IMG/VR virus record: IMGVR_UViG_2974645756_000001
Coordinates: 58,062-122,061 of that record
Direction: 5' to 3' (one strand)
Source of the DNA: a virus
DNA: 64,000 nucleotides
Shown: piece by piece, positions 1 to 64,000 of the stretch
How the letters are laid out: the number at the start of each line of letters is the position of its first letter
How positions within the stretch are numbered: position 1 is the first letter of the stretch
Made by a program: the position numbers and the translations under genes
Notes under the pieces: model-generated
The model's database searches: none
Seen by the model: only the letters and a program-made list of their open reading frames with translations
What the model was told of the DNA's origin: nothing

Positions 1-107
1 TAAACATGGTTATGGTGGTTTATATTGTACACATTGGGGTTATCCTGAATCGGATATGAAAGAAATACAACGAGTTGCAAAAGAATTAGGATATTTAATG
101 TAATTTT

Positions 108-341
108 ATGAAGAAGTTTCCAAAATTTAGATTATATTTGTACAACGGTCATGCGAACTTAGTTAAATCAAATCTCAGAAAATCAAAATTTGAATTTGAT
201 ACTTTAGATTCAGCTACATTGGAAGCGGTTGCTAACGCAACCGCAAAGAACAAACAAGTGGTAATCATTAAAGTACTATCAACAACAAAAGATGAGATCG
301 TAGATTTTATTAACCCAAGTACAACAATTAAACGATTATGA
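108..341 (+). CDS. hypothetical protein
   Basis: 77-aa ATG ORF overlapping the next gene (ATGA); no recognised motif. Confidence 0.5.
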   Translation: MKKFPKFRLYLYNGHANLVKSNLRKSKFEFDTLDSATLEAVANATAKNKQVVIIKVLSTTKDEIVDFINPSTTIKRL

Positions 342-706
342 ATAAATTAAAAGCTATTAAAATGGACTTTTTAAAAAAACAGTTAGATGTTTTTTTAAAA
401 ACAAATGATTCTGATTTAAAAATTGGAGCGGAAGTATATAATAATTCATATTTTATTTTTGAACAACTTTACCCTAGCATTCTTGAACATCTTTCCATTG
501 AAGATGTTTATACTTCTAGCTATGGAACTTTAATTGTTGACTGGGAAAAAGAAAATAATGATATTTTTTCATTAGAAATAGGTTCAAAACATTTAGGATA
601 TTTTATTGATGTTAATGGTAATTATCAAAAGCAGGTTGATAAAATAGAAATAGAAGAATCCGTGAGCCATATACTAAAAGATTTATCAAATTTTTTAGTT
701 GCTTAA
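338..706 (+). CDS. hypothetical protein
   Basis: 122-aa ORF coupled to the previous one; no recognised motif. Confidence 0.6.
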   Translation: MNKLKAIKMDFLKKQLDVFLKTNDSDLKIGAEVYNNSYFIFEQLYPSILEHLSIEDVYTSSYGTLIVDWEKENNDIFSLEIGSKHLGYFIDVNGNYQKQVDKIEIEESVSHILKDLSNFLVA

Positions 707-963
707 ACTGTGGAAAAATTACCGAAGTTGATTTCATATATCACATATGATGAACACTTGGTTTCGTTAAACAACATGGTAATAACGATATGAGTAGTAT
801 TGTATATCCACCACATGAATTTGATGACTTAGTTCCAAGTAAACTACTAACAAACCACGAAGAACTAATTGTAGTGAGTACAATTCAATGGTTAGGTTCA
901 CCAGTTGGTAAGAACTTTTTAAGAGAATGTGGATTTATTGAACAAAGTGAGGATTAACAATCA

Positions 964-976
964 CTTTGTTTTATAC
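964..976 (+). promoter_or_regulatory. class II (putative middle) promoter motif CTTTGTTTTATAC
   Basis: matches the recurring intergenic consensus SWTTGTTWWATAC; 27 nt before the SbcDC ATG. Confidence 0.5.
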
Positions 977-1003
977 TAGAAATATTATAAAACGTTATAC
1001 TTT

Positions 1004-4000
1004 ATGAAGATAAAAATTGTACATGGTGCTGACATCCAAATACAAATAACCAACCATGGTGCTGGTAGGGATAGGCATGATGAATATAAGCTTGGAATTG
1101 AAAGGTTTGTAACGGAATTAGCCAAAATTAGACCACACATCCTAGTACTACCTGGCGACATGTTCGAGGAATGGAATGCTAATGGTGATGAGACTAAAAT
1201 GTTTGCTAATATGCTACATTCGTGTTTACCACATTGTGATAGAATAGTTGTAATAGATGGTAACCATGACCTTAAACAACGTAATTCATTGGTTGTTGAG
1301 CGTTCTGAAAAGCGTATGCAAACATCAGCAATTGAATCACAAGTAGTAGCCATAAACAATCATAAGATTTCGTATTATTGTGATACAGGTTTTCATCAAG
1401 ACCAAAAGTTTCCAATTACGTGGGCAGTATGGTCACATAAATGGAAGTTTAGTTCAACAGTAGAAAATCCGTTACCATATTCACCATATGAGAATGGTAA
1501 TAAACCACCACAAAACGGTAATGCGGTTATTGAATTATTCCATGACCCTATTAGAAGTTGTAAAGGTTTTGATGGAAAGGCTAATCCAGTATTTGATGAT
1601 TATAAAATATCATTGGAGAACTTTGGGTCAAATATTATTATTGCTGGTGATATTCACTCACCTGATATTATTTGGTTTGGTTCTAATAAGGAAAAGTTAT
1701 TTACATATAGTTCATCATTAGTTCAGCGTAATTATGGTGAGGGAGATGTTTATTATGGTGAGAAAATATCTATTAAAGGTAATGACCAACATGGATTCAA
1801 TATTATTGAAGTAGATACGAAATTAAATAGAGCAACTTCATGTACGTTCGTTAAGTTACCTAATCCAGTATCAAGACACACTATTCATTTAGGTAAAGAC
1901 TTCAATTATGATAAGATTGAATTATTATCAATTAGAGCAACTGCATTCAATAGAATTAAATTAGTTGTTGATGGTAATGTTCAACAATATATAGCAAATG
2001 AAGAGGCTATTATAACCCACCTAAAAAAGAATTACGAATGTTTAGTTGAGGTTTCATATGAGTCTAGTGCATTTGATATAGATGTTGACGAATCGTTAAT
2101 AGAATCTGTTGAAAGTATTGCAGATACCGATACCATATTAAAAATTGCTGATACTTATATTGAAGAAACTGTAAATAAATCTAAAAGCATCTTACCTGAA
2201 CAAAAGAATGATGCTATACAGTATATCAAAAATTCTTTACGTTCTGAGTTATCTAAGGTTGAAACATCATTGGTAAAAAATGAAATTAAGTTGGTTAAAG
2301 CTAAGATTTCAAACTTTATGTCATTCTCTACAAATGTTGAAATAAATTTTGGTGATATTTCCATAAATAAGATAAGTGGTACAAATGGTGTTGGTAAAAC
2401 AACTATATTTAGTTTCATTCTTTGGATGATTACAGATTTAATTTCCGAGTTCCAATCAGCACGTAATAAGAATTATAATTACTCATTATACTTCAATGAT
2501 AGTTCTGAATTAGATACTGTAGGTGATGAATTACAATTCTTAAAGAATGGTCAATTACATATATTAAAGAAGAAATTAACACGCACACGTAAAAAGAATG
2601 GTAGTGTAAATGGTTATGAGGTTTCATTATCTTTAGAATCACCAAATATTACATCATCAGACCGTGAAGAGATTATGACTTATTTAATGGAAGAGGTTGC
2701 AACATTTGAGGAACTTAACCGTTCTATGTTCATTAACCAAACAACGTTAACAAAGTTGATAAAAACATCAACAGCAGACTTAAATAAGCGTATACTTAAA
2801 AACATTGGTGTTGATTTCTTTGAGGGTATGTTGAGTACTTATGATGAGTTACGTTCTAATGCAATGGAAGAGGTTGAAAAGCCACTAAAAACTATCGAAG
2901 AGTTAATCGAAGATAAAAATATGCGTGGTGAAGAGGTTAAAACTATTGGTGATAAAATATCAACATTAAAATCACAAGTATTACCTATAGAAACCGTAAT
3001 TACTGAATATGATTCTGAGATTGAAAAAGACCTAGAATTATTACATAATGTTCCTGAGGTATCTGTTGTAGAAGATAATATAACAAGAACTGAAAAGTTA
3101 ATTACAGAAAAAGAAACGGAATTAACAAACAAATCAGATGAAATAAAGCAAACAGAAGAATTAATAACTAAAACAGATGTAACATCTATTAATAATAGAT
3201 TAAATGCACAACAAATAGTTATTAATGGTGTAGCTAATGATATTAAACTTAAAGAAAGTTCAATAAACACATACAAGGATAGGGTAATAAGTCTTAAAAA
3301 AGATGCACAACAAACTGCAACAATTGTTAAGAATGAATTATCGGTAATTGTAACCAACATAGAAAAGGAAATTTCTGAACTAGATTTAAAGAAGTCTTCT
3401 AGTGAGTCTAAAAAACAAACAGCACTTAACAATTATCAATCATTATTAAATGGTAAGATATCAGAAAGGCAACAAACGTTAAATACACTTAATAAGAATA
3501 AGAGTGATATTGAATTATTGCTATCTAATAACGAAAATAAGCGAACTTCTATTAAAAATGGTGTTACAGTACTAGAGACTGAAATAAAAGGCTTAAAACG
3601 TGAATTAGAGTTGAAGAATGGTGAGGATAATTTCAAGTGTCCTACATGTTCACAACCATTACCTGAGGATAAACAAAAAGAAATTCAAAAAGGTGTTGAG
3701 TATTTAAATAAACAAATAGTTGATAAATCAAATTTAGTAAAAGACGAACAAACCAAAGTTGTTGACCTACAAAAAGAATATGATACTATAAAAGATGAAC
3801 AATTAACACCTGTTATTGATTCTATAGATAAGTGTTCTAAAATAATTGAAAAGTTAGGTGAACTGAAACTAGAACACATAAACGAAAAGGTAGATAAAGC
3901 CTCATTCGATATGTACATGGAATCGGTTAATGAACTAAAGGATATTTCGACAAAAGCAACTGAATTAAATACTAAATTAGAAGAGGCTAAGAAAACTGTT

Positions 4001-4960
4001 ATTGATGGTGTTAAGTCTAGTGAAAAGGTTAAGACTGCTGTTAATGCATTTAAAACCGAGCAGGAAAAGATACCAACATTAGAAAGTGAATTATCTGAGT
4101 TAAATACAAAGTTAACAACAGAGAATAGTGTACTAACTGGTATTCGTAATGAGTTAAGTGTTGCATCTGATATTGAGGATAAATTAACCAAACAGAAAGA
4201 AGACCTACAAGAAATTAAAGATGGTATTCAGAAACTAGAAAATACTTTGGAAAATCACAAAGGCGATTTAAAGAAGTCTAGATTTAATGTTGAACATAGA
4301 AAAGAAATTGATGATAAGCGTGAGTTAAGGAGGATTCAGAAAGAAGATTTAGATAAACTTAATAACCAAATTGAAGCTAGTGGTAGAGAGTTATTATTGG
4401 TTGAAAATAGTATTCAGAATACGGATAAGGCAATCAATTCCGCAAGAAATTATAAGTTGGTTGATGGTTCGTTGAAGCTATATAAGAGGATGCTTGGTAC
4501 AAATGGATTACCACAGTACATTTTCGCACACATAATTCCTATATTTAACAAGAACCTAAATGAATTATTAGAGGATGTTGATTTTAGATTAGAATTTAAT
4601 GTGGATGATTTAGTATTATATTTCCATGACCTAAAGAAAAAGAGTGTACGTCCTGTAATGTTTATTAGTGGTATGGAATCATCCTTTGCAGGTCTTGCAT
4701 TAATTGATGTGATGAGGCGATTAAATAACGCTAAAACAACAAAGGAAATATTCATTGATGAGATTAGTGGACAGATTAATAGCGGTAAGGATGTTACATA
4801 TGAAGCCAAGAACTACCAACAACTATTAATAAAGTTCTTGAATAAGATTTCTAGACACTCGAATGTTTATATCATTGACCATGTATTAACATTTCCTAAT
4901 GCTAGAATATTAGAAGTTCAACCAACATCAAAAGGTTCGGTAGTAAAAATCTTAGATTAG
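1004..4960 (+). CDS. Mre11/SbcD nuclease - Rad50/SbcC ATPase fusion (gp47-gp46-like)
   Basis: metallophosphoesterase motifs (ADIQ, GD, GNHD, FHD, GDIH), Walker A GTNGVGKTT, long coiled coil with CPTC zinc hook, signature ISGME, Walker B IFIDE and IIDH switch, all in one 1318-aa ORF. Confidence 0.92.
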   Translation: MKIKIVHGADIQIQITNHGAGRDRHDEYKLGIERFVTELAKIRPHILVLPGDMFEEWNANGDETKMFANMLHSCLPHCDRIVVIDGNHDLKQRNSLVVERSEKRMQTSAIESQVVAINNHKISYYCDTGFHQDQKFPITWAVWSHKWKFSSTVENPLPYSPYENGNKPPQNGNAVIELFHDPIRSCKGFDGKANPVFDDYKISLENFGSNIIIAGDIHSPDIIWFGSNKEKLFTYSSSLVQRNYGEGDVYYGEKISIKGNDQHGFNIIEVDTKLNRATSCTFVKLPNPVSRHTIHLGKDFNYDKIELLSIRATAFNRIKLVVDGNVQQYIANEEAIITHLKKNYECLVEVSYESSAFDIDVDESLIESVESIADTDTILKIADTYIEETVNKSKSILPEQKNDAIQYIKNSLRSELSKVETSLVKNEIKLVKAKISNFMSFSTNVEINFGDISINKISGTNGVGKTTIFSFILWMITDLISEFQSARNKNYNYSLYFNDSSELDTVGDELQFLKNGQLHILKKKLTRTRKKNGSVNGYEVSLSLESPNITSSDREEIMTYLMEEVATFEELNRSMFINQTTLTKLIKTSTADLNKRILKNIGVDFFEGMLSTYDELRSNAMEEVEKPLKTIEELIEDKNMRGEEVKTIGDKISTLKSQVLPIETVITEYDSEIEKDLELLHNVPEVSVVEDNITRTEKLITEKETELTNKSDEIKQTEELITKTDVTSINNRLNAQQIVINGVANDIKLKESSINTYKDRVISLKKDAQQTATIVKNELSVIVTNIEKEISELDLKKSSSESKKQTALNNYQSLLNGKISERQQTLNTLNKNKSDIELLLSNNENKRTSIKNGVTVLETEIKGLKRELELKNGEDNFKCPTCSQPLPEDKQKEIQKGVEYLNKQIVDKSNLVKDEQTKVVDLQKEYDTIKDEQLTPVIDSIDKCSKIIEKLGELKLEHINEKVDKASFDMYMESVNELKDISTKATELNTKLEEAKKTVIDGVKSSEKVKTAVNAFKTEQEKIPTLESELSELNTKLTTENSVLTGIRNELSVASDIEDKLTKQKEDLQEIKDGIQKLENTLENHKGDLKKSRFNVEHRKEIDDKRELRRIQKEDLDKLNNQIEASGRELLLVENSIQNTDKAINSARNYKLVDGSLKLYKRMLGTNGLPQYIFAHIIPIFNKNLNELLEDVDFRLEFNVDDLVLYFHDLKKKSVRPVMFISGMESSFAGLALIDVMRRLNNAKTTKEIFIDEISGQINSGKDVTYEAKNYQQLLIKFLNKISRHSNVYIIDHVLTFPNARILEVQPTSKGSVVKILD

Positions 4961-5197
4961 TTTTGTATAAGTGCGCAAGGTTTTATATCTTGCGCACATT
5001 AAACAGCATTAATATGAAATTAAGTTATATAATAAATCTAGGTCGATACGAAAATAAAGAAACTGGTAAGGCTTATAACATCAAAAAAGGTAAGAATAAG
5101 TTACGTGGTACTGACCACATTTTCTATTTATATAGAGGTTCTAGGATTTTTATTAATGATTCCGATTTTTATACAAACTATAAAAAGTTAAATTAAT

Positions 5198-5455
5198 ATG
5201 GCACGTAGAAAGTGGATAGGAACAATAACAAGGGATTTAAGGTCTGCTGGTAATGCAATTAGTGACTTACCACCTGAATTTATTAAAGGACAAACAGTAA
5301 CTGTTTGGAAGAAACGAAGATATGAAACTGACATACATGATAAATTATCATGGACAGGTGGGTATGAATATCATTACTCGGATGAGAATGGTAAGGGTCT
5401 TGTGAGAACACGAGATTTTCTATTAGAAGAATTTGATGAACCTAATTTAAGATAA
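5198..5455 (+). CDS. hypothetical protein
   Basis: 85-aa ORF in a tightly packed + strand run. Confidence 0.6.
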   Translation: MARRKWIGTITRDLRSAGNAISDLPPEFIKGQTVTVWKKRRYETDIHDKLSWTGGYEYHYSDENGKGLVRTRDFLLEEFDEPNLR

Positions 5456-5456
5456 T

Positions 5457-5933
5457 ATGGGATGTCACATATGGTTTAGTACACCGTTGGATAAACAACC
5501 AACATACGAAGAAGCAAAGGAGTTTGTTATTGGTGAATATGCTACATTGATAGATTATACTAAGAACGAAATTGAACTATTTGGTGAAGATTTTAAACCT
5601 TATGGTATGCCTAATAGTGATGCAAAGTTTTTATTAAAATTATTCGAACGCCAATTAAGAATGATAGAGGCTGGATACTGTAAAGAAGCTGTACTAAATA
5701 AATTTGCTGAATTTTCAGATGGTGTTTATAAGATAGAAAATATATTATACAAAACATTAGATGGTATTCACGATGTATTTAGAGTTGGTGGATACCCATC
5801 AGATATTCTAAGAGATTATGAGCAAGTATTAACCTTTTGTAAAGGTCGTTCGGTTGACCTAACAGCAGAACAAAGAGAAACTTTAAAACAATTTTACAAA
5901 GATTACCCAAGTGGTATAATAACATTTGAATAA
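5457..5933 (+). CDS. hypothetical protein
   Basis: 158-aa ORF in a tightly packed run. Confidence 0.65.
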   Translation: MGCHIWFSTPLDKQPTYEEAKEFVIGEYATLIDYTKNEIELFGEDFKPYGMPNSDAKFLLKLFERQLRMIEAGYCKEAVLNKFAEFSDGVYKIENILYKTLDGIHDVFRVGGYPSDILRDYEQVLTFCKGRSVDLTAEQRETLKQFYKDYPSGIITFE

Positions 5934-6435
5934 TATGAAACAATTACAAGAGATATTAACACATAGTGATACTGAACGTTTAAAAATGGTGTTTGGTAAA
6001 AGAACCAAAGATGTTACTGATTGGTTATTTAAAAATGATGAGGTTGTAACAATAGTACCTACAAATAAATCAGGTGTTATTGGATATGATTGCTTTATCA
6101 AAGAAATTAACCTAAGACCAAATTCAATAGAAATTAACTATGATATTTTAGATTCAATATTATCAGGTGATGAATTAAAATTTGGATATAACACAACAAA
6201 TCAATCAACACATAACCTATCAATTGGATATAATGCATGTACAATTATGTTACCTGATAGTATTCCATTATATAAACCATATATTAATTTGGCTTGGTGT
6301 CCAATGAAAGATATAACCACATATGAACTAGCTAGATGTATGACATTCATAAACGTACCTGTTTTTAAAACTAGTTTTGATGAACTATCTGAGGAATGTA
6401 AAAGGCACTTTAAAATTGTTGGTGATGGAAATTAA
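5926..6435 (+). CDS. hypothetical protein
   Basis: 169-aa ORF overlapping its neighbours. Confidence 0.65.
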   Translation: MNNMKQLQEILTHSDTERLKMVFGKRTKDVTDWLFKNDEVVTIVPTNKSGVIGYDCFIKEINLRPNSIEINYDILDSILSGDELKFGYNTTNQSTHNLSIGYNACTIMLPDSIPLYKPYINLAWCPMKDITTYELARCMTFINVPVFKTSFDELSEECKRHFKIVGDGN

Positions 6436-6895
6436 GAAATATACTATATTAGGTATGATGATTAAGTACCTAAACGAAAATGATTTTGTGATTAGACAGG
6501 AGTTAATTTATTACATCAAACACAATCACGATTGTAACATCACAGGAACAATAGACAATTTCAGAAACTACTTCACACAAGCTGGATATTTGGAAAAGAT
6601 TGGTAGAGGTAAATATAAAGTTATAAAGAAACCTAGTTATGACTTAACAACAACACAACTTAGGAAAGAAGCATATCCTAACTATATTCCTTGGAAAGTG
6701 TTGAGTGAAATGGAAGATTTATTTACGGACTTTAGTATTGATTACACCCAAGATGTTATATTATTAAATGATTCTCATCTTAGTGTTATAATGAATCCAA
6801 AAACAAAACACAAAAGATTTTTAGGTTATAGTATAAGAAGTGTTGCAGAATCTTATGCAAGGAATAAAAATAAGACAATAAAATTTGCACAGTAA
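6425..6895 (+). CDS. hypothetical protein
   Basis: start moved to the ATG of MEIKK, which overlaps the upstream gene end. Confidence 0.6.
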   Translation: MEIKKYTILGMMIKYLNENDFVIRQELIYYIKHNHDCNITGTIDNFRNYFTQAGYLEKIGRGKYKVIKKPSYDLTTTQLRKEAYPNYIPWKVLSEMEDLFTDFSIDYTQDVILLNDSHLSVIMNPKTKHKRFLGYSIRSVAESYARNKNKTIKFAQ

Positions 6896-6907
6896 TTTTA
6901 ATGTTTA

Positions 6908-6915
6908 TATATTTG
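6908..6915 (+). promoter_or_regulatory. Bacteroidota sigma-A -7 promoter element TATATTTG
   Basis: matches TAnnTTTG; A-rich leader to ATG 6939. Confidence 0.7.
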
Positions 6916-6938
6916 TCAAACAAAAAAGAGACAGAGAT

Positions 6939-7100
6939 ATGAGCAATGAAATTTATGAATTAGCAAATCAACTAAGTGACAAAGAGGTTCAAGAAAAGTA
7001 CAACAACCTACCAAACTATCAGAAACAACAAGTAGATACTTTATTTAGGTTGGGAGATAGTTTACAACTAGCATATGTTACTGTAATAGAAATGAGTTAA
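6939..7100 (+). CDS. small hypothetical protein
   Basis: ATG downstream of the promoter; ends at a terminator. Confidence 0.6.
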   Translation: MSNEIYELANQLSDKEVQEKYNNLPNYQKQQVDTLFRLGDSLQLAYVTVIEMS

Positions 7101-7126
7101 AGCACCGTAGGTGCTTTTTCTTTTTT
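7099..7126 (+). terminator. intrinsic terminator
   Basis: AGCACC-GTA-GGTGCT stem followed by a T-rich tract. Confidence 0.75.
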
Positions 7127-7129
7127 ATA

Positions 7130-7143
7130 ATACATAGATAAAG
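7130..7143 (+). promoter_or_regulatory. class III (putative late) promoter motif ATACATAGATAAAG
   Basis: consensus ATAYAYANAYAAAG shared with 22114, 31111 and 45160; related to T4 late TATAAATA. Confidence 0.45.
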
Positions 7144-7205
7144 CACAAGTAATGTGCATAGTCAAGTAAGTACTTAAATAAATTTATAAAAACAAACATT
7201 AACTC

Positions 7206-8396
7206 ATGGGATTATTAGACCACGTAAATGAAGCATTCGGAATTATATCTGATGCTAAGAAGCCACAAGAGGGCGATAGTAAAGAATATAAAGCGTTCTT
7301 TGCAAAAAAATTAAAGAAATATGGTGTTAAGTCACCTGATGAATTACCAGCAGATAAGAAAGATGATTTCTTTGATGAGATTGATAGAGAATGGAAATCT
7401 GATGCTGAGGGTTCAAACGAAAATTTAAACGAGGGTATTAAAATGAATAATTTAGATTGGGGTAAAACCACTGCTGAGAGAAATGCGAACCAAGATAAAT
7501 ATAATTCATTAAAATCAGATGCAGAAAAAGAAGCATTTTTGAAAAAGTTAAAAGGTATGAATGAATCTTTAAACGAAGCTAAGTCACCAGTAAAGGTTGA
7601 TATGAAAGCTGTTGAAAAGGAAGCTAAATTTTACTTCAATGCATTAGAGGGTGATTATAACATTGTTGTTAGTTACTTCCCTGATTTCAAAGGAAAGAAT
7701 GGTGGTTATATGGCTGACTTCTTTGACCCAAAAGATAAAGACGATAATAAATTAGGTTACCAAAAGAAAAACAATTACTGGAACGTTGCAATATTTTCTA
7801 AACAAGGTAAATTAATATCTAAATTAGATTCAGTAAACGAATCTAAACGTAACCTATTATCATTTGTTAGTGAGTCATTAGATTATAATGCACGCTTAGA
7901 AGCAATGAAAAAACGTAAAAGTGATATTCAATTATCTGAGGCTAAAGATTGGGGAACATTAGAAATTTCTGATGAAAATGATTTAATCAAATTAATCAAG
8001 AAGATTGCTAAGAAGTCTAAGACATTCTTAAAGAAAATTACCAATGTTATAAAGGATTCTAAAGCTAATAAAGTTGTTGAAGAATTATCAAATGGTTATG
8101 TTATATTAAATAGATATGGTGAAGTTTATGAAGCTGTTTGGTATAATAATGCAGTTACAATATTAAAAGATTCTGTTGTTGTTGAATCATTATCAGAGGC
8201 TGTTTTTAAATCAAATTTAACAAATGAAAATTTTATTGTATCTGATTTGGTTAATGAAAATAAAAATAGTAAATTTGTAATAGGTCAGCCATTAAGATAT
8301 GGAGGTATGGAAACTGTTGTTTGTGGAATATCAGAAAGTGGATTAACACTTGATATTGATGGTGAGAAAGTAAATATTAACCAAAAAGAATTATAG
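7206..8396 (+). CDS. probable head-internal/core protein with repeated prohead-protease-type sites
   Basis: N-terminal YKAFFAKKLKKYGVKSPDEL..KKDDFF motif, recalled from T4-like head-associated proteins; repeated (L/V/M)-(N/S)-E-(A/S/G) junctions. Confidence 0.55.
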   Translation: MGLLDHVNEAFGIISDAKKPQEGDSKEYKAFFAKKLKKYGVKSPDELPADKKDDFFDEIDREWKSDAEGSNENLNEGIKMNNLDWGKTTAERNANQDKYNSLKSDAEKEAFLKKLKGMNESLNEAKSPVKVDMKAVEKEAKFYFNALEGDYNIVVSYFPDFKGKNGGYMADFFDPKDKDDNKLGYQKKNNYWNVAIFSKQGKLISKLDSVNESKRNLLSFVSESLDYNARLEAMKKRKSDIQLSEAKDWGTLEISDENDLIKLIKKIAKKSKTFLKKITNVIKDSKANKVVEELSNGYVILNRYGEVYEAVWYNNAVTILKDSVVVESLSEAVFKSNLTNENFIVSDLVNENKNSKFVIGQPLRYGGMETVVCGISESGLTLDIDGEKVNINQKEL

Positions 8397-8400
8397 AGAT

Positions 8401-9510
8401 ATGTTTAAGCCAAGTAAAGAAGTTTTAGAATTAGCAAGTAAGACAAAAAAGTCTGTTGAAAATGCTAAGAATGCTGATAACATAAAAAAACAATTATTAA
8501 AAGAACGTGAAGACGTAATTGATATTTATGTTAATGATGTTGCACGACAAATAAAATCACTAGGATTTAATACTAGTGTAGAATCAGATATACCACAAGA
8601 GTATAAAAGACTAGATATATCATTCCCAAAATCAGAATTTGGTGGTGTAGTTACCTTTAAATACGAAGATGATGTAAATGCTGTGGTAAATATTGCGTTT
8701 AGTGCATATGCCAAACATAAAGTTGATTCAGAAATAGATTTTGATTTTTTTACACAACAATCAAAATCAAATAAAGATATGGCAAAGATTGTTGAAAATT
8801 TTGCTGATGTTGTACTTAATGTATCAAAAATTTATGGCATTGTTGACACAACATTCAATGATAAATCTTCTGTAATTTCAAAAAAACTTAAAGAAATTGA
8901 CTCAGAAATTGACACACTACGTGGTGGACTTATGGATGATGGTATTTATATTATGCAACGTGAATTGATGGAACGTGTTGCATTAGAAGTTTATAGTCAT
9001 ATAAAGAAAACTAAAACATTTATATTCAATCCGAAAAAAGGTACTGAATTGATGGGTGATGTTAATTCAAATAAAGGTTTTTATTTTTCAATGGATGGTC
9101 AAGCAGATACATTCGGTGAAAGATTTAGATTTGTTCAATATGGTGCAACTGATAGAGCATATTTAAGTGTTGTTGAAGATTTTGCAAATATTGATGGTAT
9201 TCATCGTGCAGGAACGGATAAAAAATATCAACCATTATTTATTGAACGTGGTGGGTATAGTGCATCACCAATGGAAAAATTTACTGTACAGAAATTGGGT
9301 AAAAATTTCAAGGGTGTTGCTGTTGGTTCTAGTTCTGATGATGTCGTTTCTAGTGAAATTAGTATGATTACACCAAAAAAGACAGTATCAATGAATATAA
9401 CAGATGAACCAATTGATAATGTATTTATAGCTAAAGGTGGTTTACTAGGTATTCTAGCACTTTGGACTAATGAATTAGATTCATATAAAAAGTTATTTGT
9501 TAATAATTAA
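8401..9510 (+). CDS. hypothetical protein, possibly virion-associated
   Basis: 369-aa ORF directly after 7206..8396 and ending at a terminator. Confidence 0.6.
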   Translation: MFKPSKEVLELASKTKKSVENAKNADNIKKQLLKEREDVIDIYVNDVARQIKSLGFNTSVESDIPQEYKRLDISFPKSEFGGVVTFKYEDDVNAVVNIAFSAYAKHKVDSEIDFDFFTQQSKSNKDMAKIVENFADVVLNVSKIYGIVDTTFNDKSSVISKKLKEIDSEIDTLRGGLMDDGIYIMQRELMERVALEVYSHIKKTKTFIFNPKKGTELMGDVNSNKGFYFSMDGQADTFGERFRFVQYGATDRAYLSVVEDFANIDGIHRAGTDKKYQPLFIERGGYSASPMEKFTVQKLGKNFKGVAVGSSSDDVVSSEISMITPKKTVSMNITDEPIDNVFIAKGGLLGILALWTNELDSYKKLFVNN

Positions 9511-9511
9511 A

Positions 9512-9544
9512 CAAAAAATCCGAGGAAATTCCTCGGATTTTTTG
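9512..9544 (+). terminator. inverted repeat/terminator preceding an early promoter
   Basis: CAAAAAATCCGAGGAA-A-TTCCTCGGATTTTTTG. Confidence 0.8.
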
Positions 9545-9563
9545 TTGTTTTAAAATAAAGTTG

Positions 9564-9571
9564 TATATTTG
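9564..9571 (+). promoter_or_regulatory. TATATTTG promoter element
   Basis: TAnnTTTG, 21 nt before ATG 9593. Confidence 0.7.
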
Positions 9572-9592
9572 AACTATTAAATAGAAACAGTT

Positions 9593-9808
9593 ATGGCAAG
9601 TATTATTAAAATAAACGGCAGAAAGATAGTTGATAATCCTGATTACATTGAAGTAGATGGTGTAAGGTATGATAAGCCATGTAATGGTAGTGTTAGTATC
9701 AATAATGATAGTATATCAGTTGGTAAATTTGATTTAATAAATGGTGAATGGGTTAATCAATCGTTATTCACTAAAGCTAAGAAATATTTAAAAATAATAA
9801 AATGGTAA
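9593..9808 (+). CDS. small hypothetical protein
   Basis: 71-aa ORF after the promoter. Confidence 0.6.
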   Translation: MASIIKINGRKIVDNPDYIEVDGVRYDKPCNGSVSINNDSISVGKFDLINGEWVNQSLFTKAKKYLKIIKW

Positions 9809-10008
9809 ACGAGGCGTTAAAACAATCATTATATAATCAAGTTGTACAGATTATGAACAAAGAATGGTCTATAACAAACAACGGTGTACAAAAACAATTC
9901 GAGAAGTTTGTGGTACATTTAGAAAAAATAATGACACATCCTAGAATTATTAATCAATTTACGCTATCTTTACAGAAGTTTAAAAAAAGATACTGGTACA
10001 GAAACTGA
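9802..10008 (+). CDS. small hypothetical protein
   Basis: 68-aa ORF overlapping the previous stop. Confidence 0.5.
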   Translation: MVNEALKQSLYNQVVQIMNKEWSITNNGVQKQFEKFVVHLEKIMTHPRIINQFTLSLQKFKKRYWYRN

Positions 10009-10064
10009 GCATCACTTAACGAGAATTGATGAGTGATTGAAAAACAACCTAAAAACTATTAAGA

Positions 10065-10466
10065 ATGAATAAGCTAATTGCTGTATTAGAAACAACATCA
10101 CCATCATATTTACATAAAATTATTGGTACTAATGGTGATAGTGATTTATTAAGATGTTCTACAGAACCTGAACGTTTGTTTGGTGTGGCAACATCAATAC
10201 CTATTCAATCATATCATGTTTATATTGTTTCTGATTGTGAAATAAAGGTTGGTGATTTATATATTAATTTTGAAGATTATTATACAGAATCAACACGAAT
10301 TAAAACAGCCACACAAAAACCATCAGGACAGTATTGTTATAAACTGTATGCAACATCAGACATTTCTGTAAAGGGTGTTAAGCAATTAGACCATTCATTC
10401 TTTGAAAAGAAGATAAACATGGATGAAGTTCGACAATGTATGACTTCACATAACCAATTAAAATAA
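10065..10466 (+). CDS. hypothetical protein
   Basis: 133-aa ORF with an A-rich leader. Confidence 0.6.
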   Translation: MNKLIAVLETTSPSYLHKIIGTNGDSDLLRCSTEPERLFGVATSIPIQSYHVYIVSDCEIKVGDLYINFEDYYTESTRIKTATQKPSGQYCYKLYATSDISVKGVKQLDHSFFEKKINMDEVRQCMTSHNQLK

Positions 10467-10471
10467 TAAAA

Positions 10472-10831
10472 ATGACAAGAGATTTAGAAAAACCGTACAC
10501 AGAGGAAATTAATTACGAAAAAGTAAAAGGTTTTGAAAAGTGGTTAAAGGATTCATATGGAATGTCCATTAGTGGTGTTTTTAAGTTTAGTATTCAACGA
10601 TTATGTAGACAAACCATACTACAGAGATTCTTTAGAGAAGTTCATAAAATACATGTTGATGTTTATAGAAGTGCTATGGGTTGGCAATGTAATTTAGAAA
10701 AGGCTGAGTGTGGTACACACATGCATATAGTATCTGATTCAAATGATGATTTGGATGGTATTGAGTACGAAGATGCACAACAACAAGGATTATTAAATAT
10801 AATTGGATTAAAATGCTTGTATATTAAATAA
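10472..10831 (+). CDS. hypothetical protein
   Basis: 119-aa ORF. Confidence 0.6.
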   Translation: MTRDLEKPYTEEINYEKVKGFEKWLKDSYGMSISGVFKFSIQRLCRQTILQRFFREVHKIHVDVYRSAMGWQCNLEKAECGTHMHIVSDSNDDLDGIEYEDAQQQGLLNIIGLKCLYIK

Positions 10832-10837
10832 GTTTTG

Positions 10838-10883
10838 TATATTTGTTGTATAAATGAGAATCATTAACGATGGCGAAGCCATC
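10838..10883 (+). promoter_or_regulatory. TATATTTG promoter plus two-hairpin leader (AATGA-GAA-TCATT; GATGGC-GAA-GCCATC)
   Basis: same architecture recurs at 49815 and 52081, and in part at 17893 and 50189. Confidence 0.7.
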
Positions 10884-10901
10884 TAGTTAAAAACATTAGA
10901 C

Positions 10902-11144
10902 ATGAGTAAGACAAAAATAGTAGTAGCAAACGAGAACACATTATGTTATATAATTCCTCAATTACCTAATAGTTTACAGGTTTTATCACCAAGCATTATA
11001 AGGGGTTCAACAATGCAAGATTTTGGGTCATATCCAATCGAAAATTACGAAGTTCGCTTGGCTACCAGCAAAGATTTTGAAACTTACAGAGTATGTGAAA
11101 ATGGTTATAGAGAAGATGTTGAAAATTACGAATATAACAGATAA
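10902..11144 (+). CDS. hypothetical protein, paralog of 11910..12167
   Basis: KIVVANENTLCYIIP..VRLATSKDFE aligns by eye with KLVVIDEHTLGYIFP..IRLACEQDFE. Confidence 0.7.
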   Translation: MSKTKIVVANENTLCYIIPQLPNSLQVLSPSIIRGSTMQDFGSYPIENYEVRLATSKDFETYRVCENGYREDVENYEYNR

Positions 11145-11376
11145 TGTACATACTTATATCAATTAGTGGTAATGACTATAGAAGAGAAGTCCTAGTAAGG
11201 TATCTAAAAGAAAATCTAAACTGGTAGACCATATTAAAGAGAATGGTTATTATTTCAGTAAGAAACTTAACCGATACATAGATGATAAAAACACTAAAGA
11301 TGGTGGTAGTGGTGTTGACTATGTAATAGAACAAATAGAAGAAATTTAAACAATTATTAATTATAAATACATACAA

Positions 11377-11643
11377 ATGAAAAAACGTTTATTAGTTATT
11401 TTTGCAATTATTGCAATGTCATTAACATCATGTACCGATGCTACTCGTGCTAAATGGGGTGGTTATGGTTCTGAGTTCAAAGTTGAGTTAGTTAACTGTG
11501 ATGGTACAATTACACACTCATGGATTAGTAGTGGTAAAGTATTAAGTGAGCAATCAAGTGATGGTTATTACTTCAATGATAAAGAAACTGGTAGGATTAT
11601 TGAAGTTACTGGAACATTAATCATATCAAAATATAAAGACTAA
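11377..11643 (+). CDS. putative lipoprotein
   Basis: MKKR + hydrophobic stretch + LTSC lipobox. Confidence 0.7.
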   Translation: MKKRLLVIFAIIAMSLTSCTDATRAKWGGYGSEFKVELVNCDGTITHSWISSGKVLSEQSSDGYYFNDKETGRIIEVTGTLIISKYKD

Positions 11644-11647
11644 ATAA

Positions 11648-11822
11648 ATATTCCCGAAATGTCCGTGAGCAATCGAAGTACAAGATTGTGAATTAACCGA
11701 CAGTAGCCTAGTGCGCAATAGGTGTGTAGTAAATGTAAGGAATATATAATAACACATGCTAGTGTAGTACTTAATTATCCAAGTACTTTCGAATGCACTA
11801 TTGGAATAGAATAGGTGTTATT
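11648..11822 (+). ncRNA. candidate structured non-coding RNA of unknown family
   Basis: ORF-free segment with nested stems: ATATTCC/GGAATAT, CAATC/GATTG, CCTA/TAGG, AATAACAC/GTGTTATT, TAGTG/CACTA, AGTACTT/AAGTACT; followed by a terminator. Confidence 0.45.
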
Positions 11823-11825
11823 TTA

Positions 11826-11858
11826 AAAAATCCTGAACATTTTTTGTTCAGGATTTTT
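11826..11858 (+). terminator. inverted repeat/terminator
   Basis: AAAAATCCTGAACA...TGTTCAGGATTTTT. Confidence 0.8.
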
Positions 11859-11871
11859 CTATTTAAAATAT

Positions 11872-11908
11872 AAGTGTTATATTTGAATAGTCAAACAAAA
11901 AGAGATAA
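11872..11908 (+). repeat. 37-bp promoter/leader direct repeat, copy 1
   Basis: AAGTGTTATATTTGAATAGTCAAACAAAAAGAGATAA, identical to 12191..12227; contains TATATTTG. Confidence 0.85.
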
Positions 11909-11909
11909 C

Positions 11910-12167
11910 ATGAACAACAATAAAGATTTCGATTTCCGTATTAAATTAGTAGTAATAGATGAACATACTTTAGGTTATATCTTCCCTGAATATCCTGATG
12001 AATTTCATATACTAAGTAAGAATTGTGAATCACCATATAGAAGTGGTGATAAGTATGTTATAACTCACGAAAATATTAGATTGGCATGTGAACAAGATTT
12101 CGAAAATTTCTATACAGTTTTCGATGGTTACAATAATCCTGCTAGATATATTTACGATAACAAGTAA
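11910..12167 (+). CDS. hypothetical protein, paralog of 10902..11144
   Basis: bracketed by the two 37-bp repeats; start moved to the ATG after the repeat. Confidence 0.7.
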   Translation: MNNNKDFDFRIKLVVIDEHTLGYIFPEYPDEFHILSKNCESPYRSGDKYVITHENIRLACEQDFENFYTVFDGYNNPARYIYDNK

Positions 12168-12190
12168 ATAAATTTGCGTGGGAACTTTAA

Positions 12191-12227
12191 AAGTGTTATA
12201 TTTGAATAGTCAAACAAAAAGAGATAA
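12191..12227 (+). repeat. 37-bp promoter/leader direct repeat, copy 2
   Basis: identical to 11872..11908. Confidence 0.85.
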
Positions 12228-12230
12228 ATT

Positions 12231-12458
12231 ATGTTAACAGTTGAATTAGGTAATATAGGTTGCGAAAAACAAGCAAAGAAAATCAAAGAAAAATTACAAG
12301 GTAAAACTTACTTCAATTTTGAGGTTGATTATTGTGCATACATGGGTAATTATCCTGTATCAGTTTCTAGTGACATTAACAATAATAATAGTGGTAACGA
12401 ATACACTTTAGAAGAATTTAAATATATGTTAATGTTCGTTATGGCATGTGAAATGTAA
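12231..12458 (+). CDS. small hypothetical protein
   Basis: 75-aa ORF directly after repeat copy 2. Confidence 0.65.
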   Translation: MLTVELGNIGCEKQAKKIKEKLQGKTYFNFEVDYCAYMGNYPVSVSSDINNNNSGNEYTLEEFKYMLMFVMACEM

Positions 12459-12477
12459 GAATAAATAAAAAATAATT

Positions 12478-12518
12478 AAAAAATCCCATTGTTATGTCAA
12501 TGGGATTTTTTATATTTG
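12478..12518 (+). promoter_or_regulatory. stem-loop plus TATATTTG promoter cassette
   Basis: AAAAAATCCCATTG-TTATGT-CAATGGGATTTTTT directly followed by TATATTTG. Confidence 0.75.
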
Positions 12519-12541
12519 TAGAGTCAAAAGATAAGAACATT

Positions 12542-15500
12542 ATGTTATATAAAAACAGTAATCAAGTAATACCACAAGAGGCAAGAAAAGATATCAATAA
12601 TAAAATTCTTCACTTAATTGAGACAGGTGATTTGCAAGGGTTGAGTCGAGAAGATATTTATAATGCATATACAGGTGATGGTGGTTTACATGGGTTAGAG
12701 TTCAAAAATTACAATTCATTCTACGATTATACAGAGGCTAAGAAACAGGTTGAGAATGGTCAATTTTTTACGCCAGCAACTACTGCACAAGATGTAGTTG
12801 ATACTTTAATGGTTCAACCAAGTGATTTAGTTGCAGACCTTACGTGTGGTCATGGTTCATTCTTCAATTACCTACCAACTCAATCAAATATTTACGGTAG
12901 TGATTTAGATAATAAAGCTGTAAGAGTTGCTAGATTTCTTTACCCAAAAGCAAATATAAAGAACCAAGACATTAGAGAATATGAACCAAATGTAAAGTTT
13001 GATTCAATCATAATCAACCCACCATTAATTTAAAGTTTGGTGATATGAGTTCTCAAATGTATGTTTGTCAAAAGTCTGCTGAGTTAATGAAACCACTTTC
13101 TTTGATGGCTTTAATTGTTCCTAAATCATTTTTGAATGATGAAATGATTAATAAAAAGACATTGAGCGAATGAATGAGTATTTCAATTTCGTTGGTCAGT
13201 ATGCGTTAAATCCGAAAGAATTTAAACAAATGGGTGTTGATTATTTCGAGACAAAAGTAATGTTCTTCCAAAGAAAATCAGAATTTGTTGATGATGTTCC
13301 TTTTATTAATATCTACAATGAACGTGATTATATTAAGGCTAGTATAGGCGATTTAAGAGCAGTTAAATCAACTTTAAAGGCTAAGACCCTTTCAGAGATT
13401 AAAAGCGATGATTCTGACTTCTCATATAGAGTTAAGAAGTATTTATATGAGTTTAAAACACACAAAAACTTACAATACTATTCTTCAAAGGCTGAGGCGT
13501 TAATTGAAAAATTCAATACTCAAAATAAACCTGAGGGGATGGAGTATAAAGAATGGGATAATATTAAATTAACCGAGGCTAAAGTATTAGCAACATTTAA
13601 GCGAGTTATGAAAAACGCTTATATAGTTGACCGTGATGTTATCCGAGTTGTTAAGCAGAACCATACGTTCAAAATCAAGCCATATAGCGGTAAAATGAAG
13701 CACGTAATTTCAAAAAAGGTATCAAACCCTCATATGAATATTTCACAGCTTGTAGCGTATCGTGGTGAGTTTGAAAAGTTCCTAACCGCATGTAAAGTTT
13801 TAAACTTAGATACTACAGAATTAACAAAGGTTGTTAACCGAAAGTATAAAGATTATTTACTACACAACGCAAGCATTAAGGATATACAACCTAGTAAAGA
13901 AATTAAACGTTTTGTAAATAGCTTTAAGTTTATTTCCAAAGGTAAAGTTTGTAAACTAACCAAAATTCAAAAAGAAGATATCGGTAAAGTTTTAACTAGA
14001 AAACACACACTACTTGGTTGGAGTATGGGTGGTGGTAAAAGCGTTGCTTTGTTGTGTATGATTAAATATATAAATAAACACAAATTATCTAAAAATGTTT
14101 TTGTGACTGCACCAGCAATTGCATTGGATTTAACATTAAAGAATTTTTTATCTCATAATGGTGTTGATTTTATAGAAATAAAAAACGCTAACCAACTTAA
14201 AAATATTAAAGATGGTAAAGTAGTTTTAATGACTTTGGGAAGACTTAGTATGTCTAAGGATTCTGTTAAAGAGTTTGTTAAATCAAAGAGTAACAAAGTT
14301 AGTATTTTGTTTGATGAGGTGGATGAAATAAAAAACAGATTATCTAAACGTTCACGAGCAGTTATTAATGCTTTTCGTAGATGTCACCGAACATTTTGTT
14401 TTACTGGAACACCAACAAGAAACAACATAAATGAGATATATGCTATTTTAGAATTAATGTATAATAATTCACATAATATGATGTGTGAAGTGTCTTCTAT
14501 TTATACACAAGACAAGAAGAGTAAAGAAATAAAAAACAAACCAAATAATAAAAAACAATTACCGTTTGATGCATACTATGGGTTTGGTTTATTCAAGTCT
14601 TGTTTTTCACCATCAAAAACAACAGTATTTGGTATAAAGAAAGACACCCAAAATATATTTAATACTGATGAGTTAAAACGAATTGTAGAACGCACAGTTA
14701 TTATTAGAAGTTCTGAGGAACTAATGGGTGATAAGAAAATTATTAAATCACACTTTGTTCAACCAAATTTAGCGGAACGTGAATTACAGGAGACTATAAT
14801 GAAAGAATTTCATCAAATATGTTATACATACTTTAGGTCAACTGGAAATAGTAGAAAGGAATCATATCTAAGAATCATCAGAATGATTAATTTATTGATT
14901 AAGAGTTGTACAGCACCACATTTAATGAATGATTGGAACGGTCAAGGATTACCAACTAAATATTCAAAGGTTCTTAAAATGATTGGCGAAAGACCAAATG
15001 AACCAATTATGATTGGGTGTGTAGGTATACCAAGTACACAAAGTTATTATGATGAAATAAAAAATAAGTATCCAAACAGACGTGTGTATTATGTTGATGG
15101 TACAATACCTTTTAAAAAAAGAAAACAAATAGTAGATGAATTTAACAACTCAGATAATGCAATATTAGTAAGCAACCAAGCATCATTAAAATCAAGTGTT
15201 TCTATAGAGAAATGTAATACTGTTATAATACCATCTTTGCCATGGAATTATGCTTCGCTTTCACAATACTTCTATCGTGCAATTAGATTTGATTCTGAAC
15301 ATAAAACAGAGGTTCATTTAATTACATATACTGATAGTATTGACTTAAATGTATTACAACTATTATTAAATAAAGAGAAGATTAATAATTTCATTAAAAC
15401 TGGTGATGAATCAACAGATGAAGAAGTAAATGAAGAGTTTGGTGTTGATGGTGATGTATTAGGTAGTGTTATTGAAAAATATTACGATGAAGAGGGTGGT

Positions 15501-15542
15501 ATGAGATTTATGTTAGGTTCTGAATCAAAAAGAGTGAGTTAA
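12542..15542 (+). CDS. N6-adenine DNA methyltransferase - SNF2-family helicase fusion (~1000 aa; two 1-nt indels)
   Basis: GQFFTP, motif I DLTCGHG and NPP(F) motif IV; adding one T near 13025 and one A near 13155 joins it to the helicase ORF (MGGGKS, DEVD, TGTP, QYFYRAIR). Confidence 0.82.
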
Positions 15543-15543
15543 T

Positions 15544-16310
15544 ATGAAAAATGATTTTATAATAGATAGGGTTGGTGAAAGATATTACACAAATCAAGGA
15601 TATGAAATAGAAATAATAAGATATAATGGGTATTATGATATATCGGTTAAGTTTCTATCAAGTGGACATGTTGTTGAAACAACATATACATCAATAAAAA
15701 ATGGAACTATAAAAAATTTGTTACATAAAACGGTAAAGGGTGTTGGTTGTTTTGGATATGGTGAATATAAATCTAGGAATAAAATATATGATACATGGTT
15801 TCATATATTAACTAGGTGTTATTGTGAAAAAACTCATATAAAACAACAACATATATTGGATGTAGTGTTGATGATTATTGGCACAATTATCAAAAATTTG
15901 CTGAATGGGTGGATGTAGAATATACAAAAAAATGTATCAAAATTGATAATAAAATGTACCTTGATAAAGATTTGTTGGTTAAAAATAATAAGATTTATTC
16001 AAAAGATACATGTGTTTTTATACCAAATGATGTTAATGTTTTAATAACAAATAGACGTAACTTTAGAGGCTGTTTACCTATAGGTGTAACTACATCAAAA
16101 AATAGGAATAAATATAGAAGTCAGATAAATATATACGGAAAACGTATTGGTTTAGGGTATTTCGATACACCATTTGATGCATTTAATGCATATAAAGAAG
16201 CAAAAGAGAATCATATAAAAGACATTGCTAATAAATATAAAAATGAACCGTGGATGTTAGATAAATTGTATAATGCTCTTATGACATACGAGGTTGAAAT
16301 AACGGATTAA
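15544..16310 (+). CDS. putative free-standing HNH-type homing endonuclease with AP2-like C-terminus (one 1-nt indel)
   Basis: repaired frame reads Q(P)TYIGCSVDDYWHNYQKFAEW..LDKDLLVKNNKIYSKDTCVFIP..PIGV..LGYFDTPFDAFNAYKEAKE, a common phage endonuclease pattern. Confidence 0.7.
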
Positions 16311-16364
16311 TTTTTGTAGTTTAAAATATAAGTGTTATATTTGTAGAGTAAAAATCGAAACAAT

Positions 16365-16646
16365 ATGCAAGTAGATATAAAAAATAGTAACGGTATGTAC
16401 ACATACATTTTAGAATGTTCAACAGGCACATGCGCTAAATCACATTCAGAATGGATTGAAGTTATAGAAACACCATTAACGAAAGATGATATTGAATTTA
16501 TGATTCTAGAGTCTAAAGATGATTGTGGTGATTATAAAGTATTTGGGTCTTATTTTAACTATTATCAATTATTCACACTACATGGTTGGTTATTAAAAAG
16601 AAAGCGTTCAATAACAGATATAAATCAGTTAAGAAATGAAGATTAA
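16365..16646 (+). CDS. hypothetical protein
   Basis: 93-aa ORF preceded by a TATATTTG promoter. Confidence 0.6.
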   Translation: MQVDIKNSNGMYTYILECSTGTCAKSHSEWIEVIETPLTKDDIEFMILESKDDCGDYKVFGSYFNYYQLFTLHGWLLKRKRSITDINQLRNED

Positions 16647-16812
16647 AAATATCAAATCAAATAAAAGATATTCAGCCTTGGGTACATGTGGTATGAGTAA
16701 CGGTATTTTATTTGAGGGTGAATTAACAAGTATTGATAGTTGGGGTGCGTATCTTAAATGTGATAGGGTATTATACACCTATGTAATAAAGACAAACTAA
16801 AAGAAATTTAAT

Positions 16813-17649
16813 ATGGACATACTAAGTAAATTAAATTCAATAAAAGTAGAAAACTCTTCAAGGATTCCAGTTGATTTATATGATAAACTAACAACATTTA
16901 GTGATGTTATGTTGAATGGAATTGACAATGTACAAAAGCATTTAGATTACCTTAATGTATATGACCAATGTTCAGAAAAGTATTTTGATAAAACAATTAG
17001 TGACCTTGAATATAAAATAAAGTCCTTTAAGATAAACTTCATAACAGACTGTATTAATTCAATCGAAGCTAGATATTTTATCATGGTTAAGCGATTACAC
17101 CATAGATATTCTTCATATTCTACTGATTTATTAAAGCAATTTAAAAACGAGACACCAACCATTGAAAGTATCTTAGATATTGTATTTGAATATACAGAGG
17201 GTGTATCATTGGAAGAGTTCGAAAAGAAAAGAGCAAAAGAAAAGTTCTTTAATGAACTTGATGACCGTTGGCAAAAACCATTAGCAACATTTACAAAGAG
17301 TGGTGTTGTAACATTACCTGAGTATATATACATTCATAATGATGGGTATATTCATTCTAATGGTCGTTTTAGAAGTTGTGATGTATATGATATAAAATTA
17401 CTATATCGTGTATTAAATCTGTTCGAGAATGATTCCATTGAATTATGGGATGATAAACAAAATATAAATGAATTTGAATATGATAACTATGTTAATCCAC
17501 TTGCTGGTAAAACAGTAATTGAGAATGATACGTTATTATCCGAGTTCAACATAAGTAAAAAAGGAACAATTAAATTAAGATTCAAAGAAAAGGAAAATGC
17601 TAATAAGTTTTTTCACTTCTTTAACCTACACAAAACCACAAATAGATAA
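16813..17649 (+). CDS. hypothetical protein, paralog of 17948..18874 (DUF4942-like C-terminus)
   Basis: N-terminus MDILSKLNSIKVEN; C-terminus FNISKKGTIKLRF. Confidence 0.6.
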   Translation: MDILSKLNSIKVENSSRIPVDLYDKLTTFSDVMLNGIDNVQKHLDYLNVYDQCSEKYFDKTISDLEYKIKSFKINFITDCINSIEARYFIMVKRLHHRYSSYSTDLLKQFKNETPTIESILDIVFEYTEGVSLEEFEKKRAKEKFFNELDDRWQKPLATFTKSGVVTLPEYIYIHNDGYIHSNGRFRSCDVYDIKLLYRVLNLFENDSIELWDDKQNINEFEYDNYVNPLAGKTVIENDTLLSEFNISKKGTIKLRFKEKENANKFFHFFNLHKTTNR

Positions 17650-17650
17650 C

Positions 17651-17867
17651 ATGAAAAAAATTAGTATTACTTATCACATTATTAGTATTATCAACAGCAT
17701 GTGACCCAATTACAGAGCATGGCAAAGAAATGCAAAAAATGGAATTAAAGGAACGTCAACTGGAATACTTAGAAAAGTTATATCGTATAAAAAGTGACAT
17801 AAACCACAAACTATTAATGAAAGAATTGGATAGTTTGGAAAATGATATTCTAAAAAAGTATAAATAA
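17651..17867 (+). CDS. small putative lipoprotein (one extra A in the run after ATG)
   Basis: repaired frame MKKLVLLITLLVLSTAC-DPITE..., lipobox STAC. Confidence 0.55.
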
Positions 17868-17892
17868 TATTGTGTATTAAAAATTCATTTCT

Positions 17893-17929
17893 TATATTTG
17901 TAGGGTAAAACGGTGATGGTTAAACCATC
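17893..17929 (+). promoter_or_regulatory. TATATTTG promoter plus GATGGT-TAA-ACCATC leader hairpin
   Basis: leader nearly identical to 50189..50242. Confidence 0.7.
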
Positions 17930-17947
17930 CATTAAAAACAAAATAAA

Positions 17948-18874
17948 ATGAGTTTATTAGACAAATTTAGTGCAGTTGAAGTAAAGAATGTTAATAGATT
18001 AAATGAAGAAGATTTAGAGTATGTTAACAAAAAAAGTTCTGAATATAAAAGAATCCTAGAATATAACAACAAATTACATTCAGCATTAAAGACCGTTCTT
18101 GATTCAAATATTGATGAATATAAAGAAATTTCATTCCACACAAAACCTTATCACACTTATGTACATAACAGCAATGATAGTTTAGGTTTAATTAGAAAAG
18201 ATATATCGAACTTACATTACCATTATATTGGTGATATTGTTGGTTACTTTACTAAGAAGTATAATATTACTTGTGATGCTGAAAATTTCGAAATCATACC
18301 AAACTATAAGAGAAGCGATTTATATAACCACAAAGCGTATCCTGAGTATTCTTATCACGGTTCAGAAAAGAGGTTCGAGAATATAGAAAATGTTGTTGTT
18401 GATTATAATGATATTATTGATTATTTATTCAAACACACAGACATGGTAAGTTTCGACCAACACAAAAAAGAGTCAAGTGTTGCATTATTAAAAGATATGT
18501 ACCGTGCAGATTCACACCGTGCAGATATTAAGGTAGCAAAGAATGGTAGTGTACAAATGCCAACATTTATGTCATGTCCTGAGTATCGTAAATTCGAGAG
18601 TGAGAATACAAATAAAGTAACATCACTTAGTGTGGTACTTGAACAAGTTTATTATGAATGTGGTTCTATGTTCAACGATAAGCTATCACCAAGCGCATTT
18701 AAAGACACTTTTTGTGTTGGTAAACCATATAGCCCAAATATTTCTGAACAGCACTCAAAACACGTTGTTGGTGATGATATAGTAGAGTATTACCACTTAA
18801 ACCAAAGCGGTGCTTTAAAAATCAAGTTCAGAAACGCTCAAATTAGTTCAAAGTTCATTAATAAAATTAAATAA
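17948..18874 (+). CDS. hypothetical protein, paralog of 16813..17649
   Basis: N-terminus MSLLDKFSAVEVKN; C-terminus YHLNQSGALKIKF. Confidence 0.6.
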   Translation: MSLLDKFSAVEVKNVNRLNEEDLEYVNKKSSEYKRILEYNNKLHSALKTVLDSNIDEYKEISFHTKPYHTYVHNSNDSLGLIRKDISNLHYHYIGDIVGYFTKKYNITCDAENFEIIPNYKRSDLYNHKAYPEYSYHGSEKRFENIENVVVDYNDIIDYLFKHTDMVSFDQHKKESSVALLKDMYRADSHRADIKVAKNGSVQMPTFMSCPEYRKFESENTNKVTSLSVVLEQVYYECGSMFNDKLSPSAFKDTFCVGKPYSPNISEQHSKHVVGDDIVEYYHLNQSGALKIKFRNAQISSKFINKIK

Positions 18875-18913
18875 CGCGATACATAATTAAAATAAAATTT
18901 GTATATTTGCTTT

Positions 18914-19638
18914 ATGAAAGATAATAATTCACACAAAATACCATTTAAAGATTTACCAAAAAAAGCTGTAAATGGTACTGTTGTTTTTAATAATGTTTTT
19001 TACACAATAACCGCAGTAAATTCTGTTGAGTTCGTTGCTAGAAGGGTAAAGATGTTTTCACCAATTTAACAAAACATTTACACCCATATGGTAAAACTGG
19101 AATGATTGATAAGTTTGGTAAGGATGTACCTTTCTTTATTTTCAAAAAAGATACACCGAGAAAGGATACACCAAAAGAACAAATAGAAGGAACGCCATTT
19201 AATGAGGTTGTTACCACAAGTGTTGAATCAATCAGAAAAGCTAACCTAACAAACCACATTGTACAAATTGGTGATTCTAAAGAGGGTGGTTTTGTTACTG
19301 CTGATAATGGTACTGAGGTTATTGTTAAGTTAAAGAATGGATTATTAAGAAGAATTAATAAAAGTTACCTACACTATCAAAAGGTGTGGTATACAAAAAA
19401 GAATTACAAAAGGTTGTGGTTTAAGTATATTTCTAACCAAGAGTTACCATACAACGAACCAAAACTACAAACAAAGGGCAATCCATTTAAAGAATATAAA
19501 GAACTATTATCAAGGTTTGATAAAGATTATATTATGACTGATGACCCACGTGTTAGAAAGTATCAAGAACAAATACATGACCAAATGAATGTTCTTTGGA
19601 ATAAGTTAACACCAAAACAAAAACAAAAATTAAGTTAA
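18914..19638 (+). CDS. hypothetical protein (one 1-nt indel near 19040)
   Basis: ATG 4 nt after TATATTTG; a single added base joins it to ORF 19102..19638. Confidence 0.5.
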
Positions 19639-19653
19639 CACCATCAACATATT

Positions 19654-19782
19654 ATGAAAGAAAATACTTTACATATAAACAAACCTTCTAAGGCATTATT
19701 GTCTTTTCTAGATAAGCTTAAGGAAGATAAAAGAAAGACTAAAGAAGATTTAAGAAATAATAAACATCTTTATTTTAAATAA
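19654..19782 (+). CDS. small basic protein
   Basis: 42 aa: MKENTLHINKPSKALLSFLDKLKEDKRK... Confidence 0.45.
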   Translation: MKENTLHINKPSKALLSFLDKLKEDKRKTKEDLRNNKHLYFK

Positions 19783-19800
19783 AACTTCTTTTCTTTTTTA

Positions 19801-20075
19801 ATGGATAAAATTTTCCCTTTACCTCATCTAAGGTTAATAAATATCTGATTAAATTCAGTGTTTTTGTAGGAAATCACTCATCAAACATTCAAGTAATTGA
19901 TTTAGTTTTTGAGCTTGTAGAACAGAAAGAAGAAAATATTTCTTTTGTTGATTTGTTTAAAATTTCTAAGTTGATATTGAACTATCTATTGACACATGAT
20001 GTCGTTCTTTATTATTATTGTGATACAGAATTAGGGTTTCCAAAACAATTATACAAATGGAAAATCTATTATTAG
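19801..20075 (+). pseudogene. frameshifted or truncated hypothetical gene (DUF6169-like?)
   Basis: with one base added it reads ...VIDLVFELVEQ...ISKLILNYLLTHDVVLYYYCD...; family recalled, not searched. Confidence 0.3.
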
Positions 20076-20311
20076 GAGTAGTTATTATTTTTATTTCTGA
20101 GTATTTATATTCAGTATACCAAAAGAAACAAAATGATAAGCGTGATGAGGCGTTAGTTAGTATTATTGAAAATATTATGACTGATGAAACGCTTGACCTT
20201 GATACAAAAATCTCAAAATCTTTTGAGTTATGTATACAAAAAGGTGAAGTATCTTCTATGGCTTATGAAATGATTGATATATTTAGTAAAACCGTTAACC
20301 AAAACAAATGA
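20057..20311 (+). CDS. small protein with an N-terminal hydrophobic anchor
   Basis: 84-aa ORF; LLLGVVIIFISEYLY. Confidence 0.6.
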   Translation: MENLLLGVVIIFISEYLYSVYQKKQNDKRDEALVSIIENIMTDETLDLDTKISKSFELCIQKGEVSSMAYEMIDIFSKTVNQNK

Positions 20312-20598
20312 CAGAAGTAACAAACTTCAATGATGAAGTAAAAAACAATGAGAAGCCAGTATTAGTTGATTTTTATGCTAATTGGTGTATGCCATGTAGA
20401 ATGTTAATGCCAGTTCTTAGTACAATTGATTCTGATGAATTTGATGTTAAGAAAGTAAACATTGAAGACCATGCAGATGTTGCACGAGAGTATAATGTAC
20501 GTTCAATTCCTTCTTTAATTTATATTAAAGATGGTGTGTCATATCCTATTCGTAGCAGAACCAAACAAACAATATTAGAAGAAATCGAAATGTTATAA
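20308..20598 (+). CDS. trxA: thioredoxin
   Basis: PVLVDFYANWCMPC active site; cis-Pro motif SIP. Confidence 0.92.
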   Translation: MTEVTNFNDEVKNNEKPVLVDFYANWCMPCRMLMPVLSTIDSDEFDVKKVNIEDHADVAREYNVRSIPSLIYIKDGVSYPIRSRTKQTILEEIEML

Positions 20599-20626
20599 AA
20601 AATTGCACCCATGGGTGCAATTTTTT
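20597..20626. terminator. 30-bp perfect palindrome/terminator preceding an early promoter
   Basis: AAAAAATTGCACCCATGGGTGCAATTTTTT; TATATTTG follows within about 30 nt. Confidence 0.75.
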
Positions 20627-20819
20627 TTGTTTATCTGAAATACTTTCATTATATTTGTCATATAAATAAAAGATATGGTAACAATTTATAACGTAGAAGT
20701 AGTTTCTGATTGGGTAAATAACCCAATAGAGGTTATGCAAAAATTCTTGATAACGCAATCAAGGAAGTAAATAAAAAAAGTAACAATACAATTAGATTAA
20801 CCGTAAAAGATATAAAGTA

Positions 20820-21304
20820 ATGAGTGTAGATACAAACTTATATGTAAGAGTAACCGAAGAATCAAAACTAAAGGTATTACAAACAGTTAATAAAGCCGTT
20901 AAGGATGGTATTTAGCTGGAAAGCGTAAAGCACATAAAGAATCTAAATATAGCGACAAATCAATGTTATGTTGGATGTTCCGTGATGAAGTAAAACCACT
21001 ATGGAAAGGTGTGGAAACATACACATATAACTTTGAAACATTCACCATCAACTATAAATTTAATGGCGAACATAGGTCTATATTTTTATGTTTTTCACAT
21101 TCATATAAAGATGAAATTGGTGATTTTGAAAAGTTATATGTTAGTTTGGGTATGTCAGGTAATACAAGACTTCCAGTATTTGGTGCAATTATTGAGGCAC
21201 TAAGAGAAGCTAAATACGAACAATGGTTCATCAATAATGATTGTGATGATAACACACCACCACATTTCGTAGATGATAACTTTAAAATTTCTGATTATGA
21301 ATAG
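20820..21304 (+). CDS. hypothetical protein (one 1-nt indel)
   Basis: ATG 20820 joins ORF 20963..21304 with one added base. Confidence 0.45.
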
Positions 21305-21665
21305 ATGGTTCAAAGACTTCCAAACAAATAATACATTTGATAAAATATTCACATGGGTTGTTGTATTAATAATAATGGTTGTTGGTTTAGTTGTAATTAC
21401 ATTCTTTAAAAAGGATGATTTATACTACGAGAACACTTTTATATTTGAAATACAATATACTGATGGTATGGTAGGTACTGATACAATAAAAACGGTAACA
21501 GTATATAGGAATGGAATGCACCACTTTTATAATGGATGTCTATATGTAGAGGAATCATATGCAGGTGGTCAAGGGAATAAACCAACATCTAAAATATGTG
21601 GTGTTAGGCGATATAAATTAGTTAGACGAAATTCAAAAATAATACAAAATGTTACAAAAGATTAA
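21297..21665 (+). CDS. single-pass membrane protein
   Basis: hydrophobic IFTWVVVLIIMVVGLVVITFF. Confidence 0.6.
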   Translation: MNRWFKDFQTNNTFDKIFTWVVVLIIMVVGLVVITFFKKDDLYYENTFIFEIQYTDGMVGTDTIKTVTVYRNGMHHFYNGCLYVEESYAGGQGNKPTSKICGVRRYKLVRRNSKIIQNVTKD

Positions 21666-22089
21666 AAAGTTCTTTAGGCAGTTATTTATGACTGATATTG
21701 AGCGAATGTTTGATGACCGTAGATATGTTGTTAAACTTGTGAGCAAGTTAATTAAGGATAAATTCATTATTTTAGGCACACTATATAAGATGGATGATAA
21801 CTTTAATTTAACAATTGATAATTTATTACTTGATGAAATTAGGGTTACTTTTATTAACAAAGATGGTGTTGAAATTACATTAAGATGGTACTATAATTCA
21901 TTTGGATTTGTTGGATACTTCTTTGAGCAACCAAAATCACATGAAGTACTAAGACAAATTGATAATATGGAAACATTGAGGTTCTTGGTTGATTCATTAT
22001 ATAACACCGTTACAAAACATACGGAAGAGTATCTAAAAAAGGAAGTTGGTAATTGGGCAAAGTCAGGGTTATTAAGTAATAAAATATAG
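21649..22089 (+). CDS. hypothetical protein
   Basis: 146-aa ORF ending before the GGCGCAC-TTC-GTGCGCC hairpin (22094..22110). Confidence 0.6.
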   Translation: MLQKIKKFFRQLFMTDIERMFDDRRYVVKLVSKLIKDKFIILGTLYKMDDNFNLTIDNLLLDEIRVTFINKDGVEITLRWYYNSFGFVGYFFEQPKSHEVLRQIDNMETLRFLVDSLYNTVTKHTEEYLKKEVGNWAKSGLLSNKI

Positions 22090-22113
22090 TTATGGCGCAC
22101 TTCGTGCGCCTCT

Positions 22114-22127
22114 ATACATATACAAAG
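22114..22127 (+). promoter_or_regulatory. class III (putative late) promoter motif ATACATATACAAAG
   Basis: ATAYAYANAYAAAG consensus, 21 nt before ATG 22149. Confidence 0.45.
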
Positions 22128-22148
22128 ACATTTAATGCACTATAGACA

Positions 22149-23642
22149 ATGATAAGACTTTCACAAGTAACGGCATTTGAGATAAATAATTCGGAGGATT
22201 TCGCAAGGGATTTAGATTCTCAACCAAAGTTATATTTATATGAACAGAATGTAAATACTGGTAGGGTTGATAAATTATTCATACAAGATGATTCCAGTAC
22301 AACATCAACTAAAAGAAAATATTCATATGCACCATTTTGGCGTAATACTTTATTAGGAACAACAAATTTCTTTCCTGAGCAAAGTACAATGAATGTAACA
22401 AATTATCACACCAATGCATTATTACAAACAGTATTGGGTAAGGCTACATTACCAAACATGGAATATAAAGTATGTTATTTATATTTCAGTAGAGGTTTTT
22501 TAGCGGATGCATCAATAATTGGTAATGCTATTAGGTTGTTTGTTAGATTATCTAACGGTACTGAGGTTACTTTAGCATCTATTGCTGATTTTAAAAATGA
22601 TAGTTTAGTATCGGCAGTTCCGAATAAATTATTTGAGAATCAGATATTCGCTGAGGCATTAAAATTTGAGATACCTGATGTTGATTTTATTCTTAATTCA
22701 AACAACGTTGATATTGTTGCATTAAGGACACGTTTGTTTGGTACTGAACGACCATCAAAAATACACATTGAATATTCTGCATTTACTAACGACACACAGG
22801 ATGTTTATATTGATAATTCAAAGAACTTTACAAGGTTAAACTTTTCTGCTATAAATCAACAGACCATTGATATAGGATTATCTAATGAGGCATTATTCGC
22901 AAAGGTTGAGTATGGTACTGATAATTCGTTTTTACAATCATCAATAGCACATCAAAAGTATTTGGTAGAACTATATTTAAATACGTTAAAGGAAAGTGGT
23001 GCATCATATAAGGTTGAACATGTATATAGTATTAATGTTTATAATAGTTCAAATGCTGTAATCGAAACTAAGCAGGTTGTTTTACGTGACCCAGTTAATA
23101 AGTTTAATACTGTTCAATATAGACCAGTTGTTAGTCCAACGGCTGACCACATGAATGTTGAATTAACGGTTAGGATAGAGAATGAACAAACAGGTGTTGT
23201 TATTAGAAGAAGTACATCAATGGTTGTAACATCTTCTAATATTTCAAAATTCAAAACGGCATCAACATTTACGTTAAGTAATTTGAGTGTTGATAGTGTA
23301 ACCAACAAAACGACAAAAGAGGTTAAACAAATTGTTCAGAGTTCGGAAGTTCCTAATTTCGTACAATTAACAAAGAATGTATATGTACAGGTTCAAAGTA
23401 CATCTGACAATCTTAATTTATTGAATGCTGAATTTACTGCTAAAATTAATGTTACGTTAAATGTTACAGCACAGTCAAGAACATTCTTAAAGATTGATAA
23501 CTTGGTTATTCAGAATGAGGGTTCTGATTTAACTACTTATAAAATACCAGCAATAGCATATCAAACTAAATCAACATCATATTTGATATTGGATGCTAAC
23601 GGAAATGTAATAACACAAGGAAAATTAACAAAAACAATTTAA
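22149..23642 (+). CDS. hypothetical protein, possibly virion structural
   Basis: 497 aa, rich in S/T/N/V; preceded by a class III motif. Confidence 0.5.
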   Translation: MIRLSQVTAFEINNSEDFARDLDSQPKLYLYEQNVNTGRVDKLFIQDDSSTTSTKRKYSYAPFWRNTLLGTTNFFPEQSTMNVTNYHTNALLQTVLGKATLPNMEYKVCYLYFSRGFLADASIIGNAIRLFVRLSNGTEVTLASIADFKNDSLVSAVPNKLFENQIFAEALKFEIPDVDFILNSNNVDIVALRTRLFGTERPSKIHIEYSAFTNDTQDVYIDNSKNFTRLNFSAINQQTIDIGLSNEALFAKVEYGTDNSFLQSSIAHQKYLVELYLNTLKESGASYKVEHVYSINVYNSSNAVIETKQVVLRDPVNKFNTVQYRPVVSPTADHMNVELTVRIENEQTGVVIRRSTSMVVTSSNISKFKTASTFTLSNLSVDSVTNKTTKEVKQIVQSSEVPNFVQLTKNVYVQVQSTSDNLNLLNAEFTAKINVTLNVTAQSRTFLKIDNLVIQNEGSDLTTYKIPAIAYQTKSTSYLILDANGNVITQGKLTKTI

Positions 23643-23646
23643 AGAT

Positions 23647-24048
23647 ATGAAACCATTATACGAATCAATAACAGAAATTTTTTCAATCAATAATGATTTA
23701 TTATTGATTGAGTGCGCATTATCTTCTGTATCATCTACTACACAAGTAAATGAAAGTTATAATGTTGAACTAACTGTTGAGCAAATTGTGGAAATTCTTG
23801 AAAGTGCTGAACCAACATTGGTTTATGAGAATATTAAAGCACGTGCTCCAAAATTAAAAGGCAAGGCTGAAAAGGCTAGAAAAAATAAGGCAAAATTAAT
23901 GTCTGCTGTTATGAAGAACAAAGAGGTTCAAAATGCAGTAACAAAATTAAGAACATTAATTGGTAGAGTTGCAAAGAGTATGAGTTCTGAAACAGGTGTT
24001 TCAGCAAAACAAGTAACCAAGGCATTAGACTCAAAATTAAAAATTTAG
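23647..24048 (+). CDS. possible head-internal protein
   Basis: acidic N-half with LYE/VNE/VYE sites, then a Lys-rich C-half. Confidence 0.45.
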   Translation: MKPLYESITEIFSINNDLLLIECALSSVSSTTQVNESYNVELTVEQIVEILESAEPTLVYENIKARAPKLKGKAEKARKNKAKLMSAVMKNKEVQNAVTKLRTLIGRVAKSMSSETGVSAKQVTKALDSKLKI

Positions 24049-24053
24049 TAACA

Positions 24054-24096
24054 CATTGTTATATACAAAGGCAATCGGAATATTCCGATTGCCTTT
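24054..24096 (+). promoter_or_regulatory. class II motif CATTGTTATATAC followed by a 30-bp perfect palindrome
   Basis: motif 24054..24066; AAAGGCAATCGGAATATTCCGATTGCCTTT at 24067..24096. Confidence 0.5.
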
Positions 24097-24112
24097 TAAT
24101 TATTTATATAGT

Positions 24113-25164
24113 ATGAAGAAACGTTTATTAGTTAGTTTTAGTGGTGGTGAAACATCAGCACATATGGCACAATGGCTAAAGAAAATAAATCAGATGAATA
24201 TGAAATGGTTTTTGTTTTTGCTAACACAGGTCAAGAAAATGAAGAAACACTAGAATTTGTTAATAAATGTGATGAAGAGTATAATTTAAATGTTGTTTGG
24301 ATTGAGGCAAAGACAATATGGGGTGTTCGTGCATATGGAAAGAAATACTACTTTAATGAATTAATGGATTATGAAAGATTCTTGAATAATTTTTATATCC
24401 ATGAATTTGATTCTGTTGAGTTCTATAAGAATAAAATTTGTAAGGAAACCAAACAAAAGATTCCACAATATAGGAAATGTATTGAAGCAATACGAGCAGG
24501 AACAAGACATACCGTAGTTGATTATAAAACAGCAGATAGGGGTGGTGGTGTTTTTGAAAGAATGATACAAAAATACATGATTCCTAATAAACAAAATATG
24601 ATTTGTACTAGGGAATTAAAAGAACGTCCTATACGTTCATATGCTAGGTCAATTGGATGGTTAAATGGAACTTATGAAACTGCAATAGGTATAAGAGTTG
24701 ATGAAATAGATAGGATTAGTTCAGAAAGATTAAAGAATAAACTTATATATCCATTGGTTAACATGAAACCAATGACAAAGAAAAATGTAAATTATTTTTG
24801 GTCATTACAGAATTTTAGATTAAATTTGAAAGGTTACCAAGGGAACTGTAAAACCTGTTGGAAGAAGTCTTTTAGAAAGTTAGGAACAATAGCTAAAGAG
24901 ACACCAAAATTTTATGATTTCTTTGGTGAAATGGAACGGAAATATGGACACTTTGTATCTGAGGGTAGAAAGAGTGCAAAAACATTAGAAGTTCCTTTAA
25001 GATTCTTTAGAAGTGGTTATACAGTAGATATGGTTCTTGATATACCTAATGACACAAACTTCAAAGATGCATTTGATGATAGTGTAGAATATGATGAAAC
25101 GCTAACGGATGGTACTTTACTTGATATAAGTAATGGTTGTTCCGAAAGTTGTGAAGTCTTTTAA
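24113..25164 (+). CDS. PAPS-reductase-family (PP-loop) protein (one 1-nt indel near 24180)
   Basis: VSFSGGETS PP-loop, FANTGQE, CTRELK, GIRVDE, YPL, GNCKTC, GCSESC. Confidence 0.82.
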
Positions 25165-25175
25165 ATAAATAATAT

Positions 25176-25553
25176 ATGTTAAAAAGCAAAAACGAAAACG
25201 AAAATGTTGTTGAGGTAACAACATTTTATGCAAATATATATGTTGGTTTGCGTGAACAATATACAGAAAATATATACAATATAAATGATGTTAATAATGT
25301 TGTTGATTTTTATATTAAAGCAATTGGTGGTGATTGTGTAACAATCACACCAACACAATATAGGTATTTAGATGGGTTTGATGATGGTGTTATTGTTGGA
25401 TTTATTAACTATCCAAGATTTGAAAGGTCGAATGAAGAAATAACACAAAGAGCATTAAAACTTGGTGAATTACTTATGAAAACATTAAAGCAAAATAGAG
25501 TAAGTGTAGTAACACCGACAAAAACATTTATGTTAACCAACAAAGAATTATAA
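25176..25553 (+). CDS. hypothetical protein
   Basis: 125-aa ORF; GFINYPRF motif recalled from phage hypothetical proteins. Confidence 0.6.
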   Translation: MLKSKNENENVVEVTTFYANIYVGLREQYTENIYNINDVNNVVDFYIKAIGGDCVTITPTQYRYLDGFDDGVIVGFINYPRFERSNEEITQRALKLGELLMKTLKQNRVSVVTPTKTFMLTNKEL

Positions 25554-25556
25554 AAC

Positions 25557-25772
25557 ATGGCAATACATTTAATAGAAGAACCAGCAGAATTACATGAACA
25601 ATTTCGTGTTTATGAGAAGTGTTTCTTTGGTTGTGGAAACTCAACCAAATATTGGCATGCTGGAACAAATCAACCTGTATGTAAATCGTGTGCAAAGGTT
25701 AGGAAAACATCTGAGTTACCTAAATGTACACCTGATTACAAACCTAAGACAAAAAAAGAGTATACAAAATGA
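25557..25772 (+). CDS. small putative zinc-finger protein
   Basis: CFFGC ... CKSC. Confidence 0.55.
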   Translation: MAIHLIEEPAELHEQFRVYEKCFFGCGNSTKYWHAGTNQPVCKSCAKVRKTSELPKCTPDYKPKTKKEYTK

Positions 25773-26059
25773 TAACACTAGTAGTAAACAATAAAAAACG
25801 AATCATACGTGATAAGTTATATCATATCACACCGAGAATGATTTACATTGCACGTATAAGAACTATAACATAGAAATAAATGCACAAGAAACTGGTGGTT
25901 ATTATATTCGTGTTGTTGATTTGGGTGCAGAACACTTTGCAACAGTTGTAGATGGTTATTTTAACGACTTTAATTCAACAAGGGATAATAAGTATCAGAC
26001 AATAGAAGATTGTCTACGAGAAGCGATAGAAAACATAGAAATTAAATAAACATAATAAG

Positions 26060-26380
26060 ATGAGTGAAGAATTTTTAAGTGCATTAAAACATGTATCAAA
26101 AACAGTAAGACCACGTACTAAAACATCAGTAGTTTTAAAGATGGTTGAAGAAGTTGGTGAATTAAGTACAGAAGTTGCAATTAGTGATGGATTATCATAT
26201 AAAGAACGTGGTAAAGATGGTGTAGTTGGTGAAGCTGTTGATGTTATTTTATGTGCAATGGATTTGATTGTTATGGAACAGCCTAACATAACACAAGACG
26301 AATTAATGGAAGTAATGTACAGAAAGGCTAATAAATGGCAAAGGTCGTGTACAGATAACCACAAAATTGATAAAAACTAA
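26060..26380 (+). CDS. MazG-like nucleotide pyrophosphohydrolase
   Basis: KMVEEVGEL ... GEAVDVIL (EExxE...ExxD). Confidence 0.82.
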   Translation: MSEEFLSALKHVSKTVRPRTKTSVVLKMVEEVGELSTEVAISDGLSYKERGKDGVVGEAVDVILCAMDLIVMEQPNITQDELMEVMYRKANKWQRSCTDNHKIDKN

Positions 26381-26384
26381 TATT

Positions 26385-27001
26385 ATGGAATATATAAAAA
26401 TAACTCAATTTAATGAGTGTGATTTATTCACTACAAAAGGTGATTCAATAAAAATTGAATCACATATAACACGAAACCAATTAAAAGAGTTATCAATTAT
26501 CGGAATTGAGTATCCTAAACAAACAATATATAATTCTATTCAGAATGAATCTTTTTTAGTAAGTATAAAGGAATTATTAGAAAACGCCATTGTTAGTGAT
26601 GAATTTCAATGGACTAAGGATTTAAATGGATTGAAGATATTAACCATGTTTGGTATTGATAATAATAGGAAAAATGTTATTGCTAGTAGTGGTTTTGGTT
26701 GCTGGATTAGTGAGTTCTTAGATAAAAATCCACAATCTACGATTAGGTTAACAAATGATTTTAAAAAATCTACAAAATTAGAATTTCAGCCACTATATAA
26801 GTTTGGTGTTTTAGAGTGGGGTGATAGAAAAATAAACATTTATATTAATGCATATATGAAATTTAATGATAATGAGTTATATTTCACCGACAAAATAAAT
26901 GTTTCTGAAGTTGTGGATTGTTGGTTGATGATGATTCAAAAAACAATAGCAAGATTATAAAAACTACTGGAAGATTTATTTCTAGACCAAAAGGTGATAT
27001 A
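26385..27001 (+). CDS. hypothetical protein (1-nt indel near 26925); weak resemblance to the C-terminal part of a major capsid protein
   Basis: YKFGVL..RKINIYINAY resembles the gp23-type KVGTL.GR.KVYIDPY. Confidence 0.45.
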
Positions 27002-27047
27002 ATTCAGGTTGATTGTGCGGAATAGATAACACATACATACTAGACTA

Positions 27048-27081
27048 AAAGTGCGGATTTATCCGCACTTTGTTTTATTAC
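27048..27081 (+). promoter_or_regulatory. terminator hairpin overlapping a near-consensus class II motif
   Basis: AAAGTGCGGAT-TT-ATCCGCACTTT, then CTTTGTTTTATTAC 19 nt before ATG 27101. Confidence 0.55.
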
Positions 27082-27100
27082 ACAAAATTAAAAACAGGAT

Positions 27101-30100
27101 ATGAGCGAAGACCGCAAAATACTTTTACCATCGGCATTATCTACATACGAAAAAGAGCAACAACAGCAGTTAAATTTTGAGGATTTAGCACGTACTGATA
27201 TGCACTTTAGATTGCGAACAGGTGCTGATATTCTTATTGAGGAAAACGGCATACACATACAAAATCCATTTAAGTTTTCACACACGGATATTTATAAATG
27301 GTCAGAGTCTCAGAATGAAAATATTGATGTTGTATTACAAAATTACAGTTCATATTTCGAAAAGGTAAAGGCTAGATATGATGTTGAAAAACGTCTTACT
27401 TATAGACCATATATCACTACAGATGGGTTTACAAATAATTTAGATGTTAGTGGATTAACACAAGGTCAGAAAATAGATAAGATTTATCAATTCAATAAGG
27501 ATAGAATTGATTTACTTAGAAAGACTGATGATAGTTTGGATGCACAAGCAGAAATTGACCACCGTAGAAACAATATTTTCGAACTTCTATACCATAAACA
27601 CGGAAAGGATTTAGATAACTTGTTATTGAAGTTATATGGTGATGATTTAGCAATTAGTAATCGTGTTACCATTCTACAGAATTATCGTGAGCGTGATGCT
27701 AAACCAAATCCAAAGAACCCTAGTGAGATTTTACCAGCTAACTATTCACATGCACAAAGAACATACACCATTGGTGAAATGATTGAAATATTACAATCAC
27801 CAAAGTTAAATGAGCTTGATAAATCGGATAGGTTATTAGTTATACCTAACATAACAGGTAATCGTGTGGTTGGTGATATTGCATATGTTAATTGGAGTGG
27901 TATGCAGGTGTTTGATATTGACTTGAAATTTTCACCAACATTTATAGCAAATGGTTCTAGTGCTGGTGAAATTCGTGATATATTATTCGAGAAGTTAAAA
28001 CACTATCCATGGTTTATGGGTATTACATTATCTTCGAGTGGTCGTGCATTGCACTTATATACCAAAGTATCAAAACCACATAACATATTTAAAACACCTG
28101 AGCATAATATTGATATTTCTAAGTATTGGTACAGAATGTCATATGTACAGAAGTATTGTGCAATATGTTACGTTTTATTTCATCATTGTGATATTGATGT
28201 TTATGATGAGAATGAGCGTAAAGAAAAGGTGGTTGATACGGCAATGGCAAGGGTTCAACAAGGTATTGCAATGAACCATGACCCTAATGGAAAATGGAAC
28301 AATAATTTTATTGATTTACCACCTCAATTATTTTACCACTTACCACCTGAACAGGGTTTGAAAGATTCTGATTGGTTGGATTTACCACACGTAACAAATG
28401 CATTTAAGAATTGGTTTTATGATAATGCTGTTAATGATGAGGAAAATGAGGAAGTAACTCAGAGGGTTGGTAGTATGAAAATTATTGCTGATGATTCATA
28501 TAAATTGGGTGATATTTCACAAATTGATATGGATTCTTTGGGCAAGGGTGAGAAGTATAGTACTCGTTGGCGTGTATGTAACACTCTTATTGCATCATAT
28601 GGAGATACACCACAAGCAAAGGAATTAGCATATCATATTTTACAGGTTGGTAAAAGTTCATCTGAGTCTCAGGTTGATGCCTTTTTACGTTCTGCTGTAA
28701 TGAACCGAAAGGAAGCTGATGTTTATATGATTAAACAACTTAGAAAGTTAGGTTTACAGATTGCATTAGATGAGGAAACAACACAACAATTATCTGATGA
28801 TAATATGGAACGTGTTCGATTTATGGTTGAGAAGTCAAACTATGCATTTAGGCAACACATGCCTAATCATTTAGTTAATTTGGCTGATGGTGAGTATTTG
28901 GGTATGCGAATGAATCAGATTGTTAATTCATTCGACCAATTTAAAGTTAATGTAATTGAATCTGCACCGAATACTGGAAAGACTGAATTTTTCAAAGCAC
29001 TTGCACGTAAGAAAGCTGTTTGTTTAGTTATTCCATTTACGTCTGTAATTGAATCTAAGGTTATTTCTGATGAGTCAATTTGTGAATTGTTTGATGCTTA
29101 TTATGGTGATATTTCGGTATATGATATTAAGAAAGGGCGTAGTGCGGTAATGACGATTGATAAGTTTAGTAAGCTACCTAAGAGTAAGTATAAAATGTTT
29201 GATTACATTGCAATTGATGAATCACATTTATTATTTACATCCACATATAGACTTCCAGTAGTATCAATGACAGTTGAGAATATTAGAACCAACTTACTAA
29301 AGGATGTTTCAATGGTTAAGAACTCAATGTCAAGTGTTATGAGTGTTCAGAGTTTGTTGAATTTTGTTGAGCAAGAGGAAACAACAATTGAACTACCTAA
29401 GATAATTTTAATGACAGGTACTATTACTGCTGAGTTGGATTATTTTAAACACTATGATATACTTAACTATATTAAGGTACAAAAGAAACACCCACACCAT
29501 AAGAAAGCTGAATTTGTTTTATCTAAATCAGCACAAACTAGGGATTTATTAATTTTTAAGGAAATTTCTGAGGTTCTTGGTAGAGGTGGTAAAGTAATAC
29601 ATCCAACAAATAATGGTGATGGTTATGCAAATAAAGTTGTTGAATGTGTACAACACATACTAGGTAGAAAAGTTAAGTGGGAATATTATAAACGTGCAAA
29701 TACTGATGAAACATTTTTAGAGCGTATTAACACAGATACCACAGTAGATGATTTAGAACTATTATTTTGTTCTGATTATTTATCGGTTGGTATTGATATT
29801 AAAGATGTAGATGATTTTGAGTTTATATACTCTTCTGATTTTACTGCTGAAAGTATTGAGCAGTTTAATAATAGACTACGTTCAACTAATATTAACAGTA
29901 AGATATTCTTTGATGTATTAGATGCTGATGGTCAACAAAAGCCTAATATTATGAACCTACAGCAAATTGAATATAAGGCGAATGCTGAATTTCAGAATAT
30001 GATATCTGATGAGGAAACAATTGCCAAGATTCAACAACATGTTGGTGCTAAGTCACAATACTATGCAGTAATTGGCGAAATGTTCTCAAAGTATTTTGTT

Positions 30101-31111
30101 CAGGATATGTTTGGTAATATTAAATATGTTAAATCAGCATTCGAGATTGAACAATTTGAAAACGCATACAAGAACATTGCTAGGTCATTACTTTACATAA
30201 AGACTAGTATGGAATTGAAATATCAATATGAAGTAAGTGTATCATTCAAAGAAGAACTTTCCGAAAACGAAATTGAGAAGTTTAAAGAAATACAAAAGGT
30301 AGCTAAATCTGAATATGATTTACAGAAATCTAATAGTATGTTACAGATTATTGACTTTGTTTCATCTGATTCTGTTTATGATGTAATTTCAAAAAGGGAT
30401 TATAAATTATTAAAGATAAATGATGAACTTGAAGAAGATGAAATAGGTTTACATTTGGGGTATAATTCTGATGAGGATTCATTTACAATATCATATAACA
30501 GAAAACATAAAGTTATGTTAGAAGAAAGTATGAAGATTGCGAGTAAGTTAAGGAAATTGTATTCACATAACACAGTAAAAGCAATTTTGGTTAGTTGTAC
30601 ATCACAGACTAGTGGCATTATTAGACGAATTGATGTATACCGATATATGGATTTAATGAAGTTAATGTTTGTTGATAAAAAGCAAACGCTATCAATGAAT
30701 ACTGCTGAGTTATTATCAACTGCATACACATTTATATTTCCTAGTGAGGGTAAACAAAAAATTGAACGTTGGGAATATGAAGAAATGAAAATGCAAATGA
30801 AACATAAAATTGATGAAAGTGTTTTTAATATTGCTGAGACTGAATTTAAATCAACTAGACGAAAGGAAAATGTTGATGGATTAATTAATAAGTTTGTTGA
30901 TACATTATTCATTAAAAGAGTTGGTAGAGAAAATGTTAATATTGAATTTAGAAAGATATTTCCATTTGATTCAGAAACAATAAATGAGCGTGTAAAACAG
31001 GACACAATATTCAATCAATTATTAAAAGATGATTATACTGAAATTGACCCTAATGAGGTGCATGATGTTTCATCAAATCACATAAATGATGATATACAAT
31101 TTATGGTTTAA
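27101..31111 (+). CDS. AEP primase-polymerase (VirE-N/BT4734-like) fused to an SF2 helicase of origin-binding-protein type
   Basis: FDID, SSSGRALH and DTAM..DP primase motifs; PriCT-like helical segment; helicase SAPNTGKT, DESH, MTGT, SVGIDI, EQFNNRLR. Confidence 0.78.
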   Translation: MSEDRKILLPSALSTYEKEQQQQLNFEDLARTDMHFRLRTGADILIEENGIHIQNPFKFSHTDIYKWSESQNENIDVVLQNYSSYFEKVKARYDVEKRLTYRPYITTDGFTNNLDVSGLTQGQKIDKIYQFNKDRIDLLRKTDDSLDAQAEIDHRRNNIFELLYHKHGKDLDNLLLKLYGDDLAISNRVTILQNYRERDAKPNPKNPSEILPANYSHAQRTYTIGEMIEILQSPKLNELDKSDRLLVIPNITGNRVVGDIAYVNWSGMQVFDIDLKFSPTFIANGSSAGEIRDILFEKLKHYPWFMGITLSSSGRALHLYTKVSKPHNIFKTPEHNIDISKYWYRMSYVQKYCAICYVLFHHCDIDVYDENERKEKVVDTAMARVQQGIAMNHDPNGKWNNNFIDLPPQLFYHLPPEQGLKDSDWLDLPHVTNAFKNWFYDNAVNDEENEEVTQRVGSMKIIADDSYKLGDISQIDMDSLGKGEKYSTRWRVCNTLIASYGDTPQAKELAYHILQVGKSSSESQVDAFLRSAVMNRKEADVYMIKQLRKLGLQIALDEETTQQLSDDNMERVRFMVEKSNYAFRQHMPNHLVNLADGEYLGMRMNQIVNSFDQFKVNVIESAPNTGKTEFFKALARKKAVCLVIPFTSVIESKVISDESICELFDAYYGDISVYDIKKGRSAVMTIDKFSKLPKSKYKMFDYIAIDESHLLFTSTYRLPVVSMTVENIRTNLLKDVSMVKNSMSSVMSVQSLLNFVEQEETTIELPKIILMTGTITAELDYFKHYDILNYIKVQKKHPHHKKAEFVLSKSAQTRDLLIFKEISEVLGRGGKVIHPTNNGDGYANKVVECVQHILGRKVKWEYYKRANTDETFLERINTDTTVDDLELLFCSDYLSVGIDIKDVDDFEFIYSSDFTAESIEQFNNRLRSTNINSKIFFDVLDADGQQKPNIMNLQQIEYKANAEFQNMISDEETIAKIQQHVGAKSQYYAVIGEMFSKYFVQDMFGNIKYVKSAFEIEQFENAYKNIARSLLYIKTSMELKYQYEVSVSFKEELSENEIEKFKEIQKVAKSEYDLQKSNSMLQIIDFVSSDSVYDVISKRDYKLLKINDELEEDEIGLHLGYNSDEDSFTISYNRKHKVMLEESMKIASKLRKLYSHNTVKAILVSCTSQTSGIIRRIDVYRYMDLMKLMFVDKKQTLSMNTAELLSTAYTFIFPSEGKQKIERWEYEEMKMQMKHKIDESVFNIAETEFKSTRRKENVDGLINKFVDTLFIKRVGRENVNIEFRKIFPFDSETINERVKQDTIFNQLLKDDYTEIDPNEVHDVSSNHINDDIQFMV

Positions 31112-31124
31112 TATACATATAAAG
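31111..31124 (+). promoter_or_regulatory. class III (putative late) promoter motif ATATACATATAAAG
   Basis: consensus match, 19 nt before ATG 31144. Confidence 0.4.
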
Positions 31125-31143
31125 AACCTAAACTTATACAGTT

Positions 31144-31341
31144 ATGACTAAAATTAGGATATTTTTAGTTGTATTATTATCAACCTTTTTATTCGCTTCG
31201 GTAATACCTAAGCAAGATGGCAAAGTTATCCAAACTATAGGAGGCGTTGAGTTCACTAAATGTGACTTGGAACGCATTGCAACAAAAGTAACTACTGCAT
31301 CTATATACTACCACAACGACATAAATAGGGTTAAGAAATAA
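31144..31341 (+). CDS. small protein with a signal peptide/TM helix
   Basis: MTKIRIFLVVLLSTFLFAS; stand-alone unit between a class III motif and a palindrome. Confidence 0.55.
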   Translation: MTKIRIFLVVLLSTFLFASVIPKQDGKVIQTIGGVEFTKCDLERIATKVTTASIYYHNDINRVKK

Positions 31342-31344
31342 TAC

Positions 31345-31372
31345 AAAGAGTGGCGCAATTGCGCCACTCTTT
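31345..31372. terminator. 28-bp perfect palindrome/terminator
   Basis: AAAGAGTGGCGCAATTGCGCCACTCTTT. Confidence 0.75.
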
Positions 31373-31387
31373 CCGTTTCATACAATA

Positions 31388-31400
31388 CATTGTTTTATAC
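31388..31400 (+). promoter_or_regulatory. class II motif CATTGTTTTATAC
   Basis: 17 nt before ATG 31418. Confidence 0.55.
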
Positions 31401-31417
31401 AAAAAATTATTAACTGA

Positions 31418-32998
31418 ATGCAACCAATATTATACTACATACAACAAAGGCATCGTGATAAGGCTATTATGGATATATCATCCATTGATGGTTTAGAAAT
31501 TAGAACATTAGATGAGTATCTAATGAGGTTTCCAATATGCAAAAAACTTGTATATGAGTATTTAAAGAAAACACCAGTTTCGGTAAATATTTCATACTTA
31601 CATAATTTATTTAAAAATCAGGAGTCCTTTGATTGGTATTTATCCGAGGCTATACAAAATGATAGTGTAGCCAAAAGGGTGGTTGATAAAATAGTATATG
31701 ACCCATACACATGGGATTATGGTATTAGGGATATTCAAAATACCATATTTGATAGTAAATACTTATTATTGGATATACATCGAAAGAGAGCGAAGAAGTG
31801 TGTTGATATTTATTTAAGGGCGCAAGCTACACACTATTCAGCACATATAACAAAACTTAGAGGATTTGATACTAAACAAAGGCATGATGAGTTTTTCAAA
31901 AAGCGAATGGATATAACAAGGGATATGTTTGAAAATTATATCTTAAAGGATGTTGATTTGCCTGAAAATTTATATGTAAATTATATGTTTGATTTTATTG
32001 AAATCTATGATTCAAAAACTCGAATTACATTTAGACATACAATAAAGTATGATATGGATAATGATATTAAATTGATTTATCATTTAAATTTAAAGGGTCA
32101 AAAAGATTCTGATGGTATGGTTCGTGCAAACCCAACAAAGAAATCAACAACCAAGGTTCGTGATGTCTTGAAGTTTATTAGAAGATATCCAGCAATATTT
32201 AAGATGTTAGATAATATTGATAATTACGGTAACAGGATTCTTAAATATCATTTGGATTTAAAACAGTTGAAAAAAGATTATGAATCAACATATGAACAGG
32301 CAGTTGCCAGCTTAACATCAATATTAGAGGAATTTAAGGGTGATGTTGGGTATTTAAATAAGTATTATTTGGGCATGTTATTTGTACACCCAAATTCCGT
32401 AGAGGCTAATTGGTTTAGAATTGGTAATAATGATTCATTAACATTAGTTAAGAAAACATATTATCAAGGTAAAGATGATGCAACCGATAATATAAAAGAT
32501 TGGATACCATCATTTATAAGAACTCAAAACTATAAATGTAAGTCTTTAGATGATATGGCAAGATACTTGATAGATTTAGGTTTTATGAATGTATATTACT
32601 TAGACCGTGAACCTGAAATGAATGAATACTTTTTACTATCCATGGGTAAAATAGACCATAGATATACAATGTTATTCCTAATGTCAACATGTAAAGAGGG
32701 TACTAGGATTCTAGAACCATATTTAAATAACCGTTCACAAAAAAGAGTTATAAAGGATTATGAGTCTATGTTGACTACTAATTCACCAGTTCCATACATA
32801 AAACCAAATGATGAGGACTTAAATAAAGGTAAATTTATGTCACGTATTGAATATGAATATAAGCAACATTGGCAACATGATTTTAAATTAAATAGAAATA
32901 GAAATCTAACATTAATTAAAAAATTAATGTTAGATTTTTCTAAGAAATATAACAAAGTATTGAACTTAGATAAAACTAAACAGAATGAAAAGAATTGA
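31418..32998 (+). CDS. hypothetical protein
   Basis: 526-aa intact ORF; no recognised motif. Confidence 0.75.
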   Translation: MQPILYYIQQRHRDKAIMDISSIDGLEIRTLDEYLMRFPICKKLVYEYLKKTPVSVNISYLHNLFKNQESFDWYLSEAIQNDSVAKRVVDKIVYDPYTWDYGIRDIQNTIFDSKYLLLDIHRKRAKKCVDIYLRAQATHYSAHITKLRGFDTKQRHDEFFKKRMDITRDMFENYILKDVDLPENLYVNYMFDFIEIYDSKTRITFRHTIKYDMDNDIKLIYHLNLKGQKDSDGMVRANPTKKSTTKVRDVLKFIRRYPAIFKMLDNIDNYGNRILKYHLDLKQLKKDYESTYEQAVASLTSILEEFKGDVGYLNKYYLGMLFVHPNSVEANWFRIGNNDSLTLVKKTYYQGKDDATDNIKDWIPSFIRTQNYKCKSLDDMARYLIDLGFMNVYYLDREPEMNEYFLLSMGKIDHRYTMLFLMSTCKEGTRILEPYLNNRSQKRVIKDYESMLTTNSPVPYIKPNDEDLNKGKFMSRIEYEYKQHWQHDFKLNRNRNLTLIKKLMLDFSKKYNKVLNLDKTKQNEKN

Positions 32999-33085
32999 AA
33001 AATAATAAATAAATTTCCATCACTTACAGAATCAGAAATTTATTTAATCCGATGCAATTCACATAAGTATTGTAAACCAAAAGAA

Positions 33086-33343
33086 TTGGAAGCAATATTA
33101 CACTATTATACTGTATTAGATATTAGTGGAAAAATCTGTAACATGGATGATGACTTGGTTAACAATATATTTATTGCTTGTGAACAATCCTTTAATGATT
33201 GTGAAGATGAAGTAAAACACGATACATTATTAACAAATGAAATTAAGACATGGTTAATAACTAACGGATATGATAATATTGTTTTAAATGTTGGTATGTT
33301 ACATTGGTTAACTGATTTGATAAATTCTAATATAGATTGTTAA
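33086..33343 (+). CDS. hypothetical protein (5' end probably lost to an indel)
   Basis: 85-aa ORF with a TTG start. Confidence 0.45.
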   Translation: MEAILHYYTVLDISGKICNMDDDLVNNIFIACEQSFNDCEDEVKHDTLLTNEIKTWLITNGYDNIVLNVGMLHWLTDLINSNIDC

Positions 33344-33347
33344 ATAC
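33336..33347 (+). promoter_or_regulatory. class II motif ATTGTTAAATAC
   Basis: 27 nt before ATG 33375. Confidence 0.45.
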
Positions 33348-33374
33348 TAAAAACAATTATACAAATATTAAACT

Positions 33375-33941
33375 ATGGCAGGAGGTCGCTCAATAACAGA
33401 AACACAAACAAATATACTTGGTCAATTTCAAAAAGTTCTAAGGTCACAAGTACATGATGACATTATAACACAATCAATAAGTCGTGGTAAGAAGAACATA
33501 AAACCTAAACAAGAGTCTGATGCTAGAACATTCGAAAGAATACAAACAAAACAAGCGTTAGAGGCTACAAAAAGACAAATGATTATAGACCAAACAGCAA
33601 TGGATAGAAATAGACATTCTCTATTAAATTCTGTACTTGATATTTTTGGTATTGAGTGGTTAAAAAACCAAACAATTGATGCTGAATTGATGGAAGAGTT
33701 TAAAGGAAAAACTTACACCATATATAATTCGGATAAATTGAAAGTTTATTTTGAAATTAAACAAATTTTAAAATACAATGTTAAGTGTTTTATTCATATT
33801 GAACAAAACAAAGAGATATTCGTAAAGGCTGATGACTTCGAAACAACTAGAAGAACCATAAAAGCTAATAAGGTAATTAATGATAGTTTAGAACTTAAAC
33901 CAGCATTGGGTGATATTTTTGAGTTCAGAAAACCTTACTAA
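33375..33941 (+). CDS. hypothetical protein
   Basis: 188-aa ORF. Confidence 0.65.
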   Translation: MAGGRSITETQTNILGQFQKVLRSQVHDDIITQSISRGKKNIKPKQESDARTFERIQTKQALEATKRQMIIDQTAMDRNRHSLLNSVLDIFGIEWLKNQTIDAELMEEFKGKTYTIYNSDKLKVYFEIKQILKYNVKCFIHIEQNKEIFVKADDFETTRRTIKANKVINDSLELKPALGDIFEFRKPY

Positions 33942-34283
33942 AACCATTTAATGAATTAATTAGTTCGTATGGTATTGAAGATGATAATGCACAGAAAGAA
34001 GATATTTGGAAATTTTAACATTTTTATGTTTGTAGTTAAAAAATAAGTTTTTATATTTGTATCGTGATTTACAGGGGAGTTAATCATGTTAATAAAATTA
34101 ATAACATAAAAGGGGTATAAAATTAAAACGATTAAATTATTTTAAAAAAGTTGGTGAGTTTTTAGCTGAATGTGGTAAAGGTGCTTTTTACGCACTTAGA
34201 AAATAAGTTAAAAATTACATAACAAAGATTAGAGCGCACCTTATACGGTGCGAATTTTTACACAGTAATATATTATTTATAAA

Positions 34284-36287
34284 ATGAAAGAAGATAACCA
34301 CCCAAACACAGCATCCGATATGGAAACTATGACCAATGAATTTGGTGTTCCTGAACAGGATGAAAAACTTGGAAAATTGAAAACCGATGTTTCGGAATCA
34401 AGAACTGTTAGTTCATATTCTCGTGAAGAGTTTATAACAGCATTTAAGAAGACTGTTGCATTTTTTAAAAATATCGAGGGTATTGATATTAATAGGATGC
34501 GAACACAATTCGAATATGTTAAAAGAACCGTAGATGCATTTGGTGATGGTAGAGAAAGTGTAATTTTCATAGCACCAACTGGATTTGGTAAGTCTTTCTA
34601 TGCGTATGCAATAACAAAGTTATTTGAGTTTTTAGATTCAGGTAATAGTTCATATATACTTACACCAAATAAGTTCCTACAGGAGCAATATGAAAAGGAT
34701 ATAAAAGGATTTGACCTAAGTACATACAAAATGTTAAAGGGTCAAGCAAACTATACATGTACGGTAAATAAAAAACCGTTTACAGAACGTGAGTGTGGTG
34801 ATGATTCAGTTTCCAATGTTATTAATAGTGGGAAGTGGAAAGGTTGTGTAGGAATATGCCCATACATCCAAGAAAGAATTAAAGCAATTAGAGCAAAGAC
34901 AACTGTATTTAACTATAACTATTGGTTAACAACATTAAATAACGTATATCCAATATTAGGTGATAGTTCGCCATTTAAACCAAGGACATTAACAATATTT
35001 GATGAAACACATACATTAGGTAACATTGTTCAGGATATGTTTGCTGTTGAGTTTAGTTTGAATAGTATCATTAGACGTTCACGTGCATTCTCACAAATGT
35101 TAATTAACCAAAGTGGATGTGAACTAAATATTGTTGATGAACTGAATATGATTGTTGATGCATTCGAAAGTATTAATTCAAACATTGATGCTAATGAATA
35201 TGTGTATGAAAAATTAATGCAATTATATAAAGGACTTACATCACTATTTAAAAAGTATGATACTGAATTGGGTAGACTTTTAGATAAGTTACCAACGGAT
35301 TTAGATGATAAACCTATACTACAAGACGTACACAAAGACTTAATTAAGTTTAATGAAACTATTATAGAGTGGAATGATAAACTTGGACAGTTAATTGATG
35401 TTTATGCTAAATTTGGTAAAGAAACCATTGTAGCATCAATTGAAGAAATTACAGATGATAAAGTTAAAGTGATACCTGAGTTTGGTTCTATATCTAAGAC
35501 TAGATTAAAGTTACAATGTACTAATGAAAGTGAGTTATGTAAAATGGCTGTACACGAAAAATCAGACTATAAAGTTTTCATGTCCGCTACATTAGGTGAT
35601 ATGGATGCATATGCTGAACAAACAGGTATTAAAAACTATGCTAAATTAGAAGTGCCACAGATATTCAATTACGACAAATCACCAATATATAGTGTTACAC
35701 CAATGCTATCTATGAACTATAGAAATAAGGCACAGAACAAACCTGCTATGGTTCAAAGAATCCTCAAAATTATTGACCATCACGAGGGTCAACGTGGATT
35801 AATCCACACAGGCAATTTTGAGTTGATGAGGGCGTTACAAGAAACTGGACACCCTAGAATAATTACATACACCAATTCGGATGAGAAATCAAAGATTTTA
35901 GATATCTTAAAGAATAGTGAAGATTGTGTAATTGCCGGGCCAAGTCTCGTAGAAGGTGTTGACCTTAAAGATGACCTATGTAGATTCATGGTGTTTATGA
36001 AAGTTCCGTTCCTTTCAATGGGTGATAGACTTACTAAAAAGAAAATGGAAATTTATCGTAAGTGGTATGGGTGGAATGCGATGTCAAATGTATTACAAGG
36101 ACTTGGACGTGGTATTCGTAATGATAAAGATTGGTGTGTTTCATATTTACTAGACTCATCATTTCAATCATTTTTCCATAATAACCCAGCACCTAAATGG
36201 GTTGAGGATAGATTTAAATTAATGGAATCAACAAATATTGGTGTTGAGTATGACCCTGATGCAGAATTTGATAATATAGAATGGTAA
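34284..36287 (+). CDS. dinG: DinG/XPD-family Fe-S DNA helicase
   Basis: APTGFGKS, four-Cys cluster region, DETH, MSATL, LIHT, EGVDLKDDLCRF, KVPF, QGLGRGIR..D, LLDS. Confidence 0.9.
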   Translation: MKEDNHPNTASDMETMTNEFGVPEQDEKLGKLKTDVSESRTVSSYSREEFITAFKKTVAFFKNIEGIDINRMRTQFEYVKRTVDAFGDGRESVIFIAPTGFGKSFYAYAITKLFEFLDSGNSSYILTPNKFLQEQYEKDIKGFDLSTYKMLKGQANYTCTVNKKPFTERECGDDSVSNVINSGKWKGCVGICPYIQERIKAIRAKTTVFNYNYWLTTLNNVYPILGDSSPFKPRTLTIFDETHTLGNIVQDMFAVEFSLNSIIRRSRAFSQMLINQSGCELNIVDELNMIVDAFESINSNIDANEYVYEKLMQLYKGLTSLFKKYDTELGRLLDKLPTDLDDKPILQDVHKDLIKFNETIIEWNDKLGQLIDVYAKFGKETIVASIEEITDDKVKVIPEFGSISKTRLKLQCTNESELCKMAVHEKSDYKVFMSATLGDMDAYAEQTGIKNYAKLEVPQIFNYDKSPIYSVTPMLSMNYRNKAQNKPAMVQRILKIIDHHEGQRGLIHTGNFELMRALQETGHPRIITYTNSDEKSKILDILKNSEDCVIAGPSLVEGVDLKDDLCRFMVFMKVPFLSMGDRLTKKKMEIYRKWYGWNAMSNVLQGLGRGIRNDKDWCVSYLLDSSFQSFFHNNPAPKWVEDRFKLMESTNIGVEYDPDAEFDNIEW

Positions 36288-36538
36288 AAAATCGGAAACA
36301 CGTTTTGTGTTTCCAATTTTTTGTTTATATTTGCAATAAATAATCCTATTATGAAGAAAAAAATATACAGAATAATAAAATTAGGTGACTGCTGGCACTT
36401 ACAGGAAAGTAATTTCAGAAAACCATTTTATAAGAAGCGTAAGTGGTTAACAGTCTTCCCATATTCACGTAACCGTGATGATGTTGTTGATTTATTTTCA
36501 GATATATTAAAGATTAATAAAAATTCAATTTTAATATA

Positions 36539-36829
36539 ATGGAAGATAATAAATATTACTATCAATACTTTACGTTAGACTTTGATAAAATATCAAAGGC
36601 TGAACTAGGACATTGTATTAGTATTTTATTTTATAGTGAAGAACACTCAGAGTTATATGCCCAAGAAATTTCATATCATATTCTTGGTAACTATATAATG
36701 TGGTCTGATGGTTCAACAACATTATATTTCACTAAAAAATATTTAAGAATAAATGGTCATAATTTTTTCTCTAATAGTGATATTGGATTAATGTTTTCAA
36801 AAATTAAAAATTATATATATGCGAAATAA
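36539..36829 (+). CDS. hypothetical protein
   Basis: 96-aa ORF. Confidence 0.55.
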   Translation: MEDNKYYYQYFTLDFDKISKAELGHCISILFYSEEHSELYAQEISYHILGNYIMWSDGSTTLYFTKKYLRINGHNFFSNSDIGLMFSKIKNYIYAK

Positions 36830-37451
36830 AAAATACAGACGTAAATCATACATCTTATTCCCACACAAAGATGCTAAATTTAAGCAACGAAAATTCAATA
36901 AACTAACAGACCTAAAGAAATACTTATTCAAGCAAGGTTTCGATGCACTAGGTGCTGAAATTTCAATATCTAAGAAAGACTATTCATCATCTTGTTTTGG
37001 TGGTGTTGATATGTACTGTTGGGTTGACCGTATTGGTAAACTAAAACTATTCAAAGCCAATGGTAGAGGTTCTAAAATGAAAAAGTTTGGTAAGGTCAGT
37101 AAAGCAGATAAGAAGTATTATGCATTCTTTGATAAGTTTATGAAAATTATGTGTAAACCTGATGAAGAGGTTGCCACGGATAGAAATTTACTTAAATTAC
37201 TTGTTTGTATGAAACGAATGGGGTTTGTATCAAAAGAAATCAATTCTGATGATGATATGTTCGATTATTATACAAACGTAATGGATTCATACACAATTGA
37301 TGAATTAGCTGTAGAAAACTTCGGTTATTGGTCAGACCGTTGTGGATATTTTAGAAAACAGATTATAGTTGATATGATTGTTCGTGATAGACCTCACATA
37401 GTTGAGCAATTTAATGAAGTTGTTAATAGTAAACGTAGGTTTAGGTTATAA
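36819..37451 (+). CDS. hypothetical protein
   Basis: 210-aa basic ORF followed by the AAGGGTGC-TAC-GCACCCTT hairpin. Confidence 0.65.
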   Translation: MRNKKYRRKSYILFPHKDAKFKQRKFNKLTDLKKYLFKQGFDALGAEISISKKDYSSSCFGGVDMYCWVDRIGKLKLFKANGRGSKMKKFGKVSKADKKYYAFFDKFMKIMCKPDEEVATDRNLLKLLVCMKRMGFVSKEINSDDDMFDYYTNVMDSYTIDELAVENFGYWSDRCGYFRKQIIVDMIVRDRPHIVEQFNEVVNSKRRFRL

Positions 37452-38002
37452 GGGTGCTACGCACCCTTTATGAGTGTTCAGGTACGATATTTAAGACACT
37501 TTTATTATAAAAAGGTATTAGGAGTCCAATTGAATATTTTAAAAGCTAATAATCACACACATATGTTAAATTAATGTTAACATGAAAATTTATTTTGCAT
37601 ATTAAAAATAATGTTGTATATTTACAAAGTAAAAATGATTAAGCAATGGCAACAATTAAAAGACATTAGAATTTAACAATTTAGAAGAGTTCAAAAACAT
37701 AGTTCAGAACATAGAAATTAATGAGGGTGATATAATCACTTGTAAGTTACCTAAAGGTTGTTACTATGAGCAACTAATATTAGAACATGAACACCAACAC
37801 AATTTAATGCTAGTGATGATGGTTATTGTTGGTCATTAAAAGATAACTGGCATAGAACACGTAGTGTACACACGAATTACCCAATGAAAGATACTAACTA
37901 TGTTAAGATGTTCAAAACAAAAGGTGGTGCTATAAGAAGACTGTTTAAATTTCTTTCATGGCATGAAAACAATAATGTAAACAAATTCATAATTTAATTA
38001 AG

Positions 38003-38638
38003 ATGAAAACATATATTTTAGTAAAAAATAAGAAATCAGGGTTATTAGGTATTTTTGAGAAAACTACCGTTGATATTTCAAACAATGATTTTGAAGTATT
38101 TGGTGAGGTAACCAAAGATAATTTTACAATCTATTCTGCATATCTAGACATTGATTCAGTATTAGGTAATAAGATTAAAAGTCAATCATACCTTAGGGAA
38201 CTGTGTTCCGAAATTGAAGAACAAAAAAATATTGAAGAATGTCATAGATTGTTCAAGTTAACAGAAAAATATACACCACTAGTTGATGCTATATTTAAGA
38301 ATGTTAATAATACTGATGATGGTAATTACCGAATTGGGTTAAATGAAGTTGACTGTGATTCTAAATATGGTATTAGATTTGATATTTGCGTTGGTACGGA
38401 AAATACAACACCAATATCATTTATTTACTCGGTTGAATTAAAAAATGGTCATGTAACAAAGCATCCATTTTATCTTTGTGATGATTACCATTTTGAAATT
38501 ATTGATGGGTTATTAGGTATAAATACTGTTGAGCCAGCAGATGATAACTTCAATAACTGTATAAAGTCTTTGATTAAAAACAAAAACAAGATAAAGGATT
38601 TGCTATCTAGTGCAGTAAAAGAGTTTTTCAATGGATAA
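38003..38638 (+). CDS. hypothetical protein
   Basis: 211-aa ORF. Confidence 0.65.
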   Translation: MKTYILVKNKKSGLLGIFEKTTVDISNNDFEVFGEVTKDNFTIYSAYLDIDSVLGNKIKSQSYLRELCSEIEEQKNIEECHRLFKLTEKYTPLVDAIFKNVNNTDDGNYRIGLNEVDCDSKYGIRFDICVGTENTTPISFIYSVELKNGHVTKHPFYLCDDYHFEIIDGLLGINTVEPADDNFNNCIKSLIKNKNKIKDLLSSAVKEFFNG

Positions 38639-38960
38639 GAAAATATACGATACAATTAGAAGAGAATTAAAACGAAATAATCCTGATTTATTATTGCGTG
38701 ATGTTCCATCAGCAGATGATATTTCAATTGATGAGATTGCTCAGAAGTTCCAAACACATTTAATTAATGTTGGTGATACACTTAGTATTGTTAGTGATGC
38801 TAGTCTTTATATTTCAAAATCATATGCAAATGGGATAATAACACTTAGTAAGTATGTTAGTGTTATTCGTAGTTTCTTCAATGATGTAACAAAAGCTAGA
38901 AATAGTGATGATATATATGATGCATGTATTAGACATTTAATTTTAGCAACATATCATTAA
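38631..38960 (+). CDS. hypothetical protein
   Basis: 109-aa ORF. Confidence 0.6.
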   Translation: MDKKIYDTIRRELKRNNPDLLLRDVPSADDISIDEIAQKFQTHLINVGDTLSIVSDASLYISKSYANGIITLSKYVSVIRSFFNDVTKARNSDDIYDACIRHLILATYH

Positions 38961-39013
38961 AAATAAATTGGAAATCCTTTGTGGTTTCCAATTTATTATT
39001 TTATATTTGCAGT

Positions 39014-39250
39014 ATGAAAAACAGAACTAAAAGAATTATATTATTCATCGTACTATTAATCACATACCTATCAGGTGTGTGGTTTGGTAACGATAATAGG
39101 TACTATTACTTATTAATGTTACCTCTACCGATATTCGCAATATTCCTTAGATATGTTGATACATTAAAAGGAACTTTAACGGAATTTGATATTTTAAAAA
39201 TGTCATGGAAAGATAGATTAAAAATTTGGTTAATAAAGGTATTAGGATGA
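39014..39250 (+). CDS. small membrane protein
   Basis: two hydrophobic helices; ATG 4 nt after TATATTTG (39002..39009). Confidence 0.6.
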   Translation: MKNRTKRIILFIVLLITYLSGVWFGNDNRYYYLLMLPLPIFAIFLRYVDTLKGTLTEFDILKMSWKDRLKIWLIKVLG

Positions 39251-39621
39251 TAGATTTATATAAAAAGACATTAAAGGCTTATGATAGCCATGGAACTATT
39301 ATTGTTGGTGTTGAATTTGATGATACGGTATTCCCATACACACCATCAACAAAGGAACGATGTGAAATTGTCGTTGAACAGTTAAAGAAACTAAAAAATA
39401 ACTATAATGTTACTTTATGTTTGTTTACCGTTTCGGACAAATCTTCGTTAAAGTATAAGGAACATATAATGGACTTATACGGTATTAAACCTGATTTTAT
39501 TAATGAATCACCTATAAAAAATTGGGTTATTTGTCCATCAACATACTTTAATATCTATATTGATGATAAGAGTGGTATAGACGAAATGATTCACCTTTTA
39601 AAAATGTTAAATAACAAATAA
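39247..39621 (+). CDS. HAD-superfamily phosphatase-like protein
   Basis: GVEFDDTV (DxD-like, with E in the first position), LFT, YIDDK. Confidence 0.65.
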   Translation: MIDLYKKTLKAYDSHGTIIVGVEFDDTVFPYTPSTKERCEIVVEQLKKLKNNYNVTLCLFTVSDKSSLKYKEHIMDLYGIKPDFINESPIKNWVICPSTYFNIYIDDKSGIDEMIHLLKMLNNK

Positions 39622-39624
39622 ATT

Positions 39625-41142
39625 ATGCAGAAATTAGACAAAGCATTTAGATTAAATTCAGCTTATTATTCAGATGGATATAAGATTGGACATAAACAAA
39701 TGTTAGCACCAAACACAGACTTTTTATATGGAACATGGATTCCACGTTCTGTTAAATATGCACCAAAGGGTGTTAGTAAAGTTGTATCAGCAGGACATCA
39801 GTTTGCATGGCGTTGGTTACACTCAGAGTATCAAGAAAACTTCTTTAATACACCAGTAGAGGATGCAATTAAATTTGTTGAAGATTTAAACATGTACTTA
39901 AACTTACCTTATAATGGTGAACACTTTATTGAGTTACATAAATTAGGGTACTTACCAATTAGAGTAAAGGCATTAAAAGAGGGTGTTGAGACAAATCCAA
40001 ACATCCCACACCAAACATTTGTTAATACAAAGGCTGGTTTTGCATGGTTAACTTTATACTTAGAAACAATTGTATCAGCATTATCATGGAGATTTTCAAC
40101 ATCAGCTACTATTGCATTACAATATAAAAGAAATGCATTAAAAGCGTTCAACGAAACTTGTAAAGAGGCGTTACCAGTATTACCATATCATTGTCACGAT
40201 TTTTCAGCAAGAGGTTTAGACCCATTTACAATGATGGCAAGTGGTTTAGGTTTTGCAACATCATTTAGAGGTTCTGATACATTAGCTGTTATACCAAGTG
40301 CTAGATACTTCTATGATGAACCTGAAAATGAAGTTGTAATTAATTCTGTAAATGCATCAGAGCATAGTGTATCAACAACAAAAATCTTTACTGTTGGTGA
40401 AAAGCAAATGATTATTGATTGGTGTAAAGAGTTTCCTACAGGAATCTTATCAATTGTAGCAGATACTTTTGATTTATTCAAATTAATTACAGAGTACTTA
40501 ACAGACCCTGTTGTTAAACAAGCTATTTTATACCGTGATGGAACAGTTGTAATTCGTCCTGATAGTGGTGACCCTGTTGATATTGTATGTGGTAAGAATA
40601 CTGGTAGATTAGCAGGAATGTATGGTGAAGCACAAAGAGATTTCCCTGATTTAAAAGGTGTTGTTGAATTACTTGGTGACATCTTTGGAACAACTACAAA
40701 CGAACAAGGTTATAAAGTATTAAATCCTAAAATTGGTTGTATCTACGGTAATACTATCACCGTAGATAGACAAACAGCAATCTACGAAAGATTAAAATCT
40801 AAAGGGTATGCATCTTGTAATATTGTTTTCGGTGTTGGTTCTTTCACATTAGGATACCAAACTAGAGATAGTTTAGGGTTTGCTTGCAAAGGTTCATGGT
40901 TTGAGTGTGATGGTAAAGGTCATAGTATTTACAAAGACCCAGCTACCGATGATGGTACTAAAAAATCATTAAAGGGTAAAGTTGCTGTTCATTATTCATA
41001 TGCTGATGGATATGTTGTACAAACAGAATGTACAGATGCGGAAGAACAAAAAGGTGAATTACAAGTTATTTACGAGGATGGTAAATTCTTCAACCAAACA
41101 ACTTTAACAGAAATTAGAGAAAATATTGATAATATTTTATAA
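39625..41142 (+). CDS. nadV: nicotinamide phosphoribosyltransferase
   Basis: DGYKIGH, HDFSARG, GSDT, ASEHSV, SIVADTFD, IRPDSGDP, GVGS, KDPATDDGTKKSLKG. Confidence 0.92.
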   Translation: MQKLDKAFRLNSAYYSDGYKIGHKQMLAPNTDFLYGTWIPRSVKYAPKGVSKVVSAGHQFAWRWLHSEYQENFFNTPVEDAIKFVEDLNMYLNLPYNGEHFIELHKLGYLPIRVKALKEGVETNPNIPHQTFVNTKAGFAWLTLYLETIVSALSWRFSTSATIALQYKRNALKAFNETCKEALPVLPYHCHDFSARGLDPFTMMASGLGFATSFRGSDTLAVIPSARYFYDEPENEVVINSVNASEHSVSTTKIFTVGEKQMIIDWCKEFPTGILSIVADTFDLFKLITEYLTDPVVKQAILYRDGTVVIRPDSGDPVDIVCGKNTGRLAGMYGEAQRDFPDLKGVVELLGDIFGTTTNEQGYKVLNPKIGCIYGNTITVDRQTAIYERLKSKGYASCNIVFGVGSFTLGYQTRDSLGFACKGSWFECDGKGHSIYKDPATDDGTKKSLKGKVAVHYSYADGYVVQTECTDAEEQKGELQVIYEDGKFFNQTTLTEIRENIDNIL

Positions 41143-41459
41143 AATATTTTTGTAATTCAAAAACTATTTGTATATTTGAACTCAATAGTTAAATAATTAA
41201 AAACACAAGTATTATGAAATAGTTTTTAAAGTTACATAAAAAATGAAAAAAACCTTTGACATGTCGCAAAGGTTTTTTTATATTTGTCGTATAAAAGAGA
41301 TAATCATGTTAAGTAAACTATTCAAATTATTTTATCCAACTAAGTTACGTAATCGAGAACAACAAATAATGTACTACGCTAGTAAAGAAATTGAAGCTGA
41401 CTTAAATGGTAAAAAGAAAGAATCTAAGCACTACGAAAACAAACTAAAGACTATCTAAT

Positions 41460-43388
41460 ATGAAACAAGAGTTAGTAAATAAGTTAAAAGATTATATTGA
41501 CCTAACATCTAATATTGTTGGGTTTGACTTCTATGGTACATTAGATAAGACTGAACGTAGAATAAATCTAGCAACATATTCAGTAGAAAAAGAGTTAACC
41601 AAAGCATATAAGAGGTTTGAAGAGTCTCAATATGAACTTACAGCACATCATTTAAAATTAGCTATACAAGAGGCTGGTGATTTTAGATTAAATGCACACT
41701 TAGGTTCATTGGAAGAAATTAACCAACTAGAGGAACTGTTACAAACAACCAAAGATGTTTTGTATGGTTCATTATCAGAAGTTATTAATAATACTAGAAA
41801 GTCCATAGCTAAACACTACTACGATGAATCACAATTCAATATTACCTTAGATGAATTAAGTGATAAGGTTAACATATCAATGGTAAGTGAATTGATTGAT
41901 GAATTAATGTCAGGTAATCTTATCAAGACATATGTTATTAAAGGTTCTGAAAATATCAATGCAGATAACGTACAATGGCTTAATAATATATTGGTGACTG
42001 AAAACCTAACCAATACATTAGATAGTCTTAAATTGATGCATACAGAGCCAAATTTAGCACGTATTATACCGATTCTATCATATAACACTAGAATAGAATT
42101 ATATTCGTTCTTTTCTATTGCAGTAGTTAGTGAAAACGGTGTTGTATTATTATCAGATAATACAGAATTTGATAACCCACATACTGCAACAGCATCTAGG
42201 AATCCATATCGAAGACGTGAAGAGAATTTTGAAAGATTATCATTTCCTTACGACATTATATGGGATAAGAAATTAGGTGAGTATCAAAAGTTACCAATGA
42301 CAAATGGAAATAACTTTGCGACTTGGCAAATACCATTAAACACCATTTATTGGGATTCAATGATATTTATGAAAATGTTAGTTCAATGCTATGTTAATAT
42401 GTCCAAGGATAAAACTGTTGGTAATATAAAACACGTAGGTACGTTTGAGCAACAATTAAATACATTGTCACTACCACCATCAACAAAATTAACTGATGAT
42501 GGTCATTATAAAAAATTGAACTCTAAATGGAGTGGTGCGGAACAACACATAAAGGATATTGAAGAGTATTTAGAGTTATTTTCATCAGAACCAAGTGGTG
42601 CATTGGTTGAGGTTAATACAACCTTGGTTACATCAACAAAGGATTATAACCCAAATATGTTGGTAACAAAACAAAAAGCACATGAATTAGTTGAGTATTA
42701 TTCGAGAGAAAAGAAACGTTCAGAAGTACAAAATGTGTATGATGAGAGTAAGAAAAACCCAAGTAATCAAAGGTGGTATAGTCAATATTCATTAGATATA
42801 AAGAATTGGTTAATGGATGGTTTGCGAGATAATTTAGATACAATATTAAAGTTAGTCTATAGTGGTAATAAAGTTTTTATGGAATTACCATCAACAATTG
42901 ATACACATTGTAATTTTGGTGGTGGTGTGCCTCAATATACTAAAAAATATGTTGAGTTAACATCATATTCTAGTTATGCTGATGCTTGGTTAAATGAGGA
43001 TATGTACTGGTGTATTTATAATGATGAACAAACAGCTAAGAGGTCTGTTATGTTCAGTATTAAACACTACTGGCAGATGATGGAGTTAACCAACACACCA
43101 AATAGAAAAGATTTACCTAAATCTTTAGCGATGTATAAGTGTAGTAATTTAATACCTTATGTTGGTAATACTATATTAAGAGACACCGACCCATTAATGC
43201 GTTTATATGACCCAGCATCAAAGGCATTTTCAAACGGTATTGATGTTATGTTTAAGGTTAGTGGACGTTCGGATAATAAACTAAAGAAAAAATACTTTAA
43301 GTATGATAAGTGTATTAAAATGTTAGATGGTACATTTATGAATATGGAAGAGTTTATCACAAAATATAAAATAAAAAATGAAAAATAA
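41460..43388 (+). CDS. hypothetical protein
   Basis: 642-aa intact ORF downstream of a stem-loop+TATATTTG cassette (about 41247..41290). Confidence 0.75.
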   Translation: MKQELVNKLKDYIDLTSNIVGFDFYGTLDKTERRINLATYSVEKELTKAYKRFEESQYELTAHHLKLAIQEAGDFRLNAHLGSLEEINQLEELLQTTKDVLYGSLSEVINNTRKSIAKHYYDESQFNITLDELSDKVNISMVSELIDELMSGNLIKTYVIKGSENINADNVQWLNNILVTENLTNTLDSLKLMHTEPNLARIIPILSYNTRIELYSFFSIAVVSENGVVLLSDNTEFDNPHTATASRNPYRRREENFERLSFPYDIIWDKKLGEYQKLPMTNGNNFATWQIPLNTIYWDSMIFMKMLVQCYVNMSKDKTVGNIKHVGTFEQQLNTLSLPPSTKLTDDGHYKKLNSKWSGAEQHIKDIEEYLELFSSEPSGALVEVNTTLVTSTKDYNPNMLVTKQKAHELVEYYSREKKRSEVQNVYDESKKNPSNQRWYSQYSLDIKNWLMDGLRDNLDTILKLVYSGNKVFMELPSTIDTHCNFGGGVPQYTKKYVELTSYSSYADAWLNEDMYWCIYNDEQTAKRSVMFSIKHYWQMMELTNTPNRKDLPKSLAMYKCSNLIPYVGNTILRDTDPLMRLYDPASKAFSNGIDVMFKVSGRSDNKLKKKYFKYDKCIKMLDGTFMNMEEFITKYKIKNEK

Positions 43389-43947
43389 ATTAGAATTAGA
43401 ATTAGTTAGCAAGTGTTGGGAACTTAACTTGGATAAGATTCTACACGGTGACCACTACAATATTGGTGATTTTACTGTACATACGGATGTTAAAAATGAG
43501 AACCGAAACGATGCAAAAACAAAAATTATGAAAGATATTCATTGGCTTTGTGGACTTAATTTAAATGATAATGATGAGACAGAAGTTACATACTTAAATA
43601 TTCCTATAAAGAGGTGTAAAGTTGGTGATAAGTTTTTATTTGAGGGTGAACCTAAATCAAAATATCAAATAGAAGAAATTCTAAAGGAACGTAAGCGAAT
43701 TGATGAGTTGAAAAAGTTTGCTGAGGACAACAAAGGTAAGTTCTGCTACATACAAAAATACGACTACTATAAACCAAATAGAAGTGGTTATACACAATAT
43801 AGAACAAAGGCTGGTGTTTATGAAGTAGCTGATGCGGTTGATTCTGCAATTAAATGTAGAGATTTATCATTAGTTCTTATTGATATAGATGAACACAATA
43901 AGAATATACTTGAAGAAATTGAAGACCTTAAAACAAGATTATTATGA
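43378..43947 (+). CDS. hypothetical protein
   Basis: 189-aa ORF. Confidence 0.65.
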   Translation: MKNKLELELVSKCWELNLDKILHGDHYNIGDFTVHTDVKNENRNDAKTKIMKDIHWLCGLNLNDNDETEVTYLNIPIKRCKVGDKFLFEGEPKSKYQIEEILKERKRIDELKKFAEDNKGKFCYIQKYDYYKPNRSGYTQYRTKAGVYEVADAVDSAIKCRDLSLVLIDIDEHNKNILEEIEDLKTRLL

Positions 43948-44262
43948 GAACGGTAACAATAGTACAAGTTTGGAATGAATTTGACATGAGTAAAAATGAT
44001 ACGTACCCAAAATCTGCTGGTAAGTATCTAGTTGATATATTTCACAGCGTTATATACAGAAATGTATAAAAACGTTATTACAAATTTCAATGGCATAAAA
44101 CATTATTTATTATGTCATTTACTACATCAGAAAACCCAGTTCAATTACATACCTTAGAGAAAGGTACGCGTTTTGTTAAATCATTTAGGGGGTTTTTGCG
44201 TCTTTTTCATTTTAAACATTTTAAATATCTTTTATTTTTTCTTTATTGCTGTGTCTTCTTTG

Positions 44263-44652
44263 CTACTCATTTTCTTCTTTTATTATATTCGAACTTCCTA
44301 GTACTTCCATTGCTTCTTCATCTGATATGCAGTGCGCTATTCCTATTACTTCCCCATCTTCGTCAACTTCTATATATGTATAAGTTTCTTTTATTTCGTA
44401 TGTATATACATCTTCTTCAATTATTTTCATCCCTTCCTCTAGGTCTTCCTTTTCTATTATATATTCTTCTCTAGATATATCATATATTCCTCCTTCTATT
44501 TCCACGTATTCATCCCCGTGTTTTCCCTCGTGAAACTCGTTAAACATTATTTTTGTGAATGTTTTTCTTGCTTCTTTGTAGTTTTCTTCTTCTATCGTGT
44601 TTATTAACTTAGGTTCTTGCCCCTCTCTTTTTTTGTAAATGTTGTAAATCAT
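44263..44652 (-). CDS. highly acidic hypothetical protein; the only clear minus-strand gene
   Basis: 129 aa, Glu/Ile-rich, with its own minus-strand promoter and A-rich leader. Confidence 0.75.
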   Translation of the reverse strand: MIYNIYKKREGQEPKLINTIEEENYKEARKTFTKIMFNEFHEGKHGDEYVEIEGGIYDISREEYIIEKEDLEEGMKIIEEDVYTYEIKETYTYIEVDEDGEVIGIAHCISDEEAMEVLGSSNIIKEENE

Positions 44653-44677
44653 CTTTGTTTATTTTTTGTTTCTTCTA

Positions 44678-44685
44678 CAAATATA
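44678..44685 (-). promoter_or_regulatory. TATATTTG promoter element (minus strand)
   Basis: CAAATATA on +; 25 nt upstream of the minus-strand ATG. Confidence 0.7.
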
Positions 44686-44820
44686 GTTCTTTTATTGCAT
44701 ATATGCAACTTTTATTTGTTAAATATTGCTTAAATGCTTGTTTTTCTTTTTTTAAGGTGTTTTTTGTAAATTTGTTAAATATGAAATATGGTAAGGTACA
44801 TACAGACAGTATTATAATGG

Positions 44821-44862
44821 TTAGTTCTAAAACACGGTGGTACCACCGTGTTTTAGAACTAA
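44821..44862. repeat. 42-bp perfect palindrome
   Basis: TTAGTTCTAAAACACGGTGGT|ACCACCGTGTTTTAGAACTAA. Confidence 0.9.
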
Positions 44863-45159
44863 AAAGGTCGTAATATTAACAATCTTGTTAACTGGTTTTC
44901 AAAATTGTCTTATTATAAATGGTTGAAAATTTTTGAATTTGAAAAAGGGAATGTTGGTAAAAAATATTTTTATCATACTTCTACAGGGTCTTATGGTTTT
45001 TGTTGATTTAAAAAATCTTATGAAGATAAGATGAATAGTGTTCCTGAGAAACACAAAGGATTTTTGCGAAATCAATTTAAACGATTATATGGTAATTAGG
45101 ATTTGTGTATGCAAATCATTTTTCTTATATTTGAATAATCAAATTTTGAACAACCATAC

Positions 45160-45173
45160 ATATATAAATAAAG
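45160..45173 (+). promoter_or_regulatory. class III (late) promoter containing an exact T4-type TATAAATA
   Basis: ATATATAAATAAAG, 6 nt before ATG 45180. Confidence 0.55.
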
Positions 45174-45179
45174 AACACT

Positions 45180-45488
45180 ATGAGCAACGTAAGATATAAA
45201 TCATTAATGGAGTCTGTAAAAAATTCTTTCTTTAAGGAAGAAATTAAAGATTTTTATCCGTATTTATGGGAAGATATGGAAACTTTAATTAAGCCATTAT
45301 TAGATACTAGATATAAAGTAACTTATGATAAGAAAAATGATATATTTTTTATTTATAAGGGTGGTAAAGAAGTTATCAGATATGATAGATATGATATGAT
45401 TTTATATACTGATATTCCAAAGGCTGATATTTTTATGGATGTTCAGTATAACAAGAAATTAGATAAACTTAAAAAACATTTCAAATAA
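45180..45488 (+). CDS. hypothetical protein, possibly head-associated
   Basis: MSNVRYKSLME-S N-terminus; late-type promoter. Confidence 0.55.
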   Translation: MSNVRYKSLMESVKNSFFKEEIKDFYPYLWEDMETLIKPLLDTRYKVTYDKKNDIFFIYKGGKEVIRYDRYDMILYTDIPKADIFMDVQYNKKLDKLKKHFK

Positions 45489-45491
45489 GAT

Positions 45492-46049
45492 ATGAAGTCA
45501 AAGACATTACGTGAGTTTGCTAGTGATGAAATCAAAGCAACGTTAAAGGAAGAGGGTGTTATTAAGAGAATTAAGAAAGGTTCATCAAGATTAAAGAAAG
45601 CTGGTAGTAAAGCTGTAAAAGGTGTTAAGTGGTTAACATCCGAGAACATTAACGAGGCTGTTGTGTTTAGTATTAAAGGTATTGGTGAATACTCTTTTAT
45701 GGTATTTGATGCTGATGATGTTAAGACCGCAGAGGCACAGGAAGTTGCTCAAATGTTAAGTGTTTCTGTTGCTGATGTGGTTGGTGTTAGTTCAAAAGAT
45801 AATCCAACACAATACACAAAGATAAGTAAGTTAATTACCAGCGCACAATTTAAAGAGGCACAACGTTCAGAATTGTATGAGGATTTAACTTGTAGTGGTA
45901 TTCTTACATGTTTCCGTACAGGTGTTAAGATTCCTGTAGTATTTTCATTCTATGATAATGGAAACAATGTACCTACTGCTATTGTATTTTGTGCAGTTAA
46001 TGATAAGCAAAGTTTAAAACAAATATTAAATAACACACCATACGTGTAA
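45492..46049 (+). CDS. hypothetical protein, possibly head-associated
   Basis: LRE, INE-A and LYE-D protease-type junctions. Confidence 0.55.
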   Translation: MKSKTLREFASDEIKATLKEEGVIKRIKKGSSRLKKAGSKAVKGVKWLTSENINEAVVFSIKGIGEYSFMVFDADDVKTAEAQEVAQMLSVSVADVVGVSSKDNPTQYTKISKLITSAQFKEAQRSELYEDLTCSGILTCFRTGVKIPVVFSFYDNGNNVPTAIVFCAVNDKQSLKQILNNTPYV

Positions 46050-46147
46050 CAAGTTCACCGAAATCTGCCGTTTACTGGGATTTTTGGTTTTTACTCGACA
46101 AGGTGGAAAGGGATGGCATTAGCCATCTCTTTCTTAATTTACATATA

Positions 46148-46160
46148 CATTGTTTAATAC
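46148..46160 (+). promoter_or_regulatory. class II motif CATTGTTTAATAC
   Basis: 34 nt before ATG 46195. Confidence 0.55.
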
Positions 46161-46194
46161 ATATAATATAAACTTAAATAAAATTATACAAATT

Positions 46195-46467
46195 ATGGCA
46201 AAATCAAAAACACGTAAAGGACACCGTAAAAGAGTTGCTAAAAGAAATACACAAGTAAAGGCAAACACGAATAGATTATTCAAAGAGTTTGAGAAAAATA
46301 TGGAACTTGCAAAGACTCAAAGAAATTTAGAGCGTGAGTATACAAAAGAAATTGCCAAGGAAAATACTGCTGGTGAATCAGCAGATGCTTTAAAAACAAC
46401 CGCACCTGATATTGGATTAGATACTACTAGTGCAATGTTAAACGCTATGAAAACAACAATAGACTAA
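46195..46467 (+). CDS. small protein with a basic N-terminus
   Basis: MAKSKTRKGHRKR. Confidence 0.6.
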   Translation: MAKSKTRKGHRKRVAKRNTQVKANTNRLFKEFEKNMELAKTQRNLEREYTKEIAKENTAGESADALKTTAPDIGLDTTSAMLNAMKTTID

Positions 46468-47244
46468 ATGGATACACAAGACTTACTTAAACAAATAAAA
46501 AAAAAGTCTTGGATAATACATACCGAATTAAAAAACGAGGGTCGAACAACTTTATCAACGTATAAGATGTTCGACCTTTTAAGTAAACCAAAGGATTGGG
46601 AAGATATCGCTAAATGCGTATCAGAAAATCCAAACCATGAACATTTCGGTAAATCAGTTCAAGATATTTTGGATACATGGCAATCCAAATCAAAGAAAGG
46701 TGCAGACCGTGGAATGACATTAGATAGGTATATAATAGCTAAGATTAATGGTATTACATTGAATGTTTCAACAATGGATGAAGCAGAACAAAAGAAATGT
46801 AAGCAATTTGATTTGTGTTATGATAGTATGTTATCAAAGATTCCTATTATTGGTCAAGAGATTTGGTTAAATTCACGACTTGGGTTAAAGGTTAGATTAG
46901 ATGCTTTATTCACAATACCAAACTCAAAGAATCAACCAAGCGCATTAATTATTGATTGGAAGAACAACGAGAACATTTCAATGACAAATAAGTGGCAGAT
47001 GATGCAAGGAACACTTAAAGGTATTGAAGAATGTGACATCAACAAAATGACCCTACAAACACACATATACAGATATATTTTAGATGAGTATGGAATTTTT
47101 AATGATATTAGAACACGAGTATTCCAATTCACAACCGAAGAATATAAAATACATAAAGAATCATTTATGTATGATAAGGACTTAATCGAAAGGACTGTTA
47201 AATATTGTTTTAAAGAATTAGAAAGACGTGAGAACAAAGGTTAA
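46468..47244 (+). CDS. PD-(D/E)XK (RecB/Cas4-like) exonuclease
   Basis: RG..LD, QE, RLDAL, IIDWK, LQTHIY. Confidence 0.75.
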   Translation: MDTQDLLKQIKKKSWIIHTELKNEGRTTLSTYKMFDLLSKPKDWEDIAKCVSENPNHEHFGKSVQDILDTWQSKSKKGADRGMTLDRYIIAKINGITLNVSTMDEAEQKKCKQFDLCYDSMLSKIPIIGQEIWLNSRLGLKVRLDALFTIPNSKNQPSALIIDWKNNENISMTNKWQMMQGTLKGIEECDINKMTLQTHIYRYILDEYGIFNDIRTRVFQFTTEEYKIHKESFMYDKDLIERTVKYCFKELERRENKG

Positions 47245-47568
47245 TCACATTAGAAATGTATATGATGTTTATATAGGTCGTGCGAGATATTGTGACCGAC
47301 TAAATAATGACCCAATCACATACGATACTGATTTAAATTATCTATCAAAAATTGGATACTTCTCTAATCCATATAAACTAGAACCAAACGCACCCTTGGT
47401 GCTACACTTCCGCAATTCAGAAAGTATTTTTATCATAGGTTGAAAACTGATGATGTATTTAAACATCATATATACCAACTAAAAGGAAAACAACTAGGGT
47501 GTTTTTGTTCACCTAGTACATGTCATGGCTCAATAATATGTGAATATTTGAATAAAATTTATAAGTAG
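47228..47568 (+). CDS. DUF4326-family protein (one 1-nt indel near 47395)
   Basis: DVYIGR..NPY, then in the shifted frame LKGKQLGCFCSPSTCHG. Confidence 0.75.
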
Positions 47569-47609
47569 TAAATCCGCACCAGTTGGTGCGGATTCTTTAT
47601 TTGATACTA

Positions 47610-47622
47610 CATTGTTTAATAC
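47610..47622 (+). promoter_or_regulatory. class II motif CATTGTTTAATAC
   Basis: 21 nt before ATG 47644; follows the AATCCGCACC/GGTGCGGATT terminator. Confidence 0.55.
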
Positions 47623-47643
47623 TTAAAAATAATATTTATATAA

Positions 47644-48618
47644 ATGATAGATTTACCAAAAGATGAAAAACTAGTAGTTATTATCAATGGTCGTCCAACA
47701 GCAGGAAAAGACAAATTTGTTGAGTATGTGAGTTCTAATTCAGATATGATAAACAAAAAAGTCGGTAATTATAGCTCTGTTGGCAACGTAAAGGCATCTG
47801 CATCAATTTTAGGATGGGATGGTACAAAGACTGATGATAATAGAAATGCACTTTCCGAACTTAAAGTAATTAGTGAATCGTTATGGAACGGAACTACCAA
47901 TTATATGTTAAATATGATTGAGAATAATAACAACCACATTACATTCTTACATATTCGTGAGATTGAAAGTATTAATAAGATGGTTGGTGTATGTAATGAA
48001 AACGGATATAAAGTTATTACATTATATGTTGACCGTGATGTTGAAGTAACTGCCGATAATGAGGGTGACTGTGATGCATTATATCCTGAGTTATATCCAT
48101 ATGCACATATTATTGATAACAATAATACATTATATGACTTAGAAAACAAAGCAAAGAATTTCTTATTATTTGTTAGTGATTTAAGTAAGATTCCAACACA
48201 AACAAAGATTGAATTAAAAGACCCTAAAGAATTAGATGTTGTTTATGTGTCTTTGAGTGGTACATTTGATACTTATGGTGAGTTATTAAATGCGTGTGGT
48301 AATATTAATGTAATTAAAGAGAATTTAGCTAGATTTTCAGGTGCTAAGATTATCAGCGAACATTGCGACAACAGACACGAAATTATGCAACGTGAATGGA
48401 AGTTTCCAGTAGATTTTCCACACAATGAATTACCTAGATTCGGTTCAGTTGGTGTATTTGATTATGACTCTAACTGGAATAGTTTAGTAGGATTGTTGAG
48501 ACTTTCTGAATATGATGGGACAGTTTATCTAAATGACCGACAAAAGACCTTTGAATGTGTTGCATTACACATACACAACACAAAGGATATTGAAGATATT
48601 GACTTACCAAATATGTAA
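47644..48618 (+). CDS. dNMP-kinase-like P-loop protein with an unknown C-terminal domain
   Basis: NGRPTAGKD, FLHIRE, IIDNNNTL; about 140 extra C-terminal residues. Confidence 0.65.
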   Translation: MIDLPKDEKLVVIINGRPTAGKDKFVEYVSSNSDMINKKVGNYSSVGNVKASASILGWDGTKTDDNRNALSELKVISESLWNGTTNYMLNMIENNNNHITFLHIREIESINKMVGVCNENGYKVITLYVDRDVEVTADNEGDCDALYPELYPYAHIIDNNNTLYDLENKAKNFLLFVSDLSKIPTQTKIELKDPKELDVVYVSLSGTFDTYGELLNACGNINVIKENLARFSGAKIISEHCDNRHEIMQREWKFPVDFPHNELPRFGSVGVFDYDSNWNSLVGLLRLSEYDGTVYLNDRQKTFECVALHIHNTKDIEDIDLPNM

Positions 48619-48622
48619 TAAA

Positions 48623-49093
48623 ATGAAACAAACAAAAATTATTTGTGGTTTCCCTGGCGTGGGTAAATCACACCTTTATCGAAACCAAATGAAATATGGT
48701 TTAAAGATTCTAGATAGTGATAGTTCAACATTTGATAAGACAGAATTTCCTGATAACTATATCAAACACATCAAAGAAAATATTGGTAAAGCTGATGTTA
48801 TTTTAGTATCATCACACAAAGAAGTTCGTGATGCATTGGTTGCCGAGAAATTACCACATTACTTTGTACATCCTTGTATTTCTATGAATATGGTTTATAA
48901 AAAACGCTATGAGGATAGAGGAAGTGATGAAAAATTCATCAATCTTATAATGAATAATTGGGATACTTGGATTCGTGAAATACTTGATGAAGAACCATCA
49001 ATATATAGAACTAATATTAAAATTGTCTATGATACAATGACAAATGTTGTTACTAGTTTATTTAATATTGAAACCCCAAATGATATTGAGTGA
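48623..49093 (+). CDS. P-loop nucleotide-kinase-like protein
   Basis: GFPGVGKS, DSDSS, RG. Confidence 0.7.
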   Translation: MKQTKIICGFPGVGKSHLYRNQMKYGLKILDSDSSTFDKTEFPDNYIKHIKENIGKADVILVSSHKEVRDALVAEKLPHYFVHPCISMNMVYKKRYEDRGSDEKFINLIMNNWDTWIREILDEEPSIYRTNIKIVYDTMTNVVTSLFNIETPNDIE

Positions 49094-49367
49094 AGACCAC
49101 ATTAAACAACATGGTTTTGAATCAGCACTAAAGGCATATAATGAAGATGAACTATTAGAACTTTTAAAGAAATCAGTATATGATTTAAATCTAACATTAC
49201 ATGAGGTTAATAATAGAGGTATGTTTGTTACAGTAGCACAAACCACACAACATTCAGAAAGTCCTAAATACCGACACGATATAACAGAAATTAGAAATAT
49301 TAAATTAGTATCACTTGATAAAAATTTATACAGAAAATCACCACTAAACAAATCAAATGAAAAATAA
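49080..49367 (+). CDS. hypothetical protein
   Basis: start moved to ATG 49080. Confidence 0.55.
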   Translation: MILSEDHIKQHGFESALKAYNEDELLELLKKSVYDLNLTLHEVNNRGMFVTVAQTTQHSESPKYRHDITEIRNIKLVSLDKNLYRKSPLNKSNEK

Positions 49368-49809
49368 TAAATTAAAACATTTTACGGATGCTGTAACAGC
49401 ATTCCACACAGCATTTAACGCACCAGTATCACACGAACCAACATTAATTACAAAAGACCGTTCGGATTTACGTTTTGAATTAATGCGTGAAGAGAATCAA
49501 GAATATGCGGATGCGGTAAAGGATGGTAATTTAATTGAAGTTGGTGATGCCCTTGGTGATATGTTATACATTCTTTGTGGTACTATTATCGAACATGGAA
49601 TGCAACATAAAATTACTGAGGTGTTTGATGAGATACAAGCATCTAATATGTCTAAGTTGGGTGAGGATGGTAAACCAATCTTACGAGAAGATGGTAAGAT
49701 TTTAAAGGGTAAGAATTACTTTAAACCAAACATTGCACAATTCTTTGAGAGTATATATGTAAAGGAACTTAGATATTTATTAGATGGTAGGATTGCAGAT
49801 AACAAATAA
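49357..49809 (+). CDS. MazG-superfamily NTP pyrophosphohydrolase (PRA-PH-like)
   Basis: LMREENQEY, DALGDMLY, SNMSKL, REDGKILKG. Confidence 0.88.
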   Translation: MKNNKLKHFTDAVTAFHTAFNAPVSHEPTLITKDRSDLRFELMREENQEYADAVKDGNLIEVGDALGDMLYILCGTIIEHGMQHKITEVFDEIQASNMSKLGEDGKPILREDGKILKGKNYFKPNIAQFFESIYVKELRYLLDGRIADNK

Positions 49810-49814
49810 TTCAC

Positions 49815-49860
49815 TATATTTGTCATGTAAATGTGAAACATTAGTGATGGCTACGCCATC
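49815..49860 (+). promoter_or_regulatory. TATATTTG promoter plus two-hairpin leader (AATGT-GAA-ACATT; GATGGC-TAC-GCCATC)
   Basis: matches the 10838 and 52081 copies. Confidence 0.7.
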
Positions 49861-49881
49861 TAATAATTAAAACACCGAGTT

Positions 49882-50157
49882 ATGGCAAGCGACAAATTAA
49901 TAACAATAAGAAACAAAGAGTACGTTATTTTAGCAGAGAAACCAAATAAGTATGAGAATCTTTATAAAGGTTGTGATACTGAGGTTTTGTTAGGTATACG
50001 TGGTAAGCGTGGTAATTTATTAAAAACCCTTTACACTTCTGCATATGATGCTAAAACTGGCAAAACGTACATTCCGCTTGCATATCCATTTGCAACACTT
50101 CAAGAAATAATAAATTCTGAAAATAGTTGCGGTTGGAATATTTTAACAAAAAACTAG
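49882..50157 (+). CDS. small hypothetical protein
   Basis: single-gene unit between a promoter and the AAAAACTAGAAAT..ATTTCTAGTTTTT hairpin. Confidence 0.6.
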   Translation: MASDKLITIRNKEYVILAEKPNKYENLYKGCDTEVLLGIRGKRGNLLKTLYTSAYDAKTGKTYIPLAYPFATLQEIINSENSCGWNILTKN

Positions 50158-50188
50158 AAATTCTTTTGGATTTCTAGTTTTTATTATT

Positions 50189-50225
50189 TATATTTGTAAG
50201 GTAAATGAGTGATGGTTAACCCATC
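50189..50225 (+). promoter_or_regulatory. TATATTTG promoter plus GATGG-TTAAC-CCATC leader hairpin
   Basis: near-copy of the 17893 leader. Confidence 0.7.
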
Positions 50226-50242
50226 CATTAAAAATAAAACAG

Positions 50243-50569
50243 ATGAAAAATTTATTAGTATTAAACGTAGTTAATGTTGCAGAAGAAACAAACATAGCTA
50301 ACATGTTAAGATTAGATGTTAGTTATAATAATGTTAATTTAGGTTCTGTGGTTTTGTTTGATTTTAGTAAAGATTTTGATAGATTAGAATCATCATTAAA
50401 AGACTTATTAACACTTAGTGATAACGAGATTCAAGAACTTTCATACATAAATTGTGAGAATACTTTATCTATTGAACAAGGTGTATTGACCATTGATGAT
50501 GACAATACAGGTGATATAAATAAGGTAACACTAAAAGACGTAACCACAATATTTATAAACAAAAACTAA
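50243..50569 (+). CDS. hypothetical protein
   Basis: 108-aa acidic ORF. Confidence 0.6.
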   Translation: MKNLLVLNVVNVAEETNIANMLRLDVSYNNVNLGSVVLFDFSKDFDRLESSLKDLLTLSDNEIQELSYINCENTLSIEQGVLTIDDDNTGDINKVTLKDVTTIFINKN

Positions 50570-51000
50570 TGAAAAAGTTCACCAATTATGCTAAGTTAAT
50601 CGTTGAAGATTTACGTGAATTATCAAAGATAAAGACTAAATTAACTGTAAATACTATTGTTTATAGTTCTGCTCATGGTGATGAGCGAAAGTCTAGAGAT
50701 TTAAAGAATTTGATTGATGATTCAGAAATTATAAAATCAATTCAACGTGCATTTCCAAAATTACATGATTCTATATTGAATGGTATTTTAAGGGTTGATA
50801 GAAATCCACCAAAAACAAAAGGTAAATACAATCCACCAACGGATACTATTTTCGGAATCACAGATACAAAGAATGATTTAAATATTGTGGCAACCTTAGC
50901 AAAGAGTGAGGATTATAAAACAATTAATGCGGTTATCATTACCGTAATTAAAAAGAAAGGTTTTGTATTTAAAAATTTAGCCGTACAAATAGAAGTTTAA
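50569..51000 (+). CDS. hypothetical protein, possible BECR-fold RNase-like
   Basis: SAHGDERKSR (H..ER..R) and a C-terminal VIITVI strand. Confidence 0.4.
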   Translation: MKKFTNYAKLIVEDLRELSKIKTKLTVNTIVYSSAHGDERKSRDLKNLIDDSEIIKSIQRAFPKLHDSILNGILRVDRNPPKTKGKYNPPTDTIFGITDTKNDLNIVATLAKSEDYKTINAVIITVIKKKGFVFKNLAVQIEV

Positions 51001-51019
51001 CGTAAATAATTTATTCAGA

Positions 51020-51448
51020 ATGGAAATTACTATAAAAAATTTAAAATTAGTTGATTCAATAATTACACAAAAACTAACAGAAGACCACATAAAAAACACA
51101 GTATCTACTGTACTATTACAGGGTATTAAAAATTTACAATTCACATACGAAAATGAATTAGGCGAAACATATTTAGAAAGTGTTGTGTTAAATTTCGAAG
51201 TTGTTCGAGATAATGATGGTGATTTTAGAGTTGTTTTTGATGATAATTTATATTTATTTGATGATACAAATAGAAGAAGTCTAAATGGCATTTATGTAGT
51301 ACCAGTTATTGACTCAACATTCAGTAAACTAATGAAATATTCTTTTGTTGATGGTGCTGAAATTAGATTTTATGAAATATTCCATTCAAATCTTAGTGAA
51401 TTTATTAATGGTATGGTTGGGGTTAAAGTTACAAACGATGACATCTAA
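51020..51448 (+). CDS. hypothetical protein
   Basis: 142-aa ORF. Confidence 0.6.
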   Translation: MEITIKNLKLVDSIITQKLTEDHIKNTVSTVLLQGIKNLQFTYENELGETYLESVVLNFEVVRDNDGDFRVVFDDNLYLFDDTNRRSLNGIYVVPVIDSTFSKLMKYSFVDGAEIRFYEIFHSNLSEFINGMVGVKVTNDDI

Positions 51449-52040
51449 ATACACCGAGGTTAGATTATTCTTTGAAATACCTACAGAATTTAATAAGGTA
51501 GAAACCCATCGTGTTTTATTAAAACTAAATGTAGTTTTAGAATCTAATTCGGATGCAGATAACCACCTTTCTGATATAAATAAAAAATGGATTATTGATG
51601 AGTTAAATTTCTATGATGGTATAAATAATTGGGATGTTTATTCAACAAAGGTTGTTGATGGTCACCTAGAGGAAGAAAGTGCCTCATTTATCATACGCAA
51701 GACCAAAAAACAGATGTTAGCAGAGAAGTTATTAGCAGAGAAGAGAAAAGAACATTCTACTGTATTAAAAACCAAGCCTAATTTTGATGGTGAGTATGTT
51801 ATATTTGGTTCATATAAGTATGATTTATACACTTTATCATATCTTTGGGGTCGATATACTAGAAACGAAAAATATAACGATAATGGGTTGTATTTGGGTA
51901 AGCGTGATCGAACAGAAGTTATTGAAGAACCAAAACTAACTGCTGGTATATTTATATTCTGTTATGATGGGTATAGATACGAAGTTAAAATAAATAGATA
52001 TATTGCACATTCGGTATATAAAGTCGAAGAGCAATATTAA
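51438..52040 (+). CDS. hypothetical protein
   Basis: start moved to ATG 51438. Confidence 0.6.
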   Translation: MTSKYTEVRLFFEIPTEFNKVETHRVLLKLNVVLESNSDADNHLSDINKKWIIDELNFYDGINNWDVYSTKVVDGHLEEESASFIIRKTKKQMLAEKLLAEKRKEHSTVLKTKPNFDGEYVIFGSYKYDLYTLSYLWGRYTRNEKYNDNGLYLGKRDRTEVIEEPKLTAGIFIFCYDGYRYEVKINRYIAHSVYKVEEQY

Positions 52041-52049
52041 AAATAATTT

Positions 52050-52127
52050 AAAAAGCATTTGGAATATCCAAATGCTTTTTGTATTTTGTATAGTAAATGT
52101 GAAACATTAACTATGGTGAAAGCCATC
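52050..52127 (+). promoter_or_regulatory. stem-loop + promoter + two-hairpin leader cassette
   Basis: AAAAAGCATTTGGA-ATA-TCCAAATGCTTTTT, a TATTTTG promoter-like element, AATGT-GAA-ACATT and ATGGT-GAAA-GCCAT; the stem-loop/promoter part recurs at 52882..52920 and 59426..59470. Confidence 0.7.
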
Positions 52128-52146
52128 TAATAATTAAACAGACGAT

Positions 52147-52875
52147 ATGTTAAATATAGGTTTTTCTAATAAGTATTTTACCCTGTGGGATGTTTGTGAA
52201 TCAACCGAATATAATTCTAATGGGTTACCATATAAAACTACAAGTTATATGTATATCCAAAACTTATCCATTGATAAAGATTCTGCTTTAAATAAAGCAT
52301 ATAATTTAGGATGTAAATCTAAAATTGTTGACTATTCATTAAAGGGTACTAAGGGATGGATTACAAAAGAAAAATTATATTCAGATATACCAAAACATTT
52401 AGCACCATTTTTTATGTTTGGTAAATACTGTGATGAGAATATTTTTGATTGTACAGACTACAAGTATTTATATTGGTACTATTCGGAAACTAATAACATT
52501 CCAGCTAAAAAAGTTCTATTGAATAATGGATATTTTGAACATAATGGGGATTTATTATCTGAATCTGAATATAATAAAATCAATAAACTAAATAAAATTA
52601 TATCAAATATTGGTGATACTATCATAATAACGTGTGATAGAAATTTAAAAGTTGATGATGATTATAACGCATATGGATATTTTGAAGTATCAGATGATAT
52701 AAAATTACCATTTTACTTTAATGATTTCAAAGTATATGATTATCGTGGTATTGAGTATGCATTACCAACAATAAACGGTGCTGGAAAGAGGATAAAAAAC
52801 AAACAATTAGAAATTAAAGTATCGGAAGTAACTTCTGATGTTGATATAATTGTTGAATCATTTAAAATATTTTAA
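52147..52875 (+). CDS. hypothetical protein
   Basis: 242 aa; FGKY..E.I....D..YL.W motif. Confidence 0.65.
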   Translation: MLNIGFSNKYFTLWDVCESTEYNSNGLPYKTTSYMYIQNLSIDKDSALNKAYNLGCKSKIVDYSLKGTKGWITKEKLYSDIPKHLAPFFMFGKYCDENIFDCTDYKYLYWYYSETNNIPAKKVLLNNGYFEHNGDLLSESEYNKINKLNKIISNIGDTIIITCDRNLKVDDDYNAYGYFEVSDDIKLPFYFNDFKVYDYRGIEYALPTINGAGKRIKNKQLEIKVSEVTSDVDIIVESFKIF

Positions 52876-52946
52876 GAAATAATTTGGATATTCCAAATAC
52901 TTTTTGTATTTTTGTATAGTAATAATTAAACAATAAATAAAATCTT

Positions 52947-53738
52947 ATGAATACGTACAATTACTTAAAAGATATGCCTATTTCAGAGGTGTATAATCGA
53001 GTGGCTAAAATTGATTTTAGCCACTTCACAAAACAATGTTCAAATAGACCAAAAGAACTTGGATACACTAGTGTAAACGAGTATAACGATGAACTTAAAT
53101 ACTTGGTTAAATTGTCTTGGTGTCTAGTTTATGAAGCACTAGGGCTACCATGGGGTAACAACATCAATATTAAATCACATGGCAGATTTGGTGACACAAA
53201 TTTCAAAACACGAATAGAACCATCTGTAAGTGGTGAGTTAGTTAATGTTGCTGTAGTTGATTATTATTTGATGAACTTATATTCAATGTTATTAATTAAT
53301 GCATATGGTATTGAGTATGGTATACCACATTTTGGTGAAGTTTATGAGTTGATGGTTAAATTACGTAAATATTCTAAAAAGATTGAATATTTAGGTGAAA
53401 CTGGCAGAAACTTAACATATGATTTGAAGTGTTTAATTAACGCATCATATCTATACATCACACATCATAAATTTCAAATTGAAAGGTATGGTAAAACAAC
53501 AAATAACATATTTAACGACTTATATAATGAGGTTATTGGTGATGTTTTGAAGAAATATAAGAATGATGTTTTGATAATGGATATTGACCATATTGTTTTA
53601 GTTAATGGTAGTGAGGGTCATATGAAGTTAAAGCAGATTATAAAGGATAACAAAATAAAGTATCGTAAGAAAGTTTATAGAGCGTTCGAATATATTGTAT
53701 ACAATAAAATAGATAGGTTTAATAACAAAAAGAAATAA
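52947..53738 (+). CDS. miniature family-B DNA polymerase-like protein (palm/fingers only)
   Basis: EP..G...NVAVVD...LY (motif A), LRK..KK, LKCLINASY (motif B), DIDH (motif C-like); no exonuclease domain. Confidence 0.55.
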   Translation: MNTYNYLKDMPISEVYNRVAKIDFSHFTKQCSNRPKELGYTSVNEYNDELKYLVKLSWCLVYEALGLPWGNNINIKSHGRFGDTNFKTRIEPSVSGELVNVAVVDYYLMNLYSMLLINAYGIEYGIPHFGEVYELMVKLRKYSKKIEYLGETGRNLTYDLKCLINASYLYITHHKFQIERYGKTTNNIFNDLYNEVIGDVLKKYKNDVLIMDIDHIVLVNGSEGHMKLKQIIKDNKIKYRKKVYRAFEYIVYNKIDRFNNKKK

Positions 53739-53740
53739 TC

Positions 53741-54859
53741 ATGTCACACGAAAACGACCCATTTAAAATAAAAAATTATAAAGTAGTAAGAGGTCATAGA
53801 GAGTTTGATATTTTATTCGAAACTGTTGTTGGTTCTGTAGCATATGGAACAAACGTTGATGGTTCAGATATTGATATCAAAGGAGTGTTTTTACAACCAC
53901 TTTCAGACCAATTATTATATGGTAAAATCCAACAAATTGTTGTTGATAAGGATACTGTTTATTATGAACTTAGTAGAGTTATTGAATTAATTTCAGTAGG
54001 TAATCCAACAATGTTAGAGATGCTGTTCATGCCGAATAGATGTATTAGATACATGACCAAAGAATTTAGAGAAGTGATGTATAATGATGATACAAGACGT
54101 TCATTTATTACTATGAATTGTCGTAAAAGTTTCTGTGGTTATGCATACCAACAAATAAAAAAGGCTAGTGGATTAAATAAGTTGATGAACTTCGAAAAGG
54201 ATGGATACTTTTCTGAACCTAAGGATGTTCTTGATTTTTGTTATGTATTTAACGATAGATTAGGTATTACAGAACCTGTAAAGGACTTATTATACAGAAG
54301 AAATCCACACGCAAGAAAGCAGGAAAATTATGGTCTTGTTAAGTGTAACCATACCATTAACACATTCTTTGTGTATTATTTCAATGAGTCAATGGAAAAG
54401 CGACCTAGTGGATTTATTGGAAGTGATTCTAATGAATTAAGAACATCATTAGTACCTAAGGGTATGCAGGTTGATTTTATTGTTCAATTTAATCATGGTG
54501 CATATAAAGAACACAAAAAGAAACACAAACAATATAAAACATGGATAAAGGAAAGAAATACACAGAGGTATGTTGATTCTAAAACCCATGGACAAAAGAT
54601 TGATGGTAAGAATTTATTACATTGTGTTAGATTGATTGAAATGGGTCGAGAACTAGCAGAACAAAGATGGATGAACGTTGAACGCCCAAATGCAAAAGAG
54701 TTAATTAAAATTAGAAAGGGTGAGGTTAATTTGAGTGAATTATTAGATAAGTCTGAGAAACAATTGAGAGAGGTTGAAGATGTTTTCAGGGAATCTAAAT
54801 TACCAAAAAACGTTTCACCAAAGTTAGTAAGAGATATTAAAACAAAATTTTATTTATAA
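53741..54859 (+). CDS. RlaP-like (Pol-beta superfamily) nucleotidyltransferase
   Basis: GSVAYGTN..SDIDIKG, YEL, NPTMLE, GYAYQQ, DGKNLLHCVRL. Confidence 0.82.
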   Translation: MSHENDPFKIKNYKVVRGHREFDILFETVVGSVAYGTNVDGSDIDIKGVFLQPLSDQLLYGKIQQIVVDKDTVYYELSRVIELISVGNPTMLEMLFMPNRCIRYMTKEFREVMYNDDTRRSFITMNCRKSFCGYAYQQIKKASGLNKLMNFEKDGYFSEPKDVLDFCYVFNDRLGITEPVKDLLYRRNPHARKQENYGLVKCNHTINTFFVYYFNESMEKRPSGFIGSDSNELRTSLVPKGMQVDFIVQFNHGAYKEHKKKHKQYKTWIKERNTQRYVDSKTHGQKIDGKNLLHCVRLIEMGRELAEQRWMNVERPNAKELIKIRKGEVNLSELLDKSEKQLREVEDVFRESKLPKNVSPKLVRDIKTKFYL

Positions 54860-54861
54860 TC

Positions 54862-55517
54862 ATGCCAAAAGTAGGAGTAGTTAAATTAGATGAATTTGGC
54901 GAGTACACAGGTCAATCAACTTTTAGTGGTACAGCATCAATACCTATTCATTACAGTTTTCAAAAAATAAATTTTATTTCAATAGTGATGATTTAACTAA
55001 GATAGGTATTGACCCAATAACATCAACAACATCAGCTAAATCACGTGATGGTGCAATTGCTTTACTAGAGTTTGAGTTAGGTAGAGCATCAAACAAAGAA
55101 AAGTATTTATGGTTTAATGTTGTATTTAATCTTGATAGTAAACTAGAAACCAATGAAGTTTCTAAGAAAATAACGGATTATGCTTATGGTAGTCGTGTAA
55201 ACTCTTCAATAATTGAGTTTTCTTATGGTAAGTGTTTAAAGGCTATCACACCACATGCAAATGAACTTATATACATTAAAACCGATGATAATTTCGTTGA
55301 ACTTAAACGAAAGTCAACTATTTATCAACAACGTAATGTGTTCATAAAATACACCCAACAAAGAGAAGAGTTCCTAAAAAGCATTGTTGATGGAATCCAA
55401 ACAATAAATGATAAGTTATTAACGTTTTTTGTTGATTGTGAAAGTGAAGAGCGTGTTGCAGAACAAATAGACATTATAGAAAATTCAAAAAACTTATTAG
55501 GTGCAGGAAGTAAGTAA
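54862..55517 (+). CDS. hypothetical protein (one 1-nt indel)
   Basis: about 218 aa after adding one base near 54970; absent from the ORF track. Confidence 0.45.
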
Positions 55518-56346
55518 CATACTAAATAAAACATTAGATGAGGTTATTGAATGGTATATATCAAGCGATATCTATACCGATGATATTTCAGAACTAAGAG
55601 ATAACAAACCAAAAATAACCTCATCTAAACAAAAACCATATGGTAGCTATAATCGAAGAAAACAATTAATAACAATTTGTAGTGATTTTCTTTCAGTTGT
55701 TATTAAAAAACCACAGGTTGATATTGACTTACACTCATATTATTTACCTAAATTGGGTAGGTATATAGAACATGCATATATTTCAAATAAATCTGCTTTA
55801 TTTGTTATTGTGTTACATGAAGTTGGACACCACATACAAAACCTTAGAAGAAAGTCAATATACCAACAATACATTCACAGAGTATCGTGGCTTAATGATA
55901 GAACATATTCGAATGGTAAAAGTATTAAAACTATAGAATGTGAAACAACATATAATGAACTTGTTTGGTTTGAGTTATCAGGTAATGTTATTTACATTCA
56001 AGAAATATCAAACGATAGAGATAAAGTAAGAGAAATATTCAAAAACAGTTCTTTGAAAATTGAACCATATGTTTGGAGTGGTACTAAATCACCTAGAACA
56101 AAAACTAAGTGGTGTTTAGAATACTATTGTTTACATCATAGTAATCTAGAACTTTTATCCAAAGGTTTTATAAAGTATAAGGATGAAGTATGTGAATGTA
56201 AGATTTACAAGAACAATAGTAAATCAAACAGTTCATATGTATTTCACATGCCAGCAAAGAGTATTGTTATAAAAAACATTAGGTATAAAAATATGTCAAT
56301 AAATAAAACTATAGGAAGTGTGATAAAAAATTTGCACACCAATTAA
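55501..56346 (+). CDS. zincin-like metallopeptidase-domain protein
   Basis: VLHEVGHH (HExxH); start uncertain. Confidence 0.6.
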   Translation: MQEVSNILNKTLDEVIEWYISSDIYTDDISELRDNKPKITSSKQKPYGSYNRRKQLITICSDFLSVVIKKPQVDIDLHSYYLPKLGRYIEHAYISNKSALFVIVLHEVGHHIQNLRRKSIYQQYIHRVSWLNDRTYSNGKSIKTIECETTYNELVWFELSGNVIYIQEISNDRDKVREIFKNSSLKIEPYVWSGTKSPRTKTKWCLEYYCLHHSNLELLSKGFIKYKDEVCECKIYKNNSKSNSSYVFHMPAKSIVIKNIRYKNMSINKTIGSVIKNLHTN

Positions 56347-56371
56347 ATTAGTTTTATATTTGCATATAATT

Positions 56372-56722
56372 ATGAAAGAAATGAAAACTATTTGTCATAA
56401 AGCAGAGTTAGAGTGGGGTGATGTATACACATTCGTTGAGGTTAACGGAACAGCATCAGCTAGAGCATATACATTTAAGGATGGTGATGATGCAATATAT
56501 CTAGAAGCATTATATGTTAATGATTCCGTTAGGCGAAATGGTTATGGTAAGAAGTTACAAGAACTTCGAGAGGAACTTGGAAGAACCTTAGATAAAAGTA
56601 AAAGTATCTTATGGGTTGTTAAGGGAACATGGCAGGAGGAATGGTATAAGCGAAGAGGTTATACATTACTTGCAGAGCGTGTTGAAGATTCCAATACAAT
56701 TTGGATGAGTAAGAAAATATAA
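56372..56722 (+). CDS. GNAT-family acetyltransferase
   Basis: LEALYVNDSVRRNGYGKKL acetyl-CoA motif A; WYKRRGY; promoter at 56355..56362. Confidence 0.85.
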   Translation: MKEMKTICHKAELEWGDVYTFVEVNGTASARAYTFKDGDDAIYLEALYVNDSVRRNGYGKKLQELREELGRTLDKSKSILWVVKGTWQEEWYKRRGYTLLAERVEDSNTIWMSKKI

Positions 56723-57376
56723 TATAACATTGTTAAATACATAAAAATTCCAGTAATTTATTTAAGAACACAGGATGGTAACAACATAATTGAAACCTCG
56801 GTAACAAAAAATTCGGATGGTATTGTTGACTTATAAACAGCACCATATATACAAAATTATTCATTCTTTTTATTAGGTTGTGTAGTTGGTGTAGAGAACC
56901 AAACAGCGTTCATTACATATATTGAAAATCTATCAGAAATTCGTGGATGGTTATGGGAAGATTATTATATGAGAAATAAAGATGCTAAGACCAATAAGGA
57001 GGTTGTAACACAAAAAATCATTGAACAATATGAAATTGTTGCAAAGAGATTCAATTTATGTGTGGTAACTGATTAATAAAATACTATGGAATTAGAAATA
57101 AACGGTGTTAGATATGAAGAAATTCAAATAGAGCCTAAAAAAGAATGATTTCTTCTATGTATAAGGTTTTGATGATGGCTGCAATGTTTGTTGGTATGGC
57201 AGGTTATGGTAATAGTAAAACACTAAATGTAAACATCATTAATGAATTTTAACTAATACAACAAAAGAAAAGTAAATTATCACGTAATGAGCGTGATTGG
57301 GTTGTTGACCAATTCAACAAAAGATTTAAGCGAGTATCATAAACATTTATTATTAACATTTAAACATTTATTAAAC

Positions 57377-57910
57377 ATGCAAAAAGCAATTATTATCATT
57401 TTATTTACATTAGTAACCGCATTAGGTATTGGTTATGTAGTAATGAACATTAGTTATGGAAACCAAGAACAACGCCTAAGAAACTCTATTGAGAATAAAA
57501 TTGAGGCAAACCAATCACATTTTTCAAAGATGCAAAATATCATTTTCGGAAATGCTGAGGTTGCTAAGAAGTATGCTGAGGATTTCAAAAAGATTTATCC
57601 TGATTTAATTGCAGGTAGATATTCAAAGCACCAAGGAAAAATGATGCAATGGGTTCAAGAATCTAATCCGAATTATTCTACTAAACTATTAGAGAATGTA
57701 CAAGTACAAATAACAGCACAACGTGAATCATTCCATACTACACAAACACAATTATTAGATTTAAAACGTGTACATGATGACTTACTAACCACATTTCCTG
57801 GTTCATTCTTCTTATCTGATAAAGAGCAAATCAACGTACCAATCATTAAGAATGCTGGTGTAGAGAAAGTATTTGAGACAGAAACCGAACAACCTAAATC
57901 ATTATTTTAA
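57377..57910 (+). CDS. LemA-like membrane-anchored protein
   Basis: N-terminal TM helix, helical body, C-terminal TFPGSFF. Confidence 0.6.
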   Translation: MQKAIIIILFTLVTALGIGYVVMNISYGNQEQRLRNSIENKIEANQSHFSKMQNIIFGNAEVAKKYAEDFKKIYPDLIAGRYSKHQGKMMQWVQESNPNYSTKLLENVQVQITAQRESFHTTQTQLLDLKRVHDDLLTTFPGSFFLSDKEQINVPIIKNAGVEKVFETETEQPKSLF

Positions 57911-59007
57911 TGGAGTGGGGTTCATTATTGCTACCGATTTTTTTATCAGTAGCTTGTTTTTTTCTATACAAACATAAACTTGTTTGGTTTGAAGTTGTAC
58001 TACCTATATTAGCTAGTTTAATAACCATGTTAATATTTAAGTGGGTTGCTGTGGGTAAGTTGACAGAAGATGTTGAGTTCTACACAAACTATCCAACAGA
58101 AGTTAGATATTATGAAAGATGGAATGAGTATATACACGTAACATGTACACGTACAATATCATGTGGTAAGGATTGTACAACAACCGTAACATATGATTGT
58201 TCATATGTGAGGAATTATAGTGAATATTGGGGAGTATATCTTAATGATGGTTCTAGCTATTATATTTCACAATCAACATATAATTACTATGTTAGATTAT
58301 GGAAAGCAACACCAAAATTTGTTAATATGCATCGTGATTATCATTCTATTGATGGTGATATGTACAAAGCTAAATGGAATGGTGATTTCAATACAATTGA
58401 CCCATGGGTTCGTAAACACACCTACGAAAATAAAGTACAGGCGGTTAATTCTGTAATGAAATTTAGTGAACTATCTGAGGAACAAAAGAAAGGTTTATAT
58501 GATTACCCACCAGTTAAGAACAATGAGCAGGATGCGTGTTTAGGTTGTAATATTTCTGATAATGATTTTCTAAATAAATTGAATGCTGTTTATGGTAGGT
58601 CAAAGGAAATTAGAGTTTTAGTATTGGTATTTGATAATCCTGATATAAGTATAGCTGAGTTACAGCAATCATTTTGGAAAGGTGGTAATAAGAATGAGTT
58701 AGTTGTTTGTTTCGATAAGAATAATAAATGGGCAAAGGCGTTCTCATGGTCTGATGATAAGCTATTAGAAACTGAATTGAATATTTTATTCCGTGATAGT
58801 TCATTGACAACAAAACAAAAGATAGCAAAGATGTATAAATTAATCCCAACTAAATGGAAGCGTAAAAACTTCTCGGATTTTGATTATATAAAAATTGATT
58901 TAACACCTAAACAATTGATATATCTATACATCATAACATTTATTATTAGTCTTGGTTTTTTGTTATGGGGAATCCATAATGATATTGATGAAGATACATT
59001 TTATTAG
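57910..59007 (+). CDS. membrane protein with a large soluble domain, partner of the LemA-like gene
   Basis: two N-terminal TM helices, Cys-containing loop, WKGGNKNELVV, C-terminal TM helix. Confidence 0.65.
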   Translation: MEWGSLLLPIFLSVACFFLYKHKLVWFEVVLPILASLITMLIFKWVAVGKLTEDVEFYTNYPTEVRYYERWNEYIHVTCTRTISCGKDCTTTVTYDCSYVRNYSEYWGVYLNDGSSYYISQSTYNYYVRLWKATPKFVNMHRDYHSIDGDMYKAKWNGDFNTIDPWVRKHTYENKVQAVNSVMKFSELSEEQKKGLYDYPPVKNNEQDACLGCNISDNDFLNKLNAVYGRSKEIRVLVLVFDNPDISIAELQQSFWKGGNKNELVVCFDKNNKWAKAFSWSDDKLLETELNILFRDSSLTTKQKIAKMYKLIPTKWKRKNFSDFDYIKIDLTPKQLIYLYIITFIISLGFLLWGIHNDIDEDTFY

Positions 59008-59009
59008 AT

Positions 59010-59315
59010 ATGAATAACAGAATATACCCAAAATTTAAAGCAACAAATGAATTACTTGATAAATTACCTAACAAGTATGGTGAACTTGGTCACCCTAATA
59101 GAAATACTATAGATTTATCTAAAGTAACTCATATAATTAAAAGTGTAAGTAAAAAGAAAAATAAGCTACCTAGAAAGAAAAAGAAAGCATTTATCAAAAA
59201 GTATGGTATATATGAATATAGACTTAAATTCAAACCATCTATTGCATATGATATTGAGTTCTTTGATACTAAACATGGCAAACTTGCAAGAGAACTTTAT
59301 AATAAAAAGAAATAG
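59010..59315 (+). CDS. basic hypothetical protein
   Basis: 101 aa; KLPRKKKK. Confidence 0.55.
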   Translation: MNNRIYPKFKATNELLDKLPNKYGELGHPNRNTIDLSKVTHIIKSVSKKKNKLPRKKKKAFIKKYGIYEYRLKFKPSIAYDIEFFDTKHGKLARELYNKKK

Positions 59316-59489
59316 GTTGTTCAATACGAAGTTTTGGACATTTATCGGAAGATAATAAAACCATAAAAGATTGTCATATTATATCGGTTGATTTATTACC
59401 AATATCTGAATTATAAAATAATTAAAAAAAGCATTTGGATAATTCAAATGCTTTTTGTAGTTTTGTCTAGTAATTAAAATAGATTAAAA

Positions 59490-59738
59490 ATGAGTAATAA
59501 CCCTGAATATAATTTAACATTCATTGAAGCCTTTGAAAAGGTTATCTATAATGGTACATGTGTGCGTGGTGAGAACTTCAAAAAAGGTGTATATTTAAAA
59601 TGTTCTGATAGAGGTGAATTAGTAACAGTAGATGCTAAACATTTTTATAAAGCCACACCACACCCTTGGATTGATTCATTAAAGAATCAGAAGTATAGAG
59701 AATTGAGCGTAATGACATTAAAAGAATTAAGTAAATAA
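59490..59738 (+). CDS. small hypothetical protein
   Basis: follows a stem-loop+TAGTTTTG cassette. Confidence 0.6.
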   Translation: MSNNPEYNLTFIEAFEKVIYNGTCVRGENFKKGVYLKCSDRGELVTVDAKHFYKATPHPWIDSLKNQKYRELSVMTLKELSK

Positions 59739-59740
59739 AG

Positions 59741-60853
59741 ATGAATATACAAGAAGTATTAAATAAGTCTCTTGAAGAGCGTAAAGAAATTTTCAACAAT
59801 GCTAAAGTAGCATATTATGAAACAGACTCACCAATAATGTCTGATTCTGATTATGATTTGTTAGAAGAGTCTATCATTACAGATTCACATGATGATATGT
59901 TTATTGGTGTTAATTCAAGACACAATAAAGCCGAACACAGAAATAAAATGTTATCATTAAAAAAGCATAACATTAATATTGATGGGTCTGATACAGATTC
60001 TGTATTACTTGAAGCATTCAATAAATTGGGTGGTGGTAGATACACATTAGGTTTATCAATGAAGTATGATGGATTGGCTGTTGATGTAGATTTTGAAAAC
60101 CGAACACTAAAACAAATTGCAACTCGTGGTGATGGTAGTATGGGAGTTAATAGAACAAATAAACTAAGACATATTATTGATAACGACCCATCTTGGCAAA
60201 TGTTATTTGATAAGTTTGTTACAGGTAATGTTCGTTGTGAGTGTATAGTTGATTACCCAACATTTGAAGAACATTATATAGATAGTGGTAAGAAACATCC
60301 ACGTAATGTAGCAAGTGGATTAGTTGGTGATGAGAATCTTGAAGCTGGTGTAGGTCATTTAAGATTGGTTGCGTTAGAGGGTATTGATTCTAGTGGCTTA
60401 ATTATCACATCAAGAACATTAGACATGTATTTGACTGATGTTAGAAATGAAATTAACAATATTGAAACATATGAAGACCTAAAACAAGTGTTCCAATCAT
60501 TTAAAGAACGTAGACAGGACTTCATAGAACCAACAGATGGTTTAGTACTTTCAAAGTCATCAACCAATATGGAATTTAAACATGATGGTAAGTATCCTGA
60601 ACATGCATTGTGTATTAAGTTCAGTTCACCAAACTTTAAAGCTACTGTTACTGATATTGAATGGAATTTACAAAAGACAGGTAGATATGTACCTAAGGTA
60701 TATTTCACACCAATTACCGTTGATGGTAGAGATATTGTAAAGGCTAGTGGACACAACCTAGATTGGTTAGTTAGAAATAACATCAAGGTTGGTAAAGAAA
60801 TTACTATACAATTATCAGGTGACATCATACCATATATTTTGACAGATGTATAA
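59741..60853 (+). CDS. ligA: NAD-dependent DNA ligase, short form (Ia + adenylation + OB)
   Basis: YY...PIMSDSDYD, MLSL, KYDG, TRGDG, HPRNVASG, DGLVL, ASGHN, SGDIIP. Confidence 0.9.
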   Translation: MNIQEVLNKSLEERKEIFNNAKVAYYETDSPIMSDSDYDLLEESIITDSHDDMFIGVNSRHNKAEHRNKMLSLKKHNINIDGSDTDSVLLEAFNKLGGGRYTLGLSMKYDGLAVDVDFENRTLKQIATRGDGSMGVNRTNKLRHIIDNDPSWQMLFDKFVTGNVRCECIVDYPTFEEHYIDSGKKHPRNVASGLVGDENLEAGVGHLRLVALEGIDSSGLIITSRTLDMYLTDVRNEINNIETYEDLKQVFQSFKERRQDFIEPTDGLVLSKSSTNMEFKHDGKYPEHALCIKFSSPNFKATVTDIEWNLQKTGRYVPKVYFTPITVDGRDIVKASGHNLDWLVRNNIKVGKEITIQLSGDIIPYILTDV

Positions 60854-61187
60854 CGATAAGCAACAATGGTATTTAAATAGCAGAGGACTCTTTACACTTG
60901 AACTAGGTAAAGAGTACTTTGTTACTCATAAGGCATCACCAAATATGGTAGTTCGTCTTAGATTAGTAAAGGTAACACCAAAAGGTTTTAATTTACTAAA
61001 TGTACTAACAGGTAAGTGTGTATTATATCCACATATTTACCCATATAAAAAGAATGATTCGTTTAATGGTTATGATAACCCTATGAAGTTTTGGTTAAAT
61101 AAAAATTGGCAATTTGTCAAAGTTACTGAAAAGAACGAACATATAGTAGTAACAACAAGTAAATATATAAGTAACAACTATGTTTAA
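60846..61187 (+). CDS. hypothetical protein
   Basis: 113-aa ORF. Confidence 0.6.
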   Translation: MYNDKQQWYLNSRGLFTLELGKEYFVTHKASPNMVVRLRLVKVTPKGFNLLNVLTGKCVLYPHIYPYKKNDSFNGYDNPMKFWLNKNWQFVKVTEKNEHIVVTTSKYISNNYV

Positions 61188-61602
61188 TTTATTCAAACGA
61201 AATAAGACAAAGGGTTTAAAAACTAACCTACTTAGAAAAATAAGGTCACATAAATTTAAATACTATCCTGAGGATAGATTGATTATTATATCTGATAAAA
61301 ATTACAATGAGGTTTTTAGATTAGAGAAAATAACCATACCAACAAACAAAAGAAACTATAGTTTCTCAGGACAATTACATGGTATTATCATTTATTTTGA
61401 TGATTATTATGATTTTATGAAATATATTTACTATTATATTTTATGTCCTAATACTGATATATTCGATATAGCAACCAGCTATTCTAGTACTAAAAAGTTA
61501 CATAATGTTGTACATAGATTATATCATTATAATAAGTACTATAAAAGGGTTAAGAAAGCATCAATAATAAATAATGAAACACCTAAGCGTTTATGGAAAT
61601 AA
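61180..61602 (+). CDS. hypothetical protein
   Basis: 140-aa ORF. Confidence 0.55.
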   Translation: MFNLFKRNKTKGLKTNLLRKIRSHKFKYYPEDRLIIISDKNYNEVFRLEKITIPTNKRNYSFSGQLHGIIIYFDDYYDFMKYIYYYILCPNTDIFDIATSYSSTKKLHNVVHRLYHYNKYYKRVKKASIINNETPKRLWK

Positions 61603-62632
61603 GTGCTAAAGAAATTAAATTGAGTGGTAGTGTTTTATACATACCAATATACTCTATGCGTGATAAAAAAACTGGGCAATATATTCCATCAATGGATGGT
61701 AATATAAACAGTATGCTACATAGATTATATAATAATAGACATGATGTAAATGAGGTGATGATTGCTATACCAAATATTAAGAAATTAAATATTGGTGAAC
61801 TTGAAAAACTCAGAAAATCTATTAAGTCTATTGGTATAAATAATGTTGATTATTTGCCGTTATCATGGTTATATGGTTCTAGTGTAGGTAATACAAGATT
61901 AAAGGCATTAGCATTTGAAGATAAATTCGATACGGAATATATAGAGCCTACCGTTACTGTTTGTGAATTACCAATTGATATTAAATCTAATACCAAGGTT
62001 TTTTATAATTATAATTGGAATGCTGTTGACAACACAAATGATTTATTAAATCTTAGTTTCAACGTGAGGTTGAGTTATCGAAGAAACATGATACATTTTT
62101 ATTCTCAGATATTCAATATAGATATTGGGCTAGTAGGATTAGTCAAATAAAGGACATTAAAAGTAAATTTTGGAGGTCTATCGACATTTATTCTAGTGAA
62201 TTATTTGAAGAAATATCACAAACAGAAATTGATAATTTCATGGATGGGATATCAAAAAAAGAACTTAACTTCTTTAATAATATATTACCGAAAGAAGATA
62301 TTGTATTTTATCCGATGAGGGTTGATGACCCTAGATATGACTTCAAATGCATATTGGATTATGTTGAAGAGAGTAATAAACTAATGGTTATAACAAACCC
62401 AACAAATATTGAAATAGAGTATAATCATCATATCATTGATTTATCTGATAGTGTTAATAAAAGAGGTTTATACTTTAAGATATTATCCAAGTTAAAATCA
62501 TCTGATAGAATCATACATGCGTGTGATGATGTACACATATCATTATTTGAACAATTATCTTTAAGTGAGGCTGATGTTACATTTAACGACACTATGCACA
62601 TTTTAGATATTGATACATATATAAAATCCTAG
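61593..62632 (+). CDS. putative DNA glycosyltransferase (RB69 ORF003c-like, recalled); one 1-nt indel near 62055
   Basis: the two track ORFs join with one added base (~346 aa); motifs IPIYSMR..DGN, YNYN, FYPMRVDDPRY.F, ITNPTN, YFKIL, H.SLFE. Confidence 0.55.
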
Positions 62633-62772
62633 ACCAAACTCTACTTAAATCCACGATACGAACCCCCGAAATAATGGATAAGTTTTAACCTTAAATATTA
62701 GCATATGATTAGTTTATGGGGGTTTACTAAATCTATGCAAATTTGTTCCACAACCTACTACGGGGAACTTCA

Positions 62773-62831
62773 AAACACACCGAATTTTTTCGGTGTGTTT
62801 CTTGTTTATATAATATTTTTGTTTATATTTG
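62773..62831 (+). promoter_or_regulatory. stem-loop plus TATATTTG promoter cassette
   Basis: AAACACACCGAA...TTCGGTGTGTTT, then TATATTTG at 62824..62831. Confidence 0.7.
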
Positions 62832-62851
62832 CAGTATCAAAATAATAACAG

Positions 62852-64000
62852 ATGAAGAAACCACACATTATTATATTAGCTTGCGGTAAGGCAACAAGAC
62901 TATTACCGATACACAATAATAACTACCCAAAGTTATTATGTAATGCAGGTACTAAAACAATAATGGAACGTATTTTAGAATCACAACCAATTTATAGAAA
63001 AAGAACTATTGTTGTAAATAATAAACAATATTATATGCAATTATTAACTTATTTAAAGTTGATTGGTATTGATGATGTGAATGTTGTTTGTTTAAAAGAT
63101 GGTGGTACAAGTACACACGATGACTTGAAGTTATTCATCCAAGGTGAATCCGAACATGATTTTGATGATGTAATTCTTACATGGTCTGATATAATGCCAA
63201 AAAAGATATATGATTTGCGTGGTGTGAACTTTAAAAATAATGTTATATTCACAGACACTAATCCAAGACATAGATACAATGCATCAAACAATACAATAGA
63301 GCATAGACCTTTACAAGATGGTAATGTTGTTGGGTTATATTTTATAAAGAACTTATTAGATTTTATAAATCCTAATGATTATCCATATGGGTTGGATGTT
63401 ATTGATATTTTCAAAGACCGTGATTTTGATACAATTGAAGTTCCTTTCCATGACCTTGGTGATGTTGATAAGTATACCGAATTTATATCACATGAGGACA
63501 TTTCAGCACGTTTCTTTAATAAATTGACCATATACCCTAATGAAGTGTTAAAGTGCGCTAAAAATGATATGGGTAAGTCTATAATCAACCGTGAGGGTGA
63601 TTATTATGAGCATATAAAAGGTACGCAAGCAGGTGAAGTATTCCCTGAACTAATTGAACGTGATTCGGATTATGCAATAATGTTAAAGCGTGTATTAGGT
63701 CATACTATTTATGATTATATTTTATGGTATGGTGATGTTAATCACAAAGATTATGAACTAGCGCATAGGTTAATTGGTATGTTTAAAAATAACATTGATA
63801 AACTACACAACAGTAGTTCACATTCATTAACAAAAGAAGAAATAACATCAGCAACAGGTATTGAATATTATGCTAGTGTTATTGAGAGGTTAAAAAAGGT
63901 TAATAATTTAATACCAAATGTTACAAATGTTAATGGTATTGATGTTAGTTTTGCGGAAGTTGTTTACCATATTCTACCTGAATTAAGAACTAGATTATGT
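62852..64000 (+). CDS. sugar-phosphate nucleotidyltransferase fused to a kinase-like domain (3' end outside the window)
   Basis: IILACGKATRLLPI...PKLL signature, TWSD, DLGD, then RFFNKL...E..YY...FPEL kinase-like region; open to the window end. Confidence 0.75.
   Translation, partial: MKKPHIIILACGKATRLLPIHNNNYPKLLCNAGTKTIMERILESQPIYRKRTIVVNNKQYYMQLLTYLKLIGIDDVNVVCLKDGGTSTHDDLKLFIQGESEHDFDDVILTWSDIMPKKIYDLRGVNFKNNVIFTDTNPRHRYNASNNTIEHRPLQDGNVVGLYFIKNLLDFINPNDYPYGLDVIDIFKDRDFDTIEVPFHDLGDVDKYTEFISHEDISARFFNKLTIYPNEVLKCAKNDMGKSIINREGDYYEHIKGTQAGEVFPELIERDSDYAIMLKRVLGHTIYDYILWYGDVNHKDYELAHRLIGMFKNNIDKLHNSSSHSLTKEEITSATGIEYYASVIERLKKVNNLIPNVTNVNGIDVSFAEVVYHILPELRTRLC

Follow-up and report, generated by a model that had tools for sequence, protein, structure and literature searches.

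An uncultured marine phage with a 225-kb (224,680-bp) genome carries a short inverted repeat in the leaders of five genes, each time between a promoter of host type and the start codon. We confirmed that the motif is real and that it is specific to this one phage. We tentatively read it as a transcribed 5′-leader hairpin module and, with the same reserve, we propose that five early mRNAs are tagged in this way at their 5′ ends in a T4-like jumbo phage infecting a member of the marine Flavobacteriaceae.

A repeated leader motif at five promoters

Within the window, by which we mean the whole 64-kb stretch of DNA analyzed here, four leaders contain GATGG-N5-CCATC and the fifth contains TATGG-N6-CCATC. 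All five copies lie on the plus strand, which is the coding strand, between the -7 box and the ATG, in a single orientation and position, and the motif occupies 15 to 34 nt of each leader. Re-reading the sequence placed all five where a preliminary description of this DNA had put them. Copies 1, 3, and 5 (type A) have an additional hairpin of the form AATGN-GAA-NCATT on the 5′ side of the core hairpin, as had also been described; copies 2 and 4 (type B) have the core alone. In copy 1, a Bacteroidota sigma-A type promoter with the -7 box TATATTTG (10838–10845) is followed by the upstream hairpin AATGA-GAA-TCATT (AATGAGAATCATT; 10853–10865) and by the core GATGG-CGAAG-CCATC (GATGGCGAAGCCATC; 10869–10883), which can form 6 bp around a GAA loop; the ATG is at 10902. 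Copy 2 has the same -7 box at 17893–17900, the core GATGG-TTAAA-CCATC (GATGGTTAAACCATC; 17915–17929), and its ATG at 17948. Copy 3 again has this box (49815–49822), followed by the upstream hairpin AATGT-GAA-ACATT (AATGTGAAACATT; 49830–49842), the core GATGG-CTACG-CCATC (GATGGCTACGCCATC; 49846–49860), and the ATG at 49882. In copy 4, a terminator-like hairpin (50149–50182) sits just 5′ of the box (50189–50196), with the core GATGG-TTAAC-CCATC (GATGGTTAACCCATC) at 50211–50225 and the ATG at 50243. Copy 5 is the most divergent: just 3′ of another terminator-like hairpin (52049–52081), it has a short -7 box, TATTTTG (52082–52088), then the same upstream hairpin as copy 3 (52096–52108), and the variant core TATGG-TGAAAG-CCATC (TATGGTGAAAGCCATC; 52112–52127), with the ATG at 52147. 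Its core has a 6-nt spacer, an outer T..C mismatch, and a U-G pair closing a GAAA loop. In one contig of metagenome run X1, an extra T behind 52083 would change the short box to TATTTTTG.

The distance from core hairpin to ATG (18, 18, 21, 17, and 19 nt in copies 1–5) falls in the 17–21 nt range given earlier. The distance from promoter to core had been put at 14–31 nt; measured from the end of the -7 box, it takes just two values, 23 nt throughout type A and 14 nt throughout type B. In Flavobacterium, the -7 box spans -12 to -5 (PMC9723704), which would put the transcription start of copy 1 at 10850, and by this consensus transcription would begin ∼5 nt past the box in all copies. Counted from that putative start, the upstream hairpin of type A begins at ∼+4 and the core of type B at ∼+11.

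As the preliminary description had it, the motif marks a subset of promoters: five of the ∼46 host-type promoter cassettes in the genome bear it. The five downstream proteins are mutually unrelated, and nucleotide similarity among the five loci is limited to ∼50 nt of promoter and leader. When one mismatch was allowed, the motif pattern matched six times in the window against 0.51 matches expected, and none of 100 shuffles reached six; exact matches in the whole genome numbered four, all inside the window. When the five copies were used to build a covariance model, it recovered precisely these five in the full genome (E 2e-12 to 1.5e-6), with the next match at E 1.7. The same model gave no matches in Tenacibaculum phage pT24, the sole relative found, or among 151 Flavobacteriaceae genomes. 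The leaders of the orthologous pT24 genes are short and have no hairpin; therefore, the element is not conserved together with the genes. Scanning the whole window against Rfam returned nothing at gathering thresholds and, at E up to 10, chance-level miRNA, snoRNA, and RAGATH matches only, which agrees with the earlier remark that the motif was not recognizable as a named family. On present evidence, the motif appears confined to one sparsely sampled phage lineage.

Conservation, folding, and strain variants

The outer five pairs of the core stem are nearly invariant while the loop is variable: the loops read CGAAG, CUACG, UUAAA, UUAAC, and UGAAAG, and only the central A is constant. In an alignment of the copies, 1 of 10 columns in the outer arms of the core varies compared with 15 of 21 neighboring columns, a hand count that is biased by the way the motif was discovered. 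Changes inside the stems keep pairing with one exception (A-U to U-A in the upstream hairpin; C-G to U-A and to U-G in the core). The exception is the C at 50220 in copy 4, which had been reported as a mismatch in one copy. The mismatch is present in the window, but it is strain-specific: in three other metagenomic runs, from three studies, position 50220 is an A, which gives a U-A closing pair.

The preliminary description had rested much on covariation. The changes it listed, both the C-G, U-A, and U-G variants of the innermost pair and those in the upstream hairpin, are indeed present, but they do not amount to significant covariation. Just two pairs are changed on both sides, one of them being U-G, and this level was matched by 54 of 500 shuffles; with five paralogues, the comparison has no statistical power. 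Nor could we uphold the argument that compensatory changes and a G-U pair favor an RNA structure over a DNA operator, because in addition to the shuffling result every Watson-Crick compensatory change preserves the DNA palindrome as well.

Leader folding z-scores ranged from -0.8 to -3.2, with the A-rich tail unpaired, and most copies fold with 6 bp and a 3-nt loop. Copy 5 apart, the two strands fold to a similar degree in each copy, and strand asymmetry is therefore almost nil.

A proposed transcribed hairpin and its rivals

In the mechanism we propose, host sigma-A RNA polymerase would start ∼5 nt past the -7 box, and the transcript would fold into GAUGG(N)-loop-(N)CCAUC, preceded in three copies by AAUGN-GAA-NCAUU from ∼+4. 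The hairpins would be followed by an ordinary A/U-rich unstructured leader of 17–21 nt, which these mRNAs, lacking a Shine-Dalgarno sequence, would use for initiation. Because the arm sequence is kept while loop and linkers drift, we infer that the hairpin could be a tag bound sequence-specifically by a trans-acting factor of the phage or the host, and this factor would give the five units a stability or translation different from that of the ∼40 other early cassettes. The fuller version, in which a phage or hijacked host RNA-binding factor reads the GAUGG/CCAUC stem and switches stability or translation during infection, we consider rather unlikely as it stands. The motif exists in nonrandom number, lies in leaders, can form hairpins, and has arms conserved above their surroundings; transcription from these promoters, action as RNA, and factor binding are what we would infer from this, and a regulatory function is unproven.

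The data do not discriminate between action as RNA and action as a DNA site. In the competing account, which we regard as possible though on the unlikely side, a dimeric phage or host protein would bind GATGG(Y)-N3-5-(R)CCATC as an inverted repeat just downstream of the transcription start, with the center of the site at ∼+18 (type B) or ∼+27 (type A) and with AATGN-GAA-NCATT at ∼+10 as a second or auxiliary site. Once bound, the protein would hinder or tune host RNA polymerase at the five early promoters, for instance to turn them off once the early phase is over. Invariant arms around a variable loop are typical of DNA operators, whereas most known RNA-protein hairpin sites show the reverse; in boxB- and MS2-type RNA sites, the loop is conserved. 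The near-invariant outer stem with its variable loop thus fits a palindromic operator as much as an RNA hairpin. Four of the five copies have invariant half-sites around free central bases, the half-site centers lie 10 bp apart (one helical turn), and the innermost Y..R pattern (C..G, T..A, T..G) also fits a degenerate 6-bp half-site, which explains it as well as pairing does. The similar folding of both strands points the same way, as does the fixed distance to the -7 box, with its two values differing by 9 bp or nearly one helical turn, next to a variable distance to the ATG. A weak AP2-type DNA-binding domain match, which at 24 bits (E 5e-5) falls below the cut-off of 33.3, lies between copies 1 and 2 (15909–16310), indicating that candidate binders exist and nothing more; a cognate regulator was not found, and Pfam detected no DNA-binding domain in any of the five downstream proteins. 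The operator account also has to accommodate the mutated half-site and the extra spacer base of copy 5, whereas an RNA hairpin could tolerate that base in a U-G-closed GAAA tetraloop more readily than a rigid DNA-binding dimer. It needs two different palindromes in type A, where one two-hairpin model covers both, and none of the copies overlaps a promoter core, precedes one, or lies at the far side of a gene. Moreover, the inner-position changes keep a complementarity that an operator does not need, and the A at 50220 restores it at the only broken inner pair in three populations. RNA structure is in our view a slightly better reading than DNA, one that is unproven.

A quite different and distinctly improbable explanation is that the hairpins are a neutral passenger, a quasi-palindromic insert spread by recombination between near-identical promoter cassettes, with no regulatory role or one of a general kind, for instance masking the upstream AUGs within it. 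The ∼46 cassettes do use a few repeated leader types, and the copy-5 cassette equals those at 52907 and 59458 plus a clean 34-nt insert ahead of the standard leader start TAATAATTAAAC, with TA on either side (ambiguous as a target duplication). The insert, which is absent from the pT24 orthologues, would thus be a module added at the 5′ end that leaves the initiation region untouched. Run X2 contains an additional contig matching the copy-3 promoter and leader (49815–49864) with five differences, and strain contigs break at motif-bearing cassettes, which together suggest cassette turnover. Other leader families of the same genome, which are unstructured, are likewise near-identical between cassettes; therefore, the invariance of the arms could reflect cassette duplication or gene conversion. 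A passenger would not, however, be expected to have arms so much better conserved than linkers, loops, and tails (the hand count above) or stems whose changes keep pairing, and the genome is tightly packed with little intergenic noncoding DNA. The small number of copies, their single orientation and position, and the absence of terminal inverted repeats also argue against it, and on the same grounds we rejected a mobile palindromic repeat of the REP or MITE type.

Two further readings are far less probable. It is very unlikely that the conservation reflects a short upstream reading frame that starts at the ATG within GATGG (M-[A/V]-x-P-S...) and encodes a leader peptide. All five 5′ arms contain this ATG, four copies would encode M-A/V-x-P-S, and the stop codon in copy 2 overlaps the main ATG (ATGA); yet the conserved arms by themselves dictate M-x-x-P-S, copy 5 is frameshifted by its extra loop base and reads MVKAI*, the lengths and stops differ (5, 6, 7, 11, and 20 residues), and the ATG would be buried within the stem. 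Slightly harder still to credit is a DNA-hairpin promoter in the style of phage N4, read by a phage RNA polymerase and providing a further start shortly before the standard leader. The N4 promoter hairpin has a 5–7-bp stem and a 3-nt loop, and a 6-bp stem with a 3-nt loop can form in copies 1–3 and in copy 4 of the other strains; the sequence after the hairpin also resembles the 5′ end of standard leaders. Against this, the longest reading frame in the genome is at most 1,336 aa, and the large proteins that we tested included no member of an RNA polymerase family. Jumbo phages of the pT24 type (group 2, T4-like) are moreover described as having no RNA polymerase of their own and using phage sigma factors (PMC7824862).

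Significance and comparison with known systems

To our knowledge, hardly any work exists on how phages of marine Flavobacteriaceae control their genes. The sigma-A promoter of their hosts is unusual, and translation in these hosts starts without Shine-Dalgarno pairing. A tag on five of the ∼46 early cassettes would point to a sub-program within the early phase, and since the five tagged genes have no known function, they become candidates for co-regulated host take-over or counter-defense genes. If the tag does act as RNA, no cis-regulatory RNA class would have been described before it in phages of Bacteroidota, whose mRNAs lack Shine-Dalgarno sequences; it would be unusual in that the stem rather than the loop is read, and it would offer a handle on posttranscriptional control in this phage-host system. 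Action as DNA would make the motif an operator, for which a repressor would have to exist.

The closest formal likeness is to boxB of lambdoid nut sites (N-dependent antitermination), a 15-nt element (5-bp stem, 5-nt loop) that is repeated in early leaders a short way downstream of promoters; four of the five copies share this 5+5+5 nt geometry. However, the recognized part of boxB is a conserved, purine-rich, GNRA-like loop, while here the loop varies and the stem is near-invariant. The suggestion of boxB-style antitermination fails on this point. Furthermore, boxB occurs once per long operon rather than in five copies on separate short units, and the five-copy alignment contains no conserved linear element resembling boxA beyond the A/T-rich tail. 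Like the 5′ stem-loop stabilizers of Escherichia coli ompA (hp1), Bacillus subtilis aprE and ermC, and phage SP82 early RNA, the motif would place a small stable hairpin near the 5′ end, at ∼+4 in type A if the start is correctly placed, ahead of an unstructured initiation region. Stabilizers need structure only, whereas the phage motif keeps its arm sequence, and type B would have a long single-stranded 5′ end, its hairpin beginning at ∼+11 by the same putative start; a 5′-terminal protective role could therefore hold for some copies at most.

Palindromic operators (lac O1, lambda OR/OL, P22 Mnt/Arc) resemble the motif in having half-sites ∼10 bp apart with a free spacer near the start, and differ from it in that one copy here has an altered spacer length, three have a second palindrome alongside, and all are downstream of the putative start. 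The translational operators of T4 (the gene 43 hairpin and RegA sites) are comparable in that they control early mRNAs posttranscriptionally from the leader, in a phage of the T4-like kind, and the gene 43 operator contains a 5-bp hairpin. Unlike our hairpin, which ends 17–21 nt upstream, they overlap the ribosome binding site and AUG, and RegA sites are unstructured. In PeSL (promoter-early stem-loop) cassettes of T4-type phages, the stem-loop is a terminator upstream of the promoter, whereas the motif is downstream, is not followed by a T-run, and is restricted to 5 of the ∼46 cassettes. Such cassettes, in which a terminator and an early promoter are repeated around accessory genes, do occur in this phage, and copies 4 and 5 lie within them.

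Five leaders with a shared inverted repeat

The window, bases 58,062–122,061 of the 224,680-bp record of an uncultured marine phage (a record judged complete), has 30% G+C and carries nearly all of its genes on the + strand. The only named relative found was Tenacibaculum phage pT24 (234,670 bp), with identities of 32–49% for two genes downstream of motif copies and of 67% for a conserved helicase. pT24 is one of the T4-like "group 2" jumbo phages, which are described as having no RNA polymerase of their own and as relying on phage sigma factors (PMC7824862). Intergenic regions contain the Bacteroidota sigma-A −7 box TAnnTTTG, mostly as TATATTTG. This box spans −12 to −5 in Flavobacterium psychrophilum (PMC9723704), which is why the phage start site is placed, provisionally, at the fifth base past the final G of the box. 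About 46 strong promoter–leader cassettes were found in the genome, most with unstructured leaders of 20–30 nt. Repeated leader types include TCAAACAAAAAGAGATAAC, TAATTAAAA... and a hairpin type of 46–59 nt, and the genome's leaders are a few repeated families: near-identical unstructured TCAAACAAAAAGAGATAAC is common to several cassettes (window 11878 and 12197; genome 154955, 157206, and others), and another set has TAATTAAAA in common. A different motif, [CG]WTTGTTWWATAC, occurs 19 times in the whole genome, on the + strand every time (in the window, for example, at 964, 24054, 31388, 33335, 46148, 47610, and 56728). Its usual place, directly behind a terminator-like hairpin and 25–45 nt ahead of an ATG, makes it a probable second promoter class.

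The hairpin type had been proposed, in a preliminary description made from sequence alone, as a covarying RNA motif behind a subset of early promoters. All five sites were located where that description placed them and had been described accurately, with core hairpins on the + strand at 10869–10883 (copy 1), 17915–17929 (copy 2), 49846–49860 (copy 3), 50211–50225 (copy 4), and 52112–52127 (copy 5). Four copies are exact GATGG-N5-CCATC, the only exact matches genome-wide, and copy 5 reads TATGG-TGAAAG-CCATC. With up to one mismatch allowed, the window holds six matches against 0.51 expected, a number reached by none of 100 shuffles; the two that come on top of the four exact copies lie within coding regions. 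A covariance-model search of the full genome, which the preliminary description had suggested, returned exactly the five copies used to build the model (E 2e-12 to 1.5e-6; next match, E 1.7). The motif is real and nonrandom. Copies 1, 3, and 5 make up type A, in which the core hairpin begins 23 nt past the −7 box and is preceded, from about +4, by a first hairpin, AATGN-GAA-NCATT, whose exact sequence occurs only at the three named sites (10853, 49830, and 52096); copies 2 and 4, of type B, lack the first hairpin, and their core hairpin begins 14 nt past the box, at about +11 (both positions counted from the inferred start site). The distance from core hairpin to ATG is 17–21 nt in all five.

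A further GATGGC...GCCATC at 46112 was considered as a sixth copy but set aside, since it forms the center of a terminator-like hairpin of 13 bp. This hairpin (46105–46134; −20.2 kcal/mol, z −5.8), whose core GATGGC-ATTA-GCCATC (46112–46127) has the arms of the leader motif, is followed by a T-rich tail and, ∼15 nt further downstream, by a copy of the phage-specific motif CATTGTTTAATAC; the hairpin resembles an intrinsic terminator.

The proteins encoded downstream of the five copies (80, 308, 91, 108, and 242 aa) are mutually unrelated, and nucleotide similarity among the sites is confined to ∼50 nt of promoter and leader. No Pfam family was found in any of the five, and PHROGs and ESM Atlas returned nothing usable for function, the PHROG matches being families of unknown function. 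Terminator-like hairpins precede copies 4 and 5. The copy-5 cassette is the same as the cassettes at 52907 and 59458 across terminator, promoter, and a "GTA," after which it has a 34-nt insert (AATGTG...CCATCTA) before the standard leader TAATAATTAAAC resumes. The hairpin module is therefore a 5'-end add-on to an ordinary leader, one that can come and go as a whole.

Genes assigned in the window encode a 1,318-aa SbcC/metallophosphoesterase-like protein (1004–4960), nicotinamide phosphoribosyltransferase (39625–41142), a PRA-PH/MazG-type pyrophosphohydrolase (49357–49809), an RlaP-type nucleotidyltransferase (53741–54859), and NAD-dependent DNA ligase (59741–60853). A 133-aa protein (15909–16310) gave a subthreshold match to the AP2 DNA-binding domain (E 5e-5; 24 bits versus a cut-off of 33.3).

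Folding, covariation, and strain variation

The core hairpin is present in the minimum-energy or centroid structure of each leader (−5.2 to −9.7 kcal/mol; z −0.8 to −3.2), with the A-rich tail unpaired, and the RNAalifold consensus consists of the core hairpin only. Over the five copies, 91.5% of pair cells are paired. Both sides change in two pairs, the innermost of the first hairpin (A-U/U-A) and the innermost of the core hairpin (C-G/U-A); the non-Watson–Crick cases are a U-G, an inner-pair U..C mismatch, and an outer-pair U..C, in one copy each. The compensatory changes are present as originally described, but their level was reached by 54 of 500 shuffles and is not significant, and the step from covariation to an RNA structure went further than these data permit. 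In four of the five copies, the two strands fold equally well; the exception is copy 5, which its U-G pair makes strand-specific. By manual count in the covariance-model alignment of the five copies, 1 of 10 outer-arm columns is variable versus 15 of 21 neighboring columns, a count that shows constraint on the arm sequence but is biased because the motif was discovered through those arms.

Contigs of four public runs were aligned over 49600–52400. Base 50220, the copy-4 mismatch, is C in the window and A in runs X1, X2, and X3, which come from three studies; with the A, copy 4 reads GATGGTTAAACCATC, is identical to copy 2, and has its loop closed by U-A. Related strains were present in runs X2–X7, from six studies, with identities of about 88–99% over the aligned contigs of run X2. 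One X1 contig has an additional T behind 52083, with which the shortened −7 box of copy 5 would become TATTTTTG. Run X2 is near-identical to the window over 49809–50567 and differs by 9–12% over 50556–52083, so that finding copies 3 and 4 conserved in this run is uninformative on selection. A separate 2,292-nt X2 contig matched the promoter and leader of copy 3 except at five positions, which points to a further type-A leader in related strains. Directly upstream of the copy-3 promoter (49756–49792), 35 bases are swapped for 211 others in a 45-kb X1 contig, a strain-level indel at the cassette border.

RNA hairpin, DNA operator, or neutral cassette

We favor, tentatively, an RNA leader hairpin, which we hold to be possible rather than probable. 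One two-hairpin model covers both palindromes, changes within the stems keep pairing in all but one case, copy 5 alters its loop length to give a GAAA tetraloop closed by U-G, the base that most populations have at 50220 restores pairing, and the module always lies in the leader (its transcription presumed), ahead of an intact initiation region. A DNA operator, which we regard as doubtful, would account for invariant arms around a free center, half-site centers one helical turn apart, a fixed promoter distance with a variable ATG distance, and two nearly equivalent strands; the inner position is Y..R symmetric, and a 6-bp half-site explains it equally as well as pairing does. The conservation profile is like that of palindromic operators, but the spacer differs in one copy and there is no known binder. 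The clean insert in copy 5 and the existence of other repeated leader families could also reflect a neutral cassette spread by duplication, yet conservation is uneven within the module, and we consider this decidedly improbable. The probability left after these three readings goes to minor rivals, including a leader peptide, which fails because copy 5 shifts the frame, and an N4-style hairpin promoter, which is unlikely because phages of this group lack their own polymerase (PMC7824862) and the genome has no giant reading frame.

An RNase III site was rejected, the stems being far too short. A restriction-site idea based on CCATC, the BccI recognition site, was dropped because GATGG and CCATC occur at expected frequencies. 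The boxB-style role suggested at the outset does not make the motif a family member, since the geometry is similar but the conserved loop that defines boxB is missing. Likeness to 5' stabilizer hairpins is confined to type A, and although the motif sits inside PeSL-like cassettes, it is distinct from the PeSL element and follows the promoter. The description that suits it best is a new, lineage-restricted form of a familiar sort of element, the short inverted-repeat tag carried by some early leaders of a phage.

Relatives and other structured leaders

The preliminary description recognized no named family, and in the Rfam comparison it had recommended, nothing in the whole window matched at gathering thresholds; searching the leaders at E up to 10 gave chance-level matches only. 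Pattern scans of IMG/VR yielded 29 matches to hairpin plus tail, none behind a TATATTTG box, and 0 matches to the two-hairpin pattern. In metagenome contigs, 120 loci inspected among the matches listed all looked like chance, and genome contigs from 185,579 species genomes gave 25 chance-level matches in unrelated taxa. The covariance model gave no match in 151 Flavobacteriaceae genomes or in pT24, where two of the downstream genes have orthologues whose leaders are short and free of hairpins. Protein-based searches for closer relatives, in databases from which near kin may be missing, led to pT24 or nothing: the conserved helicase found only pT24, both when searched by itself and when combined with the pT24 sequence into a profile; the 308-aa protein matched only itself in the protein database; exact look-up of three downstream proteins gave no record; and the 242-aa protein found one locus, at 37% identity and without the hairpin.

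A host chromosomal leader in a Flavobacteriaceae MAG (CAZRUA010000011.1, 3690–3760), which reads TAGATTTG and then GTAAAAACGTT-GATGG-CGTATT-CCATC, closely resembles type B. The gene it leads into, next to porP/sprF, encodes a class I/II aminotransferase, and the leader was rejected as a relative because 29 leaders of orthologous genes have no such hairpin.

Structured leaders of other sequence also occur. In pT24 (LC168164.1, ∼37060–37128, minus strand), a hairpin unrelated to the motif, GTGTTAC-GGGG-GTAACAT, stands at the inferred 5' end and is followed by TAAAAATAAAAA; the gene behind it encodes a lipoprotein-like protein of 297 aa with no homologue in the window's phage genome. At window 4958–5020, a 9-bp hairpin (GTGCGCAAG...CTTGCGCAC) comes after a TAGTTTTG box, and an A-rich leader and a 60-aa reading frame come next. 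Outside the window, at genome 188430–188508 on the minus strand, a TATATTTG box and a 332-aa gene are separated by a leader of 76 nt that contains a 13-bp hairpin (−22 kcal/mol), and one arm of this hairpin, TTTAAGGCAC, recurs near genome base 30.

Follow-up and report, generated by a model that had tools for sequence, protein, structure and literature searches.

Does an uninterrupted ORF of 263 codons in a phage genome encode a family-B DNA polymerase (PolB) reduced to its catalytic core, and what would such a protein do? The ORF lies in the window, the 64,000-nucleotide stretch of DNA analysed here, which corresponds to bases 58062-122061 of a virus record of 224,680 bp, rated complete by CheckV. 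The window has a GC content of ~29%, and its + strand carries nearly all genes. The original prediction, read from the DNA alone, described the product as a miniature PolB core of palm and fingers (mini-PolB hereafter), and this description is supported by structure searches, a weak match to the PolB of phage ReqiPepy6 with motifs in register, profile links and the pattern of conservation. We estimate the probability that mini-PolB is of PolB ancestry, that is, a PolB-derived palm and fingers from which the exonuclease, N-terminal and thumb domains have been shed, at roughly 85%.

Motif content of the mini-PolB ORF

The blocks that were originally read from the sequence, namely EP/motif A, fingers, motif B and motif C, are all present in the ORF (Table 1), and relatives found later reinforce them, as described below. 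The first block is R89-x-E91-P92 ... V101-A-V-V-D105 ... L111-Y112, and aa 89-114 were aligned with GGYVYAEPG..NVAVLDVASMHPSS of the ReqiPepy6 PolB; around motif A, the AF2 model has a strand at 103-109 and a helix at 111-120. A first hhalign comparison had placed motif A at IDFS (residues 22-25), which was rejected when later alignments and the predicted strand-helix pointed to 101-113. The fingers residues are E134 ... L139-R140 ... K144-K145, motif B is L160-K161-x3-N165-x2-Y168, and the two fingers helices of the AF2 model span 129-148 and 156-172. R140/K144 and motif B align with R-x3-K and KIVINIVYG of P35-type PolBs. In motif C, D212-I-D214 is located at the turn between AF2 strands 208-211 and 215-219, and D214 aligns with the Asp of KTDS/DTDS. 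Both aspartates of motif C, whose retention had been predicted, are thus present, and they are invariant in the closest distant relative, P0002. Y244 of the KKRY-like motif was aligned with (K/I)RY of Vibrio-phage relatives, and T4-type PolBs have KKRY at the corresponding place after motif C.

Table 1. Features of the mini-PolB locus, with positions counted from the first base of the window
Feature	Position	Strand	Remarks
MazG-like pyrophosphohydrolase	49357-49809		near mini-PolB
Intergenic cassette	52862-52914	+	hairpin palindrome TTTGGATATTCCAAA at 52883-52897, overlapping a Bacteroidota-type promoter
Promoter -33 element, TTTG	52883-52886	+	read from the sequence
Promoter -7 element, TATTTTTG	52907-52914	+	read from the sequence
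mini-PolB gene	52947-53738	+	263 aa, uninterrupted
N-terminal region, aa 1-88	52947-53210	+	lineage-specific, mostly helical (AF2), outside all PolB alignments
Pre-motif A and motif A, aa 89-114	53211-53288	+	R-x-E-P, strand ending in D105, L111-Y112
Fingers helical hairpin, aa 129-172	53331-53462	+	R140-x3-K144 on the first helix, motif B on the second
Motif C beta hairpin, aa 208-219	53568-53603	+	V-L-I-M-D212-I-D214-H-I-V-L-V
KKRY-like primer-contact motif, aa 238-244	53658-53678	+	K-Y-R-K-K-V-Y244, last palm strand (AF2 238-244)
RlaP-like Pol-beta-superfamily nucleotidyltransferase	53741-54859	+	372 aa; PF10127 E 4.4e-17; phrog_388 E 2e-43
GNAT	56360-56722		near mini-PolB
NAD-dependent DNA ligase	59741-60853		near mini-PolB
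dNMP-kinase-like ORF			weak match, near mini-PolB

The protein was predicted to have no exonuclease domain and little thumb, which is correct, with ~100 residues before motif A and 49 after motif C. A Pfam scan gave no exonuclease profile match in mini-PolB, where 88 residues precede the palm, and the C-terminus lies 19 residues past Y244, leaving the protein without a thumb domain. Within the N-terminal region, I22-D23-F24-S25 and W58 are conserved with P0002. An alternative start, M10 at 52974, would give a protein of 254 aa; this start is chosen by the public gene call and fits the N-terminus of P0002 better.

Relatives, profile comparisons and predicted structure

No match to mini-PolB was found in a Pfam scan (E up to 10), in PHROGs (E up to 0.1) or in PDB sequence and profile searches, and PF00136 and PF03175, run over the genome, did not match the ORF. 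Megablast and tblastn against 50,697 phage records gave no match at E 0.01 or better, and no paralog was found within the genome. An exhaustive phmmer search of 1.84 billion representatives returned mini-PolB itself and one relative, P0002, a metagenomic protein of 243 aa (E 4e-8, 25-27% identity). P0002 in turn had no Pfam or PDB match, no PHROG match at E up to 0.01 and no match among phages. Word-index protein searches with mini-PolB, P0002 and their alignment, denoted as A1, together with degenerate-pattern scans, gave no relative beyond self, and a locus search with A1 found nothing related in contigs from viruses, metagenomes and genomes. In A1, E91, P92, Y112, R140, K144, K161, N165, Y168, D212 and D214 are invariant, against a background of ~23% invariant columns. 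Considering that the motifs were chosen from one sequence before P0002 was known, A1 is a fair test of them, and at the level of sequence the named motifs are shared beyond chance.

When tblastn was run permissively (E up to 10) on 2.3 Gb of phage DNA, the top match was the PolB domain of ReqiPepy6 gp072, a 1294-aa primase-polymerase of a Rhodococcus phage in which the PolB domain is C-terminal. Residues 100-231 of mini-PolB were aligned with 975-1105 of gp072 at a database-wide E of 0.2, with NVAVVD in register with NVAVLD (motif A) and LKCLINASY with LKIVINIVYG (motif B). Next came a hypothetical 266-aa protein from Vibrio phage 2.058.O; related proteins occur in V6Aob, henriette 12B8 and Ackermannviridae Vibrio phages (144E46.1, K469). 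A fecal-contig match (E 5) was dropped as an unrelated helicase. Three of the four Vibrio-phage proteins (Vibrio minis) match phrog_7204, annotated as 'unknown function', at 3e-6 to 1e-8, and the three that were scanned had no Pfam match. Two of them carry YADTDS or YGDTDC, and all four carry (L/M/F)-Y-P and K-x-K-x-L. Their genes have thymidylate synthase or thymidine kinase on one side and peptide deformylase on the other, or stand beside GroEL.

Profiles of mini-PolB with P0002 (mini-T), of the Vibrio minis (mini-V) and of full-size PolBs were compared by local hhalign. Mini-T matched mini-V at 59% (P 9e-5) over 119 columns, and mini-V matched the P35/ReqiPepy6-type PolBs at 82% (P 1e-5), while the direct comparison of mini-T with the same PolBs reached 5.5% (P 0.007) over the same region. 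A merged profile, with mini-T as master and mini-V added by HMM-HMM alignment, matched them at 87% (P 3.9e-6) over 132 columns corresponding to residues 92-237 of mini-PolB. Reversed-profile controls gave 0.1-0.3% (P 0.19-0.64), the control of the merged profile having a P of 0.64. The P35-type family matched T4-type PolB at 96% (P 8.4e-9), and mini-T (A1) matched T4-type PolB (five sequences) at 0.2% (P 0.28). As judged from these sequence profiles, PolB homology would rest on a chain whose weakest link, between mini-T and mini-V, is moderate (45-59%). Two caveats apply to the PolB reading: no curated profile recognises mini-PolB, and the direct profile link is weak (P 0.007).

Across the six minis (mini-PolB, P0002 and the four Vibrio minis), seven of 189 fully aligned columns are invariant, namely Y112, R140, K144, K161, L192, D214 and Y244. 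Six of the seven correspond to functional residues of PolBs, which in RB69 are Y416, R482, K486, K560, D623 and Y708; the equivalence was taken through a motif scan of a Mosigvirus gp43 (415-416, 482/486, 560, 621-623, 705-708). In the RB69 ternary complex, these six residues serve as the steric-gate Tyr, ligands of the triphosphate, catalytic Asp and Tyr of KKRY.

The register of motif A is unusual. While the block itself is present as predicted, its Asp does not stand where it does in canonical PolBs, since D105 is seven residues before Y112 instead of five. The four Vibrio minis have the seven-residue spacing too, with Glu in place of D105. In P0002 the spacing is the canonical D-x4-Y, the D105 column is occupied by Val, and the acid stands two columns away. 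Each of the six minis keeps an acidic residue in its motif A strand. The first Asp of motif C also varies among the minis (KTD, HVD). Primer-independent PolBs (piPolBs) lack the first motif C Asp and are yet highly active (PMC7544198), and this precedent is relevant to the relatives of mini-PolB with KTD or HVD since it indicates that the second motif C Asp alone can suffice for PolB activity.

The closest full-size PolBs are those of the P35/ReqiPepy6/P087 type (phrog_1252, phrog_4210), which include gp33 of Listeria phage P35 and gp072 of Rhodococcus phage ReqiPepy6. Their alignment with mini-PolB brings together EP ahead of motif A, the strand NVAV(V/L)D, R-x3-K of the fingers, K-x3-N-x2-Y and the catalytic Asp in motif C, and the motif spacing is nearly identical, with 46-64 residues between motifs A and B and 50-52 between B and C in the minis, versus 62-69 and 54 in P35-type PolBs. 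Identity is ~28% over 132 residues, with significance reached through profiles only. P35-type enzymes have 635-1294 residues, with ~300 before motif A and ~200 after motif C, and, from the general architecture of PolBs, probably a thumb; in mini-PolB, in contrast, the palm follows 88 unrelated residues and the chain continues for 49 residues past motif C. In T4-type PolBs, the A-B and B-C distances are 108-186 and 61 residues. Equivalents of Y416, R482, K486, K560, N564, Y567, D621, D623 and Y708 of T4/RB69 gp43 exist in mini-PolB, whereas there is no profile similarity, the T4-type fingers are 2-3 times longer, and the N-terminal, exonuclease and thumb domains of gp43 are absent from mini-PolB. 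T4 and RB69 gp43 also have a clamp-binding tail. PolBs with a deviant motif C, such as piPolB and archaeal PolB2, are full-size enzymes with all domains, unlike mini-PolB, and no specific similarity of mini-PolB to them was found.

The Vibrio proteins of phrog_7204 resemble mini-PolB in their size (261-305 aa), in having palm and fingers without a thumb, in the unusual acid-x6-Tyr of motif A, in the invariant R, K, K, D and Y, and in being set among nucleotide-metabolism genes. Their N-terminal regions are unrelated to that of mini-PolB, their motif A acid is Glu instead of Asp, their motif C reads KTD, HVD or DTD, and their neighbours are thymidylate synthase, thymidine kinase, deformylase or GroEL, not RlaP. 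Mini-PolB does not match the phrog_7204 profile (E up to 0.1), and the link between them is the hhalign comparison at 45-59%. On sequence grounds, mini-PolB can be placed in a loose class of phage proteins of 240-305 residues that includes phrog_7204.

The AF2 models of mini-PolB were poor, with a pLDDT of 38 from the single sequence and 40 from the two sequences of A1. Besides the elements described above, the two-sequence model contains helices at 185-203 and 223-234 and a strand at 238-244, and in this low-confidence model (pLDDT 40) the elements follow one another as in a polymerase palm whose fingers are inserted after strand 1. The model of mini-PolB in the ESM Atlas itself has a pTM of 0.64, and its nearest structures in the Atlas are PF00136 clusters (TM by query 0.54-0.60 over 199-222 residues); for P0002, the nearest Pfam-bearing clusters are PF00136 and PF03175. 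A comparison of an AlphaFold model with PolBs by Foldseek, which the original prediction had put forward, gave mostly DNA polymerases in spite of the low pLDDT. Against 350,542 PDB chains, ~45 of the best 50 matches were DNA polymerases, mostly PolBs (E 0.03-0.4), including Pol alpha, Pyrobaculum, KOD, Tgo, Sso B1 and E. coli Pol II, along with some family A enzymes and HSV helicase-primase complexes. In BFVD, many viral PolB entries and an unnamed protein of 266 aa (E 1.6e-4) were matched. A wide VIA structure search of the PDB found a generic helical hairpin at 124-183 only, with Z < 6. Given the low confidence of the two AF2 models, the PDB Foldseek E-values (0.03 and above) and the VIA Z are insignificant when taken individually, and no structural score decides the matter by itself; as a set, however, the structural results agree with one another.

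Another possibility is that mini-PolB has no kinship with PolBs and is a fast-evolving orphan whose palm-like features arose by chance or convergence, for example on another RRM-like or ferredoxin-like fold. The lack of a curated profile match, the low confidence of the AF2 models and the helical hairpins found by VIA would all fit such a protein. However, two predictors, ESMFold in the Atlas and AF2, both lead to PolBs, the best of the weak sequence matches across all phage DNA falls on a PolB whose motifs are in register, the profile chain scores far better than the reversed controls, and relatives within that chain carry a textbook YADTDS. We therefore regard an unrelated orphan as improbable.

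Genome setting and the replicative polymerase

The best BFVD match of mini-PolB is a 263-aa protein of Tenacibaculum phage PTm5, an ortholog with 94% identity. Tenacibaculum phage PTm1 is among the group 2.2 jumbo phages, which replicate in the manner of T4 with a family-B polymerase (Iyer et al. 2021, PMC7824862). The present record comes from a jumbo phage of marine origin in which a full DNA polymerase exists alongside mini-PolB.

One suggestion of the original prediction was that mini-PolB is half of a split polymerase, and a search of the genome for gp43 had been proposed together with it. The search with PF00136 located a T4-type PolB outside the window, in three pieces (G000:C1:165174-171501). 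Piece 1 (497 aa) contains the exonuclease and motif A and matches PF03104 and PF10108; an ORF of no assigned function and a homing-endonuclease gene separate it from piece 2 (275 aa), in which the fingers, motif B and DTDS are joined to an intein N-half. After a 347-aa ORF comes piece 3 (326 aa), which combines the intein C-half with the thumb and what remains of the palm. Jointly, the pieces cover positions 89-834 of 856 in phrog_262 and have their own motifs A, B, C and KKKY, so that nothing is left for mini-PolB to supply as a missing half.

A role of mini-PolB as part of a split replicative polymerase, either a piece of gp43 or a unit of a minimal split Pol III alpha, is very improbable, and we rejected the gp43 variant of it. 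The PolB of this phage is truly fragmented, and PTm1 was placed in a group with a split mini Pol III alpha, whose catalytic fold is distributed over two distant genes in group 2.2 jumbo phages (Iyer et al., PMC7824862). Against this, the three gp43 pieces are complete, motifs A, B and C are all on the one chain of mini-PolB, and mini-PolB is closer to P35-type than to T4-type PolBs. Moreover, Pol III alpha has a Pol-beta-type fold, whereas the structure matches of mini-PolB are palm polymerases. A search of the genome with PF07733 gave no match, and Pol III alpha pieces were not located.

The RlaP-like nucleotidyltransferase expected directly downstream is borne out by PF10127 and phrog_388, and its gene starts 2 nt past the stop codon of mini-PolB. 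A motif scan of the window found no promoter motif between the two genes. Because of the 2-nt gap and the absence of a promoter motif, they are probably co-transcribed. The pair is part of a block of nucleotide-metabolism and DNA-processing genes (Table 1). ORFs of no assigned function also stand near the pair, and an RtcB RNA ligase gene is ~38 kb from mini-PolB in the genome.

Upstream of the closest RlaP homologs (41%), in the huge phages LR745206 and LR756502, mini-PolB was not found; a topoisomerase subunit or tail-fibre-like genes are located there. No partner gene is common to the different mini lineages, in which flanking genes are conserved within each lineage only. A similarity of V6Aob_087 to RlaP was rejected as chance, being a 52-residue C-terminal stretch without Pfam support. 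Given that the minis share no partners and that RlaP homologs of other phages have no mini-PolB upstream, the pairing with RlaP is specific to the present phage lineage.

The original prediction also assigned mini-PolB its own early promoter cassette. The consensus of the Bacteroidota primary sigma factor is TTTG/TAnnTTTG, and TTTG-N20-TATTTTTG (52883-52914) is found in the 71-bp spacer 5' of mini-PolB. The window contains 18 occurrences of the promoter motif (3.1 expected), of which 17 lie on the coding (+) strand; none of 100 shuffles attained 18. The hairpin cassette is repeated 825 bp upstream, at 52037-52087, with 76% identity. A scan for the sigma-70 consensus found 40 occurrences versus 52.6 expected, this consensus being uninformative for the host type. 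The -33/-7 promoter in the spacer, the enrichment of the motif and the repeated cassette support the assignment, and such a host-type (early) promoter would drive mini-PolB together with the RlaP-like nucleotidyltransferase.

Possible activity and role of mini-PolB

The details of the fold, the catalytic competence, the substrate and the biological role of mini-PolB are what we infer in the following. The protein would consist of an RRM-like palm with a fingers hairpin (residues ~89-250) behind a lineage-specific N-terminal region of 88 residues. In the active site, R140, K144 and K161 would hold the triphosphate of the incoming dNTP, Y112 would exclude ribonucleotides, D214 and the motif A acid D105 would bind two metals, and the strand RKKVY244 would contact the primer end. 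Lacking a thumb, mini-PolB would be distributive or need a partner. An accessory role, in short-patch synthesis or in extension or repair of 3' ends of nucleic acids, would be most likely in view of the early promoter, the co-transcription with RlaP and the surrounding nucleotide-metabolism and DNA-processing block; the protein would not serve as a replicase. Being expressed from an early, host-type promoter and closely coupled to RlaP, mini-PolB may work on nucleic-acid ends early in infection. Of the activities first considered, protein priming is supported by nothing in these results.

Whether the site is still active can be argued both ways. The absence of a thumb leaves no obvious means of holding the primer-template, which counts against activity, and the shifted acid of motif A (Glu in the Vibrio minis, displaced in P0002) could mean that the chemistry is altered or lost. 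In a possible though less probable alternative, the PolB-derived palm and fingers would not polymerise and would instead act as a sensor of dNTPs or 3' ends, as a subunit of the RlaP nucleotidyltransferase, or as a decoy for host defences. In favour of such a binder, thumb, exonuclease and N-terminal domains are all absent, and the motif A acid is displaced by two residues, replaced by Glu in the Vibrio minis and found in another column in P0002; inactivated PolB relics are well known, and herpes UL8-type proteins are among the Foldseek matches. On the other hand, the invariant columns correspond to triphosphate-binding, steric-gate, metal-binding and primer-contact residues, known dead PolBs (the B2 group) are substituted in these same active-site motifs (PMC7544198), and an acid is kept within the motif A strand in six of six proteins. 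The inactive decoy of the original prediction is disfavoured in particular, with the dNTP- and metal-binding residues being the most conserved columns. Retained chemistry is favoured because selection has kept the residues that would bind dNTP, metal and primer end. From the sequences, the reading of mini-PolB as an accessory PolB remnant that retains nucleotidyl-transfer chemistry, distributive or dependent on a partner, may be right about as often as wrong.

Our literature search found no description of a PolB of 240-300 aa with palm and fingers, and a 2024 survey of phage polymerases describes shrunken variants for PolA only. A broader proposal, which we consider rather unlikely, is that mini-PolB and phrog_7204 represent an unrecognised and widespread phage class of active, thumbless PolB cores of 240-305 residues, with mini-PolB paired here with RlaP as a module that rebuilds or extends 3' ends early in infection, for example after attack by host nucleases. 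If true, active thumbless PolBs would be far smaller than any characterised family-B enzyme. To our knowledge, the characterised ones have ~570 residues or more, as in phi29, and always a thumb.

A conserved core of 263 residues with a full dNTP and two-metal site would represent either the minimum for the chemistry or a new use of the site. The proposal would also give a function to phage genes listed as 'unknown', namely phrog_7204 and the mini-PolB gene of the present phage and PTm5, and would mean that T4-like jumbo phages have a second polymerase, one that is not replicative. If mini-PolB is inactive, it would still be a clear example of a polymerase whose active site has been turned to binding or regulation. 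A polymerase scaffold as small as this one may also be of interest to enzyme engineers.

Replicative polymerase and probable intergenic promoters of the phage

The replicative family-B DNA polymerase (PolB) of this phage is of T4 type and is encoded in three pieces. The first break follows motif A, where the gap holds a 279-aa ORF of no known function and a homing-endonuclease gene, and the second is made by a split intein inserted exactly after the DTDS of motif C, with a 347-aa ORF (phrog_22677) lying between the two intein halves. This layout resembles the 'fractured gene' arrangement, in which split inteins occur with a free-standing endonuclease.

A repeated intergenic cassette in the window contains a perfect palindrome, TTTGGA(A/T)AT(A/T)CCAAA, which looks like a terminator hairpin and overlaps the -33 TTTG of the Bacteroidota-type promoter in the cassette. 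Based on the 17 plus-strand sites matching TTTG-N19-21-TAnnTTTG in the window, this pattern likely provides a map of its host-sigma (early) promoters.

Coordinates of the features discussed
Feature	Position
Three-piece PolB (outside the window)	G000:C1:165174-171501 (locus L003, 2175-8502)
Intergenic cassette	window 52037-52087, 52862-52912, 59434-59465
Vibrio-phage mini proteins	L015:2752-3552, L018:1516-2301, L019:1246-2142, L020:1255-2172
Mini gene of Vibrio phage henriette 12B8 (two CDS)	L017:1489-2034, 1926-2306
V6Aob_087	L018:956-1438
RlaP-like nucleotidyltransferase	window 53741-54859
RtcB-type RNA ligase	G000:C1:149286-150353 (locus L027)

Vibrio-phage mini proteins and their upstream gene

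All four Vibrio-phage minis are PolB palm-fingers proteins without a thumb; three match phrog_7204 ('unknown function'), and a canonical YADTDS or YGDTDC is present in two. The annotation of Vibrio phage henriette 12B8 splits the mini gene into two CDS that overlap, possibly due to a frameshift.

Just upstream of the Vibrio minis, a 150-160-aa gene is conserved, whose product carries G-x-G...S-D-L-E-I at its C-terminal end. In V6Aob_087, this stretch aligns weakly with the nucleotidyltransferase motif, G-S...D-I-D-I, of the RlaP-like protein (52 residues, pairwise E 5e-5). Since the likeness has no Pfam support, it is probably due to chance.

Putative RNA-repair genes

The phage also encodes an RtcB-type RNA ligase of 398 aa, about 38 kb from, and not adjacent to, the RlaP-like nucleotidyltransferase gene. 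Considering both genes together, the phage has at least two putative members of a toolkit for RNA repair. At 41% identity, the nucleotidyltransferase is closest to homologs in the uncultured huge phages LR745206 and LR756502 (635-642 kb), and it has more distant ones in Lak megaphages, in Ackermannviridae and in further large myoviruses. The gene, with its putative nucleotidyltransferase function, is widespread among large phages.

Follow-up and report, generated by a model that had tools for sequence, protein, structure and literature searches.

Gene content of the locus

The window analysed here, a 64,000-nt stretch of a 224,680-bp viral record, ends in a real, if divergent, copy of the published RB69-type gene set for sugar-decorated 5-hydroxycytosine (Table 1). 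The homologous genes bear out the initial annotation, which had proposed an RB69-like locus for sugar hypermodification of DNA in a Bacteroidota jumbo phage. The source is apparently the cultured Tenacibaculum maritimum phage PTm1, a marine phage of 225 kb with a Bacteroidota host. As had been anticipated, the locus continues 3′ of the window and is completed there by the remainder of the AfhE-like gene and by genes for a His_Phos_1 phosphatase and a thymidylate-synthase (TS) homologue. The genes are split between two loci: 60 kb from the main one lie those for a gp45-like kinase and for a second transferase of GT32-like type. The genome lacks an SIS isomerase, a U32 protein, a HAD phosphatase, a gp3-type transferase and a gp56-type dCTPase; part of the published set is thus missing or replaced, and the sugar supply would depend on a presumed host contribution.

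Table 1. Features of the modification locus and a possibly associated gene, in window coordinates
Feature	Position	Strand	Basis
Predicted GT-B DNA glycosyltransferase gene, phrog_3891	61593..62632	+	Colinear PHROG matches, intact relative
Frame break (one A missing) in transferase gene	62060..62061	+	Related Logan contigs
Terminator-like hairpin, T-rich tail	62773..62800	+	12-pair stem
TATATTTG, match to TAnnTTTG promoter element	62824..62831	+	Read from sequence
AfhE-like bifunctional enzyme, first 383 codons of 521 aa	62852..64000	+	phrog_4098
MazG-like nucleotide pyrophosphohydrolase, 150 aa	49357..49809	+	phrog_671, PF03819

The glycosyltransferase gene

The transferase is encoded by an ORF at 61593-62150 (frame 0, 185 aa) and an open frame at 62057-62632 (frame 2, 191 aa). 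These are one gene, of 346 aa when read through, and the earlier repair into a single protein holds: both pieces match phrog_3891 colinearly (E 3.9e-7, profile 3-121; E 5.2e-4, profile 188-228) and can be aligned along their whole length with an intact relative of 356 aa (L008:2430-3497; 40% and 37% identity), their junction falling exactly at ...LLNLSF. The motifs IPIYSMRDKKTGQYIPSMDGN, FYNYNW, F(Q/K)REVELSKKHDTF, FYPMRVDDPRYDF, ITNPTN, YFKIL and HISLFE run across the two ORFs; those listed earlier are thereby confirmed, with spacings that had been slightly mis-transcribed. They are not chance resemblances, because the invariant columns of a 35-member family alignment fall within them (D and N of DGN; P; R; R and D of MRxDD; H and E of HxSxxEQ), and the read-through protein keeps 7/7 invariant and 11/11 near-invariant residues.

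By sequence and profile similarity, the product is a homologue of RB69 ORF047c+046c (gp46:47), a GT-B enzyme proposed to add the first sugar to the base. Both RB69 ORFs belong to phrog_3891 (E 2e-95 and 8e-54), as do the intact relatives L008 and L010 (E 1e-11 and 8e-16), and the two pieces match ORF047c+ORF046c pairwise at E 2e-7 and 2e-6. The initial annotation had instead named RB69 ORF003c (gp3, beta-arabinosyltransferase 2), which we reject as the homologue: BLASTP returns scattered short matches at E 1.3 and 0.029, ORF003c belongs to a different family (phrog_8302), and a tblastn search of the whole genome with gp3 found nothing. Pairwise, the T4-like enzymes are distant: the relative is ~25% identical to them across its full length, and the window's protein gives local matches only. 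Since tblastn of the two pieces against GenBank phages gave zero matches, the link to T4-like phages rests on profile methods and the intact relative; Pfam returned nothing usable for the pieces or for that relative.

The window's own gene being broken, the structure was modelled with AlphaFold for the intact 356-aa relative (40% identical; pLDDT 93.5). The model resembles the retaining GT-B enzymes LmbT, AviGT4, GlgM, MshA (3c4q), BshA (3mbo) and SPS (6kih), and all 50 of the 50 PDB matches listed by Foldseek have the GT-B fold, being either glycosyltransferases or UDP-sugar 2-epimerases. The neighbours 3c4q, 6kih, 3mbo and 8ixp are also reported by Lee et al. (PMC13326640) for RB69 gp46:47, DLP3 gp76/77/79 and RL38J1 gp215, with MshA 3c4q and SPS 6kih among the published matches of RB69 gp46:47 itself. 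We thus predict a transferase of the gp46:47/DLP3 gp79 type ("arabinosyltransferase 1") that would glycosylate 5-hydroxycytosine in DNA; the gp46:47 and gp79 entries carry no experimental-confirmation mark in the published tables (PMC13326640). The family is rare, with 48 representative clusters among 1.84 billion proteins, and some of its members are fused to an SIS isomerase domain.

The gene is interrupted by a 1-nt deletion at 62060/62061, reading CAAC where relatives have CAAAC. Logan contigs from three runs of three studies, representing strains 95-99% identical, carry an extra A behind 62060 that produces a single open frame, ...NLSFKREVELSKKHDTF..., and two of the three also have in-frame 9-nt deletions at 62127/62130. 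A sister assembly (226,876 bp), 99.5% identical to this one (PMC8643167), breaks the gene elsewhere, near 61975; an intact gene would read CAAAC and CCAATTGAT across 61950-62100. Because the three related strains are intact and the sister assembly breaks the gene at another position, the frame break is most likely a one-base sequencing or assembly error. The break sites lie in very short runs (AAA, TT) and differ between near-identical assemblies, and the pattern therefore fits random indel errors. We discarded a programmed frameshift or contingency locus, since the run comprises no more than AA/AAA and lacks a slippery heptamer, the relatives are plainly open and the sister breaks elsewhere. 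Read-through of TAG or TAA under an alternative genetic code fails as well, because stop codons of all three kinds crowd frame 2 upstream of 62054. The number of split-frame junctions was discarded as evidence on assembly quality, the 22 found genome-wide on the coding strand comparing with ~14 by chance, a rough estimate for 30% G+C and about 300 genes.

The AfhE-like gene and its upstream region

Behind the glycosyltransferase gene, a hairpin scan found one site, against 0.1 expected in shuffles. The TAnnTTTG match TATATTTG stands 21 nt ahead of the start codon (ATG) of the gene that follows and may be a promoter element of the Bacteroidota type. The stop of the TS-like gene is likewise followed by a hairpin and a TAnnTTTG match.

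That next gene ends 417 nt past the window, and its product has the predicted fusion of an NTP-transferase and a kinase-like domain, namely a probable sugar-1-phosphate nucleotidyltransferase at the N-terminus and an APH/choline-kinase-like sugar kinase at the C-terminus. It resembles AfhE and RB69 gp52:53, the bifunctional arabinose-5-P kinase and UDP-arabinose pyrophosphorylase: the protein matches phrog_4098 over its full length (E 1.3e-75, residues 5-511 on profile 3-501), a profile of which RB69 gp53 spans 1-219 and gp52 spans 219-559; it is 27% identical to the LC53 enzyme over 515 residues and 28% to RB69 gp52. The N-terminal domain straddles the PF00483 cut-off of 21.2 bits (21.6 for the fragment, 20.9 for the full protein), contains GKATRLLP (G-K-x-T-R-L) and is 28% identical to RB69 gp53 (E 7.5e-12); its AlphaFold model is of low confidence at residues 83-200. 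The C-terminal domain carries the kinase motifs HGDTNTTN and IDPRG, invariant in the alignment, and its model has APH(2'')-IIa (3ham) as the top Foldseek match, followed by LicA and 5-methylthioribose kinase; 3ham is also a published structural match for the RB69 C-terminal domain (PMC13326640). A search of IMG/VR for related loci with this protein yielded zero confirmed relatives, and a profile search with the AfhE alignment saturated and gave no further information.

The thymidylate-synthase homologue

A TS-like, dCMP-modifying enzyme had been expected downstream, and a candidate is encoded just 3′ of the window, two genes past the AfhE-like gene (PF00303, E 9.6e-9; phrog_160). Its closest PDB matches are 9iqc/9iqu (E 3e-42), with a printed sequence almost the same as RB69 gp48; the CMP hydroxymethylase MilA follows at 1e-5 and thymidylate synthases at 3e-4 or weaker, and the T4 dCMP hydroxymethylase (gp42) is absent among the matches. 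Identity is 38% to RB69 gp48 and 22% to E. coli ThyA, and a canonical ThyA is encoded separately elsewhere in the genome. Aligned with E. coli ThyA, the protein keeps Cys146 and has N177D (cytosine specificity) and D169N; both replacements recur in 4/4 relatives, and E. coli QRSCD aligns with MRSNN in this phage and the four relatives and with MRSQN in RB69 and LC53. D169N is found in every 5-hydroxy-dCMP synthase assayed by Lee et al. (PMC13326640) and is specific to such synthases. The protein is thus a candidate 5-hydroxy-dCMP synthase, like RB69 gp48, DLP3 gp80 and the HY126 enzyme, that would hydroxylate dCMP with flavin and O2, not an enzyme of the hydroxymethylase type that was also envisaged, and the base to be modified is predicted to be 5-hydroxycytosine, not hydroxymethylcytosine.

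Phosphatase, isomerase and other accessory genes

The HAD phosphatase and SIS sugar-phosphate isomerase that were expected downstream did not materialize. A tblastn search of the genome with the RB69 HAD protein gp51 found nothing, and in the equivalent gene place just past the window lies a His_Phos_1 protein (PF00300, E 9e-23) with RHGET and GHG catalytic motifs and without similarity to the LC53 or RB69 HAD proteins. Its nearest solved relatives are 3e9c (PDB title Zgc:56074), which we take to be TIGAR, a fructose-2,6-bisphosphatase, and PhoE. This protein may do the job of the HAD phosphatase AfhF, an arabinose-1,5-bisphosphate 5-phosphatase, while not being a member of that family; its substrate is a guess. 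For the isomerase (gp55 in RB69), a PF01380 search of the whole 224,680-bp record gave zero candidates, and 14/14 control genomes were positive.

Four related contigs place these differences in context. The AfhE-like, His_Phos_1 and TS-like genes occur together in all four and the GT-B gene adjoins them in at least three; an SIS isomerase lies directly beside the AfhE-like gene in three (L008, L009 and L010) and falls in the arabinose-5-phosphate isomerase family phrog_5670 (E 8e-33). One contig further has a U32 protein (phrog_5757) and the gp45-like kinase of the RB69 cluster. In the PTm1-like genome itself, a gp45-type kinase (phrog_761) is encoded, and the GT32-like gene is interrupted in this record, its continuity being evident from the intact protein of the sister assembly; Pfam found nothing on its downstream piece. 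The MazG-like protein (phrog_671, E 3e-37; PF03819, E 5.4e-4) is not orthologous to RB69 gp56 (phrog_173) but is a candidate functional counterpart of the T4/RB69 dCTPase, which clears dCTP and feeds dCMP to the hydroxylase.

Proposed pathway and alternatives

From homology, folds, signature residues and the conserved gene neighbourhood we infer which sugar is used, that virions contain the modified base, and each of the catalytic steps. The TS homologue, as a flavin-dependent 5-hydroxy-dCMP synthase, would hydroxylate dCMP, as its signature residues suggest, and kinases (a gp45-like kinase is encoded 60 kb away) together with the phage polymerase would carry 5-hydroxycytosine into DNA. For the sugar, the AfhE-like kinase domain would phosphorylate arabinose-5-phosphate at C1, this substrate coming from the host Kdo pathway for this phage and from a phage SIS isomerase in the relatives; Gram-negative hosts making Kdo can supply arabinose-5-phosphate. 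The histidine phosphatase would then strip the 5-phosphate, a step that in coliphages falls to the HAD enzyme AfhF, after which the nucleotidyltransferase domain would make the NDP-sugar and the GT-B enzyme would attach the first sugar to the 5-hydroxyl group within the DNA. A second sugar may be added by the GT32-like enzyme encoded elsewhere in the genome.

On our reading, to which we assign a probability of roughly 0.7, the last 2.4 kb of the window and the three following genes are a gene set for replacing cytosine with glycosylated 5-hydroxycytosine, most likely O-arabinosylated. The same pathway might serve a sugar other than arabinose, with the AfhE-like enzyme and the histidine phosphatase activating another phosphosugar to give a different glycan on 5-hydroxycytosine, possibly extended by the GT32-like enzyme. 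This we think unlikely: the relatives have the phrog_5670 isomerase directly beside the AfhE-like gene in three of four cases, SIS-domain fusions occur within the transferase family, and a Kdo-making Gram-negative host could supply arabinose-5-phosphate. These points have to be set against a genome without an arabinose-5-phosphate isomerase, a phosphatase of a superfamily other than AfhF's, an AfhE-like protein just 27-28% identical to the characterised type, a second transferase that is GT32-like and not gp3-like, and the precedent of Rhizobium phage RL38J1, in which 5-hydroxycytosine can carry hexoses (PMC13326640). A shade less probable again is a pathway truly broken in this isolate, the one-base deletions being real mutations that leave bare 5-hydroxycytosine, or nothing. 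The GT-B gene is interrupted in both sister assemblies, at two different places, and the GT32-like gene in this record; loss of glycosylation could perhaps have been favoured while the phage was grown on a host with a defence that senses glycosylated DNA, much as T2 glucosyltransferase null mutations escape a glucosyl-hmC-sensing system (bioRxiv 10.1101/2025.10.21.683753). However, the differing break positions in very short runs fit the random indel errors discussed above, the conserved residues are all intact on either side of the break, the frame is open in the three related strains, and the sister assembly has the GT32-like gene intact.

It is also conceivable, if highly improbable, that the genes serve a glycoconjugate, through glycosylation of the virion or host surface, and that the TS homologue makes a hydroxymethyl- or methyl-pyrimidine as in T4. 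Polysaccharide synthesis commonly employs NTP-transferases, sugar kinases and GT-B enzymes, and some relatives' clusters contain Caps_synth-like GT32 genes. Yet the TS homologue, with D169N and N177D, is far closer to 5-hydroxy-dCMP synthase than to any hydroxymethylase, and the separate canonical ThyA likewise argues against this role. Moreover, the transferase family was matched only in phage genomes or phage-like contigs that also carry AfhE and TS genes, and linkage of the three gene families persists even between phages that are very distant from one another.

Comparison with known systems

Glycosylated 5-hydroxycytosine was established only in 2025-2026, and its documented carriers so far are Rhizobium Pootjesviridae and the T4-like phages that infect Proteobacteria. 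The arabinosyl-5-hydroxycytosine set comprises RB69 gp45-gp55 and gp3, DLP3 gp76-83, the HY126 Afh enzymes and the genes of Serratia phage LC53 (PMC6024577; Mahler 2025 Cell Host Microbe; He et al.; PMC13326640), the RB69 chemistry having been revised to 5-hydroxycytosine with O-linked arabinose (PMC13326640). As the TS homologue has the 5-hydroxy-dCMP synthase signature and 38% identity to RB69 gp48, the locus is a variant of this arabosyl-5-hydroxycytosine pathway (Lee 2026; Mahler 2025; He et al.) and not the undescribed system for which it had been put forward as a candidate.

With RB69 the locus shares an orthologous first transferase of gp46:47 type (phrog_3891), an orthologous AfhE-type nucleotidyltransferase-kinase (phrog_4098) and an orthologous TS-like enzyme with Cys146, N177D and D169N, as well as the phrog_761 kinase in the genome and the SIS isomerase and phrog_5757 U32 protein in the relatives. 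In contrast, the host belongs to the Bacteroidota and the phages are 225-kb PTm1/pT24/PAU-like jumbo myoviruses, not Straboviridae; a PF00300 histidine phosphatase stands in place of HAD AfhF/gp51; the isomerase, U32, gp3-type second transferase and gp56-type dCTPase are missing, with the GT32-like enzyme and the MazG-like protein as candidates for the gp3 and gp56 roles; the genes lie at two loci 60 kb apart; and identities to the T4-like proteins are just 25-38%.

In RL38J1 and other Pootjesviridae (PMC13326640), a D169N TS homologue also adjoins a GT-B "transferase 1" and a kinase, and LmbT (8ixp) is again a structural neighbour of the first transferase. RL38J1, however, uses galactose, glucose and a UDP-galactopyranose mutase and lacks an AfhE-type enzyme, whereas the present locus has the AfhE type and its relatives carry the arabinose-5-phosphate isomerase. 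The glucosyl-hydroxymethylcytosine of T4 follows the same logic, with modification of dCMP by a TS-family enzyme ahead of replication and later glycosylation of the DNA by a GT-B enzyme, which shields the DNA from restriction and Cas nucleases. T4, with gp42 and alpha-/beta-glucosyltransferases, nevertheless makes hydroxymethylcytosine and takes glucose from host UDP-glucose without sugar-activation genes of its own, and both the absence of gp42 among the PDB matches of the TS homologue and the synthase-specific D169N (PMC13326640) set the present locus apart.

Implications

The locus predicts glycosylated 5-hydroxycytosine in a different phage lineage and host phylum, such that a cultured phage of a phylum new to this modification would carry a protective DNA modification. 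A bolder version, which we hold tentatively and at somewhat less than even odds, is that marine Flavobacteriia phages, including the cultured T. maritimum jumbo phage, fully replace cytosine with glycosylated 5-hydroxycytosine through a pathway version of their own: a histidine phosphatase would trim the bisphosphate, the host would supply the pentose phosphate and a GT32-type (GT-A) rather than a GT-B enzyme would add the second sugar. If true, Bacteroidota phages would gain their first known hypermodified cytosine, and its glycan would be one not previously observed on DNA.

With a histidine phosphatase in place of a HAD enzyme and the isomerase lost, the locus shows which parts of the sugar-supply route can be replaced, and the transferase-isomerase fusions offer independent genomic support for the assignment of the putative "transferase 1". 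For phages directed against fish pathogens, modified DNA affects restriction mapping and the accuracy of long-read sequencing, as well as host range in the face of restriction and CRISPR and sensitivity to defences that sense modified DNA.

A divergent, predicted glycosyl-5-hydroxycytosine locus

The sequence-level evidence set out here points to a genuine, divergent glycosyl-5-hydroxycytosine system, whose genes straddle the end of the window within a record of 224,680 bp (G+C 29.7%; the window is bases 58062-122061). Immediately upstream of the AfhE-like gene we find a terminator hairpin and a TATATTTG box, and because the same arrangement recurs after the stop of the thymidylate synthase (TS) homologue, the AfhE-like, histidine phosphatase (His_Phos_1) and TS-homologue genes look like one operon.

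Features of the locus and of related genes elsewhere in the genome (open frames of the split gene from the table-11 ORF listing)
Feature	Position	Strand	Remarks
MazG-like pyrophosphohydrolase	window 49357-49809	+	dCTPase-role candidate
Split transferase gene, piece 1	window 61593-62150	+	185 aa, frame 0
Split transferase gene, piece 2	window 62057-62632	+	first ATG only at 62240
Terminator hairpin	window 62773-62800	+	upstream of AfhE-like gene
TATATTTG box	upstream of AfhE-like gene		read from sequence
AfhE-like gene	window 62852 to beyond window	+	383 codons in window; 521 aa in whole record
Histidine phosphatase	directly after AfhE-like gene, beyond window		234 aa
TS homologue	directly after histidine phosphatase gene, beyond window		225 aa
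GT32-like transferase and gp45-type kinase (phrog_761)	genome 181,714-183,234		side by side; transferase with PF04488/PF05704, DTD motif

The split transferase gene

The two overlapping open frames upstream of the operon are a single gene, split by one missing base. Both are matched colinearly by phrog_3891 (profile positions 3-121 and 188-228), and L008, a 7.8-kb Logan contig carrying the closest relative of the AfhE-like gene, encodes an intact counterpart of 356 aa, to which piece 1 aligns over residues 1-154, ending ...LLNLSF (40% identity, E 1e-36), and piece 2 from residue 154 onward (37% identity, E 2e-34). When Logan contigs from four public runs were compared over 61400-64000, an extra A behind 62060 (CAAAC for CAAC) was found in three strains (95-99% identical), each from a separate study; two carry the label seawater metagenome. 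With this base the gene reads as a single frame of 346 codons, ...NLSFKREVELSKKHDTF..., and the read-through transferase retains every conserved residue; two of the three CAAAC strains also have 9-nt deletions slightly downstream of 62060, which preserve the frame.

How, then, did the break arise? In a near-identical sister assembly of 226,876 bp, found by exact-sequence look-up, the N-terminal piece is 151 aa long and diverges after ...CELP, corresponding to a T lost from CCAATTGAT near window position 61975, and the 130-aa C-terminal ORF is identical to that of our record. Together with the GT32-like glycosyltransferase gene described below, which is split in our record and whole in the sister, this shows one-base breaks that differ between the assemblies, none of them shared, and that lie in very short runs. 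We favor an assembly error as the origin of the break, with a probability of roughly 0.6-0.7; a real and recent inactivation of a gene that is broken at different bases in the two assemblies and open in the three environmental strains appears unlikely.

The initial annotation likened this gene to RB69 ORF003c, an attribution that proved wrong, since ORF003c belongs to another PHROG (phrog_8302) and neither piece is significantly similar to it. The N- and C-halves of phrog_3891 are represented in RB69 by ORF047c and ORF046c (E 2e-95 and 8e-54), which align with our two pieces, VPILSMRSYETGQYSILKDGN corresponding to IPIYSMRDKKTGQYIPSMDGN. ORF046/047 have been described as one RB69 gene split through sequencing error and named arabinosyltransferase 1 (Lee et al., PMC13326640). 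The family is small, with only 48 representative clusters in 1.84 billion proteins (exhaustive HMMER with the intact relative as query). Its 35-sequence alignment has D33, N35, P58, R99, R240, H326 and E331 as invariant residues, all of them within the motifs that the initial annotation listed. An AlphaFold2 model of the intact relative (pLDDT 93.5) matches GT-B glycosyltransferases in Foldseek, mostly retaining ones (LmbT 8ixp, AviGT4, GlgM, MshA 3c4q, BshA 3mbo and sucrose-phosphate synthase 6kih). Identical structural neighbors have been published for RB69 gp46:47, DLP3 gp76/77/79 and RL38J1 gp215 (Lee et al., PMC13326640).

Four members of the transferase family are fused to an SIS isomerase domain, and such fusions are a putative Rosetta-stone connection of the DNA transferase with the pentose-phosphate supply. 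The metagenomic proteins P0024, P0030, P0031 and P0036 each combine a gp46:47-type transferase with a C-terminal SIS domain.

Predicted sugar activation and base hydroxylation

The next gene had been read as an NTP-transferase joined to a kinase-like domain, and this assignment is supported by a match to phrog_4098 over the full length of the 521-aa protein (E 1.3e-75); in RB69 the family is divided in two, as ORF053c and ORF052c. By tblastn, it has matches in 329 phage records, mostly from T4-like phages that infect Escherichia, Acinetobacter, Klebsiella and Serratia; a number of these matches are annotated RB69ORF052c or adjoin an arabinose-5-phosphate isomerase. Over 515 residues it shares 27% identity with the LC53 enzyme; this Serratia phage is cited as containing arabinosylated 5hodC (Lee et al., PMC13326640). 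Its N-terminus carries the nucleotidyltransferase motif GKATRLLP, with a PF00483 score at threshold, and its C-terminal domain carries HGDTNTTN and IDPRG. The model of the latter, of good confidence for the domain, matches choline kinase LicA, 5-methylthioribose kinase and APH(2'')-IIa 3ham, the last being the published structural match for the RB69 C-terminal domain (Lee et al., PMC13326640). In coliphage HY126, arabinose-5-phosphate is phosphorylated at C1 by this enzyme, AfhE, which also makes UDP-arabinose once the 5-phosphate has been removed.

In two metagenomic proteins of about 900 aa, P0006 and P0008, an AfhE-like part is joined to domains of the HAD phosphatase type (PF13419, PF00702), and one of the two proteins has a nucleoside deoxyribosyltransferase-like domain (PF05014) as well; a single chain would here combine kinase, phosphatase and nucleotidyltransferase.

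A candidate for the TS-like dCMP-modifying enzyme that the initial annotation had suggested seeking downstream is indeed present, a homologue (PF00303, phrog_160) with the signature residues of a 5-hydroxy-dCMP synthase. It matches PDB 9iqc/9iqu at E 3e-42 but MilA only at 1e-5, and is 38% identical to RB69 gp48. The printed sequence of 9iqc/9iqu is nearly that of RB69 gp48, and we infer that these entries represent the enzyme from HY126 (He et al.). Relative to E. coli ThyA, Cys146 is kept, Asn177 is replaced by Asp and Asp169 by Asn, as likewise in four relatives, RB69 and LC53. D169N was present in every TS homologue found to make 5-hydroxy-dCMP, including nine picked by that residue alone (Lee et al., PMC13326640).

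A canonical ThyA is encoded separately (C1:199569-201143 in whole-genome coordinates; extracted region L005). Its 525-aa frame, with the 266-position Pfam model spread along all of it, implies a probable insertion of about 260 aa, an intein or another insert.

A presumed phosphatase substitution

The protein encoded between the AfhE-like and TS-homologue genes belongs to branch 1 of the histidine phosphatases (PF00300, E 9e-23; RHGET and GHG motifs), standing in the position of the HAD phosphatase AfhF/gp51. Its nearest solved relatives are PhoE and TIGAR, the latter (3e9c, with the PDB title Zgc:56074 only) a fructose-2,6-bisphosphatase. The three core families are present in the genome, and searches of it found neither AfhF/gp51, nor any SIS gene, nor a U32 homologue. 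The role of the HAD phosphatase may be taken by this unrelated enzyme, and the isomerase function is presumably supplied by the host. Among GenBank phages, none was found in which this phosphatase adjoins Afh-type genes.

All four related contigs (L008, L009, L010 and L014; AfhE-like proteins 32-42% identical) carry the AfhE-like, His_Phos_1 and D169N TS-homologue genes together, with the same downstream baseplate genes in all save the short L008; in at least three of the four, a GT-B gene and an SIS isomerase (in L008, phrog_5670, E 8e-33) adjoin them. The cluster of L009 is much richer and hints at a more elaborate glycan in that phage. Ahead of the AfhE-like, His_Phos_1 and TS-like genes, its stretch 3460-9362 encodes a pair of GT32-like transferases, a weak candidate for a GT47-like protein, a kinase of the gp45 type, a U32 protein (the PHROG of RB69 gp50), the GT-B enzyme and the SIS isomerase.

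Elsewhere in our genome, a GT32-like protein is a candidate second sugar transferase. Its gene (C1:181714-182612; extracted region L015:2215-3113) is split into 204 + 75 aa here and encodes a single 299-aa protein in the sister assembly; the neighboring gp45-type gene is thymidylate-kinase-like, and L009 carries both within its modification cluster.

Matches between RB69 gp43 and the T4-type family-B DNA polymerase of this genome fall into three separate blocks across about 6 kb (C1:165486-171432), a pattern suggestive of intervening elements or of a split gene. Window 59741-60853, two genes before the transferase gene, encodes a compact NAD-dependent DNA ligase of 370 aa with adenylation and OB domains only. 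The gene initially called a methyltransferase-SNF2 fusion, with two single-base repairs (window 12494-15542), comprises ORFs of 179 and 790 aa separated by a 136-nt gap, the latter identical in the sister assembly except for its called start.

Phage lineage and significance

Among the isolates compared by baseplate wedge protein, Tenacibaculum phage pT24 (42% identical) and Sphingomonas phage PAU come nearest, with weaker matches to Prevotella megaphages and phages of Chryseobacterium and Flavobacterium. Our literature search found no report tying 5-hydroxycytosine or arabinosylation to such phages or to any Bacteroidota phage. The kind of system is already known and has already been shown to be widespread; the value of the present locus lies in a new phage lineage and host phylum and in the swap of a component.
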